A DNA stretch of 64,000 nucleotides from NCBI GenBank assembly GCA_027923505.1, contig BROI01000018.1, positions 496,001-560,000 on the forward strand, given 5' to 3'. A program made the translations under genes and the position numbers. A model generated the notes under the pieces. That model was not told the origin of the DNA. It worked only from the letters and a program-made list of their open reading frames with translations, and ran no database searches. Source of the DNA: Mayamaea pseudoterrestris. Taxonomy: Eukaryota. Of the stretch, positions 1 through 64,000 are shown piece after piece (the stretch's first letter is position 1; each line of letters starts with the position of its first letter).

Positions 1-1
1 A

Positions 2-826
2 ATCTATGCGACTAGCCCTATAAGCGAAGGAGGACTTGGCCTAAGCCGCGTATGCGTCATCGATGCGGACGCCCATCACGGTAATGGAACTCAGGACATC
101 TTATGTTCTACATATGATCCCCGCTTCCTCTATATTTCCATGCACGCAGGAGGAGCAGAGGTAAACGGTGCACCCAGTCTGGACCAAGATGACCCCAACA
201 ATGAGCTGCATAATCTACCGAGCAATCCAAAGTCGGGCGGCATTTATCCTGGACGATGTGGTGACACGTCTCCGCACAAGGGTGTGTTAAATATTCCACT
301 TGGTGCGAGAGTGACTCCGCATGATGTCGGAACTGCATTGGTCCAGCACGTGACACCCGCTGTTGACAATTTTTCGCCCGACTTGATCATTCTTTCGGCT
401 GGCTTTGACGCGCATAAGAATGATCCCATGGGTCTTGGAGCGTTGTCCGCTAAAGATTTTGGACACATTACAGAGGTTGTGTGCGCGTTGGCGTTCAAGT
501 CATGCAGCGGTCGCGTTGTGAGCGTTTTAGAAGGCGGGTATGGCGTTCCATGCTGTCGGCCCCAGCGAGCTGAAGTCTACTGCTTGCCTGTTGTAGCACC
601 AACTGCTGATGCCGCATCTGCTAGTGGAACGGCTTTGGAACCGACTCAGCAGTCACGAGATAGACCACAGCCTGCTTCACTATTGGACCTTGGTGAGGAT
701 CTGCCAGACTCTATGGACGACCAAGTTCCATATGCCTTGCAACGGCGGTTGGAGAAATGCCATGCCGAGGGCTTTGTTGAATGTGTTAAGGAGCATGTCG
801 CTGCTCTAGCCAAGTGCGCCGAGTAG
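2..826 (+). CDS. Histone deacetylase family protein, C-terminal part (5' end outside window)
   Basis: The frame is open from the window start and reads RVCVIDADAHHGNGTQD, then YISMH, PDLIILSAGFDAHKNDPMG and VSVLEGGY. These are Zn-dependent HDAC (class II-like) motifs. Confidence 0.92.
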   Translation: MYATSPISEGGLGLSRVCVIDADAHHGNGTQDILCSTYDPRFLYISMHAGGAEVNGAPSLDQDDPNNELHNLPSNPKSGGIYPGRCGDTSPHKGVLNIPLGARVTPHDVGTALVQHVTPAVDNFSPDLIILSAGFDAHKNDPMGLGALSAKDFGHITEVVCALAFKSCSGRVVSVLEGGYGVPCCRPQRAEVYCLPVVAPTADAASASGTALEPTQQSRDRPQPASLLDLGEDLPDSMDDQVPYALQRRLEKCHAEGFVECVKEHVAALAKCAE

Positions 827-987
827 ATTGGCTCTCGAGATCGACGTTAACTGTAAAATGTATGCGACGCGATATGCTATATACCCATATCTCCGTGACA
901 AGTATACAAAACAAAGACTAGTATAATCCTTTGCTCGCGAGGTTGATTCGTTTATAATGTGATATTTAGTCTGACGTTCTTTACAGT

Positions 988-1290
988 TTACATCATTTCT
1001 TGCCCATGCGGTTTACCATGCTCGAGCATGTACTGCACAATTTCATCATGGCTTCGCTCTGAGCCAAAGACGTGCTCCAATTCCCTCTTGGATGGCTGCA
1101 GCAAAGTTCCTGAAGTGCCAGTATCATAGCGAAAGACGGTAAAGTCATCTAATACTTGGGCGAGCGGAATGGAAGGATCCTTCTTCCACTTTTTGTAGGC
1201 CTCATTGTCGACGAGCACGACAAACGAATGCGGATGATCCGACGATGTACTCTTTTCATGAGGAGTGTAGACGAGCTTGGTGAGTGTCAT
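988..1290 (-). CDS. Small SBDS N-terminal (FYSH) domain protein, Rtc3/YHR087W-like
   Basis: 100 aa from the ATG at 1290. The stretch FVVLVD..AYKKWKKDPSIPLAQVLDDFTVF...PSKRELEHVFG....EIVQYMLEHG matches the stand-alone FYSH domain pattern. Confidence 0.75.
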   Translation of the reverse strand: MTLTKLVYTPHEKSTSSDHPHSFVVLVDNEAYKKWKKDPSIPLAQVLDDFTVFRYDTGTSGTLLQPSKRELEHVFGSERSHDEIVQYMLEHGKPHGQEMM

Positions 1291-1629
1291 GGTTGATTTA
1301 TATATTGTAGCAGCAATTGTTTGAAGGTCTATAGTCAAATTGGATGCGCAAATGCAAATTGTGGGAAGAATCGCGAGCAATCGAAGAAACTCCAGCGACC
1401 GGCTTGCGCGCAGCTGTTTCGAACGCCTGAGCGCACCTCGGCGCGCATCCATGAAGATCCAAATCGTTTCTCATTGGCCAAAAGGCTTCCCTTGCGGAGA
1501 GCCTCTTGCTTGTTTGCCTTCCAATGATCGACGGACATTGCTGCGACCATCCACCTTTGCTGTCCATCCTTGTTGTCTGTATCTTTCCTATTCGCTTAGA
1601 TTTAAACTAGCGATTTAAATATATATATC

Positions 1630-2871
1630 ATGAAAAGACCCATTAAAATGTTTTCAGGTCTGTGGTGCCTCCTCTTCTGCTTGTCATTCAGCAGCATTTC
1701 AGCCGACGAGGATGTTGCTAATGTTCGCAGCAGCCTTGATGAGGCGACGCAATTGGGATCTTGCGATGATGCCGTCACCTCAAAGTACGCGGAAATGATG
1801 CAAGACATGGAGATTCAGCATGCGCAGCAATTGGAGGAATCTCAAGCGACTTGCTCGTCAGACATGCAGCGCCACCTTTCCGCTTCGCAAGAGTCGGTTC
1901 AGGAATACAAGGAATTGGCCGAGCAAGCGCAAACGCAGCAGCAAGAGTTGCAGAATCAACTGGAAGCTGCGAATAGACAAGCGGAGGAGCAAAAGAATCA
2001 GTTGGAGCAAGAGATGCAAACTCTCAGCACGAGATATAACGAGTTGCAAGGCAGTCATGCAAACGTTGCTGCCGAGCTGGAAAGTGCACGCGCTTCGCTC
2101 ACCTTGTCACGTGACAAGCTAGCAGAGACTCAAACTGAACTAGACAATGTTCGTCAAGAATTTGAAGTGATTCGAAATCAATACTTTAACCGGCAGTTGT
2201 TTCACCGCTGGTGCCAGGAGCATAAAGATGCAGTGGAATCCTTTTATCGCAACAAGGTACTCCCATTCTTAAGATCGACCAAGGAAACCATTCTTCATGT
2301 ATATCAACAAATTACAACGAAGTATCATGAATTATGCGTCGCGTTGGAGCCAGTTTGGGACGCCATCGTAAAAGTTTCCAAGCAGGCGTATGCGCATTTA
2401 CATGCCGGCTGGCAAACCGTTTCAACCAAAACGGCTCCACACGTCGACCAAGCTCGGGCAATCTTTCACGAAAAGGCGGGGCCGCATTTAGCTGTTGCGT
2501 CAGAAAAGGTGGGTCACTACAAGTCGCAGGCTTCTCAGGCACTGCAGAATAGTCCAGTTTATCCGGTTTATCTCAAGGGCATGGACCTTTTGACGCTAGT
2601 GCAGAAGCACATTGTCGGAGGATTGAGCCACGCCGCGACGGGCGTGCTCACTCTGCTTGAGCAGCATGCCGAAAAAGTACCGGAAAAGCTAGTGGTCGGC
2701 GTCTCATACGTCAAGGAGCATTCCACAAATGTCGCCGTTTACTTGGAGGGTAGCATTGCGACCTTGCTTGTTATTTTGATATTGAATTCAGCTTTTGGGG
2801 GAGGCGGCCGAGCGCATCGACGGGTAATGGCGAATGGATATCCGACCAAGTCGAAAGTGAAGAAAGCATAG
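1630..2871 (+). CDS. Secretory-pathway coiled-coil membrane protein, function unknown
   Basis: 413-aa ORF with an N-terminal signal peptide, a long Q/E heptad coiled coil, a C-terminal TM helix and a basic tail (KSKVKKA, possible ER-retrieval signal). Confidence 0.75.
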   Translation: MKRPIKMFSGLWCLLFCLSFSSISADEDVANVRSSLDEATQLGSCDDAVTSKYAEMMQDMEIQHAQQLEESQATCSSDMQRHLSASQESVQEYKELAEQAQTQQQELQNQLEAANRQAEEQKNQLEQEMQTLSTRYNELQGSHANVAAELESARASLTLSRDKLAETQTELDNVRQEFEVIRNQYFNRQLFHRWCQEHKDAVESFYRNKVLPFLRSTKETILHVYQQITTKYHELCVALEPVWDAIVKVSKQAYAHLHAGWQTVSTKTAPHVDQARAIFHEKAGPHLAVASEKVGHYKSQASQALQNSPVYPVYLKGMDLLTLVQKHIVGGLSHAATGVLTLLEQHAEKVPEKLVVGVSYVKEHSTNVAVYLEGSIATLLVILILNSAFGGGGRAHRRVMANGYPTKSKVKKA

Positions 2872-3108
2872 TTGTGAAGAAGCGGCGAAATGTAAGAGTT
2901 TCCTCATGGAATCTCGTTACCTTGGAACAACGACTTATGTTATCTATTTTACATGCGTACTTAGCAGATGACTTTATAAAAGTGCAGCAATTGTGCGTAT
3001 CTATGATGGCCGTATAGTGTTTACATGCGTTGTAAATACAAACTCATTGAGCAATGGAGGATAATAGAAGGGTATGTCGCAACCCCCGAAGTTACTACGA
3101 GTAGCTTT

Positions 3109-6100
3109 TCATCCAACCGCCGGCGCCACAGCAACATTCGCCGAAACTGCGTCTGCGGGTCGACTAGCCTTCAGCAGATATTTTATGTCGCCCCAGGCAA
3201 TCGGTTTGCCTATCACACTGTTAAAGCCACTCGGAGCTTGCACAAACGCATATTTGTCGAAAGGTGACGGAATGTCCACGTCGCTGACAAGCACAAGATT
3301 GCGCTGGCGACCCAAGCGATGTTCGTGTTCCCATTGGCGAAACTGTACAATACTTTGGGTACCACCTAGGCCCTCCAAGTCATCGTCAATGAGTACCAAA
3401 TCCCAAATCCGCATTTGCAAAAGACGAAACGCATCATCACCATCGTGCACTGTGACAACTTTCCAATGAACTTGCTCAAGCTCGCGAAAGGCTTCGACGG
3501 CAGTTGCAGTAGGTCGATCCATCGCAACCAAGCATACCCGTTGAGCGCCTTTGTGAGATAGGCTGCCAATGCGCTGGCGCTTCTTTCCAAACTCCGACTC
3601 GTCGTTTATAACGGACGAGGTCGACAGTTCGTCGTCTGTATCACGCTTGCGAGACGCCGTGTCGTCGCTATCGTCGGTAGGATTGCCGCTGGAACCACTG
3701 GAGCCTTCTACATGCATCTCAAGCTCAGAAGCAACATCCAAAACCTTGGCGTGAGATACGACTTCGGCGCTTTCACAAATCTCTGTCAAGTTTTTAATTG
3801 TGATGGGTTTTGCACGAAAATCGTCCATTCCAGCCTTAAAACTCTGCGAGGCTGCATCTGGGTTCGTGTGCGCAGATATACCGATTATAATCTGCTTCGG
3901 TGATGGTCGATTTGCTCGTTCCCACTCTCGATACTGTTTAACTGAGTCAAATCCATCCATAATTGGCATTAATAAGTCGCAAAGTACAAAGTCAAAAATA
4001 GTTTCTTTCATACGCGTAAGCCCTTCCCATCCATTCACCGCCTGGACTACATCGTATCCAACTTTCGATAAAGCAATTCCAATGCTCTTGCGAATTACAA
4101 GCGAATCGTCAATGACAAGGGCCTTTCGTGTTCTTGGTCCAGAAGGCAACGGCAACGCATCGTGAGAATTTAAAGCCAGGTCACCGCCGTGTTTGATAGT
4201 CTCGTAGGCATCGATGCTTGATAAGGGAGGTCCGAACATGTCCTGCCCGCCATTACTTGCTAAAGCAATACTTCCTTGCCCGATTTCACTCGTCGGACTC
4301 CAGCCGAGCATACTTGATGGTGTATGGCTCCTGACTATTGTATTTAATGGATTGGCGTCGTAGCCTCGCATAGGCGCGGAGCCATGAGAATAAGATGGGT
4401 AGTCGAATGTTTTCTTCGTCAGCGTACGACTCAGGGATGGATCCGAGCAAGTTGATAGCCAAGGGGACATACCGACGTTCTTGATTGGCAGTTGAATTCC
4501 ATTCGCTCCGAGGCTATCAGGAGCGAACAACGGCACGCTGAACCAAAATATAGAACCAGTCTCATGTCGGCTTTTAGGACCAGGCAGTCTCACAGATTTA
4601 TCAACGCGCGGCCGGAACCCGCATTCTCCGTCGAGTGATGAAATTAAGGATGCCACCGACGAAAGGCACATGCGAAGACTTCCATCCTCACGCTTGCTCG
4701 GTTTAAAAAGGTACTGGTACGTCTCGACAGGAACATCATCAGCCGTATCCTCGATTTCAAAAACAAGCGCCGCTCTTGTCCGACTTGGAGCTATTCGCAA
4801 TTGGACGCCGCCCTTCTGCGTGCGATATACTGCACTCGATAGTAAATTTAGCGCAGATCGAAACAATTTCAAGTCGTCGCAAAGGATTAACGGTGGAACA
4901 GCAGGATCTATGCGTATCACAACTGGCACTTGCTTGTGGATAGGGCCAGTCAGCATTCGCAAACTCTTGATCAGCTCATCAATCTTGGTGACGGCAAGAA
5001 TATCCGACGATTCGTCGTGCAGTAGATCGGGGTCGAGGCCAAGTTCACTGCCACCACCTCCTTGCAAGGCATCGCTTGCCGATTTGCAGATGCGAATCAT
5101 GAGCTCGGAACATGTAGAAGCTGTAGACAGGAGCTCGGCTTGCTGATATGACAGTTTTTCCTTCATTTCATTGTCGCCAGCTAGCAGTGAGAGCGACAAT
5201 TGTACACCACTGAGTGGAGTCATCAAATCATGAGCTGCAGTTTCGAGAGCAGCGCCGAATCGGTAGGTGTGAGTCAGACTGCAGCAACTTCATAGGTACT
5301 GTTTCGTAAAGGCTGTCTCTTACTCAGACGCACGTACCTGTATATGCAATAAACTGGGCTGGATTCCCTTCCCTCTGCTTCTCTTTCCTTCGACTGACTA
5401 AAACATCAACAACCATGCGAGCCATGTCCATGAGCGTCGCTTGGTCATCCTCTGTGAAGCAAGTCCGAGGCTCAAAGTCTACCAAGCACAAGGCGCCAAG
5501 CTTGTAACCTTCTGGTGCAAGCAAGGATGCGCCTGCGTAGAATCGTAAATGCGAATCGCCAGTAACGAGAGCATTGTCGTGGAATCGAAAGTCCTTGGTA
5601 GCATCCAATACAATCATCATTCCACTCTTAGACAACACAGCGTGTGAGCAAAACCCAGTGGCACGCGGTGACTCGACCACATCAAAGTTTTGAGTTGACA
5701 GGAACCATTGCCGGCCTGAAAATCATGATGAAGTGTGTGAGGTTGATAGAAGGGGAAATGAAATTGAAAATAACAAACGGGTAGACGCTCGCTCCTATTT
5801 GCGCATCTCAAGTCGTACTTTGGTTCTCGTAATGATCCATTACAGCCTCTGCTCATAAACAATGCAAAATGCCTTACCTAAATCAACTAAAGTGATGATT
5901 GCAACTGGCGTTTTAAAGACTCGCGTCGCCATGCTTGTAATGCGATCGAAGGCTTCCTCGCGATCCGATTCCAAAATTTCATAGCTCTTCAAAACCTGTA
6001 AACGTCGTATTTCTTGCTTCATGGACTGTGTCTCCGTCGTTTCTGGATCGTACACGGGAAGAACCCAATCAAGAGTAGTATCGAATGAGACTTCTTCTGC

Positions 6101-6250
6101 TTCTATTCTTTCTGGCGCTGCAGGCAGCTCATCCGTTGCCATGTCACTGCTGCCATGCTCGTTCAGTTCCATTGACATGAGAGCCTTGCGCAAATCGTCT
6201 TCATTGTCATAGTCAAGTACAGATCGGTTTGATCTTTCTTTTCGTGACAT
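3109..6250 (-). CDS. GAF-HisKA-HATPase-REC-REC hybrid histidine kinase-like protein; 3 exons (6250-5878, 5715-5338, 5234-3109)
   Basis: GT-AG splicing joins LVDLG|RQWFLS (GAF: FCSHAV, LRFYAGASL) and YT|AHDLMTPL (H-box). Two receiver domains follow: LVIDD...DFVLCDLLMPIMDG...KP and DLVLIDD...KP. Confidence 0.85.
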
Positions 6251-7152
6251 TATAAAAGGGCTTGAAAGAAGAATTGTGCTATGTGTAAAGCTGTCTTAGA
6301 ATCGGATGGCAATGGATTGTTGGGCTACTTTCTCTCCCTTCGTATCCGCACGGTGTGGTAATCACTAGCTCTTATCACTGGCTCTCAGGTCAGCTACAGT
6401 ATATACAATAGCAGCGATTTCCATTACCAATAGCTCAATCGATCATTCATCTGTCGGCACCACGAGATGGAGAAACATCGGTGGAAGGCCGTCCGAACTC
6501 GGCCGTCGAGGAAGGAGAGTTTACACTGTTTGCGCTACAGTGACGCATGAACCGCGTCGAGAATTCCAATGGCTATTGCCCTTCCCGTTCGTCACTCCGC
6601 GCTGACGCGAAGATGTTTCGGTGGCTGTAGGTTAAGTAGTACAAAAGAACGGACGGACTATTAATGTTCCCCCGGTCAACGCCAGAACTTCAATGTGCAC
6701 CAATATGTAACTCCGATTGGACCAATGGCTTAGCTATGTGTACGTAGCAGCAGTTTGTTTCGTCCCTACGACTCCTTAATGACTTCTGAACCAAGACGTA
6801 TTGCAGGAGTAATAATGAAACGCACCAGGGCTACAGCATGGCAAGATGAACAGGTTGCAACAAACGATGGGGCGATATGAGCCCCGGTACGACGCACGCT
6901 AGTCGGAACGGTACTTCGACACGACCATGGCTCGATCCATCACCATGGAATAATGATCGAAGCAGCGGCACCGTTTTCGTAAGCAAGGAAGAGAGCGGTA
7001 GAAATTGATTTACACTAGACAGTGTACAGATTTTCCATCACTGAACTCCGTTCAAATCAGCGAAGAAAACTTCCTGCGATCCGACAGACGGCTGCAATCA
7101 ACAATCCACACCCATCAAGCAATTAACTTGTATATGCTATTCTAGTAAAGTC

Positions 7153-10100
7153 ATGCAAGGGGCAGCTGAAGCGACAGCAGGCGAGGAACGGAAACGGCGA
7201 GCTTTGAAAGAAAAGGAACTAAAGATTGCAAGGGCTGCTTCTCAATTACGGCGGCAACATTTACACGCAAGAATGCAAAACTACTACGTTTCGCAGCAAA
7301 ATATACAAGCGGATCATGTCATTATCAGCACCGAAGAAGACATTGATCATCTGGTTCAGTTCTTAGCCGCGCACAGGACATCCGAGCGTCAACAGCAACG
7401 GCAGGAGCGGGACGGAGTCGACTTGACAACAAGTCTTGCACTCGTTCCAATCCTTTATCCTTCGACGCTTGCAACAGCAGCACCATTACGCGCAACTGGA
7501 GCTGTACTTGCGCATGACGCAACGCAATACACGCGTCTTATGGAAGCAGCCGACTTTGTCATTGTGTTTGACGATGATGGTGAGAAGAAGCGAATGGCTG
7601 AAAAGCAAGCCTGGTTTGACGACTTGCTTGTGGCGGCTAAAGCCCGAGCCAATATTCGACAGCAGCAGCAGGAACAGCCAACCGATTCGACCAGCCATAC
7701 TGCTAAAGTTCCCTTACTCTGGGTATGTTTTGATCCAAACAATCAAGTTGGAACGAGAGTCATGGTGCGCAAGAGAAGGGAGCTGGCGGCCATAATCGTT
7801 TCGCATGTGCAAGCAGAGTGGAAGCAAGATTTGATTGAATGGGTGGCACGCATGCAGCAACAACGATTGGCGTTAAACGGAGCAACTGATGATGAAGAAC
7901 ATTTTTTGCCAGAAGGAGATGCGTCGATCGGGAAGAGGCAGCAGCTATATCATGCATCCACCGCAAGTGGTGCATCAACTGGTGGATCCGAAGAGCTTGC
8001 AGACTCGCGAGTAATCGATTTGACTTACGAGACTGACACTTCTGAGGATTCCAAGTCTGACAAAAAGCCGAATAAAAAACGGAAGCGAGTTCAAAGTAAT
8101 ATTGATGCAGTGGAAGACGATGAAGAGGTTGCGTCGACCAGCGCCATGCAGCTCCGTCGTCGAGAGCCAAAGCACGAGTATCAGCCCTTGTGGTTGACGA
8201 ACAGGTTGCAACTACAACAAGAGCAGTATCTCATTGTCAGCGCGCCGCCAGATCTGGGGCGTCTTCATAAATTTCTGAAGGCGCACGGTAATTGTTTGTC
8301 AAGAAAGGAGCTACGCGATGAAGCAGCTAGCAGCAAGGTTCTCTTTCCGATCGTTTACTCAAATTATGGGAGTCAATCAAATTCTGTTCATGTTCATGAT
8401 ATTGTCCGGTGCTCCTCACTGTTAGCGAAAGCAAAGCTTGTCATTTTGTTTGACGACCCTGGCCCACGTACAAGTAAGCGCCAAAACTTGTTTGACAAGC
8501 TGCTTTCCGGCATTTTAGACAAAGTCAGAGAGCGTCAAGAAGATCACCACCACCAAAATGGGTTCAATGTCCCATTCTTTTGGGTTTGTTTCGATCCGAA
8601 CAATCAGGCCGGACAGGCTGTGGTGCCAAAGAAAAATGTGTTGGCGGCAATAGTCATCACTGAAATTCATGATCCTTGGCAAAATAGAAAATTGCCAGAA
8701 TGGATCAAAGGAATGCAACGATGGCGACAGCAGACGCAGCGAACGATGTTAGGAATGAAGGGAAGGGAGCAAGGTCACGGTATTGTAGTCGCAGCGCATG
8801 GAACGGCTATATCGGCAGGCGGTGCTGCAACATCCGCGAAGGATGCACTTACGGAAGCTAAGTGTGAAGAAGAAAATCATGCTTTACTTACCAACAGTGA
8901 TCGCACTGCCTTTATTCGTACCATTAGTGGTAATACGCGTGAAGTAGTCGATCGAAATGGCGACTCTGCGACTGGGTTGGCTGGCGAAGATTCTCAGCTT
9001 ATCGAACAAGCGGAAGAAAAGCCGTATCCTTTCCTTTCTCCGCCGCGACATACGCACTTACTTGGATTCATAAGCGCCCACGAAAATGCTTCCAAGAAAC
9101 GGCGCAAGCAAGCCGCGAAGGAAGAATTCGCCTTTGAAAATGTACTCAAACCAATCCTTCTTCCGAACCTTATGGCAGATACTGACTCTATTGATTATTT
9201 GATAAGGGAGGCGAGGGCATTGATGGAAAATGCAGCGTACATCATCATTCTTCGTAACGTCGAGAAGCCGAGCCGCTCACGAGAAATCTTCCAGAAACAA
9301 TTAATCGAAGAAACCGCACAACTAAACGAGATATCACGAGGACGCGTTAAATATTGCTTCTTCGTCGATCGGACGAACTGTATAGGGCGTGCGGTGAAGC
9401 AAAAGCGCAAGGAGCTGGCAGCAGTGGTTGTCACCAAGATTCGCCCCGAGTGGCAAAACAACTTACCGACAGGGGATTGGATGATGGATGGAACCGCCGA
9501 CTCGCAGCAACATGAGAAACAAGCATTGCACATTGAGCAGCAACGGCAAACAGAAGCTTCATTTGGGGCTATCCATGATTCCATCTCCATTAGTGCATCA
9601 AATGCGGAAGGAGACGCTCCACTTTCTATTATCACACGAAAACGACTGGAAAGCAGTGAATCGCAGTTTCGAGATGCGCCACTCGAGTTGGTAGCTGAAG
9701 ACATGCAGCATAATTCTGCAGTTACTCGCAATCCGGCTCAAAATTACCCACTCCATTACAGTCAGATCACGTCGAATGAAGCATGTTCGCAGCTGCACAC
9801 GACGTCGACGCAAGGGATCAGGTCGACAGCGTCAGCCGAGTTGTCACGAGTATCGTTTAGTCAGAGTACAAACGACTCTTTATTGAGTATGCGAGATACG
9901 CAATGCAACGATACTCGATCAGCAAATGAAGACACCGCACCTTCGCGAATTGATGAGTCTATAGTCTCTTCAAATTTATCGGGAAGCACAATAAAAACCC
10001 AAATGTTGCTGGAAGAAGAATTAATGACTTACGAAGCGACGGTGGGGTTGTTAAAAGCACGCAAAGAACAAGTTGATACTGCGTTAGCGGATAAGCTGGG

Positions 10101-12927
10101 CGAGCGCTCCATTGTGCGAGAGGATGTAAACCGATTGGAAGCGCGAGTGAAGGACCTGCAAGCGCTGCGAACTATTCAACAAGACCTCTGTCGTCAACTT
10201 GCTTCAAACTTGGCGCGCATGGAGGCAACACTTACGAAACTTATGTCGGAAACCACTGTTGCGGAACTATCGGACGACGACTTGGCAATTTTTCATGCGG
10301 TAAATGAGAACGCACATGCCGATTTGGTAGCCTCAAATGTCGATGTTTTGACCGAAACGGAGGAAAATTCTATGCAAAACTCGCAAGACGCGCGGTCGAT
10401 GAGTGGTGCGGAGGACAATTCGCAAGTCGATGATGGTGCGTTTGCGTCCTTGTGCCAACATTTACGTCACCCCGTTCTGTCGACAAATGATTTGCAACGA
10501 TTGTGGCTGCTGGGAACACATGTAGACAAGCTCATCACGTTTTTGCCGTGCCTTCCTGCCGAGACCGTTCACACTATACTAAAATTCTCATCGACCGAGG
10601 GTCGGAGCAGCAATGTTGACCAGATGACTCGTGAGCGACGCCACGCACTTTGTTTCACTTGCTTGGATTTTCGTGCCATGGCTGACATCCGCAAAGCAAA
10701 AGTCTGCCTTTCGCACGAGTTGTCTCGTGATGAACGCTCCAAACAATTTGATCCGCAAGTTGCTATTTGCCCCTATGAACTTGGCGGCAAGTGTAGCGAC
10801 CGTTTTTGTCCATACCAGCATTTGCAGCAGCGCGAACAGGGATCTCTCCTACCCAGAGAGCTCCTGCCGCTGCCCGTAAGATTTAGTGAACCCAAACCCC
10901 CGGAGTTGAAAAGAGGCAAAGATATTGGTTCGAAAAGTATAATGTTGTCGCTAGAGGGAGCAAACAAACCGCTGACTTGCATTGACGTTTATTCTAAAGA
11001 GAATGTAAGAGCTCAGCCAGATGCCTTCAGCGAGGAAGACTTTGTGGTGCTTCCGACACCAGACTCATCAGACTACAGTTCGGATGAAGCGTCGCGCAGT
11101 GACCGCGAGGAGCGCCAGAGTTTGCGTTCCTTTGTTGGCACGAAACAACGAAGCTCCGCCGTCGTTAGTCTTTCTTTCACGTCGATTGTCGATACGCTTT
11201 CTTCGAGCCTAAATGACTCACAAGGTCAACGTCCAAGTGAAATATGTGGATTCTTTCTTGGTGTTATGAACTGTATTCGAGTTGCAGTACACGCTGGTCG
11301 ATTCGATGCTTGCGATGAACTGATGCGAGTGTGCAAGGAGAAGATTCAATTTCACTTTGAAATGGATGAGGGAGAAAATCTATTTCGCGATATCTTACTA
11401 CGATTGACGGAATTTGTTTCACATGCCGTCCACTGCTCTTTTGCTTTGACTTCAGTCGACAACACGGACATCTTCTCGATGTTGTTTGACGTGCAGCACA
11501 GTTCTACTATGGTAGTGATGTTCCTTCAACAGTTTCGGAAAAACTTGCTTACGCAATCAAGATACCCATGTGACTTGCGAGTCTGGCATGCAGGAGCCAA
11601 GAGCATATGTTCAAGTTTTCGAAACTGCATGCAGCAATTTCCATGCATGTTGCGCGAAGCGCAATGCGTCGATGGTGAGCTAGGCGTTGATATAAATGGT
11701 CCCATAGCACGTTTGCATGAAATCATGCTGGAAGTCTGCACCACAACTGCCCATGACTCATTGACGCGTTTAATGAAGAAAGCGTGGCATCAAGCGTCGC
11801 TGTTATTTCGATATCTTCGCAAGGTCGATAGCGAGAAATGCGGGATAGTCAGAACAGATGCTTTCTGTCGCATGGGGGGCATTGTATTGAAAGTGTTGCA
11901 CATCATCTCCAAACAAACCGCAGTATATTCTTCCTCGTTGTGCCAGGCGGAACACGAGATCTTCAAGGTTTTGAAATCGCTCCGAGACTGTGGCGAGTCT
12001 TTCTCCGAACTGCTCGTTGCTCCGCTTTTTGCTGCGACCATCTCGCTTTGCTGCTCAATGCGACAGTACGCCCAGGCGCACCAGCGTCTAGAAGCACTCG
12101 TAATGGATGCGAAAAGAAATGGCTTGATGCCTTTGTCGGAGCTACTTTGGTGTCAGCTTGTGCAATTAAGAGTCACATTCCCTCCATCATCGACGCAATC
12201 AAAAACGATCCTACGTTTGTTCGACGAATACAACATTTTACTCGTGAACAAAATTGAATGTCTTGGAATCTATCTACATCGCGTCGTCCTCGGTGGTGAC
12301 TGGAATTTGGTCCGACATCTTAACGAGCAACCTACGAATCCGAGCCGTTTTGAGGCCTGCCAGAAGCTTGTTCTTGCCGCATGCAGATACAATGAGGCTG
12401 ATTCATCTCTCGCGGTCGATTTGGACGGAGTTTCTATGCGTACAAGGTGTCCTGACAGCGGACTAGACGCGAGATTTCCCATGAGTCTTGTTCTCGCCGG
12501 GCCGCACATTACGAGTCTTTCACTTAATTTTTGCGAGATTATAGCGCTACCTGATGGTTTTGGAAGCGCTTTTCCCGAACTGCAGAGCTTATCGCTCAAC
12601 AATAATAATCTCATCGTTTTGCCGCCGAGTCTCCATAAAATGAAACGCCTAAAACAGCTTCGGGTGACGTCCAATCGGCTTGATTGTCTTCCGTCTAACT
12701 TTACCTTTCCAGAACTCGAAGAGCTTTTAGCTAGCCAAAACAAATTGACAAGCCTGCCGGAGAGTTTGTCTGCGTGCAAGCGTTTACAAGTACTGCATTT
12801 GGACGGTAACGGCTTGAACGAAAAGTTGTTGTTGAATTTACTTTCGGAACTCCCCGAGCTGCGACTAGTCTCACCCAGCATAGAATTCCAACAACGATTA
12901 GATGGTAACTGTAGCGCTGCTAAATGA
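7153..12927 (+). CDS. Large protein: 3x repeated N-terminal domain, coiled coil, C3H1 zinc finger (ZFC3H1/Red1-type), C-terminal LRRs
   Basis: 1924-aa uninterrupted ORF. It contains CPYELGGKCSDRFCPYQH (about 10768-10821) and LxxLxLxxNxL repeats (about 12510-12870). Confidence 0.8.
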   Translation: MQGAAEATAGEERKRRALKEKELKIARAASQLRRQHLHARMQNYYVSQQNIQADHVIISTEEDIDHLVQFLAAHRTSERQQQRQERDGVDLTTSLALVPILYPSTLATAAPLRATGAVLAHDATQYTRLMEAADFVIVFDDDGEKKRMAEKQAWFDDLLVAAKARANIRQQQQEQPTDSTSHTAKVPLLWVCFDPNNQVGTRVMVRKRRELAAIIVSHVQAEWKQDLIEWVARMQQQRLALNGATDDEEHFLPEGDASIGKRQQLYHASTASGASTGGSEELADSRVIDLTYETDTSEDSKSDKKPNKKRKRVQSNIDAVEDDEEVASTSAMQLRRREPKHEYQPLWLTNRLQLQQEQYLIVSAPPDLGRLHKFLKAHGNCLSRKELRDEAASSKVLFPIVYSNYGSQSNSVHVHDIVRCSSLLAKAKLVILFDDPGPRTSKRQNLFDKLLSGILDKVRERQEDHHHQNGFNVPFFWVCFDPNNQAGQAVVPKKNVLAAIVITEIHDPWQNRKLPEWIKGMQRWRQQTQRTMLGMKGREQGHGIVVAAHGTAISAGGAATSAKDALTEAKCEEENHALLTNSDRTAFIRTISGNTREVVDRNGDSATGLAGEDSQLIEQAEEKPYPFLSPPRHTHLLGFISAHENASKKRRKQAAKEEFAFENVLKPILLPNLMADTDSIDYLIREARALMENAAYIIILRNVEKPSRSREIFQKQLIEETAQLNEISRGRVKYCFFVDRTNCIGRAVKQKRKELAAVVVTKIRPEWQNNLPTGDWMMDGTADSQQHEKQALHIEQQRQTEASFGAIHDSISISASNAEGDAPLSIITRKRLESSESQFRDAPLELVAEDMQHNSAVTRNPAQNYPLHYSQITSNEACSQLHTTSTQGIRSTASAELSRVSFSQSTNDSLLSMRDTQCNDTRSANEDTAPSRIDESIVSSNLSGSTIKTQMLLEEELMTYEATVGLLKARKEQVDTALADKLGERSIVREDVNRLEARVKDLQALRTIQQDLCRQLASNLARMEATLTKLMSETTVAELSDDDLAIFHAVNENAHADLVASNVDVLTETEENSMQNSQDARSMSGAEDNSQVDDGAFASLCQHLRHPVLSTNDLQRLWLLGTHVDKLITFLPCLPAETVHTILKFSSTEGRSSNVDQMTRERRHALCFTCLDFRAMADIRKAKVCLSHELSRDERSKQFDPQVAICPYELGGKCSDRFCPYQHLQQREQGSLLPRELLPLPVRFSEPKPPELKRGKDIGSKSIMLSLEGANKPLTCIDVYSKENVRAQPDAFSEEDFVVLPTPDSSDYSSDEASRSDREERQSLRSFVGTKQRSSAVVSLSFTSIVDTLSSSLNDSQGQRPSEICGFFLGVMNCIRVAVHAGRFDACDELMRVCKEKIQFHFEMDEGENLFRDILLRLTEFVSHAVHCSFALTSVDNTDIFSMLFDVQHSSTMVVMFLQQFRKNLLTQSRYPCDLRVWHAGAKSICSSFRNCMQQFPCMLREAQCVDGELGVDINGPIARLHEIMLEVCTTTAHDSLTRLMKKAWHQASLLFRYLRKVDSEKCGIVRTDAFCRMGGIVLKVLHIISKQTAVYSSSLCQAEHEIFKVLKSLRDCGESFSELLVAPLFAATISLCCSMRQYAQAHQRLEALVMDAKRNGLMPLSELLWCQLVQLRVTFPPSSTQSKTILRLFDEYNILLVNKIECLGIYLHRVVLGGDWNLVRHLNEQPTNPSRFEACQKLVLAACRYNEADSSLAVDLDGVSMRTRCPDSGLDARFPMSLVLAGPHITSLSLNFCEIIALPDGFGSAFPELQSLSLNNNNLIVLPPSLHKMKRLKQLRVTSNRLDCLPSNFTFPELEELLASQNKLTSLPESLSACKRLQVLHLDGNGLNEKLLLNLLSELPELRLVSPSIEFQQRLDGNCSAAK

Positions 12928-13028
12928 TTTTTGTTATCGATAGACAACTGACTAGTGTGGCAGTTATGCGCCATGTAACAACAACTCTTCAACCCATAGA
13001 CGTAATCTATTAACTGTAAACACGTGCG

Positions 13029-15680
13029 CTAATTTGAATTACTAATTCTTTCCACCTTCCGCTTACCATCCTTTGTATTCCCTTGGAAGAATCCGCGAAA
13101 TTTAAACTCGGGTGCTACATTTCGCGTCCACAGCTTGGGCATTTGCCGCTTCGCATGTCCTTGTAGTTTAAACAACGCTTCTTTGTAATCAATTCCTAAT
13201 GCATCCGTCCAAGCAAAAACAACGAGGCGGCTCACCTGACCTGCCTCTTGAGCATCGGTCATGATGGACTGCGCCATGCTTACTCGTTCGGTCGCAAACG
13301 ATGCTAGCGTCGCATGAGTTTGTGATATTGTTGTTCCAGCTTTTGCTGGGAATGCGGCAATCAGCACGCGAAGCATTGCTGCGTAAAAGTGATGGTCAGG
13401 CTTGAGGCTCAATCCTAGAGAATCAAGCTTTACCTCCTCATACGTCTTCAACGCCATAGAGTAAATGCGTTCATTAGCACTCGATTCGCTTTCATCAAGA
13501 TAATAGGCGTCGGCATCCCCATCAGCCATATCTTCGCTAACGCCAGCATGATCACTCCCTTTCCCTTTTATAGCTGCAGGAGCTGTCTCAAAACTTTTAA
13601 CGGCCGCAATCAGGACAGACGAAAAAGGCGATGATGCGTTTCGTTTCTTCAGCATTGTTCCAGTTTTCATTCCCTGAACCATTTCATTGAGCAAAGAACG
13701 GGCGTGCTGTATCTTGTCCATGCCTACAATTCCCTTGCAATGGGCAACAGCGAGTATCAGCAAACTATATGTTTGAAAATCAGGCCGCGCATCTGGCGGC
13801 AGCAAACCCGATGCGATCAAATCCCTCTGCAGCTTGACTACCTCGTACGCGCGTTGCGACGCATGTGCGTGTTTAGAAGATGACCAAGCCCGGAGGCAAG
13901 CATTCAACGAGCTAGTGTTGGGAAGAACGGCTGGATGATCCGGTGCCAGCATGGTTTGCAGAATTCGCTCGCACTCATCCACTGCTTCAGGAGCGCCCGA
14001 CGTGGACCAAGCATCCAAACAGATATTGTAGGCCATGCGAGCGTTGCGATGATCATTCAAATCGCTTAATAGTTGCTCTCTCATCTTGCCACCGTCGTCA
14101 TTTTCAGCTTGAATCTGTATGGCTTGCACATAGTCCATTCGCATGCTCAGAATTTCTTCACACTGCTGCGCCGCCTTTTTACGAGACGCTGCGTTCTGCT
14201 GACTCGACGATGCCAGTTTCGCAAAGGCTTGTAGCGTCATGTTGAATGCCATTGCATCAGCAACAACCGATCCATCAGTCGTGTCAATCATTTCCTTTAA
14301 CAAGTCCAAAATTTGCTGCGCAAATTGTTGCTGCTCCCTTTGAAACGCACTGCGACGAGGCTGATTGTTGGATGTGTAGGTAATGGCATTGACCATGGCT
14401 TGCATGGCCGTCGTATAGGCAACGGCGTCGGCCGTGACAATGCGACGTCGATTGCGATCGTGCGCATCCTCGTGATAGGGTCGTCCGTATTGCTCCTCGT
14501 AGACAGCCTTTTCCTCGACGTGAGCCTTTTGCATGTTTCGTAGTACTTCCATTGCCAGATAGGCTGGATGTTGTTCTCGTGGAGTCTTGTGGTAAGGATG
14601 TGATCGGGCCGCCTTAGCGCAGGCATTTAGTAGGTGCGAGTACGACTTTGTGTTTGGTCGGCAGTGCCAATTTCGATCCAAATGTAGTGACTGCATGCGC
14701 TGCACGACAGCTTGCGACTGAAGATGCGCCGTTCGAAGCACGGGAGCGGCGTTGGCAAGGCCGTATAGATAGGTATTGAAGATATCCACCGTTGGCAAAC
14801 TGCCCGGTCGGTCACCAGCACTGCCACCACCAACAATATCCATCGACGTTACTAAATGCTCCTCATCCCAGGCAGCTTCCTCCAATGCTCGCTCCAGTAT
14901 TTGCTCCATGCGCATGGGCGCCATTTTCTGCGCCGACATGTTTGCTTGAAGCGTTTCGTTGCTGACGGACAATTGTCGGGCCCAGGCAAAAACAATGAGA
15001 TCCCATAGTTTAATGGAAATGGCAGCGTCATGATAGAACGTTGACAATGACTGATCTGCTGCTTGCTCATTTATTTCTTGTCGTTGCTTCATTTGCTGGA
15101 CCCGCCGCTTCTTGTCCAAAATCAATCGTTCCAAAACGTCCTGCGCCCAAGTGAGTGATTGGATCGTCGTTATTAATGGTGCACTGGATGATGGTTCACT
15201 GCGAGTAATGCTACTAGTTGCACTTTGTCTCACATTTGCTTGATTCTTGCAAAGCTGCTTGATGAGATGAAAGACTTGGTTGGAGTGCGCGTCGGCTGGA
15301 TGTAGCGGCAACGGACATGCCAGCAACGTTCTGACGCGAACTTGCAAGGGTGCCGTCACGTCCAACCATGGCTTGGAAGCAAGGACTGCATGCGAAAGTA
15401 GACCTGATTTAGATAAATGGTCTTCATCCTCTTGGTAAATTTCTTGTTCGTAGTCAATTGATGATGGTGATGCTAACGCTCCTGCTGCTGTAAATTGTCG
15501 AGTAAAGCTTGCACACGGTAACAACCTTGTCGTCCTCGTCGAAATGCTCGCAGTGATGCAGCAGAACGATCGAAACTTCGACAGCCCGGAAACCTGTATT
15601 GTAGATTGCGACTGGTTGAATAATATTCCTGTCCTTTCTGTAGCCGCTCGACGACTCTGTCGAATCGCTGTTCGAATCAT
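13029..15680 (-). CDS. Organelle-targeted pentatricopeptide-repeat-like protein
   Basis: 883 aa with an R/S/T-rich mitochondrial-type presequence. PPR-like motifs include PTVDIFNTYL, PNTKSYSHLLNAC, DAVAYTTAM, AYNICLDAW, PNTSSLNACLRAW and PDFQTYSLLI. Confidence 0.8.
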   Translation of the reverse strand: MIRTAIRQSRRAATERTGILFNQSQSTIQVSGLSKFRSFCCITASISTRTTRLLPCASFTRQFTAAGALASPSSIDYEQEIYQEDEDHLSKSGLLSHAVLASKPWLDVTAPLQVRVRTLLACPLPLHPADAHSNQVFHLIKQLCKNQANVRQSATSSITRSEPSSSAPLITTIQSLTWAQDVLERLILDKKRRVQQMKQRQEINEQAADQSLSTFYHDAAISIKLWDLIVFAWARQLSVSNETLQANMSAQKMAPMRMEQILERALEEAAWDEEHLVTSMDIVGGGSAGDRPGSLPTVDIFNTYLYGLANAAPVLRTAHLQSQAVVQRMQSLHLDRNWHCRPNTKSYSHLLNACAKAARSHPYHKTPREQHPAYLAMEVLRNMQKAHVEEKAVYEEQYGRPYHEDAHDRNRRRIVTADAVAYTTAMQAMVNAITYTSNNQPRRSAFQREQQQFAQQILDLLKEMIDTTDGSVVADAMAFNMTLQAFAKLASSSQQNAASRKKAAQQCEEILSMRMDYVQAIQIQAENDDGGKMREQLLSDLNDHRNARMAYNICLDAWSTSGAPEAVDECERILQTMLAPDHPAVLPNTSSLNACLRAWSSSKHAHASQRAYEVVKLQRDLIASGLLPPDARPDFQTYSLLILAVAHCKGIVGMDKIQHARSLLNEMVQGMKTGTMLKKRNASSPFSSVLIAAVKSFETAPAAIKGKGSDHAGVSEDMADGDADAYYLDESESSANERIYSMALKTYEEVKLDSLGLSLKPDHHFYAAMLRVLIAAFPAKAGTTISQTHATLASFATERVSMAQSIMTDAQEAGQVSRLVVFAWTDALGIDYKEALFKLQGHAKRQMPKLWTRNVAPEFKFRGFFQGNTKDGKRKVERISNSN

Positions 15681-15995
15681 GATACTCCGTTGTCACGCGC
15701 TTGCAGTTTGCAGTTGACAAATAATGGAGATGCGGCAGCCTTGATTTCTTGACTAGTTACAAAAAGGAACGACTGCGATAGCAGACCTTTATAGAAGCAG
15801 CACTTTATAATATTATGGTCGAAACGTCGAGTGACGATGGATCGATGATCGATCCCATGGTGACGGATGGATGCGTCACAACTAAAACGAGTCGCCAAAT
15901 GTCGCACTGGTTGCCACTATGTCGCATAGGTTTTCTTTCCGCGCCGCGCCACCAACTCGCCGTCACAATATTTTTTTTCTTGCATCCTTCCAATT

Positions 15996-17324
15996 ATGAT
16001 GACAAGCGCTATGCTTCAATCTATTCAGGACGAAGATTGGGTACAAAAGCCTTTAACAATCATTGTTGTTCCTGGTTTGAGTCAGGCCTCAATGGAGAAG
16101 GTTTTTCCGTCTCTCTTCACGCTCTTTGAAACTCAACTGAAAACTGACTTTGAAGTATGGGCGCTCGATACCAAGGACATTTCAACCCAAGCCTTTCAGG
16201 AGGAGTATATTGCACCTCAACTGCCGCATCGAAACGATGAATTCCTGGACTGCTGTATCTACAAGCACATTTCCAAGCTTGATGATTGGCGAACGCTCAC
16301 GCAATTGTTTCAGCAAACGTCGCTGCCGCACCAAAATGTGGCCGTTTGGTTTGCCGACGTTGCGCAGAATCACACTCTGAACGAAACAGTCTTCATGGCG
16401 ACGAAACGAATCACTCCCTCCATTCTGCAAGGCTGGAATCGAGTCATATTTGAGCCTCCGCTATCTCACAAGGAAAAGATATCGTGGGACGAGACGAAAC
16501 ATTTGTATCGCCTGCATCCACTCTTGGCCAGCACGGCTTGTCAGCAAGTTTGGGCCTTTCGGCAGCGACCATGGACTCGGTCGTTGTGGAATGCACGAGC
16601 CGTGCAGTCGGTGCACGTGCAGGTGCGGACGCAGTCATCCGTCTATTCGATGCTGCCGCAACTGTACCATGTGGCGTGCGTCGTGGCCATGGAAATCAAG
16701 CAACCGCTCGAAGACTTATCGATTCATACGGCGCGAGCCATTGTCTTGGCAAAGATTAGTCCCTACTGTCGATCCATTGACCTCATGACGGGAAAGAGAG
16801 CGGGAGCAATAGATAACGAGAAGAAGGTGACAACGACTACGAAATCTGAGCCAACGTATGTTTGCGTGCGATGCTGGATTCAGTCGGACACGTGGACTGG
16901 CGTTCCATTCTTTCTCGAAATCATGCAACACGAGTTACCAAATGACACTGTCGAAATTCGACTCGCTCTTCAGGATGCGACGGACCAAGATGCTCTAGTC
17001 TTTGGAGAACATGGCGCTAGTTTTGTCATGGCGCCCATCTCGGGCGAGTCGCCACTGTCAGACTCGCGGCAGCTTGCGGAAATGCACATGACGGGCAATG
17101 ACTCTGACAAGATTCTTGACGGACGAAGTCGGCTGGCGTTGGATGCATTCCGCGGAAAGAAGCTTCTCTTTGTTCACGGCAAGGAACTCACCGCCCTTCA
17201 TTCGATTGTTGATCCGCTCATTCGGCAATGCAACAGCGTTGTTGCAGAATCATATGAGTCAGTGGAAGGTCCAGCGAGTCGATTGGAGTTTTTGAAGGAT
17301 ATTCGCCCGCCCAAGTCCGTGTAA
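15996..17324 (+). CDS. Degenerate glucose-6-phosphate dehydrogenase-like protein
   Basis: Colinear G6PD-like segments: LTIIVV...KVFPSLFTLF, GWNRVIFEPP, LYRLHPLL, LWNARAVQSV and PTYVCVRCWIQSDTWTGVPFFL. The key motifs are altered. Confidence 0.65.
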   Translation: MMTSAMLQSIQDEDWVQKPLTIIVVPGLSQASMEKVFPSLFTLFETQLKTDFEVWALDTKDISTQAFQEEYIAPQLPHRNDEFLDCCIYKHISKLDDWRTLTQLFQQTSLPHQNVAVWFADVAQNHTLNETVFMATKRITPSILQGWNRVIFEPPLSHKEKISWDETKHLYRLHPLLASTACQQVWAFRQRPWTRSLWNARAVQSVHVQVRTQSSVYSMLPQLYHVACVVAMEIKQPLEDLSIHTARAIVLAKISPYCRSIDLMTGKRAGAIDNEKKVTTTTKSEPTYVCVRCWIQSDTWTGVPFFLEIMQHELPNDTVEIRLALQDATDQDALVFGEHGASFVMAPISGESPLSDSRQLAEMHMTGNDSDKILDGRSRLALDAFRGKKLLFVHGKELTALHSIVDPLIRQCNSVVAESYESVEGPASRLEFLKDIRPPKSV

Positions 17325-17611
17325 TTGTAGATCGCCTCGACCAGCAAGTTGCGCGCCGGACGGCGACGGCGACAGCGACACGACATGAGGACATGTTCAG
17401 AAAGCATATAAACGACGTAAAACACTAATAGAGCTATCTATAGATATTGACAAAGTGGGGCCGGCCTGATTTATACAACGAACGAGATGGATTGATAGCA
17501 ATGCAAAGCGTGACACTACCGGAGCGACATAGACGACGAACAAAAACTCATCCACCGCAATCTTCCATCACATTCACATTCCCACGACGGCTAACTGGCA
17601 AAGAAAGCATT

Positions 17612-18305
17612 ATGGACAAGATTGATCCAATAACGGCTCTACAGGATGATATAGGTGTGAACAAGAATTTGCTGTTGGCGCAGTTGATACTGCGTGCGAT
17701 GTGCGACAAAAGCCAAGCTTCAAGCTTCGCTCATGCATACACTCGCTCATCACTGTCACACTTTCTGTTTTATAGACGGCCTCTCACTAGCCATGTTTGA
17801 AGCCCTTCGAAGTCTTCGTGATGCTGTCGCTCCAGACTCTGGTAACCTTGGAGCAAACTCGAGCACCAATACCAATGCCCAGGAGCAGCAGCAGCCACCA
17901 GATATTGACGACCTTTGGCAAGCCTACAAGAGTGGCGACAAGCAAGTAGTTGAGCAAATCCATGCGGCAAATGGTGGAGTTATTCTACAAAAGCGAGAAG
18001 ACTTTATTCGAGTGCACGCGAAAATGGAAATGGACAAGGATACCGAGTTGGTGCAGCGACTCGCAAGCTCGGTGCTGAACAAGTCGGCCGAGATTGACGA
18101 AAAAGTTGATGCATTGCCAGGAATGCATCGCACCAAGGCGGAGCAAATGGGACGCATTGAGGAGCTACTTGAGCTAAACAAACAAGCCGTTGAAGAGTTG
18201 GAAACTACCTACACGGCGGCCAAGGAACGACGAGATGCATGCCGCGAATTCATTCGCATTAACGCATGTAAGGCTTTGGGAGTCGAGGAGGATCAAGATA
18301 CATGA
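17612..18305 (+). CDS. MED21: Mediator subunit Med21/Srb7-like; 2 exons (17612-17654, 17776-18305)
   Basis: The spliced product reads MDKIDPITALQDDI|DGLSLAMF...LASSVLNKSAEIDEKVDALPG...EQMGRIEELLE, which matches the Med21 pattern. The GT-AG intron restores the frame. Confidence 0.75.
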
Positions 18306-19215
18306 CGAGTAGATGATGATGCAGAGACAGTTTTGTTGGCCTGGATACGGAGACTAGTGTCATTTTGCATTCCGCGTGTAAGCTTCATGATTCCACGCTG
18401 CTGTGGCTTGTGGCTCTTTGCCTGTCGAATTCCCGATCACTAAATCTATCAATCACCTTACTAGTCTTTCACTATCTTCCTATCATCACATTTATCATGA
18501 TGTTACTCATCTTTCAATCGTCTCAGACATATCCTTCTATGGGTTTAAATTCTTCACTCGTGTCCAAGGTTTATCTCGCTAGTATAGGAGGTGAGACAAC
18601 TGCCAGTCATGTTATTTTGTAGCGCACCTGAAATATGGATGTTGGCACCCTTCTGGGTTGATTGGGCATGCACATGGCTAAAAATACGGGCATTTGAATG
18701 GCATGGCAGCTGCTGACAGAGACCTGTGACAAGTTATCACCAATCACATTGCAGTCCACAGAGACACCAGTGCTTGGGCTCCAAAATACAATGTAACTGG
18801 TGAGAAATTCTCACCAAACTCAGCCAGCAGATGCCGTAATTTTCAAATGTCCATACCTTGAGCCATGTTAATGCCCAAATCAAGTCAGAATAACTAACCT
18901 TGCCTTCAAAGACCACCCCCGATAGTCTTGTTCCATGAATTTGGTTCTGGCTATGCTTGATGCAGTTAGATTGGTGCATACCAGTCATTCCCAGCTCACG
19001 TGTAGCATCAGTTCTTTGGGAGGGGCAGACGTCCACACTTAACCGAGCCCTCTAGACAGAATCGCACCACGACTGATGGCGCGCCATTCCGCGCTCCGTT
19101 GTCACGCTCACATTGTTCATTCTTCTTCTCGTCCATCGAACGATGCAGGGTACCATTCTTCGTTGCATTGAGTGACGAAAAAGAAAGAGGAATTAGAAGA
19201 GGAAGAAGGGAAACA

Positions 19216-20553
19216 ATGGCTGACAAGTTTGTCGATGATAACATGAGCGACAAGGATCATTCTAGCACCTCATCCTCAAGCGACTACGACGACGGCGAAG
19301 GTTCCAGCTGCCACGATGATAACGTCCATTCAACGCAGCAATTGACGCATGATGATGATATTAATGATAGTGATGATGATGGATCAATGGAAGCTCGTTC
19401 GCTCTCGTCCTCAAACGACGAAGACGAAGGCGACGAGTCGATTCAGCATCATTCATCACGACGACGGCTCCGCCGAATGAATAGCATTGACAGCAACGAA
19501 GCAACCATGCTGCCAACTACCGCTTACCAAGAGTCATTTAGCTCAAAACGAGAAATTTACCTTGACGAAGATGGCAATGTGGTGTATGGCGACGACGCAT
19601 CGACGACTGATCGAGACGACGAAGAGGACGTATTGAAAGGGGCGACGGAAGGAAAACAATCAAAATCAAGTGGATTGGGTCTAGAAAACAAGCTGGCCGC
19701 GCTTATTTCCAAACAAGCAAATCATTCAGCAGATGGATCTAGCGTTGGTGGCTCCGACGAAGCCTTTCGATTTGAACAAGCGCAGGCGTCATTCACCCGA
19801 CGAGCCAGTAAGCGACGAAAGCCGCGAAAGCACCTTTGTTTGGGCGATCAACTTGCTAAACTACCAGGTGCACCAACCGGTCGCTACCTTGATCAGAGTG
19901 CAGACTATACCAGCATTATTGGAGACGATGCAGCAACATTTATCATTACCCGAAGTGACATGGAGCCACCACCGCCGTCGCGGCTTGCCAAGCGACAGTC
20001 GTCGAGCATTGTTAGTGACGCCTCAAGTAGCCATTCTCAAGATGATGCGTCCACACGGAGCGCGGCTGCAGTATCTGTCCCCAATGGAAAGCTCGTGAAT
20101 GACAAAGAGTCGGAAATACATCCACTACCAAACGAAACGGCCGAGCCAACCGCACGTGCAGCGCTCGAGCCAACTCCAGCAGCAGGAGCGTCACCACTCA
20201 TGAAGCACAACTCGTCTCAGTTCCAGGCTGTCGTACTCAGTTTTTTAGCCTGCGACGGCAAGGTCTCAGTTGAACATGCCGCTCGCGTGATTAGCGAGTC
20301 AATTAACTTGGTGCCCGAGAATGGAAGCATTTTTGTGTTTGACTATGACGGACACATTGTGCAGCAGCTTCCTTCCTTGCTAGTCCTGCAACTTGGACTT
20401 GGAACTGTTGATTCTGAAACGTCGCGGTTTCATTTGAATGAAATGAAAAAGATCATGTGGCGGCTGGGACATTCCACGACGGAAAGTCAAGGTCGAAGCA
20501 TTCGAGCGTGGGAGGGGAACGCAAAGACACGGTTGCAGCTGACGCTACAATAG
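19216..20553 (+). CDS. Hypothetical protein with acidic/Ser-rich N-terminus
   Basis: Long ORF (about 445 aa from the ATG at 19216) with a low-complexity D/S N-terminus and a globular-looking C-terminus. No family recognised. Confidence 0.65.
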   Translation: MADKFVDDNMSDKDHSSTSSSSDYDDGEGSSCHDDNVHSTQQLTHDDDINDSDDDGSMEARSLSSSNDEDEGDESIQHHSSRRRLRRMNSIDSNEATMLPTTAYQESFSSKREIYLDEDGNVVYGDDASTTDRDDEEDVLKGATEGKQSKSSGLGLENKLAALISKQANHSADGSSVGGSDEAFRFEQAQASFTRRASKRRKPRKHLCLGDQLAKLPGAPTGRYLDQSADYTSIIGDDAATFIITRSDMEPPPPSRLAKRQSSSIVSDASSSHSQDDASTRSAAAVSVPNGKLVNDKESEIHPLPNETAEPTARAALEPTPAAGASPLMKHNSSQFQAVVLSFLACDGKVSVEHAARVISESINLVPENGSIFVFDYDGHIVQQLPSLLVLQLGLGTVDSETSRFHLNEMKKIMWRLGHSTTESQGRSIRAWEGNAKTRLQLTLQ

Positions 20554-20694
20554 AATGCAAGTCTGTGGTGCATGTTTGTTAATAACTGGTATTGTTCTAA
20601 AAATTCTCTTTATGTCAAGAGTTAGACACAACCGGAAGGTTTGAATGTACGCAGACAATACTTCAACGTGTATCGGTGAATGTATACCTGACTC

Positions 20695-21021
20695 GGCAGG
20701 CTGCAGCCATGCTTGGAATGCTACGTTGGTGAAACTTTAGCGGCAATCATCTCACCCATTCTCGTATGGTGTCAGGGTTTGATTTTGAGCCCCATTGTGC
20801 GCAGAAGGGGATTTCCCGAAGAGAATGAGAGCAGCCGTCTTGCAGTGCCCTTGCACTGGCACACAGTGGGCAGGCTGCAGCCATGCTTGGAATGCTACTT
20901 TAGTGGAATTTGAGTGGTAATCATCTCACCCATTCCTGTAGGGTGTCAGGGTTTGATTTTGAGCCTCATTGTGCGCAGGAGGGAATTTCTGGAAGAGAGT
21001 GAGAGCGGCCGTTTTCTTGCA
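20695..21021. repeat. Diverged direct duplication of about 150 bp (period 174 bp)
   Basis: GGCAGGCTGCAGCCATGCTTGGAATGCTAC...AATCATCTCACCCATT...GGTGTCAGGGTTTGATTTTGAGCC..ATTGTGCGCAG occurs at 20695 and again at 20869. Confidence 0.9.
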
Positions 21022-21132
21022 ATTTTGAGCAATCTACGGGTAGCAAAGAGCAGAGACAGTCAAGCAAAGAGCAGATAAGCTTCATGACGCGTAAATGTAA
21101 GTAATTTTATAGCACAACCATACAACATTTAT

Positions 21133-22689
21133 TTAGTCTTCTTTTTGAGTGTTTTCTGCTTCAGAAAAGAAGTCAACCAGGCTCCTTGTCTTTTGTCGGT
21201 TAATTGTTTCCGGCAAGCACGAATTTTGCTTGTAAAACAAGGCGGCCTCATTGACTAGTCCATATAGGTAGCACAACATGTAAGCGTTGCGATGCGATTC
21301 AATCTTTGACTGCGGAGTCTTCTTTCCATTGGGTGGCCACTTGAAGTCGTAGAGCGTCGCCAGGTTGGCCGGAGGGTCCGCAAACAATGGAGTCTCGCAG
21401 TTGTATATATCGGAAGGCATGCGTCGCTTCGAGAAAAACCATTCTTTACCGACACTGTATCGCTGACATAGATGGACAACGGATGGAACGGCATGCTTGG
21501 AATGATCCGGGTCACGAGCAAACTCACAAACTTCGTTTGACGGAATGGCATCGATCAATGGCCAGCCCTCCTCAGCGACTCCGACATCACTAATCATGAG
21601 CGAGTTTACAATTTGATGCGGCAGCTCCAAGTGCGCAGCCGCAATGCATGCTCCATACATTTCGGCAAGCAGATGCGGAAACTGCTCGTAGACGCGTGGA
21701 ACAAACTCGGTCCACTTGACGCTCAACCGATGCATGTCGTAGACAGTCGCAATATATGGCGGCCCAATCGGATAGTACAAGCGAGCTTCCTCCGTCGTCA
21801 CCTTGACAGCAGGCGAGTCTTCTCCGGCAATTTGTGCCACATCTAATCGCAACCACTGCGCACCAAAGCCGTAGAGTTGTGCGGCTGGCTTGCCTGGACC
21901 GACCTTGGTTGTGACAATGTGATTCTGACGAGTTGCGCCAATGACTGTTTCGCGTGTGTCGGAAAAGTCGCGCGTGATTGGTCTCATCAAGCCCATGTCG
22001 GGGTCGATCAAAATGACAATGTCGTCCTTGATTGAATCTGAATATTGTTGGCGTACAAGGTCAAATTGCAGTTGCGGACTGTGCTCGAGCCAATACTTTG
22101 TTCCAAACGGCTTGTTGAAAAACTTGTAGTCGCCAATGGACTCTCCCTTGTCGTTCTTAACGTCACTAAAGTGCGGCGTCAGCTGTAAGTGAAAGCGCGT
22201 CGACATGTACTGTACCTCGCGATTGAACCAATCCGTCATGGCGGCTGCTTCCATTGGATCGCAGCCAGACGCAATCCTCGTCACGTGGCCCGGTTGATGC
22301 ACCTTCATGGCCGAGTAGTAGACCAAGTAGCTTTGCCAGTGCTGATAGGGACTGCAGTCTGTACTGAACACTAAATGGTAGCGAATGCCGTCAGCGTCAC
22401 GCTCCAATCGAGCGTCCTCTTCGGCTGACAGCATGGAATGCTTCTGTGATTCTGGTAATTGAAAGGCATGCTGCTGCCTCTGTACAATGGCCCCAAACGG
22501 ATCTCGTTCTCGACTTGAGTTGTAGTAGTTTTGTAAGACACCGATTGCTACAATGGAAACGACAAGGCAAGCCACGACGAGAGTTGGAACGACTGGTTGT
22601 ATTTTGGGATGATTGTTCGGTTTGATTCCTTTCTTTGTCAAGTCGCCATCGCTTTCGCTTTCGTTTCTACTTCTTCGACGCATACTCAT
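21133..22689 (-). CDS. Type II membrane glycosyltransferase, hydroxyproline O-arabinosyltransferase / peptidyl-serine galactosyltransferase (HPAT/SERGT)-like
   Basis: N-terminal TM anchor, then YHLVFSTDCSPYQHWQS, GHVTRIASGC, YKFFNKPFG, ILIDPDM (DxD) and LLAEMYG. The first in-frame ATG is at 22689; the frame is open to 22863, so the start is uncertain. Confidence 0.78.
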   Translation of the reverse strand: MSMRRRSRNESESDGDLTKKGIKPNNHPKIQPVVPTLVVACLVVSIVAIGVLQNYYNSSRERDPFGAIVQRQQHAFQLPESQKHSMLSAEEDARLERDADGIRYHLVFSTDCSPYQHWQSYLVYYSAMKVHQPGHVTRIASGCDPMEAAAMTDWFNREVQYMSTRFHLQLTPHFSDVKNDKGESIGDYKFFNKPFGTKYWLEHSPQLQFDLVRQQYSDSIKDDIVILIDPDMGLMRPITRDFSDTRETVIGATRQNHIVTTKVGPGKPAAQLYGFGAQWLRLDVAQIAGEDSPAVKVTTEEARLYYPIGPPYIATVYDMHRLSVKWTEFVPRVYEQFPHLLAEMYGACIAAAHLELPHQIVNSLMISDVGVAEEGWPLIDAIPSNEVCEFARDPDHSKHAVPSVVHLCQRYSVGKEWFFSKRRMPSDIYNCETPLFADPPANLATLYDFKWPPNGKKTPQSKIESHRNAYMLCYLYGLVNEAALFYKQNSCLPETINRQKTRSLVDFFSEAENTQKED

Positions 22690-23069
22690 GTATTGTTTGT
22701 TTCTTTTATCTATCGATAGCGCCGTCTCGGCGTCTTGGAATAAGCCGTCGCGAAAGTCGAATGCCTTTTCGAAAAAAATGTCTCGAACGTGTCTTACCGC
22801 GAATGGGTCATCTTGCCCGCGCGCTTTGCTACCATGGCGACTGCGCGAATGCTCTAACGACAATGGTCATTGCAACATTAGCGAAAGCGTATATACTGCA
22901 GATTTTCTATGTATCAAATTATATCTATCTAACATGCGTTGCGTCTGCGTCAGTGCTCTAGCGACACGATTCCTCGCTTCAATCCAAGCATCACTCCCAA
23001 CAATCGCCCGCAGACTTTTCAGGCCACTACCACTGCTAGTTTCAACGTTTCGTTTTCCAACATTGCGCC

Positions 23070-23714
23070 CTACTCGTCGCCTCCAGCATCAAGGACGTCG
23101 GCGCCGGCGCCATCGGATTGCGGTCTTTCAACATCGCCGCCCCCGTCATCATCATCGTCTTGCTCATCATCGTCAACATCCGAAACAAACTCCAATCCAG
23201 CACTTGAATGGTCAACGAAAAACGTCACTCCCATATCTTCATGCTCAGCGGCTAAATTAAACAAGGTATAGAAGTTATTGAGCTGGTTGTAACGAAAAGC
23301 TAGTACACCATTGTCGGCTTGATTGGAGAGAGCAGCTGCAGATATATCCAAAGTTGGAACAGAGCCATCACGTGAAGCATGAATGATATGAACGGTAATT
23401 TCTCCTTCTCGAAACAAGACTGCTTTAATGGCTACGACTCGAGGGAGAGCGTTCCCTCCTCCGCGTCGCTGAGGACTCTGCGGCTGCTGATGATGGTTGC
23501 GATTGTCGGGAGGTTGCAGCGGAGCCTGAGCATGTAACCGGCGTACAGTTCCTTCAATATATCCAAAAAGTTGCTGGGCAAATAGTCCTTGTAAGTCATC
23601 CATGTTTGAATATGCAATGGGAATTGGAGAAAGAGTCTTGGCTGCTTGCAACTCTTGATCAATGTTCGCCATGGTCGATCGACTCCTCGCCGCACCAATG
23701 CTGGCGAGTCCCAT
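23070..23714 (-). CDS. Hypothetical protein with acidic C-terminal tail
   Basis: 214-aa ATG-started ORF that fills the gap between flanking genes. No family recognised. Confidence 0.5.
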   Translation of the reverse strand: MGLASIGAARSRSTMANIDQELQAAKTLSPIPIAYSNMDDLQGLFAQQLFGYIEGTVRRLHAQAPLQPPDNRNHHQQPQSPQRRGGGNALPRVVAIKAVLFREGEITVHIIHASRDGSVPTLDISAAALSNQADNGVLAFRYNQLNNFYTLFNLAAEHEDMGVTFFVDHSSAGLEFVSDVDDDEQDDDDDGGGDVERPQSDGAGADVLDAGGDE

Positions 23715-23860
23715 TTATGCGGGAATGAAAAAGTGCAACTGCAACTTATGGCTTCGAGTTAACCGTGTCGGTATTCGCGAGTGACCATGAGGATCTTGCC
23801 GTTTCTTGTGCTAACATAGTCACCGTTTTGCAGATTCATCGCTAGCTTAATCAATCAAAC

Positions 23861-24607
23861 ATGGCATCCCATGATTTACACTTTTCAGTCAATAATGGTG
23901 ACGGCTCCAATCTGGAACGAGCGAGACCAGGCGAAATGGATCATCTGCCAGATCAAGCTAGCTCGGCGCAACCATCTTCGATTGAATACATCCAAGCCAA
24001 GCTTGCTCAATCATCGCATCCCTTTGTAATTATATTTCATTTGATTTTCAAGAGTTTGGCGCTGACTCTGTATATTTTTGGAGGTTTCTTCGTTGGCGGA
24101 GGTACCAAGGCGCAAAAGGGAGCGCACTTTGTGGCACTGTCGGTTGCCATTATATTGCTACTAGCGGCAGACTTTTGGGTAGTCAAGAATGTCACAGGTC
24201 GTTTATTAGTTGGACTACGATGGTGGAATCAAGTCAATGAGGAAAGTACGACTTGGATCTTTGAAGCGGCGGAAGACAAGGCGATTAACGCCTTTGATAG
24301 ACGCGTCTTTTGGACGGTTCTTTACGCGACTCCACTCATGTGGTCGGCGCTCTTCTTGCTAGGACTACTCAAATTCAATTTTTCATGGTTCATGGTTGTC
24401 ATGATGGCGCTGGCGCTCAACTCGGCTAATGTATATGGCTACTACAAGTGCTCGACGGATCAAAAGGCAAAGTTTCAGCAAATGATGCAGACTGGAGCTT
24501 CGGAGGGTGCCGCCTACATGGTGCGATCCAATGTACTTGGCTTTATCACTGGAGCGACGAGATACGCGGCGGGAGCGCCGGCGGCGAATAGCGCAACGTA
24601 TGTTTAG
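23861..24607 (+). CDS. TVP23: Golgi membrane protein TVP23/FAM18/ECHIDNA family
   Basis: Motifs HPFVIIFHLIFK, LLAADFWVVKNVTGRLLVGLRWWN and NSANVYGYYKC. Confidence 0.95.
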   Translation: MASHDLHFSVNNGDGSNLERARPGEMDHLPDQASSAQPSSIEYIQAKLAQSSHPFVIIFHLIFKSLALTLYIFGGFFVGGGTKAQKGAHFVALSVAIILLLAADFWVVKNVTGRLLVGLRWWNQVNEESTTWIFEAAEDKAINAFDRRVFWTVLYATPLMWSALFLLGLLKFNFSWFMVVMMALALNSANVYGYYKCSTDQKAKFQQMMQTGASEGAAYMVRSNVLGFITGATRYAAGAPAANSATYV

Positions 24608-24818
24608 ATTGCAGTACAGTATATGCTTGCAGTTAAAAGCGGTGGCGTTGGTCTTTGATCGTTGCCGACACTTCTTTACGTTAGATAAGTTGAACAATGG
24701 TACATATATGCTACTATAATTGCAAGTTCTAAATGTCTGTCTAATGATAGACGTGGCTTAAAAGTCATTCACATACTTCGTCAGTGATGCCGTCCCAAAT
24801 CAGTCTAAACTCCTTGCT

Positions 24819-26639
24819 CTAAACATACGGCGCCCGCATCGCAGCTTCCGTCCACGCATCCATGACGGCTGGAAACATGTCGTCATTCAAATTCATCAAG
24901 GTTTCATTCTTTGGCAGTAGTGGCGACAAGTCTTTGTTGTTGAGTAGCTTATCAAGCATGTGCAGGGCCGCCATGGGACGAAACTGCGGCACCATGTGAC
25001 CACTTCCATGAACCGTAACAAAGGCCAGTCCATGCTCGTAGTTAATTACTTCGCCGCCAAACTGCGGTCCAACGTCCACCGCCAGCAAGCCTGGTCCAAA
25101 CAATGGAGCCTTTTCCACGAGCAGTTCAATGGACGATGCCGTGTGGTTATAGAACCACGGACGATAGCTTCCGCCATCCACTTCGTCAAAGCCAACTTGC
25201 TTGATGGCCAGTCGCGTGCCTTCGTACGAAACGCATGGATCCGTGTCGCCATTGTAGACCCAGATGGATTGCAAGCGAGGTGCAAGCTCGCGATAAAAGT
25301 CAATCATGCTCGGTGCGCCCTTTGGCACTTCGTCCCAGTTGCATGCGTCGTACTCCTTGGTGTAGTCAAAGCCGGCCTCTGGGTATGGCCAGTCTTGAAG
25401 GGGAGTGTCCGTCACATGGAGAGCGACCCGAACATCGTGACGCGTCATGTAGGCAGTCATGTCTTCATCCTGCTTTGAAGTCACTGGAGCAAAGAGAGAA
25501 TAGTCGTCAATGTACAAGTCTTTCCAAGATTGTGACAAGCCTTTGGACGAGCTCATGAGGAACTTGCGCAAAGCTATTCGGCACTCCGGCGTGTCGGTGA
25601 AGCGAGGACCGCCCTTGAACAAGTTGTTTTTGAGAACAGTTTGGAACTGGTGCGTCGTGAATGGAACGTGATGATGGTGTTTTGGTGACGTTGACTCTTG
25701 CTGCTGCAACAAAGCCGCGTCGAGTCGCAAATGATGCTTGTGATGGTGGTGATGATGCTCGGCCGTTGCTTCCAAGTTGCGACGGCGATCCGTTTCCAAT
25801 TTGATTTCGCCGTTCAATTTGTGAGCCGCCAAATGCTTACCGCCTACCGTCATTAGATTTGGTACTCGTGCCTGGCACTTGTTCCAAAGCTGATCGTAAA
25901 CGTCTTCATCAACTAGTCCATACTTGTGGCCGTACCAAAGAGTGTCCATGCTGTCCTGCTGGGCTGTATTGTCGGTACATGGATCTCCGACGGCCAAACC
26001 TTTGAGATTAATTTCTGGCGCGTGATCCAGCAGTTCCTTGGCGAGGGTAGGAATGTAAACGCCAGCATATGACTCGCCAGTGATGAAAAAGTCATTATCG
26101 GCCAGTTCGGGAAATTTGTTCGTAAAAAAGTCTTGGAGAGCAGCTCGCGACGCGCTCGCCGTGAACTTATCCGTGTTTTGACAGAGGCCGCCCTTGGCTT
26201 GCGTTTCGCAGTAGCTGAAGCCAACGCCGATGGGTGCTTCAATAATCAATAGATTGGCAATGTTTGTCCATGCGTACGGATTCTCATGCAAACCTCCCTC
26301 TGCGTTAATCAACAATGGTCCAACCTCCTGCACAAGCCCCAGAATGGCGCTTGATCCGGGACCTCCATTCAACCAAAGCACCACTGGCTTGTCCATTGCG
26401 TTTTCCGCCGACGAAAGTGCCATCCAGTAGTGGACGCGACAGTAGGCGCCATTGGTGGCAGTGTCACATCCAGGAGTCGCATCCAAGTAGCCACTAAACA
26501 TTGTCGTTGGAGGCGGACCATAGTCGGGCAATGATTCCACCAAGTCCTTGAGTGGAGCTGCATATATGGCTCGAGTGCAGAAGCAAATGTATAGGATCAT
26601 GGCGCTGGAGAGTAGGTAGGAGAACTTCATCTTCTGCAT
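24819..26639 (-). CDS. Serine carboxypeptidase, family S10
   Basis: Signal peptide from the ATG at 26639 or 26630, then PVVLWLNGGPGSS, GVGFSY, FFITGESYAGVYIP, YNGDTDPCV and TVHGSGHMVP. Confidence 0.95.
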   Translation of the reverse strand: MQKMKFSYLLSSAMILYICFCTRAIYAAPLKDLVESLPDYGPPPTTMFSGYLDATPGCDTATNGAYCRVHYWMALSSAENAMDKPVVLWLNGGPGSSAILGLVQEVGPLLINAEGGLHENPYAWTNIANLLIIEAPIGVGFSYCETQAKGGLCQNTDKFTASASRAALQDFFTNKFPELADNDFFITGESYAGVYIPTLAKELLDHAPEINLKGLAVGDPCTDNTAQQDSMDTLWYGHKYGLVDEDVYDQLWNKCQARVPNLMTVGGKHLAAHKLNGEIKLETDRRRNLEATAEHHHHHHKHHLRLDAALLQQQESTSPKHHHHVPFTTHQFQTVLKNNLFKGGPRFTDTPECRIALRKFLMSSSKGLSQSWKDLYIDDYSLFAPVTSKQDEDMTAYMTRHDVRVALHVTDTPLQDWPYPEAGFDYTKEYDACNWDEVPKGAPSMIDFYRELAPRLQSIWVYNGDTDPCVSYEGTRLAIKQVGFDEVDGGSYRPWFYNHTASSIELLVEKAPLFGPGLLAVDVGPQFGGEVINYEHGLAFVTVHGSGHMVPQFRPMAALHMLDKLLNNKDLSPLLPKNETLMNLNDDMFPAVMDAWTEAAMRAPYV

Positions 26640-26938
26640 CGTCTGCTTCCTTGCTGCTGCCCGGCGAGAAGCGGTGACTATGACGAATTGCTGTGACTTT
26701 TTCTGTGAGCTGCGCAAAGCCAATGCTATAGGACTTTGCTTGCTGGAGGAGGATCGCTCGGCCGGCAAATGCGAATAGACAAGATCCCTGATGATGGCAG
26801 AAGCAATCGGCCATCGCGGTCGCGCCTTTTCGAACGACAAATGTAATGTCGCAGCGCCACTCGCTGTCCACCGCGCCGTCGCGGCGCAACTTTGATCCGT
26901 CCACAAACCTTGATCCATCCACTTCTCGCACTAGTATC

Positions 26939-27593
26939 ATGGGAAACCGAAACTCGACGGAGCTAGGGGAGACGCCTGTCTCCGGTGTTTCTTTAAGTCA
27001 AGACCTACAAGGTAAAAGAATGCTTGTCATGTTAGCGCATGAAGTTGACTCAGAGTATGCATCATTCTGCTCTTATTTCACACTTACATTTCTTTGGTTT
27101 CATCTGTACAGACGACATTGTCCGTGACTTTCAAAACAAGGCAGTCCAGGAGCAATGGAACATTTTTCGCGCTGGAGTATTGGGTCGACGACATGATCGC
27201 CATGAACAGTTGCTGCAGGCGGCCCAGCAGATTGAATCGCACCGATCAGCCAGTGCCTCTCAAGCGGCGGAACGTTTGCATCACTTGGACCATGCGATTG
27301 AACGTATGAATGCAGCATTTTCGGATCAATTGGTTGCCGCCAATCATGATGCCGACCATGCCATTAAGCAGTACAGTGATTCGCTGGTGACAGCCGCGTC
27401 GAATGCATCCGACGAGAATGATTCAACTAGCGCAGCAACCAATACTAGTCCCTGCCTTGGTCCGCGGGCGCACTGGATGGTGTGCGCGCAAAAATACGTC
27501 CATGATACGAGACCCTGTGACGAATACTTGGCAGTTTTGGACAAGTGTGTTCAGGATGCCATTTTGGGCAAGCAACGACAACAGATGCATTAA
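26939..27593 (+). CDS. Twin CX9C (CHCH) coiled-coil protein, Mic19/CHCHD3-like; 2 exons (26939-27011, 27112-27593)
   Basis: MGNRNS fits the MGxxxS myristoylation consensus. An in-frame GT-AG intron leads to a coiled coil and C-terminal CLGPRAHWMVC and CDEYLAVLDKC, both CX9C. Confidence 0.65.
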
Positions 27594-27903
27594 TAGCGAT
27601 GCGTTTGGTGAACGCCTTGCATTGCACCAATGAGTCTTTAAAGTAAAGATAATGTTAAGACTACAAGTATTTTATTGTTATACCAGTAGATGCAGCGAGA
27701 GAATGGAGATGGCGGTTGATGTGCGGGTGCAGCAGTAAAAATACCATCAGACCCCTGCAATTGGCATGAAGAATTGCCTGTCGCAACGATAGACTGACTT
27801 GCTCGCATACTACGATAACGTAGCAATTTCACGAAGACTAATACATTATCGAATACTTTCGTGCATTGCTGAAGCAACCAGGCGACAAGCAGAACTAGCT
27901 TAT

Positions 27904-28560
27904 CTAATTCGTGGAATCGTTGTCACGCTTCCGCTTCGACCCAACCTCCAGCGACGATGCATCACTACAGCCACCAACAGCAGCAACATTCTGTAAAATG
28001 CTTTCGTGTTTGTCTTGGTCGCCTTCATTTTTTAGTTGATGGTTCCAAGCTTGAATTACGTTGCGCTTCTGCCGCGCCATGCCAAGCTCCACCTTGGCGA
28101 GATATGTTTGATTGGGCTCCGTCGGCGCTTGGTACGCCTTTACCAAAAACGCATGTGGAGCAAGACGCGAATGAATACTTTGGAGTGACTCCAAAAACTC
28201 GTCCGTTGGAGGTAGAGCTTGCTGATTGTCGTCGAGTGTATCGGCTTGCGTTAACGATTCCGCAGTCTCGCGCGCCAATTGTAACAGTTTGAGAGTCGCT
28301 GCCTCGGCTAGCTGCAAATCATTCCATACTTTGCTAAACTTTTCGTTTTGAAGCGTGGCTGTTGAAACTTGTTCCGCTTGCTTTGGTTCCTGGGATGGCG
28401 ACAAGGACGTTAACGATGGCGCAGCATTTTCCTCAGAATTTCTCGACTGCATGGCGGCAAACTTGTCGCGTTTTGGAGCTGTCACTGGATTTTGTTGTTG
28501 CTGCTTCTCTTGCAGCGCACCAAACTTGTCTCCTCTTTGGGCAGGAGCTGGATCGGTCAT
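27904..28560 (-). CDS. MED11: Mediator subunit Med11-like
   Basis: The helical core WNDLQLAEAATLKLLQLARETAESL...FLESLQSIHSRL...TYLAKVELGMARQK parallels the Med11 pattern. Similarity is weak. Confidence 0.55.
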   Translation of the reverse strand: MTDPAPAQRGDKFGALQEKQQQQNPVTAPKRDKFAAMQSRNSEENAAPSLTSLSPSQEPKQAEQVSTATLQNEKFSKVWNDLQLAEAATLKLLQLARETAESLTQADTLDDNQQALPPTDEFLESLQSIHSRLAPHAFLVKAYQAPTEPNQTYLAKVELGMARQKRNVIQAWNHQLKNEGDQDKHESILQNVAAVGGCSDASSLEVGSKRKRDNDSTN

Positions 28561-28694
28561 GATTTTGAGCTTTATAGGTATATGGATTGATGCTGCCGTC
28601 TGTCGTAGCGTCGGGCCCGCAATAATTCATCCTGGGTGCAATCGCAGCGGTAATTTTGTCGATCGCGACGACGTTGATATTTTAAATTTTCACA

Positions 28695-29071
28695 AGGCAA
28701 TAGTACGAAACGAGTGCCAGTGTCAATTACGTCTTTAGGCAATAGTATGAAACAAGTGCCAGTGTCAATTACGTCATTAGGCACTAGTACGAAACAAGTG
28801 CAAGTGTCAATTACGTCATCAGGCAATAATATGAAACGAGTGCCAGTGTCAATTCCGTCATGAGGCAATAGTATGAAACTAGTGCAGTGTCAATTATGCC
28901 GAAAGGCTTTATTATGAAACGAGTGCCAGTGTCAATTACGTCTTAAGGCAATAGTATGAAACAAGTGCCAGTGTCAATTGCGTCATGAGGCACTAGTATG
29001 AAACGAGTGCCAGTGTCAGTTACGTCATGAGGCAATAGTACGAAACGAGCGCCAGTGTTAATTCCCTCAGA
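28695..29071 (+). repeat. 42-bp tandem array 1 (9 units)
   Basis: Units start at 28695, 28737, 28779, 28821, 28863, 28904, 28946, 28988 and 29030. Consensus AGGCAATAGTAYGAAACRAGTGCCAGTGTCAATTACGTCATN. Confidence 0.97.
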
Positions 29072-29279
29072 AGGAGTGTGTGAAAACGCAAGCGCCATAA
29101 GCGAGTCGTCGTCGCAGATGGACAATGCAACAGTGATTTATAATCAAAATAAATCATTCATGTAAATTATAGCTTCGTCTCAAGTAAGGAGCGCGTATCT
29201 TGGTTATACACTAGTACAGCCTTGCTGCATTAGCAGCATCATATCGCTGTCGTTGGGAAGGATTTCAAAGAACAATTGC

Positions 29280-30332
29280 ATGGACCAACTTCAACAGACT
29301 GCTGTTATCGAAGCCATCAGCATGCGGATCCGACGCACCCATCGTCTCCAGACGTCGCATCAACGCATCTCATTCGTTTTCAAATGTGGACTGTTCACAA
29401 TCATTCTTGTCTTTTTTGTTATCAATCGTTACTGCTCCAATTTGCAACGGATTCAGATCGGCGGCGATTCATCGTCGACGAGTCATCTGCGAGGAACGAC
29501 CACCAAGCCACTATTTAATCAAGAAAATATTGCTCAAGAAGCACGAAACCTCATTGTGGTAGCAGGCCATTCGGTAACTACGAATTCTGGTCATTTGCAA
29601 GATGCCAATCGCGATGAACGTGACTGGTACTTGCTTCCCTATCAGCAACATCGGGGACTTCCTGCTGCCATGGTGGCTCACATTCTAGCTGGTCTACAAG
29701 CAGCGGCGCAAGACCCGCAAAGCTTGCTTGTGTTTAGTGGAGGACAGACTAGAGCAATGATGGGACCGGAAAGTGAAGGAGCAAGCTACTATCGAGTAGT
29801 AGAAGCCATGAATCTATGGCCTGCTTTCACCGACGAGGACAAATCCAGTACCAGCAATCATGGAGCCGACAGTGTGAGAGCTAGAACTACCACCGAGGAG
29901 TTTGCAACGGATAGTTTTACCAATTTACTCTACTCGATTTGTCGTTTCAAGGAAGTGACTGGCCAGTATCCACAGAAAATCACCGTCGTTTCGTTTACAT
30001 TCAAGCAAACGCGGTTTCAAACCTTGCATGCACCAGCTTTACTCTGGCCAGAAACTCAATTCGAGTACATTGGAGTCGATCCACCAAGTACGACGGGATT
30101 TGACTTGGAGGAGGCGACTCAGGGCGAATTGGAGCAAGCAGCGAAACCATTTGAAACGGATCCGTACGGATGTCATTCGCCAGTTTTGCAGCAGAAACGA
30201 ATAGAGCGAAACCCATTTACGAGGACGCCGCCCTATGAGCTTTCGTGTCCTGAAATGAAGGACCTGTTGCATTACTGCGGGTTAAACATTATATCGAAAG
30301 AGTTGGTGCCGTGGAAAGACGGTACTGCGTAA
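29280..30332 (+). CDS. DUF218-like membrane-anchored protein (YOR238W-like)
   Basis: N-terminal TM helix, then LIVVAGHSV, LLVFSGGQTR, SEGASY, TEEFATDSFTNLLYSICRF and KITVVSFTFKQTRF. Confidence 0.8.
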   Translation: MDQLQQTAVIEAISMRIRRTHRLQTSHQRISFVFKCGLFTIILVFFVINRYCSNLQRIQIGGDSSSTSHLRGTTTKPLFNQENIAQEARNLIVVAGHSVTTNSGHLQDANRDERDWYLLPYQQHRGLPAAMVAHILAGLQAAAQDPQSLLVFSGGQTRAMMGPESEGASYYRVVEAMNLWPAFTDEDKSSTSNHGADSVRARTTTEEFATDSFTNLLYSICRFKEVTGQYPQKITVVSFTFKQTRFQTLHAPALLWPETQFEYIGVDPPSTTGFDLEEATQGELEQAAKPFETDPYGCHSPVLQQKRIERNPFTRTPPYELSCPEMKDLLHYCGLNIISKELVPWKDGTA

Positions 30333-30893
30333 TGTCGCAACTTGCTTGTTGGAAGAATCTTGCGAGTGCCAAACCTGCTCGCGTTGCTGACAAAATCAAA
30401 CAGAACAATATGGTGTGTCGCCTATGGACTGTCGCTGCCTTCCGGAAAAGCACGACGACACCCAAGGCAGGTCGGGGTTCGATGAAGTTAAGTTGCTTAT
30501 CTTATCGGTTCGCAATTCTGTTCGAAATGGTGTGCGAGTGAGCGTTAGCTGGTCGGTTCGGTGTAAACCTGCAACATGGATCTCTCTCGGAACAGTGCCA
30601 AAGAGTGGTGCTCTGGCAATGCATTTCATTGTCGTTCCATGGGATTGTTCAAGGTCCGTTCGTACCGATGTGTCGAGACACGTTCCACAAATGATAATAG
30701 CATTATTCTTTCTAGTTGCGCACTTGAATTGTGGATTGGGATTGAGTAACGTTCTTGCTTGCTGTTTACGGTATATCGAAACTAGATCCGGTGAGCGCAG
30801 CATTACCTTTCATGTGCCAAGAGGCGACAAATCGCAGTGACTTTTCGACGGTGTCTTTAGAAATGACAACTATCATACTTAAAATTGATGTAA

Positions 30894-31406
30894 TTAGAGA
30901 GCAACGTTTTGGCTCGAGCGCTTCTTAGTGGAAGCATTCTTCAAAGTCGTATTCGATTCAGAAGGAATCGGCGTAAAGGCCATGGCTAACAGCATGGATT
31001 CCTCTTGCTCCAGCTCCTCCCGATCGGCCCAGCAGTCAATTTGATTGTCGTCTTCGTCGGTGGATATTGAAACACCTTGTTCCTTATAGATTGTTAGTGT
31101 TGCTCGGTCCCACCGAACTTGTATAATGTCGTCCCGAAATGGCATTTCGTCTTGCGTATCCAATAGACTTAATCTCGACTCAAGGTGTTCTAGACTCGAA
31201 TTAATAACATTCCTTTGATTCTCTGACAATACTATATTATCCTGCTCGTGAACCTGCAAAAGAATCCGACAAACACATTGCAATTGGTGATAAAGGGCGA
31301 GCTTCTCTATCTGATCGGGCGTGGAATTTGGTGAAAATTCTGATAGCTCATTGACGAGGCAATCGTACAATTTAATGGCATCTGACATCAACATCGGGAA
31401 ATGCAT
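30894..31406 (-). CDS. Hypothetical protein (start uncertain)
   Basis: The C-terminal 170 aa or so of a 233-aa open frame has protein-like helical/acidic composition. No family recognised. Confidence 0.4.
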   Translation of the reverse strand: MHFPMLMSDAIKLYDCLVNELSEFSPNSTPDQIEKLALYHQLQCVCRILLQVHEQDNIVLSENQRNVINSSLEHLESRLSLLDTQDEMPFRDDIIQVRWDRATLTIYKEQGVSISTDEDDNQIDCWADREELEQEESMLLAMAFTPIPSESNTTLKNASTKKRSSQNVAL

Positions 31407-31716
31407 TGTATTAACATGTATAAGTGTTGCGATTGTAAACAGAATGCATTGCAAAGTGCAATAGTAAATGATGATTGGCGCAGTAGGCGCAACATCATCA
31501 ATTTCGTCAATGTGTTGTCGCATCGGTTTCTTGCAGTACCGATGCGACCGATAAAAAGTGATCCGCTTTCCTTCGGACTTGCGCCAAGGCGCCAATGATC
31601 ACGAGGGAGGCGCCAGTCAAAGTCAACAACTCGATACTTCATCTGCTGCCACATCCACCTCTTCGCACGGTATTAGCTTTGTCATTCAAGCTCCTCGTGC
31701 CATCTCGACAAGCGTC

Positions 31717-34362
31717 ATGACTCGACGCGCTCCAAATCAGCTCCACGACCGCCCAGATGGCAACCGCAATGCTGCAGCCGCAGCCGCCGCAGCAGCAGCA
31801 CGAAACCAACCTCGTGCAGACCAATGGAGTCATCGCCCGGTACAAAACATGCGCGATCTGGCGAAAGATAATGATGGCGACATTAAGTGGATCGAGCGAG
31901 TTTTCTGCTATGGAATTCCTTGCATTGGTGTCATTGGTTGCGGCATTCTTTTCGCATACATGTACTACCTTTTCCTACTATATGTGAACAATTTGCTTCC
32001 CGAGAATTGGAAGAATTCATGGCCCGCTCTTCTTGCTGCGATACCTCCATCATTTACTTCGATAGTCGTCGCGTGTGATATGGTTCGGATAAGCTTTCCG
32101 GCTTTTGCCGCGGCTGTATATGTTGCGTTCGGCAACATGCAGCGAGCGATCGTTCACGACATGACAGCAATTTGCGAGTTCATCGTCGGCACTTTCATCA
32201 TCATGGCAACTGGAGTCGAAGACATCATCATTTTACTTTGCATTTCCATCATTAGTATCTGCAGGTGCGCTTTCGGCGTATACATTCTACCGTTTTTATT
32301 TTGGGCAAGGAGCTGCAATCACGTGACGATGAATCGAGCGAATCGCTTGACCTTTACGACGGCAGCGGTACGGTCAGATCTTTGGATGACAACTCAAAGA
32401 AGCTTGCTAGTTGGCTCTCATTGCGTCTCTTTCGGTGAGCGCTGGAACGGCATGGCGGAATGGCTGCTAGACGAGTACGACTTAAAGGTCGGTCTACTGA
32501 TGCTGGAAGTTCGATCCTGGAAAGGCGTTGCCACTCCAGATCATCCGCTCGCAGTACACACTATTCACGAGTCGCAATACGGCATGGAATCGGTGGACCT
32601 CGGCGCAAGCCTCACTGCCGTGGCCAAGTTGACCTGCCTAACTTCTAGTGCCATGGCCGCTTCGACCGGAAATGCGAGGGCTCCGATTACCGCGGGCGAT
32701 GCGCTGCCTGTAGCCTCCGAGAATTTATTATTGAGCGTAATAAACATGTCACTGGACCAAGGCTCAATCGACTCATTCGCAAAAGAAACTGTCCAGGGTC
32801 AACAGATGCCTGTGGAATTTGATGTCAACTCGCCCCCTTTCTTCGACGACCTAGCGGCAGGCGATCACAAGTCAACTGGAGCCATCGCCATCACTTCTTC
32901 ACCGGAAGTCATGGATTGGAGTGCAAGTCAAGCTCTGCGTCCAAAGGTCCATACGGCACTTTCATTGACGTCTGGCCGGAACGCTCACAGCTGGCCAAGC
33001 GTGCAGGGTGACATGGCCAACATCAAGCTCCCAACGAAGAATACAATTTCGGCGGCGCACGATCGTCCGCATAAACTAGCTACGACAATTGCAGACGGGT
33101 TGCGGGGTCCTATCACTGAAGTGCCAGTGCCGTTGACAAGCGCTGGTCCAACTCTTGAGGTGATGGCCAGCGGATTAACTGGATTTGCCAATGCAACTCG
33201 GGTCAATGCTAAGACCAATGGCCACATACCTCCGTCGCCCGATAAAGAGAACCAGACGAAGGCCTTTCCAGGGCACAATGCTCGTTTTGATAAGTTTGCA
33301 CCTCCGTTCGGAGAGAAGGAGTTGGTCGATTCTGCTATCCTCGTACATGACAACACTTTGGCGGCGAAAGGTTGCGAGGATGACACGTTGACTGAAAACG
33401 GCTTTCTAAGCCGTAAAGCTGATCAGAAAGGATTTTGCGGTTCTGACTTCCACGGCGTTGAGTCACCGCAACACGAGTATCTCCCGTTTGCGATAGGTGA
33501 GGGCAATGACGATAACGGGTTTTCGATGTGCAATGATGACGAAGATTCAAACCTCCAAACCGATGACGCGATGGATCAATCCCCAACTGCTCATTCCAAT
33601 GTCGACGATTTTGAAGCTCATAACGACGGGCTAATTAGTAGCGTACCTGCTCATGATGCGGTGTCGCGTCGCTTTTTGAACGGCGTTGGTTTCAACTCAG
33701 ATCGACGATCTATTACTGACTTGAATAAACACTCCAACGATTGCTCATTTCCGAACGAAGGCAATGACAATCCACCAACAGCTTTGGACGATGGTGGTTC
33801 AAAACTGGATACCTCACCTGATTTTAGTGATGCACTATTGCACAAGACGATTCTATACATCGAGAAAGGTGCGTGCCTACCTCGATACTTGACTTGGGGC
33901 ACCGAGTGTCGTTTCCGGAACCAAGGACTGACAGACATCGTCAAGGACATCTTGAAAGGCGGAGGCAAAGTCTTTTACGACGAGCGCTTTATGCCGCATA
34001 ATTTGACAAATTTAAACGACGTTGGATGGGAAAAGACGGGCCGAGCAGGACTTTGCAAAGTTTTTAAGTGCAAACAGAAGAGTAAATCTAGCAAGAAAGG
34101 TACAGGTCGCCATCCGCCCTTTCCCAAAGTGGCTCTTAAAAACTGCGAAACGTTGTACGATAGGCTGATCGTAATTAATTGGTGGCTCAATCTTCCCAGA
34201 GCGGAGCGCCAGACGACATTGGAAAAGCTTGGCGGGAACAGGCATGTGCGCATGAACTTATCTTGTGCTGTTGAAACTTTCGCCGGCGCGATGCCTTCGG
34301 CTTTAAATTCACAGATAGTGGCAGCCGAGCGTTGTCGACTGGAGACACAAAGCGCGTCGTAG
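31717..34362 (+). CDS. Hypothetical protein with N-terminal TM helices, disordered middle and basic C-terminal domain
   Basis: Uninterrupted ORF of about 880 aa from the ATG at 31717, with several hydrophobic helices near the N-terminus. Confidence 0.65.
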   Translation: MTRRAPNQLHDRPDGNRNAAAAAAAAAARNQPRADQWSHRPVQNMRDLAKDNDGDIKWIERVFCYGIPCIGVIGCGILFAYMYYLFLLYVNNLLPENWKNSWPALLAAIPPSFTSIVVACDMVRISFPAFAAAVYVAFGNMQRAIVHDMTAICEFIVGTFIIMATGVEDIIILLCISIISICRCAFGVYILPFLFWARSCNHVTMNRANRLTFTTAAVRSDLWMTTQRSLLVGSHCVSFGERWNGMAEWLLDEYDLKVGLLMLEVRSWKGVATPDHPLAVHTIHESQYGMESVDLGASLTAVAKLTCLTSSAMAASTGNARAPITAGDALPVASENLLLSVINMSLDQGSIDSFAKETVQGQQMPVEFDVNSPPFFDDLAAGDHKSTGAIAITSSPEVMDWSASQALRPKVHTALSLTSGRNAHSWPSVQGDMANIKLPTKNTISAAHDRPHKLATTIADGLRGPITEVPVPLTSAGPTLEVMASGLTGFANATRVNAKTNGHIPPSPDKENQTKAFPGHNARFDKFAPPFGEKELVDSAILVHDNTLAAKGCEDDTLTENGFLSRKADQKGFCGSDFHGVESPQHEYLPFAIGEGNDDNGFSMCNDDEDSNLQTDDAMDQSPTAHSNVDDFEAHNDGLISSVPAHDAVSRRFLNGVGFNSDRRSITDLNKHSNDCSFPNEGNDNPPTALDDGGSKLDTSPDFSDALLHKTILYIEKGACLPRYLTWGTECRFRNQGLTDIVKDILKGGGKVFYDERFMPHNLTNLNDVGWEKTGRAGLCKVFKCKQKSKSSKKGTGRHPPFPKVALKNCETLYDRLIVINWWLNLPRAERQTTLEKLGGNRHVRMNLSCAVETFAGAMPSALNSQIVAAERCRLETQSAS

Positions 34363-35342
34363 CTGACCGAATCAAAATAGTGTTCAGTTACTGTACACGG
34401 ATCAACATCCAACGCAGATTGTAGACGGGCCATCACGGAGCAGCGGAAAATACTGGTAGAGGAGTTCGGAGCGGTTGAACAGCAGTTGAAACATTTCCAC
34501 GCAAGTCTTGGAGATCCACCAATATGAAGCCCAGAGTTTAACTATTTGTCAACTATTAGCATGAGAATTACTCTGCAACAAATTCTGCGATGCGCAAAGC
34601 TTGTATACGCGTTGTATACGCGTCTCGTCAATATGTGGCGTCGGAAGGCGTCTCAGTGTATTCCATGCAGTAGGTGACAAAGTATGGCACCCTTCGGCAG
34701 AGCTGGTCGCCAACACAACAAATGCTTAATAAAAAAAGACGCAAAGCTCACATCGTCGCAATTGAGATGCTCTTGGCAGAATGGCCTGGCATTATTCGTC
34801 CTCGAAAAACCTATTCTCTCATGTCAATTGTTGAGTGTGGCGAATGATAAGAGGAGTGTCCCTGTTGGCTCCTTCGGGGCGTGACGCGTGAAAAAAAACA
34901 ACTATATATCGTGATACGGGCGGCAGTAGTGCTTCATTCGGACGTTAATTGTCGCCTTTCATTGCCTTGTGATGAGGCGCTAATGCGCGGCAAGTTCGAC
35001 TGATTGTCGAGTGCCGATCTGGGTCCAAAAACAATCGCACCAGAATTTTATTTCGCTAGGCACTCGCCACCTGATGGCTTGTCACATCCGGCAGCACCAT
35101 CGATCATCGAACATCGAACTGAATAAGGATGACTCGACCGAATTCCATCAAATTATCCGACGACTCTACGAGCTGAAATGCCGCATTTACGGTTTATATC
35201 TACCGGTAGCTATTTTCTGAAAACGTTGTAGTGGTTCAAGTTTGGCACGCTATGGTGGAGGAGCAGCAGCTGCGGGACCACCACGAATGTTGGTCAACCT
35301 GGAACAACGTCAGAGCATTATTTTTGGTATCAAACCAATCAA

Positions 35343-35596
35343 GCCGGTGAATCTGCGTCAAAAGGCAATAGTACGAAACGAGTGCCAGTGTCAATTACAA
35401 CACCAGGCAATAGTATGAAACAAGTGCCAGTGTCAATTACGTCACAAGGCTGTAGTATGAAACAAATGCCAGTGTCAATTACGTCATCAGGCAATTATAC
35501 GAAACAAGTGCCAGTGTCAATTACGTCATTCGGCAATAGTGTGAAACGAGTGCCAGTGTCAATTACGTCATAAAGGCAGTAGAGTATGGAACGAGT
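35343..35596 (+). repeat. 42-bp tandem array 2 (5 full units plus partial ends)
   Basis: Units start at 35363, 35405, 35447, 35489 and 35531, with a partial unit at 35574. Same consensus as array 1. Confidence 0.97.
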
Positions 35597-38109
35597 CGAA
35601 AACCAAGAGCAAACACGCGATGCACATCACACAACATTCTACACCTACCAGCATTACCACAGAAGCCTCTTTCTTTGCTCATTGACGTATTTTTAACTAA
35701 TCAAAGTATAGCGGAGCCAGCAATTTAATCTCTTTGAGCGCCAGGATTAACATGTCCCGCTGCAGTCACTTTGCGAGGCTCTTTGTTGCCAGATACCAAA
35801 AAAATCTCCGACATCGATGCAGAAACTGGCCTAAAGCCCTGTTCGATGAATTCTATACGTAGGCCGGCCCTATTCATAATGCTATGCTGTTTATGATGGA
35901 TCCGTGGAGCTTCATTTAGCAGCCGATTTTGCTCCCACAATGGGGCTAAAAGCTTGAATCGTCGATGCCGATGTCGACACTCAGGACCAAACACCCAAAG
36001 GTTCAAGCACCGAAATAATGATCGTAATTGAAACAGGCCGAATACGATTAAACGTTGAAATTCGCGCAGTGCGTCATGGTGACTGGCAAGACGTTCCGTA
36101 GAAATTTGGAAGTCTGACGCCAGCGCCTGCCGCCACTGTCAAGCAACGTGCAACTGCATTCTTGCAGCTCTTTGAATCATCCTTTCTATCGGACCACCGC
36201 CGTCTGCCTATATTGGTGTTTTGCTGATTGGTATGAAGGCGCGATTTATTGGTATTGCTCCTTGTCGAGTCTCAGTGCTATAAAGCTCGATGAGCAAAGG
36301 CCGTGCAAGAATCCCCAGGAACTTGATTGAACGCCAAAGACCCACGAATTGTTCATCTTCGTTTGGGTAATCTATTCCATCCAGGTTGTCTGTACTGGAT
36401 CTCTTTACGCCGATTGATGCCATTTTCACAGAATGCTGCAGCCCGCGGCGTTCTTTCTGGATGTGTTGGTTAATCAAGGGGCCATAAAAGGATGTAATTG
36501 GAGACTACAGACGATACAACGAACGATTGGCTCATCGATATAGTTGACCGATAATTATATACATCCAATTTGCAATAATACTTAACAAGCACCACCATTG
36601 AGGCAAGCACCGCGGCGATTGACGAGAAAGAAGCATCTCCGTTCTGGGGGACTGACAGCTCGTAAAAGGGTATCTCTATCATACTTAGAAGTCCACCCTT
36701 GCTGGCGATTGCGCGCCAATGACTGCATACGGCGGACTTTTTTGCAGCTATGTGGCGCAATATCCTTGGTGTATTGAGCAACGGTATGCGCAATCTGTAC
36801 ATCCAATGACTGCATGGATGACATACGCAGTCTCCAGCTGCATACGTCTATCGGGAACCAGCCAGTACATAATGTCACATGGCGCAGCGCAGCGGCCGAT
36901 CGTTCATCGTTGGGATTGCCAAAACGAATCAACACCATACCCCTACAGATCCTCCGCGAGCCTGCTATATGTGTTTACATAGTGGAATTATATTTGACAA
37001 TAATCGATCCTATGTACATAGTATGTTATCATATCTGGCGCATTAAATCATCGTAGGCGCCTCTCCGACGGAACTAGCCAATAGCTGAACACGCGTACAG
37101 CTTGACTAATGCACCAAGACCTACCGATAGGAGCGGACAACGTCACTTGCAACAAGGTCTATATTAAGTAATCGCAGAACTATAATATTATCATCTAACA
37201 TCCTGTCAAGCTCTTTCATGCTGACACTGACGCTGACCTATGCGGCGGATGCAGCAGACTGTTGTAAGACCAAGTCAGGAAGCCGTACAAGTCTTAACGG
37301 GAAATCAAGAGGGGCGTTTGATCTCGAACTCAGCGTCTGCAATAGACCGGTCCACGCTGCATCCTGCGCGCCTGCTGGCAAGCTAACGGCGTCGCAAATT
37401 TTGGCTGCAACTTTTCTGCTCCATACCTGACGAGCAAACTAGTAGGTGACACCAATAGAAGCAGCAACATTGGTACTTGTAGAGCTTCATAAATATTAAG
37501 ATCTCTTCTTGGTGCTTGTGTTGCTGCGTCGTAGTCACCTACTAAACGAGGTAGCCGAAACCCGATGACCATGGCGTTGCAATCTGCGCGAGCGAATGCA
37601 TCTGAATGACAGTGCCTCGCTTGATAAGACTTGTTTCTTGCTTCTCTCTATAATTGTATGGAAAAGTTGTTTTCGCTATGATGAGCAGGCGAGTGCACAA
37701 TAAAACAGTCAAAACGCTGAAATACGATATCACTCTGACCAGGAGAAGTGCACAACCATTTCGACTTCAGAAACATGGCATTATTGCCCTATTGCCGTCG
37801 GTTTTTGCTGTTGAAATATTTACGTCAATCAATATGGGGAATTGGTTTGGCTGAAATAAGCAAAGAGCTTGTTGTCAAGAGCGGTGCGAGGTGGTCGCGT
37901 GTCGTCTAGTCGTGTGTTGCGTGTTGCCATCCTGCAAGTCTCTAAAGCGCTAATGATGTTCGTTATATCGATGCTTTGACAACTACTTATATCGGTAAAA
38001 GGGTGACAATAGTAGAAGTTACATGACCGCCCATGATGAAAGGATGGATGTAGTCCGCTTGCGAGCGATATCGGTTGCGTCGTTTTTGCTGACCGGCTTA
38101 TTACAGTCA

Positions 38110-38351
38110 GTTTTTACTGCACTTGTTTCACTACTGCCTTTATGACGTAATTGACGTTGGCACTCGTTTCATAGTAGTGCCTTCATGACGATATTGACAC
38201 TGGCACTCGTTTCATACTATTGCCTAATGACGTAATTGACACTGGCACTTGTTTCGTATAATTGCCTGATGACGTAATTGACACTGGCACTTGTTTCATA
38301 CTACAGCCTCATGACGTAATTGACACTGGCACTCGTTTCGTACTACAGCCT
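38110..38351 (-). repeat. 42-bp tandem array 3, reverse orientation (5 full units plus a partial)
   Basis: The plus strand shows repeated TGACGTAATTGACACTGGCACTYGTTTCRTA, the reverse complement of the array 1/2 unit. Confidence 0.97.
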
Positions 38352-38515
38352 TGATAAAGGCACGACTACTTCGGGGAAGGAGACGACGGACGAACGTCGC
38401 CGCGATGGCGCGGCAGTTGCGCGGACCGAATATTCATCACACAAGGTTGCACCAAAATTACTCTTCGTCAAGGCATTGTAAGCGATTATTTTGTAGCAGT
38501 TAGCAAGCAGCAACG

Positions 38516-39538
38516 ATGATGCAGAGTGGAGCAGACGATGACGACGTCTTTGGGGCGAATCCCTTCCGATCATCATCGTCATCGACCTTCTCTGAAATTC
38601 GTCAACCCAGCAGCACCAGCAGCAACGAGGGAGACTTGCTCACTGGCCCAATGGTCTTTCAGCAGCAACCGCAAGTTATTCATCAGCAGCAGTCCTTTCT
38701 TCCGTCACCGCCGCTGCAGCCCATTTATGCGCCTCAAGATCTTTCTGGTCCCATGGAGCGTCGCCAGGAATCTGCTCCGCCACCCGAAGTCTTTTCCACT
38801 CCGTTTGCTTCTGTGAATCGCTGCTTGAGCTGCTTTCGTTTGGATGGTTACCGTCCATATTTTAATTTGGATACAGTTCATGTTTATGCGAGAATCAAGG
38901 CGGCGCTGACGCAGTTTCACTTGCCGGATCACTTCCGAACGGTCGTTGTTGGCACTGGACCATCAGGTCAGAATGCACAAGACGTTGATTCAGACTCCAA
39001 GGGACCAGACTTGTATGGACCGCTCTGGATCACATTGACACTTGTCTTTGTCGTGGCCATGACGAGCAACTATGTGGCAGCCCGACGCAGTCATCACTCG
39101 AGTAGCAGCATGACGGACGCAACGGCTGCCTTTGAGTATGATATTGTGCATTTGCTGCGGGCGACTAGCATCATTACTACCTTTTCTTGGTTGGTTCCAA
39201 CTTTATTGTGCGTGGCATGCGCCTGCCTTGGACTGTCGGGTGAAAATGTACCATCCTGGGGCATGTGGATGTGCGTTTATGGATACAGCTTGGTACCGTT
39301 CATTCCGGCCTGCTTGCTGCTGTCGATATGGCCGCTTGGAATTCTGGTATGGATCTATTTGGGCATGGCGACGGCAGCTAGTGGGCTCTTGGTGGTGCGT
39401 AACCTTTGTGGACCCATTTTGCTACTGCAGTCGTCGGATGCTGGAACAGCCGCCAAGGCGACGCCTATTTTATTCAGTATGCTCGGGTCACACTGCATTT
39501 TTCTGCTCGTGCTTAAAGTTGTCTTTTACTCAAGCTAA
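38516..39538 (+). CDS. Yip1-domain Golgi membrane protein (YIPF1/2-like)
   Basis: Motifs YRPYFNLDT, PDLYGPLWITLTLVF and CVYGYSLVPFIPACLL, with five TM helices. Confidence 0.92.
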   Translation: MMQSGADDDDVFGANPFRSSSSSTFSEIRQPSSTSSNEGDLLTGPMVFQQQPQVIHQQQSFLPSPPLQPIYAPQDLSGPMERRQESAPPPEVFSTPFASVNRCLSCFRLDGYRPYFNLDTVHVYARIKAALTQFHLPDHFRTVVVGTGPSGQNAQDVDSDSKGPDLYGPLWITLTLVFVVAMTSNYVAARRSHHSSSSMTDATAAFEYDIVHLLRATSIITTFSWLVPTLLCVACACLGLSGENVPSWGMWMCVYGYSLVPFIPACLLLSIWPLGILVWIYLGMATAASGLLVVRNLCGPILLLQSSDAGTAAKATPILFSMLGSHCIFLLVLKVVFYSS

Positions 39539-39681
39539 AAATGGAAATAAGGTAGTGTTGACAGTACTGTAAATAAATTGGATGCTTAAAACACAGGGCT
39601 TTTGAAACTATGAACAATAGGTCAATTACAACTACAAGCTTGTAGTAGAAACGTCAAGCAAACTGCCAGAAAGATGTAAAG

Positions 39682-42507
39682 CTACCTTCTGGGGCTACGA
39701 GTTCCTCCGCGAGAGCGTTCATGGCCTTTGCGGTGCCGACTGCTATCCCGATCCCGATGGCGGTCACGATCGCCACGTCGTCTGTCAATGTCATCGCGGT
39801 TTCTTCGCTCCTCATCGTGCGAGGATTTGCCGTAGTAAACAGAATTGTCCAAGCTTTGCGACGTTCGAGGCCTTCCATCACTCCTGTCCCGTTCACCTCG
39901 TTCGGACGATCGGCGATCGTCTCGATCATGGAATCCGCGGTCGCGACTTCGCTCGCGGCGACTACCTTCTTCATCTCGCTCGCGACTTGAATGGCGCCGG
40001 CTTGAATCGTCTCGTCGGCGATCGCGATCTCTGCTGCTCCTTCTATCATCGCGCTTGCGATCATCGTTGTGACGTCCATGCCGCTCAGGTTCCTCACGAT
40101 GCAAATCATTCAAATACCGGCCGCGTGAATCGTACGCTTCATCTCGAGCTGGCCTCGCCGGAGAATATGATCGACGACGCTGCTCACGAATATTAACCAA
40201 ACTTGGATCCACTCCTGGTCGAACAAACGTAGTCGCTCGAGTTTTGTCATTTCGATGACCTAGCGGTGGCGGCAAGTCATGTAAATGGCGTGAACTTGTA
40301 CCAAAACACACATCTTCCGCTTGAGGAATTGTGTGTTCGTCTCGACGACGTTGATCTGGGACATGGTGCAATGGGATGGTTGGCTCAATGCGAGTAGGCT
40401 GTCTCACGCGATCGTAGTGCATTAGTTGTCGGTCATCGTGCTTCATTCGATTGTCCGCATGTTCTCGTCCACCTGGTCGTCGTTCATCCAATGGGAAATT
40501 ATCAGATATGCTAATGTTCTGATTAGTGCGTGGAGCATCACCCTTCCACTGTGTATCCTGAAGCCTAAACTCCTCCCTTGGCTTGGCCCGCATGCTGCTG
40601 CTCCGCGCAGGTCTAGCGTCGTATTCACTCGCAGTCGCATCTCTCCAAGGATCATTGCGAGCATTAGCTTCCTTTTCTCTAGCTCTTCGCCGTCGGCGTT
40701 CTTCGCTCGTTTCGCCCTTCCTGCGTTCGCCACTACTCGTCCGTTTCCGCTTGCTCTCGCGGTCGTCGTCGCGGCGCGAACCGGAACCATGTCGTTTGCT
40801 GCCTCTTCCTTCATCTGTATCTCGGCTGGAAGTCGCTGGACTGTGATTCTTGTGTTCTCGCTCCCGCTCAGCTTGCGTGAGCCCATTCTTATCAAAGGCA
40901 TCATAGCCATCTTCCGCTACCATTTTCATCAATGCCTTGTATCTGTCATCTGAGGCCGCCTTGGCTTCTTCCTCAGAGAGCCCCTTCAACAAGGCTTCCT
41001 CCTTGGTTTTTTCGGCTTGAGCCTTGGCTTGCTTTCGCTTCTTTTTGGTTTGGAACTCGTGGAAGTGCCCGCCAGGTACGTGGATGCGACCCCAATCGGC
41101 TGGATTGGGCGGAACGGCTGGCTCCGTCCAAAAGTAGCGGTGAGTCAAAGCATTGGCCGCCGTCAATCGCTTGCGAGGATCCCAGTCGAGTAGTTTCTCA
41201 AGTAGATTGAGTGCAACTGGTGTCAGCCTGTGCTCGTACTTTTCGCGAAGTCGACTTGGTTTGGGACGACTCATGTCAATCGTTGGAAGGCTGCTTTCAC
41301 TGGGCATTGATGAAGATCCACTCCGCATCGATACCTTTTTCATGCTCTGCAAATATTCCCAGGTATCTTCCGACGGCGTTCCGAGTATATCGACCAAGAG
41401 CGACAGTTGCTCCATTTCCGTCTTGCCGCAAAAGATTGGCTTGCCGAGAGACAATTCCGCCATGATGCACCCAGCCGAAAAAACGTCAACCGGCGGACCA
41501 TACTGAACCGCTCCCAGTAATATTTCGGGTGGCCGATACCACAGTGTAATCACCTTGTTCGTCATGTCGAATGAGCTACTCGTCATGGCGACCGCCGTGC
41601 GATAATCTTGATGAAGTTGGTCCAGCAGTGGAGGTTCCACGCTGCGGGCCAAGCCAAAGTCGGCCAATTTGAGGCGAAGATTGTCATCCAGTAGTATGTT
41701 ACTTGACTTAATGTCACGATGAATATAGGATTGGTCGTGCAGATAGCGAATAGCTTGGAGAAGCTGGTAGAATATAATCTTGATTTGCAACGGCGTAAAC
41801 AGGTATTGAATATCGATGAGACCAGTCAAGTCATGCGGAACATACTCCAAGACTAGAAACAAGTTCCCCTTGTATGATTCGCGAGCGTCAATGGTGCTAT
41901 CGCGAAATGGCTTGTTACTGTTTTCGTTTGCGGATTGTTCGCCGGCAGTTGCAGCAAGTAGAGACGGTCCCGAAGGTTGATTACTTGCAGCAGTAGCTGC
42001 AGACGTACTGGCAGAATTATCTGGCGGATCCAAATGCTCTACTCCCTTACTCGTTACGACTTCATGAAGCCGCATAATGTTAATATGACGGAGTCGCTTT
42101 AGTATTTTAACTTCTCGTATCAATTGTTGCGGCATGCCCGAAGTGTGACTGCCGTGGTGAGGGCGAACCTTCTTCAACGCAACGACTTGATTCGTATCCA
42201 GACAAGTCGCACGATAGACTTGCCCATAGGTTCCTTGACCTATCTGCTCGTGTCGCTGGTAGTGAGCGAGCGTTCGCGTCATGCTCAAGCTGCTTTTAAG
42301 TGGTGGAGGCTGCAGCTGATGTATTTGTTGCTCGTCCTGCAGCTGATAGGAGACGTCACCAGTGGCGCCCGGTATTGTCTGCGACGCATCCGGCGTCAAG
42401 GTTGCGGAAGGAGCAACTCGCGTGGAGTGTTTATTGTAAGGATACATGGGAACCGCAATTTGTATATGCATAAAAGTCGCAAGCACCTTCGACCGTCGTT
42501 TTGTCAT
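39682..42507 (-). CDS. Cyclin-dependent kinase, CDKC/CDK9/CDK12-type, with RD/RS-rich C-terminal tail
   Basis: Motifs IGQGTYGQVY, VALKK, MPQQLIREVKIL, HRDIKSSNIL, LADFGLAR, MTNKVITLWYRPPEILLG and HEFQTKKKR. The start ATG is uncertain. Confidence 0.92.
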   Translation of the reverse strand: MTKRRSKVLATFMHIQIAVPMYPYNKHSTRVAPSATLTPDASQTIPGATGDVSYQLQDEQQIHQLQPPPLKSSLSMTRTLAHYQRHEQIGQGTYGQVYRATCLDTNQVVALKKVRPHHGSHTSGMPQQLIREVKILKRLRHINIMRLHEVVTSKGVEHLDPPDNSASTSAATAASNQPSGPSLLAATAGEQSANENSNKPFRDSTIDARESYKGNLFLVLEYVPHDLTGLIDIQYLFTPLQIKIIFYQLLQAIRYLHDQSYIHRDIKSSNILLDDNLRLKLADFGLARSVEPPLLDQLHQDYRTAVAMTSSSFDMTNKVITLWYRPPEILLGAVQYGPPVDVFSAGCIMAELSLGKPIFCGKTEMEQLSLLVDILGTPSEDTWEYLQSMKKVSMRSGSSSMPSESSLPTIDMSRPKPSRLREKYEHRLTPVALNLLEKLLDWDPRKRLTAANALTHRYFWTEPAVPPNPADWGRIHVPGGHFHEFQTKKKRKQAKAQAEKTKEEALLKGLSEEEAKAASDDRYKALMKMVAEDGYDAFDKNGLTQAEREREHKNHSPATSSRDTDEGRGSKRHGSGSRRDDDRESKRKRTSSGERRKGETSEERRRRRAREKEANARNDPWRDATASEYDARPARSSSMRAKPREEFRLQDTQWKGDAPRTNQNISISDNFPLDERRPGGREHADNRMKHDDRQLMHYDRVRQPTRIEPTIPLHHVPDQRRRDEHTIPQAEDVCFGTSSRHLHDLPPPLGHRNDKTRATTFVRPGVDPSLVNIREQRRRSYSPARPARDEAYDSRGRYLNDLHREEPERHGRHNDDRKRDDRRSSRDRDRRRDDSSRRHSSRERDEEGSRRERSRDRGFHDRDDRRSSERGERDRSDGRPRTSQSLDNSVYYGKSSHDEERRNRDDIDRRRGDRDRHRDRDSSRHRKGHERSRGGTRSPRR

Positions 42508-42701
42508 GGTGAGTGGTCCAGGCGCGAAGGATCGAGGTTGTTAAAGTCGCACCGATTGGATGAGTCACGCTACGATGCTCTTCACGGATTTTGCACCTCT
42601 TTTTACCGTGTAGCGAGTCCTACGGTATTTGGCTGCAAGTTAGTCCAGCCTATTTACATTCTAATCTGCTAAAGTGTCTATCCAAGTGTTGTGTATGTTC
42701 A

Positions 42702-45097
42702 CTACTTGCCTGCTGCGGAGCGAATCTGCTTGGCCTTTGTCCGAGCGGCGCGTTCGCGAGCGCCACTTTCCATTAGTTCCTTGCGCAGGCGAACTGTTTT
42801 GGGAGTCACTTCTATCATTTCATCTGAGCCCTACAACAAGAAATAAAAACGAAAATTGTTAGCAAACGACCAAAACATCCCCTTGTCGATTCGATATATA
42901 TGTACGTACCATGTAGCCAATGAGCTCCTCCACCGACAATCGCTTTGGAGGCGGGAGACTAGACTTTTCATCTTTGCTTTGTGTTCTGAAAGAAAGGATC
43001 GACGAAAGAAATGCGTATGAGCGTAATGTTAGCACTTACACATAAGCAATATATCCAGTAGAACTGGCACTGCACTCACCTCATGTTTGTAAGCTCCTTG
43101 GCCTTGACGGGGTTGACTTCCAAGTCGCCAATCTTGGAGTTTTCGCCAATCACCATGCCCGGATAAACCATTTGCTGTGGCTCAATAAACAGCGTCCCTC
43201 GTTGCGCCAAATTATCCAAAGCAAAGGATGTCGCTTTACCAGATGCGTTGCTCACAAGCTTGCCCTTTTCCAATGCCGTCCCGAGGTTGCCTGCATACTC
43301 CCGATCCTCCAGAAACAAGTGATTCACCACGGCGCTTCCCTTTGTGGCCGTGGCAATCTCGCCATTAAATCCAAGCAAGCCTCGCGTTGGAACCTCCAAA
43401 ACCAAGCGCGCCTTGCCGTCTGCCATGACTTCGCTCGACATTAATATACCCTTGCGATCCCCCGTCAGTGCACTCACCACCGTCGACGAATAGTTAACGT
43501 CAACGTCAATCGTCACCTCCTCGTATGGCTCGAGCGTTTTCTTGGTATCGGGACAAGTCTTTGTCAAAATACGAGGCGGCGAAATAATCATTTCGAAACC
43601 TTCGCGTCGCATGGTTTCAATCAAGATTCCCAATTGAAGTTCACCTCGAGCAAAGACTGTTGTCTTTTCAACGTCCGTTTCGGAAGGCTTGACCAGCAGT
43701 GTCACGTTATTGTCCGTCTCCTGCAGCAGTCGCTGCCGAATCTGGGAACTGGCAATCTTGGTACCTTCCTGTCCAGCCAATGGTCCAGTATTGGAACCAA
43801 AGTCCATGGCCAAGGTTGGCGGCGCCAGTGGCGGCGTTTGAATGGGTGCTGGCACTGGATTGGACGTGCTGGTCAGTGTATCGCCGACGGCCATGGCATC
43901 GGGAATGCCCGATAGTTGGACAATGTCACCCGCGTAGGCTGTCGCTTCGTCAAAGGGAGTGCGGCGAATACCTTTCGAAACGAAAATGCCGGAAACAGTG
44001 GCAGTGGAAGGTCCACTGATGGATCCGCCGTCGCGCCTCAGCAGTGTGACTGGATCGTTAATGGTGACACATCCCGAAGCAATCCGGCCAAGGCAGGTGC
44101 GGCCAAGGTATGGATCGTAGCCGACTGTCACTGCCGCCAAGCTAAAGGGATCCGACGCAAAGGCTTCTCCTTCCAGTGCCGTCTCTTCCATTGAATCAGT
44201 TGCATCATCACTGTAAATTGTCACGATTGGTTCCGGAATCTCGTCGACAATGGCCTGCAGCAAATTCATCATGCCATGTTGCGCTTTTCCATCACTGGCA
44301 CTGGTCGCATCATACACATACCCTTCCTCGGCTAGTTCCAGTGCCTCGAGCGGGTCCGTCGTGACCCATCCGTTGCGAGCCGACGCGTAGGCTGTCACAT
44401 AGTCCAATTGCTGCGAGGTAGCCCCCAGCGCATGAAAGAGTGTTTGGAGTGCCTGCTCGGTATCGCCCGAATCAAGCGCCGCCAGTGCCTCTGGCTTGTC
44501 GCATTTGTTCAACACGACCAGTGGCTTGAGTCCCAGCGCCAATGCTCGATTGAGTACGTATTTGGTTTGACTCTTGGGACCTTCGACAATGTCCACCACG
44601 AGTAAGACGCCGTCGACCAAGGACAATATCCTGTCCACTTCTCCGCAAAAGTCTGCATGTCCAGGAGTATCTACAACGTTAATAATTGTTGTTGCACTTG
44701 CAGTATCTTGCTGCTTGTAATCAAGACGCGTGACTTTGGATGTAATGGTGATTCCTCGCTCCTTTTCCAAGTCGCCCGAATCCAGCAAGCGATTGGTACT
44801 GCTACTGTTGGCGTCGTTGCTATTGCTAGAGGCGGAATGTAGCAATCGATCCACGAGAGACGTCTTTCCGTGATCAACGTGCGCAATGACGGCAACGTCG
44901 CGAATGCCAAGCCGGCGTTTCGTGCTTGGTGTGATCAAGCAGTCGTCGTCGGAAGAAGCAAGTGGCGACGCGGAGTGGAAGCGAAAGGATCGACTGGCAT
45001 GTCTCGAAAGGAAGATTTGTCCAAAAGTCCTTTTACTATAGCTTGATATTGCCAGGCAAGGTCTCATCATGCTGCTGACTTTCAGAAACGCAGTCAT
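42702..45097 (-). CDS. typA: Organellar translational GTPase TypA/BipA; 3 exons (45097-43080, 42985-42910, 42830-42702)
   Basis: Motifs [36 protein letters not shown] and [17 protein letters not shown]. The spliced C-terminus reads ELTNMR|TQSKDE...[27 protein letters not shown] presequence is present. Confidence 0.95.
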
Positions 45098-45310
45098 GGT
45101 GATTGGTGCAAATTGTGCGACGAAGGAATTTGTGAGACGAATCTTGCCAAAATGCGAAAGAATGAACGGCTCTCGGAGGTACGTCGGACCGGTACTCGTA
45201 TGGCGCGGCGCGGCAAGGCGCGGTTGCGTGCTCCACCATGGCACATCACTCCAACAACTCGTTACTCCGCATACCCTTCCACAAATAGCGACACACCATC
45301 AACTTGCACC

Positions 45311-48300
45311 ATGCCTGCTACGTCTGTTGCCGCCGTTGATTCAGTAAAAGAAGCTGTTTTTCAAGCGGCAGCCGACGCTGGTAACCTGCACGAGTGGATC
45401 TTGACATCAATCTCCACTCTACTGCTCAAGGACAAAGGCAAGGTTAGCAATAACATAGTATCATCCTTGACGCAAGAAGAGCGAGACTTTTTGGATAAGA
45501 TTGTTTCTTTGGTCTTCAGTCGAGTCGATGGCGACAATGACAGCAGTTTGGCTTCGTCGTCGTCATCCTTGCATACGTTGATCAATGTTCTTTGGCTACT
45601 TGCTTGCAACGTCAATGCGGGCGACTCTTCAAAGCCATCAGAAGATGCTTTGACTACGACTAGAAATGAGCAACTGGCTACTTACATGCTGCAATCCATA
45701 AAGTCCGAGTGCATTGCAAAAACTGACGAAAACTTGACTCAAAGCGTTCACGACTTGCTGGTGGCGCACATGCCAGCCGCGCTGCTGCAATCGTCGGGCT
45801 GGATTTTCCAGTCAAGCTTACTCGACAAGAAACTCAAGCTATACAATACGCAATCAAACTACAAGCAAGTCAAGTACAACATACTGGCCGAGCAGTCGGA
45901 AGGATACTCCAAGTACTTGGCATTGTTAAACCATGAATGTATATTTCATACATCAACGACAAGTACAGACGCAACTTTACTCAAGGAGCGCGTCTTGACA
46001 GCGATTGGAACCTTTCAGCTTGATCCAGTTCGGTGCCTTGACTTGCTCACTGATGTTTTGCTGTGGCGGCAGCAGCAAATAGATACTGAAACGAGGCAAC
46101 ATGGAGTCAAGATGACTTTAACAAATCTCATCGTCATGATGCAGGCATGTTTTCAACCACTACTTTGTCACTTGCCCGACTTGCTAGTCTTTAAACTTTC
46201 TGCAGCAAGCGACGAAAAGCGGCAATCTAGTTTGTTCATCGTCATGGCAATGCTAGTGGAGCAGAAACTCTTGAACGCCAAGCAAATGGTGCGCGTTCTC
46301 TTGGCATCATCGAAACTTGCCAGTGTTTCAGAAATTTACGAAACAATCTACAAACACATTGAGCAAGGTTTACAAACCATGGGTCGCATCAAGCTGCAGA
46401 ATAGTAGCAATACAGAAGCTGACGCGGAAAAACAGGAACAGGACATGAGGCACAAGCAGTTGCTGAATGAGCTTGCGTCAAGTCACGCGGTCCGATTTCT
46501 ACTGGAATTACTGCGGAGTGATAACAAACACGGTTTGGCGCTGCTATCAACTGGAAACGTTTTTGACGACGACAACGAATGGAGCCAATTGTGTTTTCTG
46601 CTGCCCGAGACGATTGGAGTGGCCATTTGCGACATTATACAGCAAGAAATACAACAATTCCTGCCGCCGACTAGATGTGGCTTTGACCAGTCGGCGTTAG
46701 CTAAAGATATGACTGTTGATGGTGACACTGATGTGGAGATGCATTTGGAGAATGATGCTTCGTCGCTGTCATTGGAAGAAATTACAGCCAAAATTTCTGC
46801 TCCTCTTGATTGTATTTACGGATCGGGGTGCATTGTGCTCCGGCCAGTCTTGTACACGCAACTCTGCCGCGTGATTGCTCATAGACTTGCTACAATGTCC
46901 GACATATCAGATTCGGTTGTGCATTTGATCAAGTCGTTCCTTTTGCCAAGTCTCAGTCTCTTCTCGATGAACCCAACGTTGGCACATGAAGTATGGGAGA
47001 TGCTTAGACATCTTCCATATCAGACGAGATACGCCCTTTACGATTCATGGCGAGGCAAGGGGTTGGAGCGCGCCGGTCTTGGGGATTTAAACAAACCGCT
47101 GTGGCTGATCGAGAGCGAATTTAAGGCTGGCAAGGACATTCGCTACGCCCTCAAGCGCTTGTCTAAAGATACAATTCGCGACATGAGTAGGCACATTGCC
47201 AAGGTCTGTCATTCGCACCCACTGGTTGTGTTTACAAGCATTCTTGGCCAAATTGAGTCATACGACAACCTCGTTCAGGTCATGGTAGATGCTTTGCGCT
47301 ACGTGACACCACTTGGTTTAGATGTATTGTCGTGCTGCATACTCGATCGGCTAAGCAAAAATAATGCTGATGACCGGGCGAATCGTAATCGGCTCAAGGA
47401 CGACGGAGTAAACGTTTCGCAGTGGCTGCAGTCGCTGGAAGCGTTTGTTGGATATTTCTACAAACAATTTCCTTTCGTTGACTTCCAAGGTATACTTGGG
47501 TATCTGGTGACGAGGCTCAAGGACGGGCATGTCATGGAGCTTGGCTTATTGCGCGCTTTGCTAAAAACGTCGGCTGGTTGGTCGTTTGCGGACTATGCGC
47601 CTGCGTCGAGTCTATCGCATACGCAGTTAATGGGCCGGTCGGGAAGCCATTTGCTGAAAAGAGAGACAATGAGTTTTGGTATTGTCGACCATATCAATCA
47701 AAAGTCATCGCGAGAGGTTCGACGTGTTCTACAGACTGACAATGTTGGAGTCTGCCTCTTGATTTTGCTCGCGCAGGTCCGACACCACATAGTTTTTGGC
47801 AAGGTCAAGTCGGATGGTCACGAGAAACCTATAAAATTGGTTGCTTATTTACTCGACACGTGTCAAGTTACAATTGCAATGCTCTTGGACTTCCTTTCAT
47901 TTCCTGAAGGTGACGGCGCACTCACTCGGTCGCCGATTGAAGTGTATACGAAAGCTCTACCCTCACTCAAGGACCTCTTCAGCGTCCATGAGCTAGATGC
48001 GGCGACATGTTGGATGCTTTATCGTCCGGTACAGCACGCCAAAGTAACTGACAGTATGACGAAAGGATCGTTAACATCACCTGATGGTACTGATTTGATG
48101 CTTCAAACCAATGCATGGGACCACATTACTCCTGATCTTTTTGAAGCGTTTTATGCACATGCATCCTACGACATCCAGTGCCCTGAAGATATTTACAAGT
48201 CAGAGATTCATCGTTTGGAGAAGGAGAGTGAAAGACAAGCGCAGCAGAAGCCAGATCCGGCGAATGCGGTACCGGACGACCGGGCGAAGGAGGCAGCAAT

Positions 48301-49633
48301 GCGACTCAGCAAGGACTTAGCTATACATCAAGAGCATGTTGTTCATGTCCGTCGAGTGCTAGAGTCCAATCGGGGATCTTTATTAAAAATGGAAGACGTC
48401 TCCATTGACGCAATGACAACGTTTTTATGCTCTTGTATCTTTCCGCGGTGCATGCAAGGGCCAGACGACGCTATTTATTGCGCTCAGTTTGTAGCGTTGC
48501 TACACGTGCATGATACTCCAGGGTTTGGCACCCTGTGCTTGTACGATTCCATTATCACACACATGTCCCGAGCGCTCTTCGGTCTGACTGAAGGAGAAGC
48601 TGCCAATCTATCAATTCTCCTGCTGGAAGTGTGGAAGAATGTTAGTCGATGGCGTTATGACGAAGAAGCATTCAACAACGAAATGGCTGGCAGGAATGGT
48701 TCGTTCATGCCTGGAGGGGATGGCGTCGTTGAGGTCACGTTTGGCAAGTACGAGGAACTTTATAACAAATGGCATGCATCGGTTGGAGCCGTTCTCGTCG
48801 GTGCATTAAAGTCATCAGAGTACATTCATATTCGAAACTGCCTGATAGTGTTGACGCGGCTTGTGAGCGTGTTTCCCACGCGACCTGGTTTAGGCAACAA
48901 ACTAATCAGGACGCTCGAGCCACTGGCCAGCGAGGAAACAAACTCGTTTGCAGACATTCGAGCAGCTGCCGCCGCGTACAGTCAGCAACTAGTCCGGGCC
49001 CGAGATGATGGAGTTTGGCGAGAAGAATCTACTGCTTCAGTGGAGGCAAGACAACGAAAACAGGAAGCAGCTGTTGCGGCTCGACAGAAACAAGCGCAGC
49101 TGCAAATGGAAGAAATTAAACTTGAATCTGAAAAGATTGGCAAGGAACTTGGACCCGATCGACGGAGGGACGATCGTCGGCGTGTGATTGGAAAACCTGG
49201 CGAGCCTGTAGATCATGAACGACGGCCCGCTCCTACTTCAGGCATGGAGTTGACGAATCGAATGATCGAGACACGAGTGCAAGGACCTTCTCCTCGACCC
49301 GATGATGGACGTAGCGGTCGATTGAATGAACCACGTCGGCAGGGACCTTCTTCTCGACCTGATGATGGGCGGAGCGGCCCTACAGTTCAAGACTTTGCCA
49401 CCATGGCGGCTGACGCGTCTCGTAATCTGGGCAATCGATTTCAACGTCCTGATGAAGGTCATCGGCGAGCAGATGGAGGAGGAACAAAACGAAGTCGGCC
49501 TCCATCGCCTGAGGAAGGTGAAAGTGCCGAACGAGTCGCCAGCAAGCGCAGCCGATTGGCACCTGCTGCTGAGGTAGAGCGATCCAACATTGGGAACGGT
49601 AGACGCAGGGGCAGACCAGGCAGACGGAAATAA
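45311..49633 (+). CDS. THOC2: THO complex subunit 2
   Basis: Motifs YKQVKYNILAEQSEGYSK, IGTFQLDPVRCLD, LPYQTRYALY, LKRLSKD, QIESYDNL, RLKDDGVNVSQWLQSL, CIFPRC and EYIHIRNCLIVL, followed by a charged tail. Confidence 0.93.
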   Translation: MPATSVAAVDSVKEAVFQAAADAGNLHEWILTSISTLLLKDKGKVSNNIVSSLTQEERDFLDKIVSLVFSRVDGDNDSSLASSSSSLHTLINVLWLLACNVNAGDSSKPSEDALTTTRNEQLATYMLQSIKSECIAKTDENLTQSVHDLLVAHMPAALLQSSGWIFQSSLLDKKLKLYNTQSNYKQVKYNILAEQSEGYSKYLALLNHECIFHTSTTSTDATLLKERVLTAIGTFQLDPVRCLDLLTDVLLWRQQQIDTETRQHGVKMTLTNLIVMMQACFQPLLCHLPDLLVFKLSAASDEKRQSSLFIVMAMLVEQKLLNAKQMVRVLLASSKLASVSEIYETIYKHIEQGLQTMGRIKLQNSSNTEADAEKQEQDMRHKQLLNELASSHAVRFLLELLRSDNKHGLALLSTGNVFDDDNEWSQLCFLLPETIGVAICDIIQQEIQQFLPPTRCGFDQSALAKDMTVDGDTDVEMHLENDASSLSLEEITAKISAPLDCIYGSGCIVLRPVLYTQLCRVIAHRLATMSDISDSVVHLIKSFLLPSLSLFSMNPTLAHEVWEMLRHLPYQTRYALYDSWRGKGLERAGLGDLNKPLWLIESEFKAGKDIRYALKRLSKDTIRDMSRHIAKVCHSHPLVVFTSILGQIESYDNLVQVMVDALRYVTPLGLDVLSCCILDRLSKNNADDRANRNRLKDDGVNVSQWLQSLEAFVGYFYKQFPFVDFQGILGYLVTRLKDGHVMELGLLRALLKTSAGWSFADYAPASSLSHTQLMGRSGSHLLKRETMSFGIVDHINQKSSREVRRVLQTDNVGVCLLILLAQVRHHIVFGKVKSDGHEKPIKLVAYLLDTCQVTIAMLLDFLSFPEGDGALTRSPIEVYTKALPSLKDLFSVHELDAATCWMLYRPVQHAKVTDSMTKGSLTSPDGTDLMLQTNAWDHITPDLFEAFYAHASYDIQCPEDIYKSEIHRLEKESERQAQQKPDPANAVPDDRAKEAAMRLSKDLAIHQEHVVHVRRVLESNRGSLLKMEDVSIDAMTTFLCSCIFPRCMQGPDDAIYCAQFVALLHVHDTPGFGTLCLYDSIITHMSRALFGLTEGEAANLSILLLEVWKNVSRWRYDEEAFNNEMAGRNGSFMPGGDGVVEVTFGKYEELYNKWHASVGAVLVGALKSSEYIHIRNCLIVLTRLVSVFPTRPGLGNKLIRTLEPLASEETNSFADIRAAAAAYSQQLVRARDDGVWREESTASVEARQRKQEAAVAARQKQAQLQMEEIKLESEKIGKELGPDRRRDDRRRVIGKPGEPVDHERRPAPTSGMELTNRMIETRVQGPSPRPDDGRSGRLNEPRRQGPSSRPDDGRSGPTVQDFATMAADASRNLGNRFQRPDEGHRRADGGGTKRSRPPSPEEGESAERVASKRSRLAPAAEVERSNIGNGRRRGRPGRRK

Positions 49634-49683
49634 GTATATGGCGAGGTTGCTGCCCTCTTTTTAATAATCAACGTCTTTTTATT

Positions 49684-51198
49684 TTAATTTTTAGCGGTTC
49701 CACTTCCAAACTGCAAAACTCCAAACCGCCCATTCACCATCCAATTATCATCCATATCTTTGGCACGTTGAATCTCAGTCGCTGCCATGCCACAGCCAAT
49801 CTCCGCTTTGAGTGTTCTTAACGCACAAATTGGACAAGCAAAGTATGCTCCAACCACGTCCTCAAAATCTGCCGTCATGTCCCACTTGCAGTCGCCCAAT
49901 AGTCGTCGATAGTTGGCGTCACCCTTGACAAAAGCCAAGTCACACTGACTTGCCATGTTTGATCGAAGCGGCTCTGTCATGTCCCACATGGCGAAGGGTT
50001 GGCACCAAAAAGGATTTTCATTGCATTGCCATTTCCCGTTTTCCAAAAGTTCTTTCCAAACTTTGCCAGCTGCATGCGAGCCGGGATACTTTTTTGCATC
50101 CAGTTTGGCGTAATAGTCGACAGTTTCAAGCAGATCCTTTTCCAGTGCATCTGATACAAACGTGGGGTGCGACTTTAGCTGAAAGGTCACCACCTTGGCA
50201 ATGCCCGACTCCACCAAGTACTGCGCTAAGGCCAGATCCGTCACCAATTCAAAGCCAGCATTGTCGACGATAATGTCAACAATGCCGCCACCCTTGGCAT
50301 GCAGCTGAGAGCAAAGTGCAACTAGTTGTTTCGAGTCATCGGCCAACAGGTTCTCATTCTTGGCCAGCATGTCGCTCACATTGGTCGTGGACAATGAATC
50401 ATCATCATCGTCGTCGCTATGAATGGCCGCCGGCCATAGACTCAAGTCCATGCGGTTGCCCCAGAGCGCCCAATCGGCCGCCACCAATATTCCTGCCTCG
50501 ACATTGGCATTGGACACCAACTGTGGCAACCGTTGCAACATTGGTTCCGCCTGCGCGACGGACGATGCGAGTCCATCTCGTTTGGCCTTGATGAATGGAT
50601 CATACTTGTAGCCGACGCTCGATTCGTCAAAATATCCAAGCACCTGCATGAGACGTCTGTAAACATAGAATTCAGCCACCATCCATGGAGCTGTCAACCA
50701 AGTGGCTTGGTGCTCGACGAGTGGTTTCAGTATCTGTTCGTTCCATTCGAGAAACTCCTTGGGCTGCGTGTCGGACATGTCTGTCAAGTACGACAAAGGA
50801 AAATTTGCAGCGTTGCGTAGTTCATTTCGCAGTTCATTATATCGAGCCAGTATTTCTGCAAATTCAGGGGATTCGAATGTTTCTTGATTGTCCTTGTAGG
50901 TTCGCTCAAGGATTTCTTCGTCAATGCGTCGACTCATGGTATCGTAGGCCCACGTTCCAGGAACGTCGGAACAAATTGGATCAGGAATAGGAAGTCGAGG
51001 AATAAACTTGTGACTTGAACTAGCGGGTGATGCCATGCTGCAACGAATGATATGAGGCAGGATATGAGGTAATGAATGATGATGATGATGGTGCCGGTGC
51101 AAAGCTGAAGCAAAAATTGCTGGAGAGACCCAAGAAGTTGCTGATTTTAGAACGACAAACGAGATCAGTAGTCGACTGGGTAGGGAATTGATTGTCAT
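49684..51198 (-). CDS. Damage-control phosphatase ARMT1/DUF89 family, with bipartite plastid-type presequence
   Basis: Motifs WLTAPWMVAEFYVYRR, YDPF, ALWGNRMDLS, IIVDNAGFELVTDL, HPTFVSDA, FVKGDANYRRL and ALRTLKAE. The signal peptide ends ATS-W. Confidence 0.92.
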   Translation of the reverse strand: MTINSLPSRLLISFVVLKSATSWVSPAIFASALHRHHHHHHSLPHILPHIIRCSMASPASSSHKFIPRLPIPDPICSDVPGTWAYDTMSRRIDEEILERTYKDNQETFESPEFAEILARYNELRNELRNAANFPLSYLTDMSDTQPKEFLEWNEQILKPLVEHQATWLTAPWMVAEFYVYRRLMQVLGYFDESSVGYKYDPFIKAKRDGLASSVAQAEPMLQRLPQLVSNANVEAGILVAADWALWGNRMDLSLWPAAIHSDDDDDDSLSTTNVSDMLAKNENLLADDSKQLVALCSQLHAKGGGIVDIIVDNAGFELVTDLALAQYLVESGIAKVVTFQLKSHPTFVSDALEKDLLETVDYYAKLDAKKYPGSHAAGKVWKELLENGKWQCNENPFWCQPFAMWDMTEPLRSNMASQCDLAFVKGDANYRRLLGDCKWDMTADFEDVVGAYFACPICALRTLKAEIGCGMAATEIQRAKDMDDNWMVNGRFGVLQFGSGTAKN

Positions 51199-51285
51199 GC
51201 TATATAAAGTATACATGGATCAACGCCAATGGAGCTTTGAAACGAGGCCGAGTGCACCCCGCAACTTTGTTCGGACGAGTCGGCA

Positions 51286-51715
51286 TGCTAGTGAAAACTA
51301 CGTCAACAGGCAATAGTATAAAACGAGTGCCAGTGTCAATTACGTCACAAGACAATAGTACGAAACGAGTGCCAGTGAAAACTGCGTCATACGGCAATAG
51401 TATGAAACGAGTGCCAGTGAAAACTGCGTCATGAGGCCATTGTAAGAAACGAGTGCCAGTGAAAACTGCGTCATCCAGAAACGTTGTGAAACAAGTGCCA
51501 GTGTCAATTACGTCATAAGGCAATAACGTGAAACGAGTGCCAGTGTCAATTACGTCATCAAGGCATTAGTACGAAACAAGTGCCTGTGTCAATTACGTCA
51601 TTAGGCAATTGTATGAAACGACTGCCAGTGTCAATTACGTCATCGAGGCACTATTATGAAACGGGTGCCAGTGAAAACTGTGTCAGCATGGCATAAGTAG
51701 CATTGAACGAGTGCC
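51286..51715 (+). repeat. 42-bp tandem array 4 (9 full units plus partial ends; two unit subtypes)
   Basis: Units start at 51308, 51350, 51392, 51434, 51476, 51518, 51561, 51603 and 51646. Subtype A has GTGTCAATTACGTCA; subtype B has GTGAAAACTGCGTCA. Confidence 0.97.
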
Positions 51716-52006
51716 AACGACCATGGCGCAGCGGTGCAAACAAAACGGAGTCTTTAGCATTGCTTTAAGACACTTTTGTCGTCAGATTATTTACTCTCGA
51801 GATTGAGTCGACTGAGTGGCCGCCCTTTTATCTTTGCGTCCGCCTCATACTAGCAAAAGCGACGAGCAATTAACAGTAAAGCCGGATCGCTCGACGAGAG
51901 GAACAATCACTAGCTCGTGGTCTGGTGGGCCCAAGTCAAGGCAGCGTCCAAAAGTAACAAGCAATACAATACGATTACGCGAAAAGGCTACAGCAAGTCA
52001 TTTACT

Positions 52007-54991
52007 ATGCAGCAATCAATTGTCCAGGAGGCAGATGGACTGTTGAGGGAGGTGACGAGTAACGACTCTTCTGCTTCCCTGTCGTCCATCATTCTTATGC
52101 CACTTGCCCAGGGAACAACTTCCAGTATATCGTCGCAGCAGCAACAAAATCGAAACAAGATTTCAAAAAAGCGACGAAGAATTATTATTCCAGCCTTTTC
52201 CATCAGTGAAACGAGTGCATCCTCCCATCATGGAGACGTACCCAGCGAAAAGGATGCACATTTTCACTCCAATACAGCAGGAGCTGCAGAATGGCAACAT
52301 GACGACAATGAAAGACCCGACTTGTCCGGTTTTTCGCAACTTCTTTCTGCTCTACTTTTGACGACTGGATTGGCGCTACTATCAGCCCTTGACGCCAAGG
52401 AGCAGTGTCTACAGCACGAAACGAACGCCTTGCTGGATTTGGTGGACGACGACAACTTTCAACAAGCTTACGAGCAAGCATCAAGTGGTAGTACCAACTG
52501 CATTGCTATGTTTCGAAACATTGCTTCCACGGGAAGCATTACCTTTGGTGTTGGCGTGTTTGCATTATCCTTGCTGCGTTGCTGCAATCGTAAACGATAT
52601 ACGAGCAGTCTGCAAAGTATCTTGCGATTGACAATGACGCTTCTCTTGCTTGCGAGTGGAATACTTGCTGCGCAAACCTACAATATTATGGCAGTCATGC
52701 TCATGCCGAGACGGGACGATGTATATGCTACTACAGTGGATGCTGCTGCTGATGATGATGCGATGCAAAACGGTGCGGTCGATGACGAATTTAGCGGTGC
52801 AAGCGACTACATTGTCAACAATAATCCATACCAGTCGCTTGCAGCAGTTGATCGCTATGGGCATGTTGGAGTCAATGCCAACCTTTACTACCTTTCATGG
52901 CTTACGCAGGGACTAGCGCTTGCTTTGGTTTATCAACTCTTCACCGCTGCGGTTCGGTTAATCCGAGCGACGAGAGTCCAAGAGAATCATGCGGCGAATG
53001 GTGCAGCACCACTCATTCATAACGAGACGGCTCGGCAGTCTACGTCACAGCAAGATCTTCTTCCGACTGCCTCATGGACCGATCACTATTATACCTACTC
53101 GCCTCAGAATGCTATGCGACAGCGTCGACGGGCACACTGGTTTCAAAATTTGTACAAGCTGCGCGCTCGCGCTGGCTTTTGGGTTGCTGCGCTCTTCTCA
53201 TGCCTAGTGTTGGTAGCTGCCTCGCTGGCCACTTGGAACCAAGTCATCTGGCCGTACACAAAGGAGAGTCCATCGTCCTGGCAATCCACTAAATATCTGC
53301 ACGTGTGCCAACACTTTGCCGACAATGTTAGCGCCATGCAGAATGACGATGTAGACAGCGCTACCAACAAAAGCTACATGGCTAGCAGCACGGTTCCACT
53401 TTGTCGACGCACCGTGGGGGCGTGGTTGAGTGGAGTCATTGCGACGGCTCTTTGCGCGACTGCTATTGCCATGCACTTGGCGGCCCGGCAGTCGGCGTTG
53501 ACACGGCACCTTTCTATTCTTCACCTCGGTTTCTCACCAACATGGGCAAGCCACGCAAGTAACACCGACGGATTGGTACGTGATCCAACTAGTTCACCGA
53601 GTGGCATACATCATCATGGCGGATCGTCGTGGGAACAGATAATGATTCAGAACAAGATTCCACTACAGACGGAACTGGTTCTGAGCTTTTTGCTGAGCTG
53701 CGTTTTGGGGTTCAACGCCGTCTTTGCGACGGGGGTGCAAGGGCCCGCAGCAACTGTTGGCAATCTCTACTATGCTAGCTGGATCTCGTTTCTGCTCTGT
53801 CTACGCATTTGTTTGGGATGTCTGGAAGAGTACCACGATATCCACGACGATGAGAAGGTGGATGAACTCGTTGACGCCAAAATTAATGCTCATGGCTCCC
53901 GTAGTAACGAACGCGGAGAGGACGTGACTAATGAACTGACTGCCATTGAACAACAGAGGCAGCCATCAGCAGGATATCAGCCGCCGCACATGACAGCTAC
54001 TTCTGCCGACGAATTACAAGTCACCGCGAGTTGCGCCACGGCACAGACCGATCAATCCGTGACGGATCCACACGAGAAAGATCGGTCCAAACGTCTTCGG
54101 GGCTATTTTTTCCTCTGGGTCTTTTCAGCCGTTTGCGCTTGCTCAGCTTACGATGCGGCCGTCAATCATCAAGAGAAAATAACAACCATTCAACACTACA
54201 TGATAATATCCCCTCTCGTTGTTACGGCTGTTTCAGCATGCCTCTTTGGCCTCTGTCTATCGAAGCGATGCTATCAAGTTTTGTCAAGCTTTTGGATTGG
54301 CGGAATTCTGTCAATCATTTGTTTCGCATTCTGGTTCGTTGATCTCGTGTTGACTATGCACTCTGACGATTCGTGGGCTGTTAATGGCATTGGCGAGATT
54401 GAGGACGCCAATTTATACTACTACTCCTGGGCCTCGATAATCACGGCTGGTATTCAAATGATGTACTACATAAAAGCTTACTTTGGAATCCGCTATCAAG
54501 ACAATATGATTCTTGTTTGGATGTCCATTTGCAAGGTTTGCTTTGTTATTTTGGGAGCCTCCATTCATATTTGGCTCACCATCTCTGCGAATTGTGAGTT
54601 TGACGAGATTGCGCTCGGAGCTGTAACCTACTGCTCGCGAACTGTCTTGTCCATGATCGTTGCCTTGACGGGCATGCTGGTTGGCGGACTCGTCGTTTTC
54701 GGCCGCTTGTGCGTCTATATCTGTTGCCGCTACCGATGTTCTCGCATTCAAGCTCACGTTGAGATGCTCATCTCCATGTTCCTGGTTCTACTCTTTGGTG
54801 CAGCTGTTGCTTTGATAACCGGCATTGGCGGTCCTGGACAAACGGTTGGGGATTTGTATTATTCTACCTGGATCGCGTTTTGGGTGTCACTTGGCATTTT
54901 TGTAACCTGCTATAATCAACTTCAAGAAGAGGAGCACGGCGAGGAGGAGAAGGAGCAACGTCACTACGAAGTGTTTACGTCAGACAAATAA
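52007..54991 (+). CDS. Polytopic membrane protein with four-fold internal repeat ending in (A/G)(N/D)LYYxxW
   Basis: About 995 aa with many TM helices. The motifs ANLYYLSW, GNLYYASW, ANLYYYSW and GDLYYSTW recur. Confidence 0.75.
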   Translation: MQQSIVQEADGLLREVTSNDSSASLSSIILMPLAQGTTSSISSQQQQNRNKISKKRRRIIIPAFSISETSASSHHGDVPSEKDAHFHSNTAGAAEWQHDDNERPDLSGFSQLLSALLLTTGLALLSALDAKEQCLQHETNALLDLVDDDNFQQAYEQASSGSTNCIAMFRNIASTGSITFGVGVFALSLLRCCNRKRYTSSLQSILRLTMTLLLLASGILAAQTYNIMAVMLMPRRDDVYATTVDAAADDDAMQNGAVDDEFSGASDYIVNNNPYQSLAAVDRYGHVGVNANLYYLSWLTQGLALALVYQLFTAAVRLIRATRVQENHAANGAAPLIHNETARQSTSQQDLLPTASWTDHYYTYSPQNAMRQRRRAHWFQNLYKLRARAGFWVAALFSCLVLVAASLATWNQVIWPYTKESPSSWQSTKYLHVCQHFADNVSAMQNDDVDSATNKSYMASSTVPLCRRTVGAWLSGVIATALCATAIAMHLAARQSALTRHLSILHLGFSPTWASHASNTDGLVRDPTSSPSGIHHHGGSSWEQIMIQNKIPLQTELVLSFLLSCVLGFNAVFATGVQGPAATVGNLYYASWISFLLCLRICLGCLEEYHDIHDDEKVDELVDAKINAHGSRSNERGEDVTNELTAIEQQRQPSAGYQPPHMTATSADELQVTASCATAQTDQSVTDPHEKDRSKRLRGYFFLWVFSAVCACSAYDAAVNHQEKITTIQHYMIISPLVVTAVSACLFGLCLSKRCYQVLSSFWIGGILSIICFAFWFVDLVLTMHSDDSWAVNGIGEIEDANLYYYSWASIITAGIQMMYYIKAYFGIRYQDNMILVWMSICKVCFVILGASIHIWLTISANCEFDEIALGAVTYCSRTVLSMIVALTGMLVGGLVVFGRLCVYICCRYRCSRIQAHVEMLISMFLVLLFGAAVALITGIGGPGQTVGDLYYSTWIAFWVSLGIFVTCYNQLQEEEHGEEEKEQRHYEVFTSDK

Positions 54992-55145
54992 GTAGGCTCT
55001 GCGTGTGCAGTTGAGGCATAATGATTGAGTAGGCACATCGATAGCTGCGATACATGCCAGCCTATGGCAAGAACTTGCCTCATTTGATCACAACAAGTCT
55101 TTTAAGGCTAAATATAAGGTTTACTAGTGAGTAGATTAACATTGT

Positions 55146-58100
55146 TTAGTCGTCTACTTTAGCTGCCTTCTTTTTCTTGCTTGCTGGAGTCGCTGGCTTT
55201 TTCAACGTTGCCTTTCCATTGCTTCCAGCCTTGCATTTCCCTTGACTGGAGCGTTCCGCTTCGATTGATTTTGCGATGCCATACGTGTCCTCGCCCCCAC
55301 TATGTGCCTTGTTGCTATTGTCACCATTAATGTCCACTAGCTTTCCCCATCGACGAAGTTTCCCTTCCTTGACTCTGAGCTCGACCGGGCCATGAGCAAA
55401 AATACATTTCCTCTTTATGCGCATGGGACATGCTGTTCCATAGCTGACTGACCAATGGTTACAAAGTCGAGTTCGAAAGCGTGGATCCTCCGAACATCGA
55501 ATTAAGTCCTTATTGTCTCGGCGACGAATTGAAGAATCCACCACACGACGCTCCCATTCCTCGTCAGAGCGGCTCCAGCCGCGGCAATGAAAATTCTTGG
55601 CAGCGCTGCTAGCTTCCCATATGATTATCTCGCCAGCGTCGGGTAATGTGTCATTCTGCTGTATGCCAGGAAGCGGTGTAGGCGTTGACCGCTTTTGTAT
55701 CATCGGTGCTAGCAGCCTTGCAGGATCATCTACTGCCAACTCATCCATCAGCAAAAGATCCAATGTATTACATTCTGTTCTATCCAATTCGTCTGCCACC
55801 TTCAAATTAGACGACGAGGGAACCTCTTCAGGGAGTGACAGCATTTCGTCATGATGAACATCCTTATCAATTTGCTCCGTGATGGTCGTTATTTGCTTCT
55901 CGATACGCATATCCAATACACCTGCTTGAAGTGGTACTATAGTGTACCTTTCGCACAACTGGTCGTCTTTAGGTAGATAGCTCCGACAAACGTTGTAGCA
56001 ATGGATGAGCAAACCAGGAAACCGCAGTTCAAAGTATTTCAAAAGGCCAGTAGCAGAATTATTCATCGTCGATTTAAGTTCGCTTGGTAGTTCATCAAAG
56101 TGATGGCTTTTATTTCTAACGAGACGTAGCAAGTCCCTGACCGACGACGGATCATATGTGCGAAATCGCACCACGTTATTGACGAGCATCGCGTCAAGCT
56201 CCGTGTCCCATGAAAGACCAACCACCTCCGATGCCTTCCTCTCGACTAAGAGCGTCAAGGCGGATATCCTATCGTCAACCGCGATAGCGTCGCTTTCAAT
56301 CCGATCTGAAAAATCACACAAGAAACTCAGTCGTCGCTCATCGTACCAAAAGAAAGGGTGGTCGCAGACTTGCGTTGCAGTGGGACGACATCGTGGATTT
56401 CTTTGTATCATGCTTTGTACCAAATCATACGCATCAGCCGATATTCCTTTTAAGGCGGCGATGTCAGGACGATTGTACATTATGTTTGCTTCCCTTTCCC
56501 ACCATTCACCAAATGCATGCGCAGTCGGCACGATTGTAGAGTAGAAAATGCATCCCAAAGAGAATATATCGACCGATCTGCTTGTCCTCGCACAGCCTGC
56601 TGCTTCGACAGGTGAAACAGAGTCTCCAGTTTGCGAGTCCGTCGGCATTGCACTGCTCTCTTCCGATCGCGCGCTGGCATCTGACGGTGATCGCATACTC
56701 ATAACCTCAGGAGCTTGCCAACCGACACTACCAGGACCAATCCCACCAATCGAAGATTGTGCACCATTAGATTGGCCGCGAATTGAATCAACCAATATAC
56801 TTGCACCAAAGCTGCTCTGTCCCATCAATTGCTTGCCTAGCCCCATGTCGGAAATCTTGGCCACATACTCGTGGTGCTGAAAGACTTGCAAAACATCGCC
56901 GCTATGACTTTTAGGGCCCTTTGCGGCAGCCAGTAAAATGTTGGCTGGTTTCAAGTCTCGGTGAACAATCCGGAGGCTATGCAAATGCTTCACGCCGTTT
57001 GCAATTTGCGACAAGATAAACTTGGTAGACTCGAGAGTAGGGGTCGCACGTATATTATCCTTGTCGATGTTAATGTGATGCGCTCCCAACACTAAAATAA
57101 GGTCATGCAATGAAAGATCGCACAGTTCAAGAGCGAGATAAACAAAATCGCCCCGTACTTCCTTCAAGAAATATCGTACAACATTAGCATGCCCATCAGA
57201 TTCAATAAGCAGCGATATTTCACGATCCGCGCTTGCATGATAAGCCCGAAGCATCCGCTTGACAGCCACAAGGCGCCCTTCCAGCGAGCCTTTGTAGACA
57301 ACAGTTCCGTGTCCACCGTACCCTAGTATAGAATCGTCAAAGACCTTTATCAGCCCAACATGTGTCGCTTGGTCCACTGACAGACCTTGGCGTTCCATCT
57401 CTTTGGCCGCTCGTTGCCGCTTCCGTCGGCCCAATTCAAAAGACACGACAAAAATCATAGCAATAAATGGAGGCAGCCATGAGCCCAACAATCGAAGCAT
57501 TCGACGGTACCGTCGTCGCTCATGACTGCGCCGCTCATCGTAGTGCGGAAGCGTAAAGTAATGCTCCGGAAAATCCACGTAACCGCGATAAACATCAACG
57601 ACCCCATTGTCGCCATTCATATCCACAAGAAATGAGTGGTCCGCATTATCGTAGATATCAGAAACATCTGACTTTCCGACGCATGCTGGAAAGTTAACGC
57701 CTCCTGGGCGACAACGTTTCCGTCGAGGTAAATGATGCTCATATGAATAATGCGGCGCTCGCTGGATGCGATTCGGATGACTTCCAACACCGGATATAAT
57801 GTTAAAATTTCTTTTGGCAGCGGTAATTGGGTTTTGCGAATGATAACTGCCGCTTCCATGCGGCTGACCTCCAAGACTCATTGCATATAGCTGGCCATTT
57901 GGCATGGCACCGACAATTGACTGCTCATCCCCATCTGTTTCAGCGTAGACTGTGCCATCTATCAAGCCTTGCATTTGCCGCTCCATCTCACGCTTCAAAT
58001 AATCGGCCGAACCATCTGGTAGTATAGCATCTGGCACCATTTTGACTTGCAAGGATGCTCCAGTCTCTGCGTCAATCGCAAAGGTGACTGCGGCCGCGAA

Positions 58101-59231
58101 TAACTTACGCGCGGCAACCCATTTTATCGACCCGAACGACACGTTCGCTAACGCAACGTTTCCACTTGGTGTTGTAAGTATGATGGCCGATTCGTGAATT
58201 GCTGATTGTTGTTGTGGCGTATAATGTGTTGAAACGTCTTGGCTAATGACTGTGTCAGCATCGGCTGCCGTACCAGTCGATGCTTTGCTTTCTCCACCAC
58301 GTCCAAGCATCATATCATTCATACCCATTATTCGAGCCGTCGAAACCTGCGCATCCAATGTCCCAGACCGTGGTTTGTACAAAGTTACTGTCTCATCCAC
58401 TCGGCCAAGCCAGACAAATTGACTGGCTTTTTCTTGTGCTGCAGATTCGTCACCAATCGCCTCTCCCGGAACATCCATCGGAACAGAATCAGGACCAAAT
58501 CCTTTGGTGTGCTCAAAAGCGACTGGCAAATCTTCGTATACTGGAATGTCAGTTACTCGATAGGCCTCACCAGGGCGCGCTTGCCGCAAGTCGTCGTTTC
58601 CGTCACCATCAGCTGCCACTGGTTCCACTTGTACTATGTTGCCATTTGACGCATCCAACAAAAAGGCATTCGCCTTGCTACTCGCCGTATAAAGGCGCCC
58701 TCGAGCATCGACAAAGGGCGCTCGAGAACACAAGTCGCTCATGGTGGTGGTCACTGTAACGTCCTGGGCCGTTAGCGATACGCGACGTCCATCCGTCCAT
58801 GGAACGGCCAGAGTATAATCAAGAGCTGCGTTTGCTTCGTGTTGTAATGCAGAGGATCGAGTGGTTGTTGTTGTGGAGAGTAGTGGAGAAAGAATAGAGG
58901 ATGCATGTTGCTGATCCCTTGGCTTCGTATCGTGCGCACCATTTTGCGGCGTGAAAAAGTCAAACGAAGCTTCTTGCTTCCAAAGCAAATCACCCGTATT
59001 TATGTCAAGACCCGTCAAGCTTCCATCAATGCCAGCGACTATTAAGACGCTTGATCGTTGGGGTGGCGATGCATTTGGCTTAGTAGATTGATCCAAAGCT
59101 GATTCCATAATCGCGGCTGACAGCGAAAATGAAAGCTGGAAAAGCAGCAAGCAAAGCAGTATATGTGATAGAAATTTTCGCTTTATTTTCCAATTACAGA
59201 GGATTTGAAAAGCTTTGGAGTAGAGCTTCAT
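55146..59231 (-). CDS. IRE1: IRE1 ER-stress sensor kinase/endoribonuclease with C-terminal CCCH finger extension
   Basis: Signal peptide, luminal domain (IDGSLTGLDINTGDLLW) and a TM helix. Kinase motifs LGYGGHGTVVYKG, VAVKRML, REISLLIESDGHANVVRY, HRDLKPANIL and KISDMGL. KEN domain motifs RLSFLCDFSDRIE and SVRDLLRLVRNKSHHF. Confidence 0.95.
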   Translation of the reverse strand: MKLYSKAFQILCNWKIKRKFLSHILLCLLLFQLSFSLSAAIMESALDQSTKPNASPPQRSSVLIVAGIDGSLTGLDINTGDLLWKQEASFDFFTPQNGAHDTKPRDQQHASSILSPLLSTTTTTRSSALQHEANAALDYTLAVPWTDGRRVSLTAQDVTVTTTMSDLCSRAPFVDARGRLYTASSKANAFLLDASNGNIVQVEPVAADGDGNDDLRQARPGEAYRVTDIPVYEDLPVAFEHTKGFGPDSVPMDVPGEAIGDESAAQEKASQFVWLGRVDETVTLYKPRSGTLDAQVSTARIMGMNDMMLGRGGESKASTGTAADADTVISQDVSTHYTPQQQSAIHESAIILTTPSGNVALANVSFGSIKWVAARKLFAAAVTFAIDAETGASLQVKMVPDAILPDGSADYLKREMERQMQGLIDGTVYAETDGDEQSIVGAMPNGQLYAMSLGGQPHGSGSYHSQNPITAAKRNFNIISGVGSHPNRIQRAPHYSYEHHLPRRKRCRPGGVNFPACVGKSDVSDIYDNADHSFLVDMNGDNGVVDVYRGYVDFPEHYFTLPHYDERRSHERRRYRRMLRLLGSWLPPFIAMIFVVSFELGRRKRQRAAKEMERQGLSVDQATHVGLIKVFDDSILGYGGHGTVVYKGSLEGRLVAVKRMLRAYHASADREISLLIESDGHANVVRYFLKEVRGDFVYLALELCDLSLHDLILVLGAHHINIDKDNIRATPTLESTKFILSQIANGVKHLHSLRIVHRDLKPANILLAAAKGPKSHSGDVLQVFQHHEYVAKISDMGLGKQLMGQSSFGASILVDSIRGQSNGAQSSIGGIGPGSVGWQAPEVMSMRSPSDASARSEESSAMPTDSQTGDSVSPVEAAGCARTSRSVDIFSLGCIFYSTIVPTAHAFGEWWEREANIMYNRPDIAALKGISADAYDLVQSMIQRNPRCRPTATQVCDHPFFWYDERRLSFLCDFSDRIESDAIAVDDRISALTLLVERKASEVVGLSWDTELDAMLVNNVVRFRTYDPSSVRDLLRLVRNKSHHFDELPSELKSTMNNSATGLLKYFELRFPGLLIHCYNVCRSYLPKDDQLCERYTIVPLQAGVLDMRIEKQITTITEQIDKDVHHDEMLSLPEEVPSSSNLKVADELDRTECNTLDLLLMDELAVDDPARLLAPMIQKRSTPTPLPGIQQNDTLPDAGEIIIWEASSAAKNFHCRGWSRSDEEWERRVVDSSIRRRDNKDLIRCSEDPRFRTRLCNHWSVSYGTACPMRIKRKCIFAHGPVELRVKEGKLRRWGKLVDINGDNSNKAHSGGEDTYGIAKSIEAERSSQGKCKAGSNGKATLKKPATPASKKKKAAKVDD

Positions 59232-59769
59232 CTTGTCTTAAAAGCAGCCAGGGGGGCGAGCCGTCACGCCTGCTGATTGGTAGCCGCAAGCCGTTGGTTG
59301 CTTTTTTGCTTTTCGGCGGCAGCAGCTGCTCGCGTATTCAATTGCAGACTCTGTAGATCTTGTTTTGTTAAAATGGCTTTGCTAAATTGCAGATGCAAAA
59401 CGCCACATGCTGCGTTTCTTGGTGTGAAAGTTTGATGGTGCGAGGAGGATGCTTGCTGGCGCTGCGAAGTTCGGTGTCGCAGCGTTTCTTACGCACCGTG
59501 AATGAGTACGTCAGCAACGAACCATGACATCACGGAATTCACGATGATAGCAATGCCGGCAGCTATGTAAAGGCGGGCTACAAGAAGCGGTCTCAAAGCC
59601 GCAAGAAACGGGAGCAATACTGCAAATATGCAACTAGCTTTGTTCACAAGTACAAGAGTATTGAAGGTATATAACGTATGAGTAGTAAATTTGCAAAGCT
59701 GTCTGTTGATCATCCGAACAAAGGAATGATGCAGCGACGATACTGTATCCAACCATTCGGGAGACTGAT

Positions 59770-61173
59770 TTAAATACGAGAGCCACTAAACACAACGGGA
59801 TGCACCAACCGAAATAGCCAGACTGCCGCAAATATATACGTGACAGAAGCCGCCAAAAGCACTCCAAGGGTTGACATAAGCGTTGCGTTGACAACGTAGC
59901 ATGAGACGCATCCCGACTTGATCAAGCCATTGCCAAACTTTGGCACTTGGGAAATTGCAAAGATGGTACTGACGGCAAATACTTCAGCGCTACTCCATGC
60001 AAAGGAAACTTCGGTCCAGAACAAGAGTCGTTCCAGCTGTCGCCGCGTGAGTGGCGCATGTAAAAGGACGCAGCAAAGTATCATGCAAACGAGTGGAAAG
60101 ACCACGCCAAGGAAAAACCAAACAATGGCAAGCCAAGTCATGCGACCAAAAGTTCCATCTTCTGAGCTTGTTGGTAGTTCGGCTCCGAGTTTGACAATCG
60201 AATAGTATTCTGCCTCGCGTTCAACGGAACCCTGCAGACTGCTGACTTGGTAGACGTAAAGAGTTATACCAGCTATAAACATTGCGATTGATGCCAGCAG
60301 TAAAAAAGAGATGGTGACCACTGAGCAGTTTTTGAGCTTTCCAAGTCGCTTTACTCCAAGTTTTGCTCTTGTACTCGCCGCAACTGCAGCATTGTCATTC
60401 ATCGCCTCCTCCTCCGGACCACAGTCAACTATGGGTCGATAGATAATTGATCGATGCCTATACAAGACTCGCTGCGTCCACACCAAGCTCAACATTGTCG
60501 CACAAACAAAGCCAAAAATTCCATATCGCGGCAACACATAAACCTCAACGCTTGGTCCGCCCAAGTCAATGGACGACCGGAAGACGACAGCAATCTCCAA
60601 AAAGACGACAATATCGACAAAGCTCCACTTGCCTAAAGCGTCTAGCCAAACTAGGAGCCGTTCGCGTCGCAGTGGTTTCTTATGAAAGGGCATGATCCAC
60701 GCGTACAATGTCAGTAGCATTTTAATGTAGGGCCATGATATGCTTGTCAACACGACCAACACCACTAGTGCATAACTTCCCGTATCCCAAAGACTTTTGA
60801 CGGACGTAAAGACAGAGGCAGTCAAGATGACTTGTGTTTGAACATTGAACAATACATCGTCAACTGGAACCAGTTGGCGAATGACCGAAACGCCACTGCC
60901 AATGTCGGAGACGAGCAGTAAAATCATGGTTAACGTCAAAGCAGCTGGCAAGCCAAAGCGCTCAAATGCCGATATGTTTGAATTTCGAAAATGGCTTGGA
61001 CATGCTGATTGATTTTGTTGTTGAGAATGAAATGAGAGCTCGCTTGTTGCAGCCTCGATTGCATCTGCGTCTTTATCTTTGGCGAAAGACGTCTCATATT
61101 CCTGCTCCTTGCCCATGCTGCTACTTTGTTCGACGTCATGGATCCCATTATTCTGTAGAAATGACCAAGACAT
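59770..61173 (-). CDS. Paraquat-inducible protein A (PqiA)-like membrane protein
   Basis: Two repeated TM halves: SVFTSVKSLW...SISWPYIK...WLDALGKWSFVDIVV and SIVKLG...GVVFPL...AWSSAEVF. Confidence 0.72.
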   Translation of the reverse strand: MSWSFLQNNGIHDVEQSSSMGKEQEYETSFAKDKDADAIEAATSELSFHSQQQNQSACPSHFRNSNISAFERFGLPAALTLTMILLLVSDIGSGVSVIRQLVPVDDVLFNVQTQVILTASVFTSVKSLWDTGSYALVVLVVLTSISWPYIKMLLTLYAWIMPFHKKPLRRERLLVWLDALGKWSFVDIVVFLEIAVVFRSSIDLGGPSVEVYVLPRYGIFGFVCATMLSLVWTQRVLYRHRSIIYRPIVDCGPEEEAMNDNAAVAASTRAKLGVKRLGKLKNCSVVTISFLLLASIAMFIAGITLYVYQVSSLQGSVEREAEYYSIVKLGAELPTSSEDGTFGRMTWLAIVWFFLGVVFPLVCMILCCVLLHAPLTRRQLERLLFWTEVSFAWSSAEVFAVSTIFAISQVPKFGNGLIKSGCVSCYVVNATLMSTLGVLLAASVTYIFAAVWLFRLVHPVVFSGSRI

Positions 61174-61783
61174 GAATGAGCTTCCATTTTATAAAGAAAT
61201 CGTTCTGTGATAGTACATGCACTATTGATTAAGCAACTAGTTTAGGTATGGTAGTCGAACCTCCGTCGGAACTCGGAACGCAAGTTTTGATGCACTCCTA
61301 CCTCACTTGATTCTGCTTTCGTATCTTCTAGATCGGAACTCATGGGAACGAGCTGTATTGTGACAATAGTAATTTATCCTTTGCATCAACGAGTAATGAA
61401 GCTGCAACTAAGGTGCGAAAAACTGATTGCAGTGAATCATCCCCATGGCGGCGAACCGTCAAGATCGTGTGTGTCGCACCAGTTCTCGTTGCGACGTGAA
61501 CGGTCGACCCATGGGTACATGGCTGGGCCGCTAGCTAAGAACTTCTGAACTGCGGCTGTATACGAGTGCGATGCAGCACGGAAATCACGTAAACACGCAA
61601 ATTATATGCTTGAATATCCGACTGCTGGTGGCCACCGTGTACCGGTGAAATTTAGCGTCTTAGCAATGCTACACCTCATAGACATTCTAACATTTGCTCG
61701 GCCACGGAGAAAGCCCGCCTGGTTTCAACAACTAACAAAATGGTTCAAGAATAATGCAGTCCATGGTATGCTATAGGCCTTTG

Positions 61784-62959
61784 CTACACCACATTCTCGT
61801 ATTCCGATGATTCCCGGACATTGGATCGAAAGGTGGCATATTCAGTGGGCGAAGCGTCTTGCTCTCGCTGCTCCGCTCCGAAATCAACACCTTCCAGAAG
61901 TGGAGTGCGAATGTTGTTTTCCGATCCTCCATTAAGTCGTCTCCTTTTAAAATTGCTTGATTTTGATCGAAAGTGTGCCATGTGCGCATCCCACTTGTAA
62001 ATAATTCCCGTGCCGGCCACCCAGTCATGAAGCATGCGGCCGTCTCGTCGAATAATTCCAATCAAGCCTAGCAGCGGCATTACAACTGAAGTCAAGGGCA
62101 GGAGCAGTGTCCGTAAAAGTGCGCGTCCGAAAGGAACATTAACATTGTCATCATCTTCCTCGGTGCGAGCAGCAACTCTCGATGACGACCGTCGGTCAAC
62201 CACGATTTTAAGACCGACGATGTTCATTCCCAAAGTTTTGCTCACAAGTACAGTGCACAAGAAAAAGTAGAGAAACCAATATAGTCCATACAATCCTCCA
62301 GCCCAAACGCCGCCGTTATCAACCGAAGGCTGTCGTTCACCCGTTAAAATCGACCAACACTGATCAGCGAGCACAGCCAAACACGCAAAGCTAAAGGTTA
62401 CAAACATGACATCAATCAGCATCGCTATCGCTTTGGATAAAATGCCGCAGTAGCGTTCTTGTACGGCCATTGCCTTGCGCACGCGTCCCGACGGGACTTC
62501 CGATTCATTTTCGCCATTGCCATTGCCCAATGCAGCAGCAGTCCGGTCATACACCGGCGGTAAATAGTTCCAACGCCGACGACAAGTACACCATCCGACA
62601 CCTTTCATGATCCACAAGTCTAAAACAATCACTTGCGAACGCAGCGCATCCAAGACTTCAGTCGCCATGCCAGTCGTTGAATGCGCAACAATCGAGCCCA
62701 TGTCTGTTTGCATCAACATTCTATTCACATCTACCTTTGCCACTATCGTATTTACATCGATTTTATCATTCAAAAGGTGGTTCCAGTCAATGCGCTCGAG
62801 CAAGCGATTGATGTCAATGCGATCCACCAAGGCATTCACGTCGATGCGCTCCAAAACGTCCTCGACATTGACGCGACGAACAACGCCATCCACGTCGACG
62901 CACTCCACAATGGGACTGACAATGGCATTGCTAATGGCTTGAGTTATAATGCTTGCCAT
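61784..62959 (-). CDS. RDD-family membrane protein with N-terminal (R/K)(I/V)D(V/I)N repeats
   Basis: RDD core YCGILSKAIAMLID...YFF...KTLGMNIVGLKIV...RALLR...RMLHDWVAGT, preceded by 9-aa repeats. Confidence 0.85.
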   Translation of the reverse strand: MASIITQAISNAIVSPIVECVDVDGVVRRVNVEDVLERIDVNALVDRIDINRLLERIDWNHLLNDKIDVNTIVAKVDVNRMLMQTDMGSIVAHSTTGMATEVLDALRSQVIVLDLWIMKGVGWCTCRRRWNYLPPVYDRTAAALGNGNGENESEVPSGRVRKAMAVQERYCGILSKAIAMLIDVMFVTFSFACLAVLADQCWSILTGERQPSVDNGGVWAGGLYGLYWFLYFFLCTVLVSKTLGMNIVGLKIVVDRRSSSRVAARTEEDDDNVNVPFGRALLRTLLLPLTSVVMPLLGLIGIIRRDGRMLHDWVAGTGIIYKWDAHMAHFRSKSSNFKRRRLNGGSENNIRTPLLEGVDFGAEQREQDASPTEYATFRSNVRESSEYENVV

Positions 62960-64000
62960 GGCGACATCAGTAAAAGGCGCTGCGCGTTACATAATGCGAT
63001 CGACCTTGCTAAAATAATGCGTTCCATGGAGGTCGGCGCGAACCCGTTCATTACCGGTGCGAGCTTTGTTGCGTTGACCTACCGAAGGTTTTGCGCCACT
63101 GCTGGTTTGGCAAGTCCAAGTCCTAGTAAATGAGTTTCCAGTAGAGAAAAAAGTTACTCTCAGTTCCCTAGTACATCCTGGATCGTTGCAATGCACAACG
63201 TCTATTCTTGGAGCACTAACTGCGTAGCCAAAGGGTGTTACACTAATTCGAGCAAGTCCAAGTTATGGGTCGACTGCGGCTGGAGGCTATATCAATGATC
63301 TCTCGTGCATCTTGTTTATTTCCGGACACCTACCATGTGCCAGCTGTCAGCACACCAGTTGTTAGCCAAAGGGAGGGCCCTATAAACCAGTCAATGCGGA
63401 TGACACAAGTCCAGTTTCAGACTATGGCCAGAGAGTTTATAGAGGACTTTCACCTTATCTGGGATGCCAGAGTTGATGTTCGTGCACTGACTGGTAGCCA
63501 ATGGGTTATCCAATAGACATGGGCAATGGGTTGGCATGAAAGTTGGAGTGCGCTGCTATGCAACGGAAGATTGGTCTCGCTACGACATCGAATGATTCGC
63601 CATCAAACATCCAGCACACTTTTACACCATGGCGGCGTCGGCTCGGCGAAAGCGACCTTCCAAAGCGGCCCAACATGTTTCTTCCACAAAGGCACAATGT
63701 CAAGCTTTATCATTGCTTATCATGGCATTCTTTTACATATTCCTTCAGCTGCAAGCACAGTACTTGTTGGATGGCTACGTCGTCGGAGCAGGTGGACTTG
63801 CACCTCAAGGCAATGGACAAGAAAGCAGCTACATGAATCTTTTTCGAATCCCTCATATGAGCAAGCTAATGAGCAGCATGAAGATCAACCTTCCTGCAAA
63901 GCCATATCGATTCATGGGCGACTTGGCATTGGAAAGTGAGCAAAAGATGCGCGAGCAAGAAGCGGCCAAACTCAACCAATTGGCGAATCCTCGTCGCTTT

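Follow-up and report, generated by a model that had tools for sequence, protein, structure and literature searches.

The 64-kb window of Mayamaea pseudoterrestris DNA analyzed here carries four head-to-tail arrays of one 42-bp unit, with a period of 41–43 bp, distributed over three intergenic regions. In our view, this freshwater diatom probably has a dispersed family of non-coding satellite (minisatellite) DNA to which the four arrays belong. What is repeated is the array as such, with no larger element around it; copies of the family extend far outside the window, and arrays 2 and 3 illustrate that an array can be copied as a block. The family looks undescribed yet ordinary, in that it resembles a known kind of repeat and not a new mechanism.

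Four arrays of one unit between genes

Tandem Repeats Finder returned four period-42 arrays in the window (Table 1). A search of the same 64 kb with an nhmmer profile of the unit recovered 28 full units (E ≤ 1.5e-8) as well as two edge fragments (E 0.028 and 0.057), and the two methods together bear out the proposal of an earlier note on this DNA that the same 42-bp unit builds four arrays with about 28 full copies. All other nhmmer matches in the 64 kb had E ≥ 0.4, and there are therefore no solo units outside the four arrays. The core of the unit, GAAACRAGTGCCAGTG, occurs 27 times when up to two mismatches are allowed, every time within the arrays, against an expectation of 0.04; none of 100 shuffles reached 27. 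A higher-order repeat in array 4 was considered and rejected, as periods 84 and 126 are no better matched there than period 42. When decayed units were sought past the ends of the arrays, scores above those of 200 shuffles were obtained for the 3′ part-units of arrays 2, 3 and 4 and nowhere else. A borderline case is a possible old unit at 51238–51254, 22 bp from the ATG that starts the ARMT1-like gene, with a score of 22 compared with a null maximum of 24.

Table 1. Arrays of the 42-bp unit in the window, the spacer between arrays 2 and 3, and the neighboring genes
Feature	Position	Strand	Composition	Tandem Repeats Finder call	Neighboring genes	Distance
Array 1	28694..29070	+	9 units of the 42-bp type, including one of 41 bp at 28862-28902	28695-29063, 8.8 copies, 85% matches	ORF 27904-28560 (-); ORF 29280-30332 (+, DUF218-type protein)	133 bp from ATG at 28560
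Array 2	35343..35596	+	5′ part-unit (~positions 23-42), 5 full units, 3′ part-unit to ~position 22	35356-35571, 5.1 copies	ORF 31717-34362 (+)	array 980 bp downstream
Spacer between arrays 2 and 3 (context only)	35597..38115	.	ORF-poor, single-copy			
Array 3	38116..38352	-	5 full units, 3′ part-unit	38119-38351, 5.5 copies, opposite strand	Yip1-domain gene 38516-39538 (+)	array 163 bp upstream
Array 4	51286..51716	+	5′ part-unit, 9 full units (4 of the CCAGTGAAAACTG variant), 3′ part-unit	51299-51673, 8.9 copies; 51286-51679 at periods 84 and 126	ARMT1-like gene 49684-51216 (-); ORF 52007-54991 (+)	69 bp from ATG at 51216

The arrays had been described as intergenic, and all four indeed lie outside ORFs of at least 150 aa. 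Each reading frame of each array contains at least one stop, so the arrays are non-coding, and a coding repeat, for which 42 bp would correspond to 14 codons, is ruled out. Array 2 is mostly spanned by one open frame of 113 codons from stop to stop (35232–35573). The junction codon of this frame reads T-N-A, its middle letter N being the hypervariable position 1 of the unit, at which 16 of 27 units have A or G. A hidden gene between arrays 2 and 3 was also sought and rejected: nine of the ten ORF translations from 33975–38113 matched no Pfam family (E ≤ 1), and the tenth gave a noise match to FAD_binding_8 at E 0.064.

The sequences around the arrays are unrelated to one another. In a blastn comparison of the eight 600-bp flanks, the longest common match is 17 nt and the best E value 0.028, which agrees with the initial impression that the flanks are not obviously similar, and no shared terminal sequences were seen at the array ends. 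The neighboring bins lie at single-copy depth, which identifies the array itself as the repeated entity. Both ORFs that flank array 1 are conserved diatom genes. Arrays 1 and 4 occupy divergent gene gaps of 720 and 791 bp, whereas five of the six divergent gaps that have no array measure 55–316 bp and the sixth 1930 bp. All three array-bearing gaps contain at least one gene start, compared with 15 of the 24 ORF-defined gaps; this difference is not significant (~0.24), yet it does not speak against a promoter role.

Unit anatomy and relations among the arrays

The alignment of units requires 84 parsimony changes over 42 sites, and these changes fall very unevenly. The linker (positions 42, 1 and 6–13) has accumulated 4.6 changes per site, compared with 0.94 in the core (positions 14–29) and 1.2 in CGTCA (positions 37–41), such that the boxes change 4–5 times less per site than the linker. 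The index of dispersion of the site rates is 2.63, a value equalled in none of 10000 equal-rate simulations. The conserved and variable blocks proposed from the first inspection are thus real, and the uniform per-position variation that had been named as one mark of an ordinary repeat is absent. The 16-bp box (GAAACRAGTGCCAGTG) and the CGTCA box are near-invariant, and the linker positions are close to saturation. Of 27 units, 19 have an exact 16-bp box and 22 an intact CGTCA, and the longer ACGTCA, which reads TGACGT on the reverse strand, is intact in 16. The CpG within ACGTCA is kept in 24 of the 27 units, compared with 9 and 17 for the other two CpGs. By its letters, the unit thus contains a putative site of a known kind, the bZIP motif TGACGT. 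Where a unit in the window deviates within a box, other copies of the family mostly carry the consensus letter; position 28734, for example, reads A in 3584 of 3677 depth.

Units of the same array resemble one another no more closely than units of different arrays do, with a difference in identity of −0.006 (permutation p 0.82), and adjacent units are 84% alike compared with 82% for non-adjacent ones. Local homogenization of units within arrays is therefore not observed, and the arrays look like samples from a shared pool as opposed to local amplifications. Such homogenization is common in classical satellites, but short dispersed arrays need not show it.

Arrays 2 and 3 form an inverted pair, 177 nt long and 93% complementary, with 2593 nt between the arms. 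Their unit variants follow in the same order and in opposite orientation around the single-copy spacer, with the fourth unit of array 2 (A2_4) identical to the third of array 3 (A3_3), and A2_3 95% identical to A3_2. This shared order, inverted around unique DNA, demonstrates that an array can be copied as a block.

The unit had also been called hairpin-bearing, a description that is weakly supported. A 6-bp stem is found only in the GGCACT variant (4 of 27 units), which folds at −7.2 kcal/mol with a z score of −3.18. For the consensus-type unit, the fold has −3.7 kcal/mol (z −1.69), and equally good folds arise in 15 of 200 shuffles. The unit contains a small dyad, GGCA/TGCC, and an A·G mismatch in the stem is retained in most units. 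The ratio of observed to expected CpG is 0.93–1.13 in the arrays and 1.09 in the rest of the window, a similarity that gives no sign of long-term methylation decay.

Abundance beyond the window and the search for relatives

Read against public contigs of the same organism (runs X1–X3), the arrays display a k-mer depth excess of more than 100-fold, where depth is summed over contigs and is no copy number, and about 800–1100 distinct contigs match the unit. We conclude from these two observations that the unit family is repeated far beyond the window. In X1, three array bins reach depths of 11863–16638 compared with 50–190 in non-array bins, and the corresponding ranges are 2188–3207 versus 13.6–47.3 in X2 and 556–799 versus 0.21–13 in X3. 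Contig records that fit two places number 1122 of 1524 in X1, 877 of 1207 in X2 and 782 of 1115 in X3. Even with each of their contigs placed on every unit, the 23 units in the covered stretch would supply at most about one-thirteenth of the depth. One long block, or a few of them, could account for most of the excess, in place of many dispersed arrays. One class of X1 contigs joins units of opposite strands (joint 28722/28852, depth 322), and head-to-head arrangements of units must therefore occur elsewhere. We also note that the arrays are places where contigs break. In X1, the spacer separating arrays 2 and 3 has a depth of 55.6–78, compared with ~95 for the neighboring genes. In a fourth run, X4, whose kind is not on record, the arrays have no excess of depth (0.43–2.1 versus 0–13.8 elsewhere), with only 5 of 45 records fitting two places.

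Searches for relatives returned nothing that would place the family. A 27-nt degenerate pattern of the unit gave 0 matches in metagenome_contigs, viral_contigs and genome_contigs (prokaryote). A looser double-core pattern matched at least 120 metagenome loci, and among the matches listed none fit the unit profile at E ≤ 1e-3, so that we regard the double-core matches as chance. Rfam gave 0 matches at E ≤ 1 over 28000–52500, and a known RNA family was rejected accordingly. Full-text searches of the literature returned nothing on a dispersed diatom satellite of the 42-bp kind. In the M. pseudoterrestris genome paper, Table S3 lists 0 satellites and 7.4% unclassified repeats, and the words "satellite" and "tandem" have 0 occurrences in its main text (PMC9724779). 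The statement in the earlier note that the family was not recognized therefore stands after Rfam, three sequence collections and the literature.

Origin of the arrays and comparable systems

A mobile or gene-converted minisatellite, as had been suggested at the outset, fits the abundance beyond the window, the unrelated single-copy flanks, the inverted copies in arrays 2 and 3, and the uneven variation among sites. New arrays would arise from a fragment of an existing array that is inserted at a broken or open site, presumably through ectopic repair or because extrachromosomal circular copies re-insert. In this compact genome, such sites would mostly be the nucleosome-poor gaps at gene starts. 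The length of an array would then shift by slippage or unequal exchange. The 16-bp and CGTCA boxes may be constrained in each unit, via protein binding or the needs of propagation, and the linker would drift freely; effects on adjacent promoters would be a by-product. Two observations weigh against the satellite reading. The arrays are without the local homogenization typical of classical satellites, and a saturated linker beside near-invariant boxes fits purifying selection on binding sites better than neutral drift.

The conserved boxes might bind a protein. Among them is the "aureo box" TGACGT, and a protein-binding role is for this reason conceivable. At its fullest, this idea would make the arrays selected, multimerized transcription-factor platforms, in which a bZIP site and, for a second factor, a 16-bp box recur every 42 bp (some four turns of the helix) and which would act as enhancers or boundaries in bidirectional promoters. 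The intactness of both boxes, their low rate of change and the preferential retention of the CpG in ACGTCA all favor such platforms, as does the fact that the constancy of the boxes is not explicable by within-array homogenization, which is absent here. Arrays 1 and 4 lie in divergent gaps, and arrays 1, 3 and 4 begin 69–163 bp from an ATG. According to excerpts of PMC4937327, TGACGT is the site bound by the aureochrome bZIP factors of stramenopiles, diatoms included, and repeated boxes at fixed spacing are proposed to be enhancer-like, which resembles the unit described here. The aureo boxes in those excerpts are unlike ours in being few, 100–150 bp apart and set in unique promoter DNA, whereas here they recur every 42 bp within a repeat family. 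A family depth excess of more than 100-fold is hard to square with gene-specific regulation, however, and the neighbors (DUF218, Yip1, ARMT1-like and three unknowns) have no evident common function. The nearest ORF to array 2 is ~1 kb away, outside the arrays the window shows no enrichment of TGACGT (27 observed versus 30.7 expected), and the placement is not significant with four arrays. On balance, we regard regulatory platforms as rather unlikely. Quite unlikely, in our judgment, is a bolder combination in which the 16-bp box and the CGTCA/TGACG box would be sites of a bZIP/aureochrome-type factor plus a partner, possibly the very protein by which the arrays are cut or copied. In that case the family would act as a portable module of many sites that spreads itself, inserts into diatom promoters and rewires bidirectional gene pairs, with the boxes held constant by selection for binding and not by homogenization, and the linker drifting to saturation.

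Foldback transposons have long inverted ends built of tandem subrepeats, and arrays 2 and 3 are similar in that they form inverted tandem-repeat arms around a spacer. The arrays might on this basis be remnants or internal parts of a non-autonomous transposon, either of the foldback type or a Helitron- or Crypton-associated repeat. The 93% complementarity of the two arms around 2.6 kb and the opposite-strand joint in X1 contigs would suit such an element, as would the position of the array ends, five of eight of which fall at unit positions 22–28. This clustering is not significant once the choice of that interval is allowed for (~0.2), however, and is biased because the core is the most recognizable part of the unit. 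Unlike in a foldback element, no target-site duplication was seen on the outer sides of arrays 2 and 3, and arrays 1 and 4 each stand alone, in direct orientation. No repeated interior or mobility gene was found, the spacer (35738–37738) having single-copy depth and no Pfam family, and no common sequence extends outside the arrays. A transposon origin thus seems distinctly improbable. Satellite families elsewhere yield small RNAs or seed silent chromatin, and the small dyad of the unit could be read as a hint of the same. The unit-length small RNAs raised in the earlier note find no support here. We consider a role of this kind very improbable, given that 15 of 200 shuffles match the fold of the common unit, that Rfam is silent, that the CpG content of the arrays resembles that of the window and that the arrays adjoin conserved genes.

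Diatom promoters and repeat landscapes are poorly charted. A short satellite that occupies the narrow intervals between gene starts in a compact genome would be a handy marker of strain variation, and would offer a natural test of the tolerance of such genomes for insertions into promoters. Should the boxes bind a factor, the unit would be a ready-made multimerized element for the engineering of diatom promoters.

Returning to the satellite reading, blocks of the 1.688 satellite reportedly occur in the X-linked euchromatin of Drosophila, a description credited to Sproul et al. in 2020. That system too consists of short dispersed satellite arrays near genes, for which spread by re-insertion of circular DNA and interlocus gene conversion has been proposed; it differs in its setting, an animal sex chromosome, where it is linked to small RNAs and to the compensation of dosage.

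The R6 repeat of the apple MYB10 promoter is likewise a promoter minisatellite, arranged in tandem, with a factor-binding motif in its unit, although, as outlined in excerpts of PMC11321683, it is a recent expansion of a local site at a single locus, whereas the diatom unit is found at four loci in the window and probably at many more, and its motif is a putative binding site. The arrays also resemble Cast1–Cast9, the euchromatic satellite DNAs of Tribolium castaneum (PMC11610590; also PMC3411249 and PMC4537270). Their units of ~170–360 bp and arrays to >10 kb differ from the 42-bp unit and the 5–10 units per array in the ~30-Mb compact diatom genome. Circular DNA, genome-wide maps and expression effects have been demonstrated for Cast1–Cast9, and the diatom family is known from its sequence. 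In the excerpts of PMC11610590 that describe them, insect euchromatic satellites lie in gene-rich regions, display no regular junction pattern and are found in circular DNA. As in the diatom, with its four separate arrays in the window and probably many more, one tandem unit forms separate arrays in gene-rich DNA with no regular junctions or common flanks. Arrays are exchanged between loci there, as they may be in the diatom, circular DNA or ectopic copying is the proposed means of spread in both cases, and an influence on neighboring genes is suspected (PMC11610590).

The 42-bp arrays and their abundance

Tandem Repeats Finder recovers four separate arrays of a 42-bp unit in the window, and the 16-nt core of the unit, searched with at most two mismatches, occurs 27 times, every time inside these arrays, versus 0.04 occurrences expected from shuffling. 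When 27 in-register units are combined into a profile and run against the 64 kb, 28 full units emerge (E ≤ 1.5e-8), along with two edge fragments. The rest of the window holds no match to the profile better than E 0.4, and thus neither solo units nor further arrays. The 42-bp array feature is real. An earlier note on this DNA, which had described four dispersed intergenic arrays of one hairpin-bearing unit, gave the correct array coordinates and unit count.

Positions of the 42-bp arrays (Tandem Repeats Finder) and of minor features in the window
Feature	Position	Strand	Unit (bp)	Copies
Array 1	28695-29063	+	42	8.8
Array 2	35356-35571	+	42	5.1
Array 3	38119-38351	− (opposite)	42	5.5
Array 4	51299-51673	+	42	8.9
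Possible decayed unit	51238-51254			
Segment skipped by contigs	29121-29243			
Segment replaced in contigs	36625-36814			
Further differences in contigs	up to 36944			
Longer tandem repeat	20695-21012		174	1.8
Two overlapping repeats within an ORF	62786-62910		27	

We matched public contigs from three runs (X1, X2 and X3), whose organism is the same or nearly identical, to 28401-48400 and summed word depth per bin, three bins holding arrays and 27 holding none. The array bins reach 11863-16638 in X1, against 50-190 in the other bins, 2188-3207 against 13.6-47.3 in X2 and 556-799 against 0.21-13 in X3; a summed depth of this kind is not a copy number. Many contig records fit two places in this segment (1122 of 1524 in X1, 877 of 1207 in X2 and 782 of 1115 in X3). 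Its 23 units could account for at most an estimated 1/13 or so of the array depth and cannot yield so many distinct contigs, so the genome must carry many more copies of the unit than the 28 in the window; the further copies may be spread over numerous short arrays or concentrated in a few long blocks. Depth is at the single-copy level in the spacer that separates arrays 2 and 3 and in every neighbouring bin, and the eight 600-bp array flanks have nothing in common beyond 17 nt; the repeated entity is the arrays alone. A unit variant with CCAGTGAAAACTRCGTCA, found in four of the nine full units of array 4, is common elsewhere, as the loose ends of contigs show. Searches of metagenome, viral and prokaryote collections gave no relative of the unit.

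A probable dispersed satellite family and its proposed spread

The arrays most likely represent a dispersed euchromatic satellite (minisatellite) family, which appears to be undescribed so far, though of a known kind. The Mayamaea pseudoterrestris genome paper reports 19% repeats, chiefly Ty1/Copia; in its Table S3, satellites are entered as 0 and unclassified repeats as 7.36% (PMC9724779). Full-text literature searches gave no dispersed satellite family of this kind in diatoms. The closest parallel that we found described is that of the Cast satellites of Tribolium, which are reported to form arrays that lie in gene-rich DNA and lack regular junctions, to be exchanged between loci and to be present in circular DNA, their spread being proposed to occur via insertion of circular DNA or via transposons (PMC11610590). 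By analogy, pieces of array may be pasted into breaks or open chromatin to found new arrays, and in so compact a genome the insertion sites would mostly be gaps at gene starts.

Units of one array share a mean identity of 0.78-0.86, and units of different arrays one of 0.81-0.87 (difference −0.006, permutation p 0.82), and adjacent units are 84% alike versus 82% for non-adjacent ones. Given this lack of excess identity within arrays or between neighbours, no array looks recently amplified in place; each looks like a sample drawn from a common pool that was already diverse. Arrays 2 and 3 stand apart as an exception and show how copies arise. In inverted orientation they can be aligned in register (a 93% match across 177 nt), with the same order of diagnostic unit variants, one identical pair of units and another pair 95% alike. 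This likeness stops at a common 3′ part-unit, and unique DNA separates the two arrays; what was copied, therefore, was an entire piece of array without its flanks.

At the 3′ side, arrays 2, 3 and 4 finish in a part-unit that breaks off in or just past the core. At the 5′ side, a part-unit starting at about position 22-23 opens arrays 2 and 4; the start of arrays 1 and 3 is near position 1. Five of the eight array ends fall at unit positions 22-28, within the conserved core GTGCCAGTG. Such clustering would hint at a defined cut site, but with these eight ends it is not significant after allowing for the post-hoc window, and edge phase is biased, the core being the most easily recognised part of the unit.

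Anatomy of the unit and a possible binding role

The majority consensus of the unit contains about 30 well-kept positions. Parsimony on a UPGMA tree built from the 27 units gives 84 changes, at 4.6 per site in the linker (positions 42, 1 and 6-13) versus 0.94 in the 16-bp box (14-29) and 1.2 in the CGTCA box (37-41). The index of dispersion of these changes, 2.63, was reached in none of 10000 equal-rate simulations. Position 1 is near random (A 11, C 6, G 5, T 5). Two of the most variable sites reflect CpG transitions, with CG surviving at positions 13-14 in only 9 of 27 units and at 18-19 in 17 of 27; the CpG within ACGTCA is kept in 24 of 27. The arrays give no sign of long-term methylation decay, their CpG observed/expected ratio (0.93-1.13) being as in the rest of the window (1.09). 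The hairpin consists of a 4-bp GGCA/TGCC stem, and the −3.7 kcal/mol of the common unit is matched by 15 of 200 shuffles. A 6-bp stem is formed only in the four GGCACT units, and since most units keep the stem mismatch, there is no visible selection on the stem.

Near-saturated linkers adjoining almost invariant boxes, with local homogenisation absent, raise the alternative that the boxes may bind a protein, serving either the host or the repeat's own spread. Where a unit in the window deviates within a box, other copies mostly carry the consensus letter (at 28734, a depth of 3584 out of 3677). TGACGT occurs in 16 and CGTCA in 22 of the 27 units (one box), and PMC4937327 describes TGACGT as the aureo box, the target of diatom aureochrome bZIP factors. 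Box constancy without homogenisation, the consensus letter in other copies and the aureo box together make a protein-binding role a live if unlikely rival. A gene-specific role is disfavoured by how abundant the family is, by neighbouring genes whose functions are unrelated and by the distance of array 2 from any ORF. Within the satellite family that we favour, the conserved-box pattern and the promoter setting are the features of note.

Other identities were rejected or found no support. Stops in all frames rule out a coding repeat, and Rfam gave 0 matches to a described RNA family. For a foldback or other transposon, we saw neither shared ends nor target-site duplication, and the DNA between arrays 2 and 3 is single copy with no recognisable coding.

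Genes, gaps and other repeats

The window is compact eukaryotic DNA, dense in ORFs. Over 291 residues, the ORF at 29280-30332 shows 100% identity to a protein whose given source is Mayamaea pseudoterrestris, and its relatives are DUF218-type diatom proteins. This public protein (294 aa) aligns from ORF residue 60 on, with its first three residues differing; the annotated 5′ end therefore differs from that of the longest ORF, through either another start or a small 5′ exon. Diatom relatives were also found for ORFs 27904-28560 and 52007-54991, and a Yip1-domain gene plus an ARMT1-like gene make up the remaining neighbours of the arrays.

Array 1 fills the divergent gap 28560-29280 (720 bp) and array 4 the divergent gap 51216-52007 (791 bp); of six array-free divergent gaps, five measure 55-316 bp and one 1930 bp. 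Arrays 2 and 3 share an unusual ORF-poor gap, array 3 ending 163 bp before the Yip1 ATG. Each of the four arrays has a gene start in its gap, but 15 of the 24 ORF-defined gaps contain one; four arrays are too few to show a preference.

The shared gap (34363-38515) comprises 4.15 kb without any ATG-started ORF of at least 150 aa, the rest of the window being tightly packed. Inside it, the X1-X3 contigs carry 88 other letters in place of 188 bp, followed by more than 30 further differences, both substitutions and short indels, that extend to 36944. A second, highly divergent haplotype or strain allele therefore exists there. Between array 1 and the DUF218-type gene, X1 and X2 contigs skip 121 bp, which points to a structural variant in the promoter region of that gene. 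A possible decayed unit, TGAAACGAGGCCGAGTG, shares 14 of 17 letters with the core, and the ARMT1-like gene has its ATG just 22 bp away. The unit scores 22, a borderline value (the shuffles reach at most 24); if it is real, the leader of this gene would be made of old array sequence.

Two other repeats were observed. The 174-bp repeat (88% matches) lies where ORFs 19216-20553 (+) and 21133-22689 (−) converge, in the gap between them, and is unrelated to the 42-bp unit by profile search. The overlapping 27-bp tandem repeats, each of nine codons, lie within ORF 61784-62959 (−) and are probably a coding repeat.
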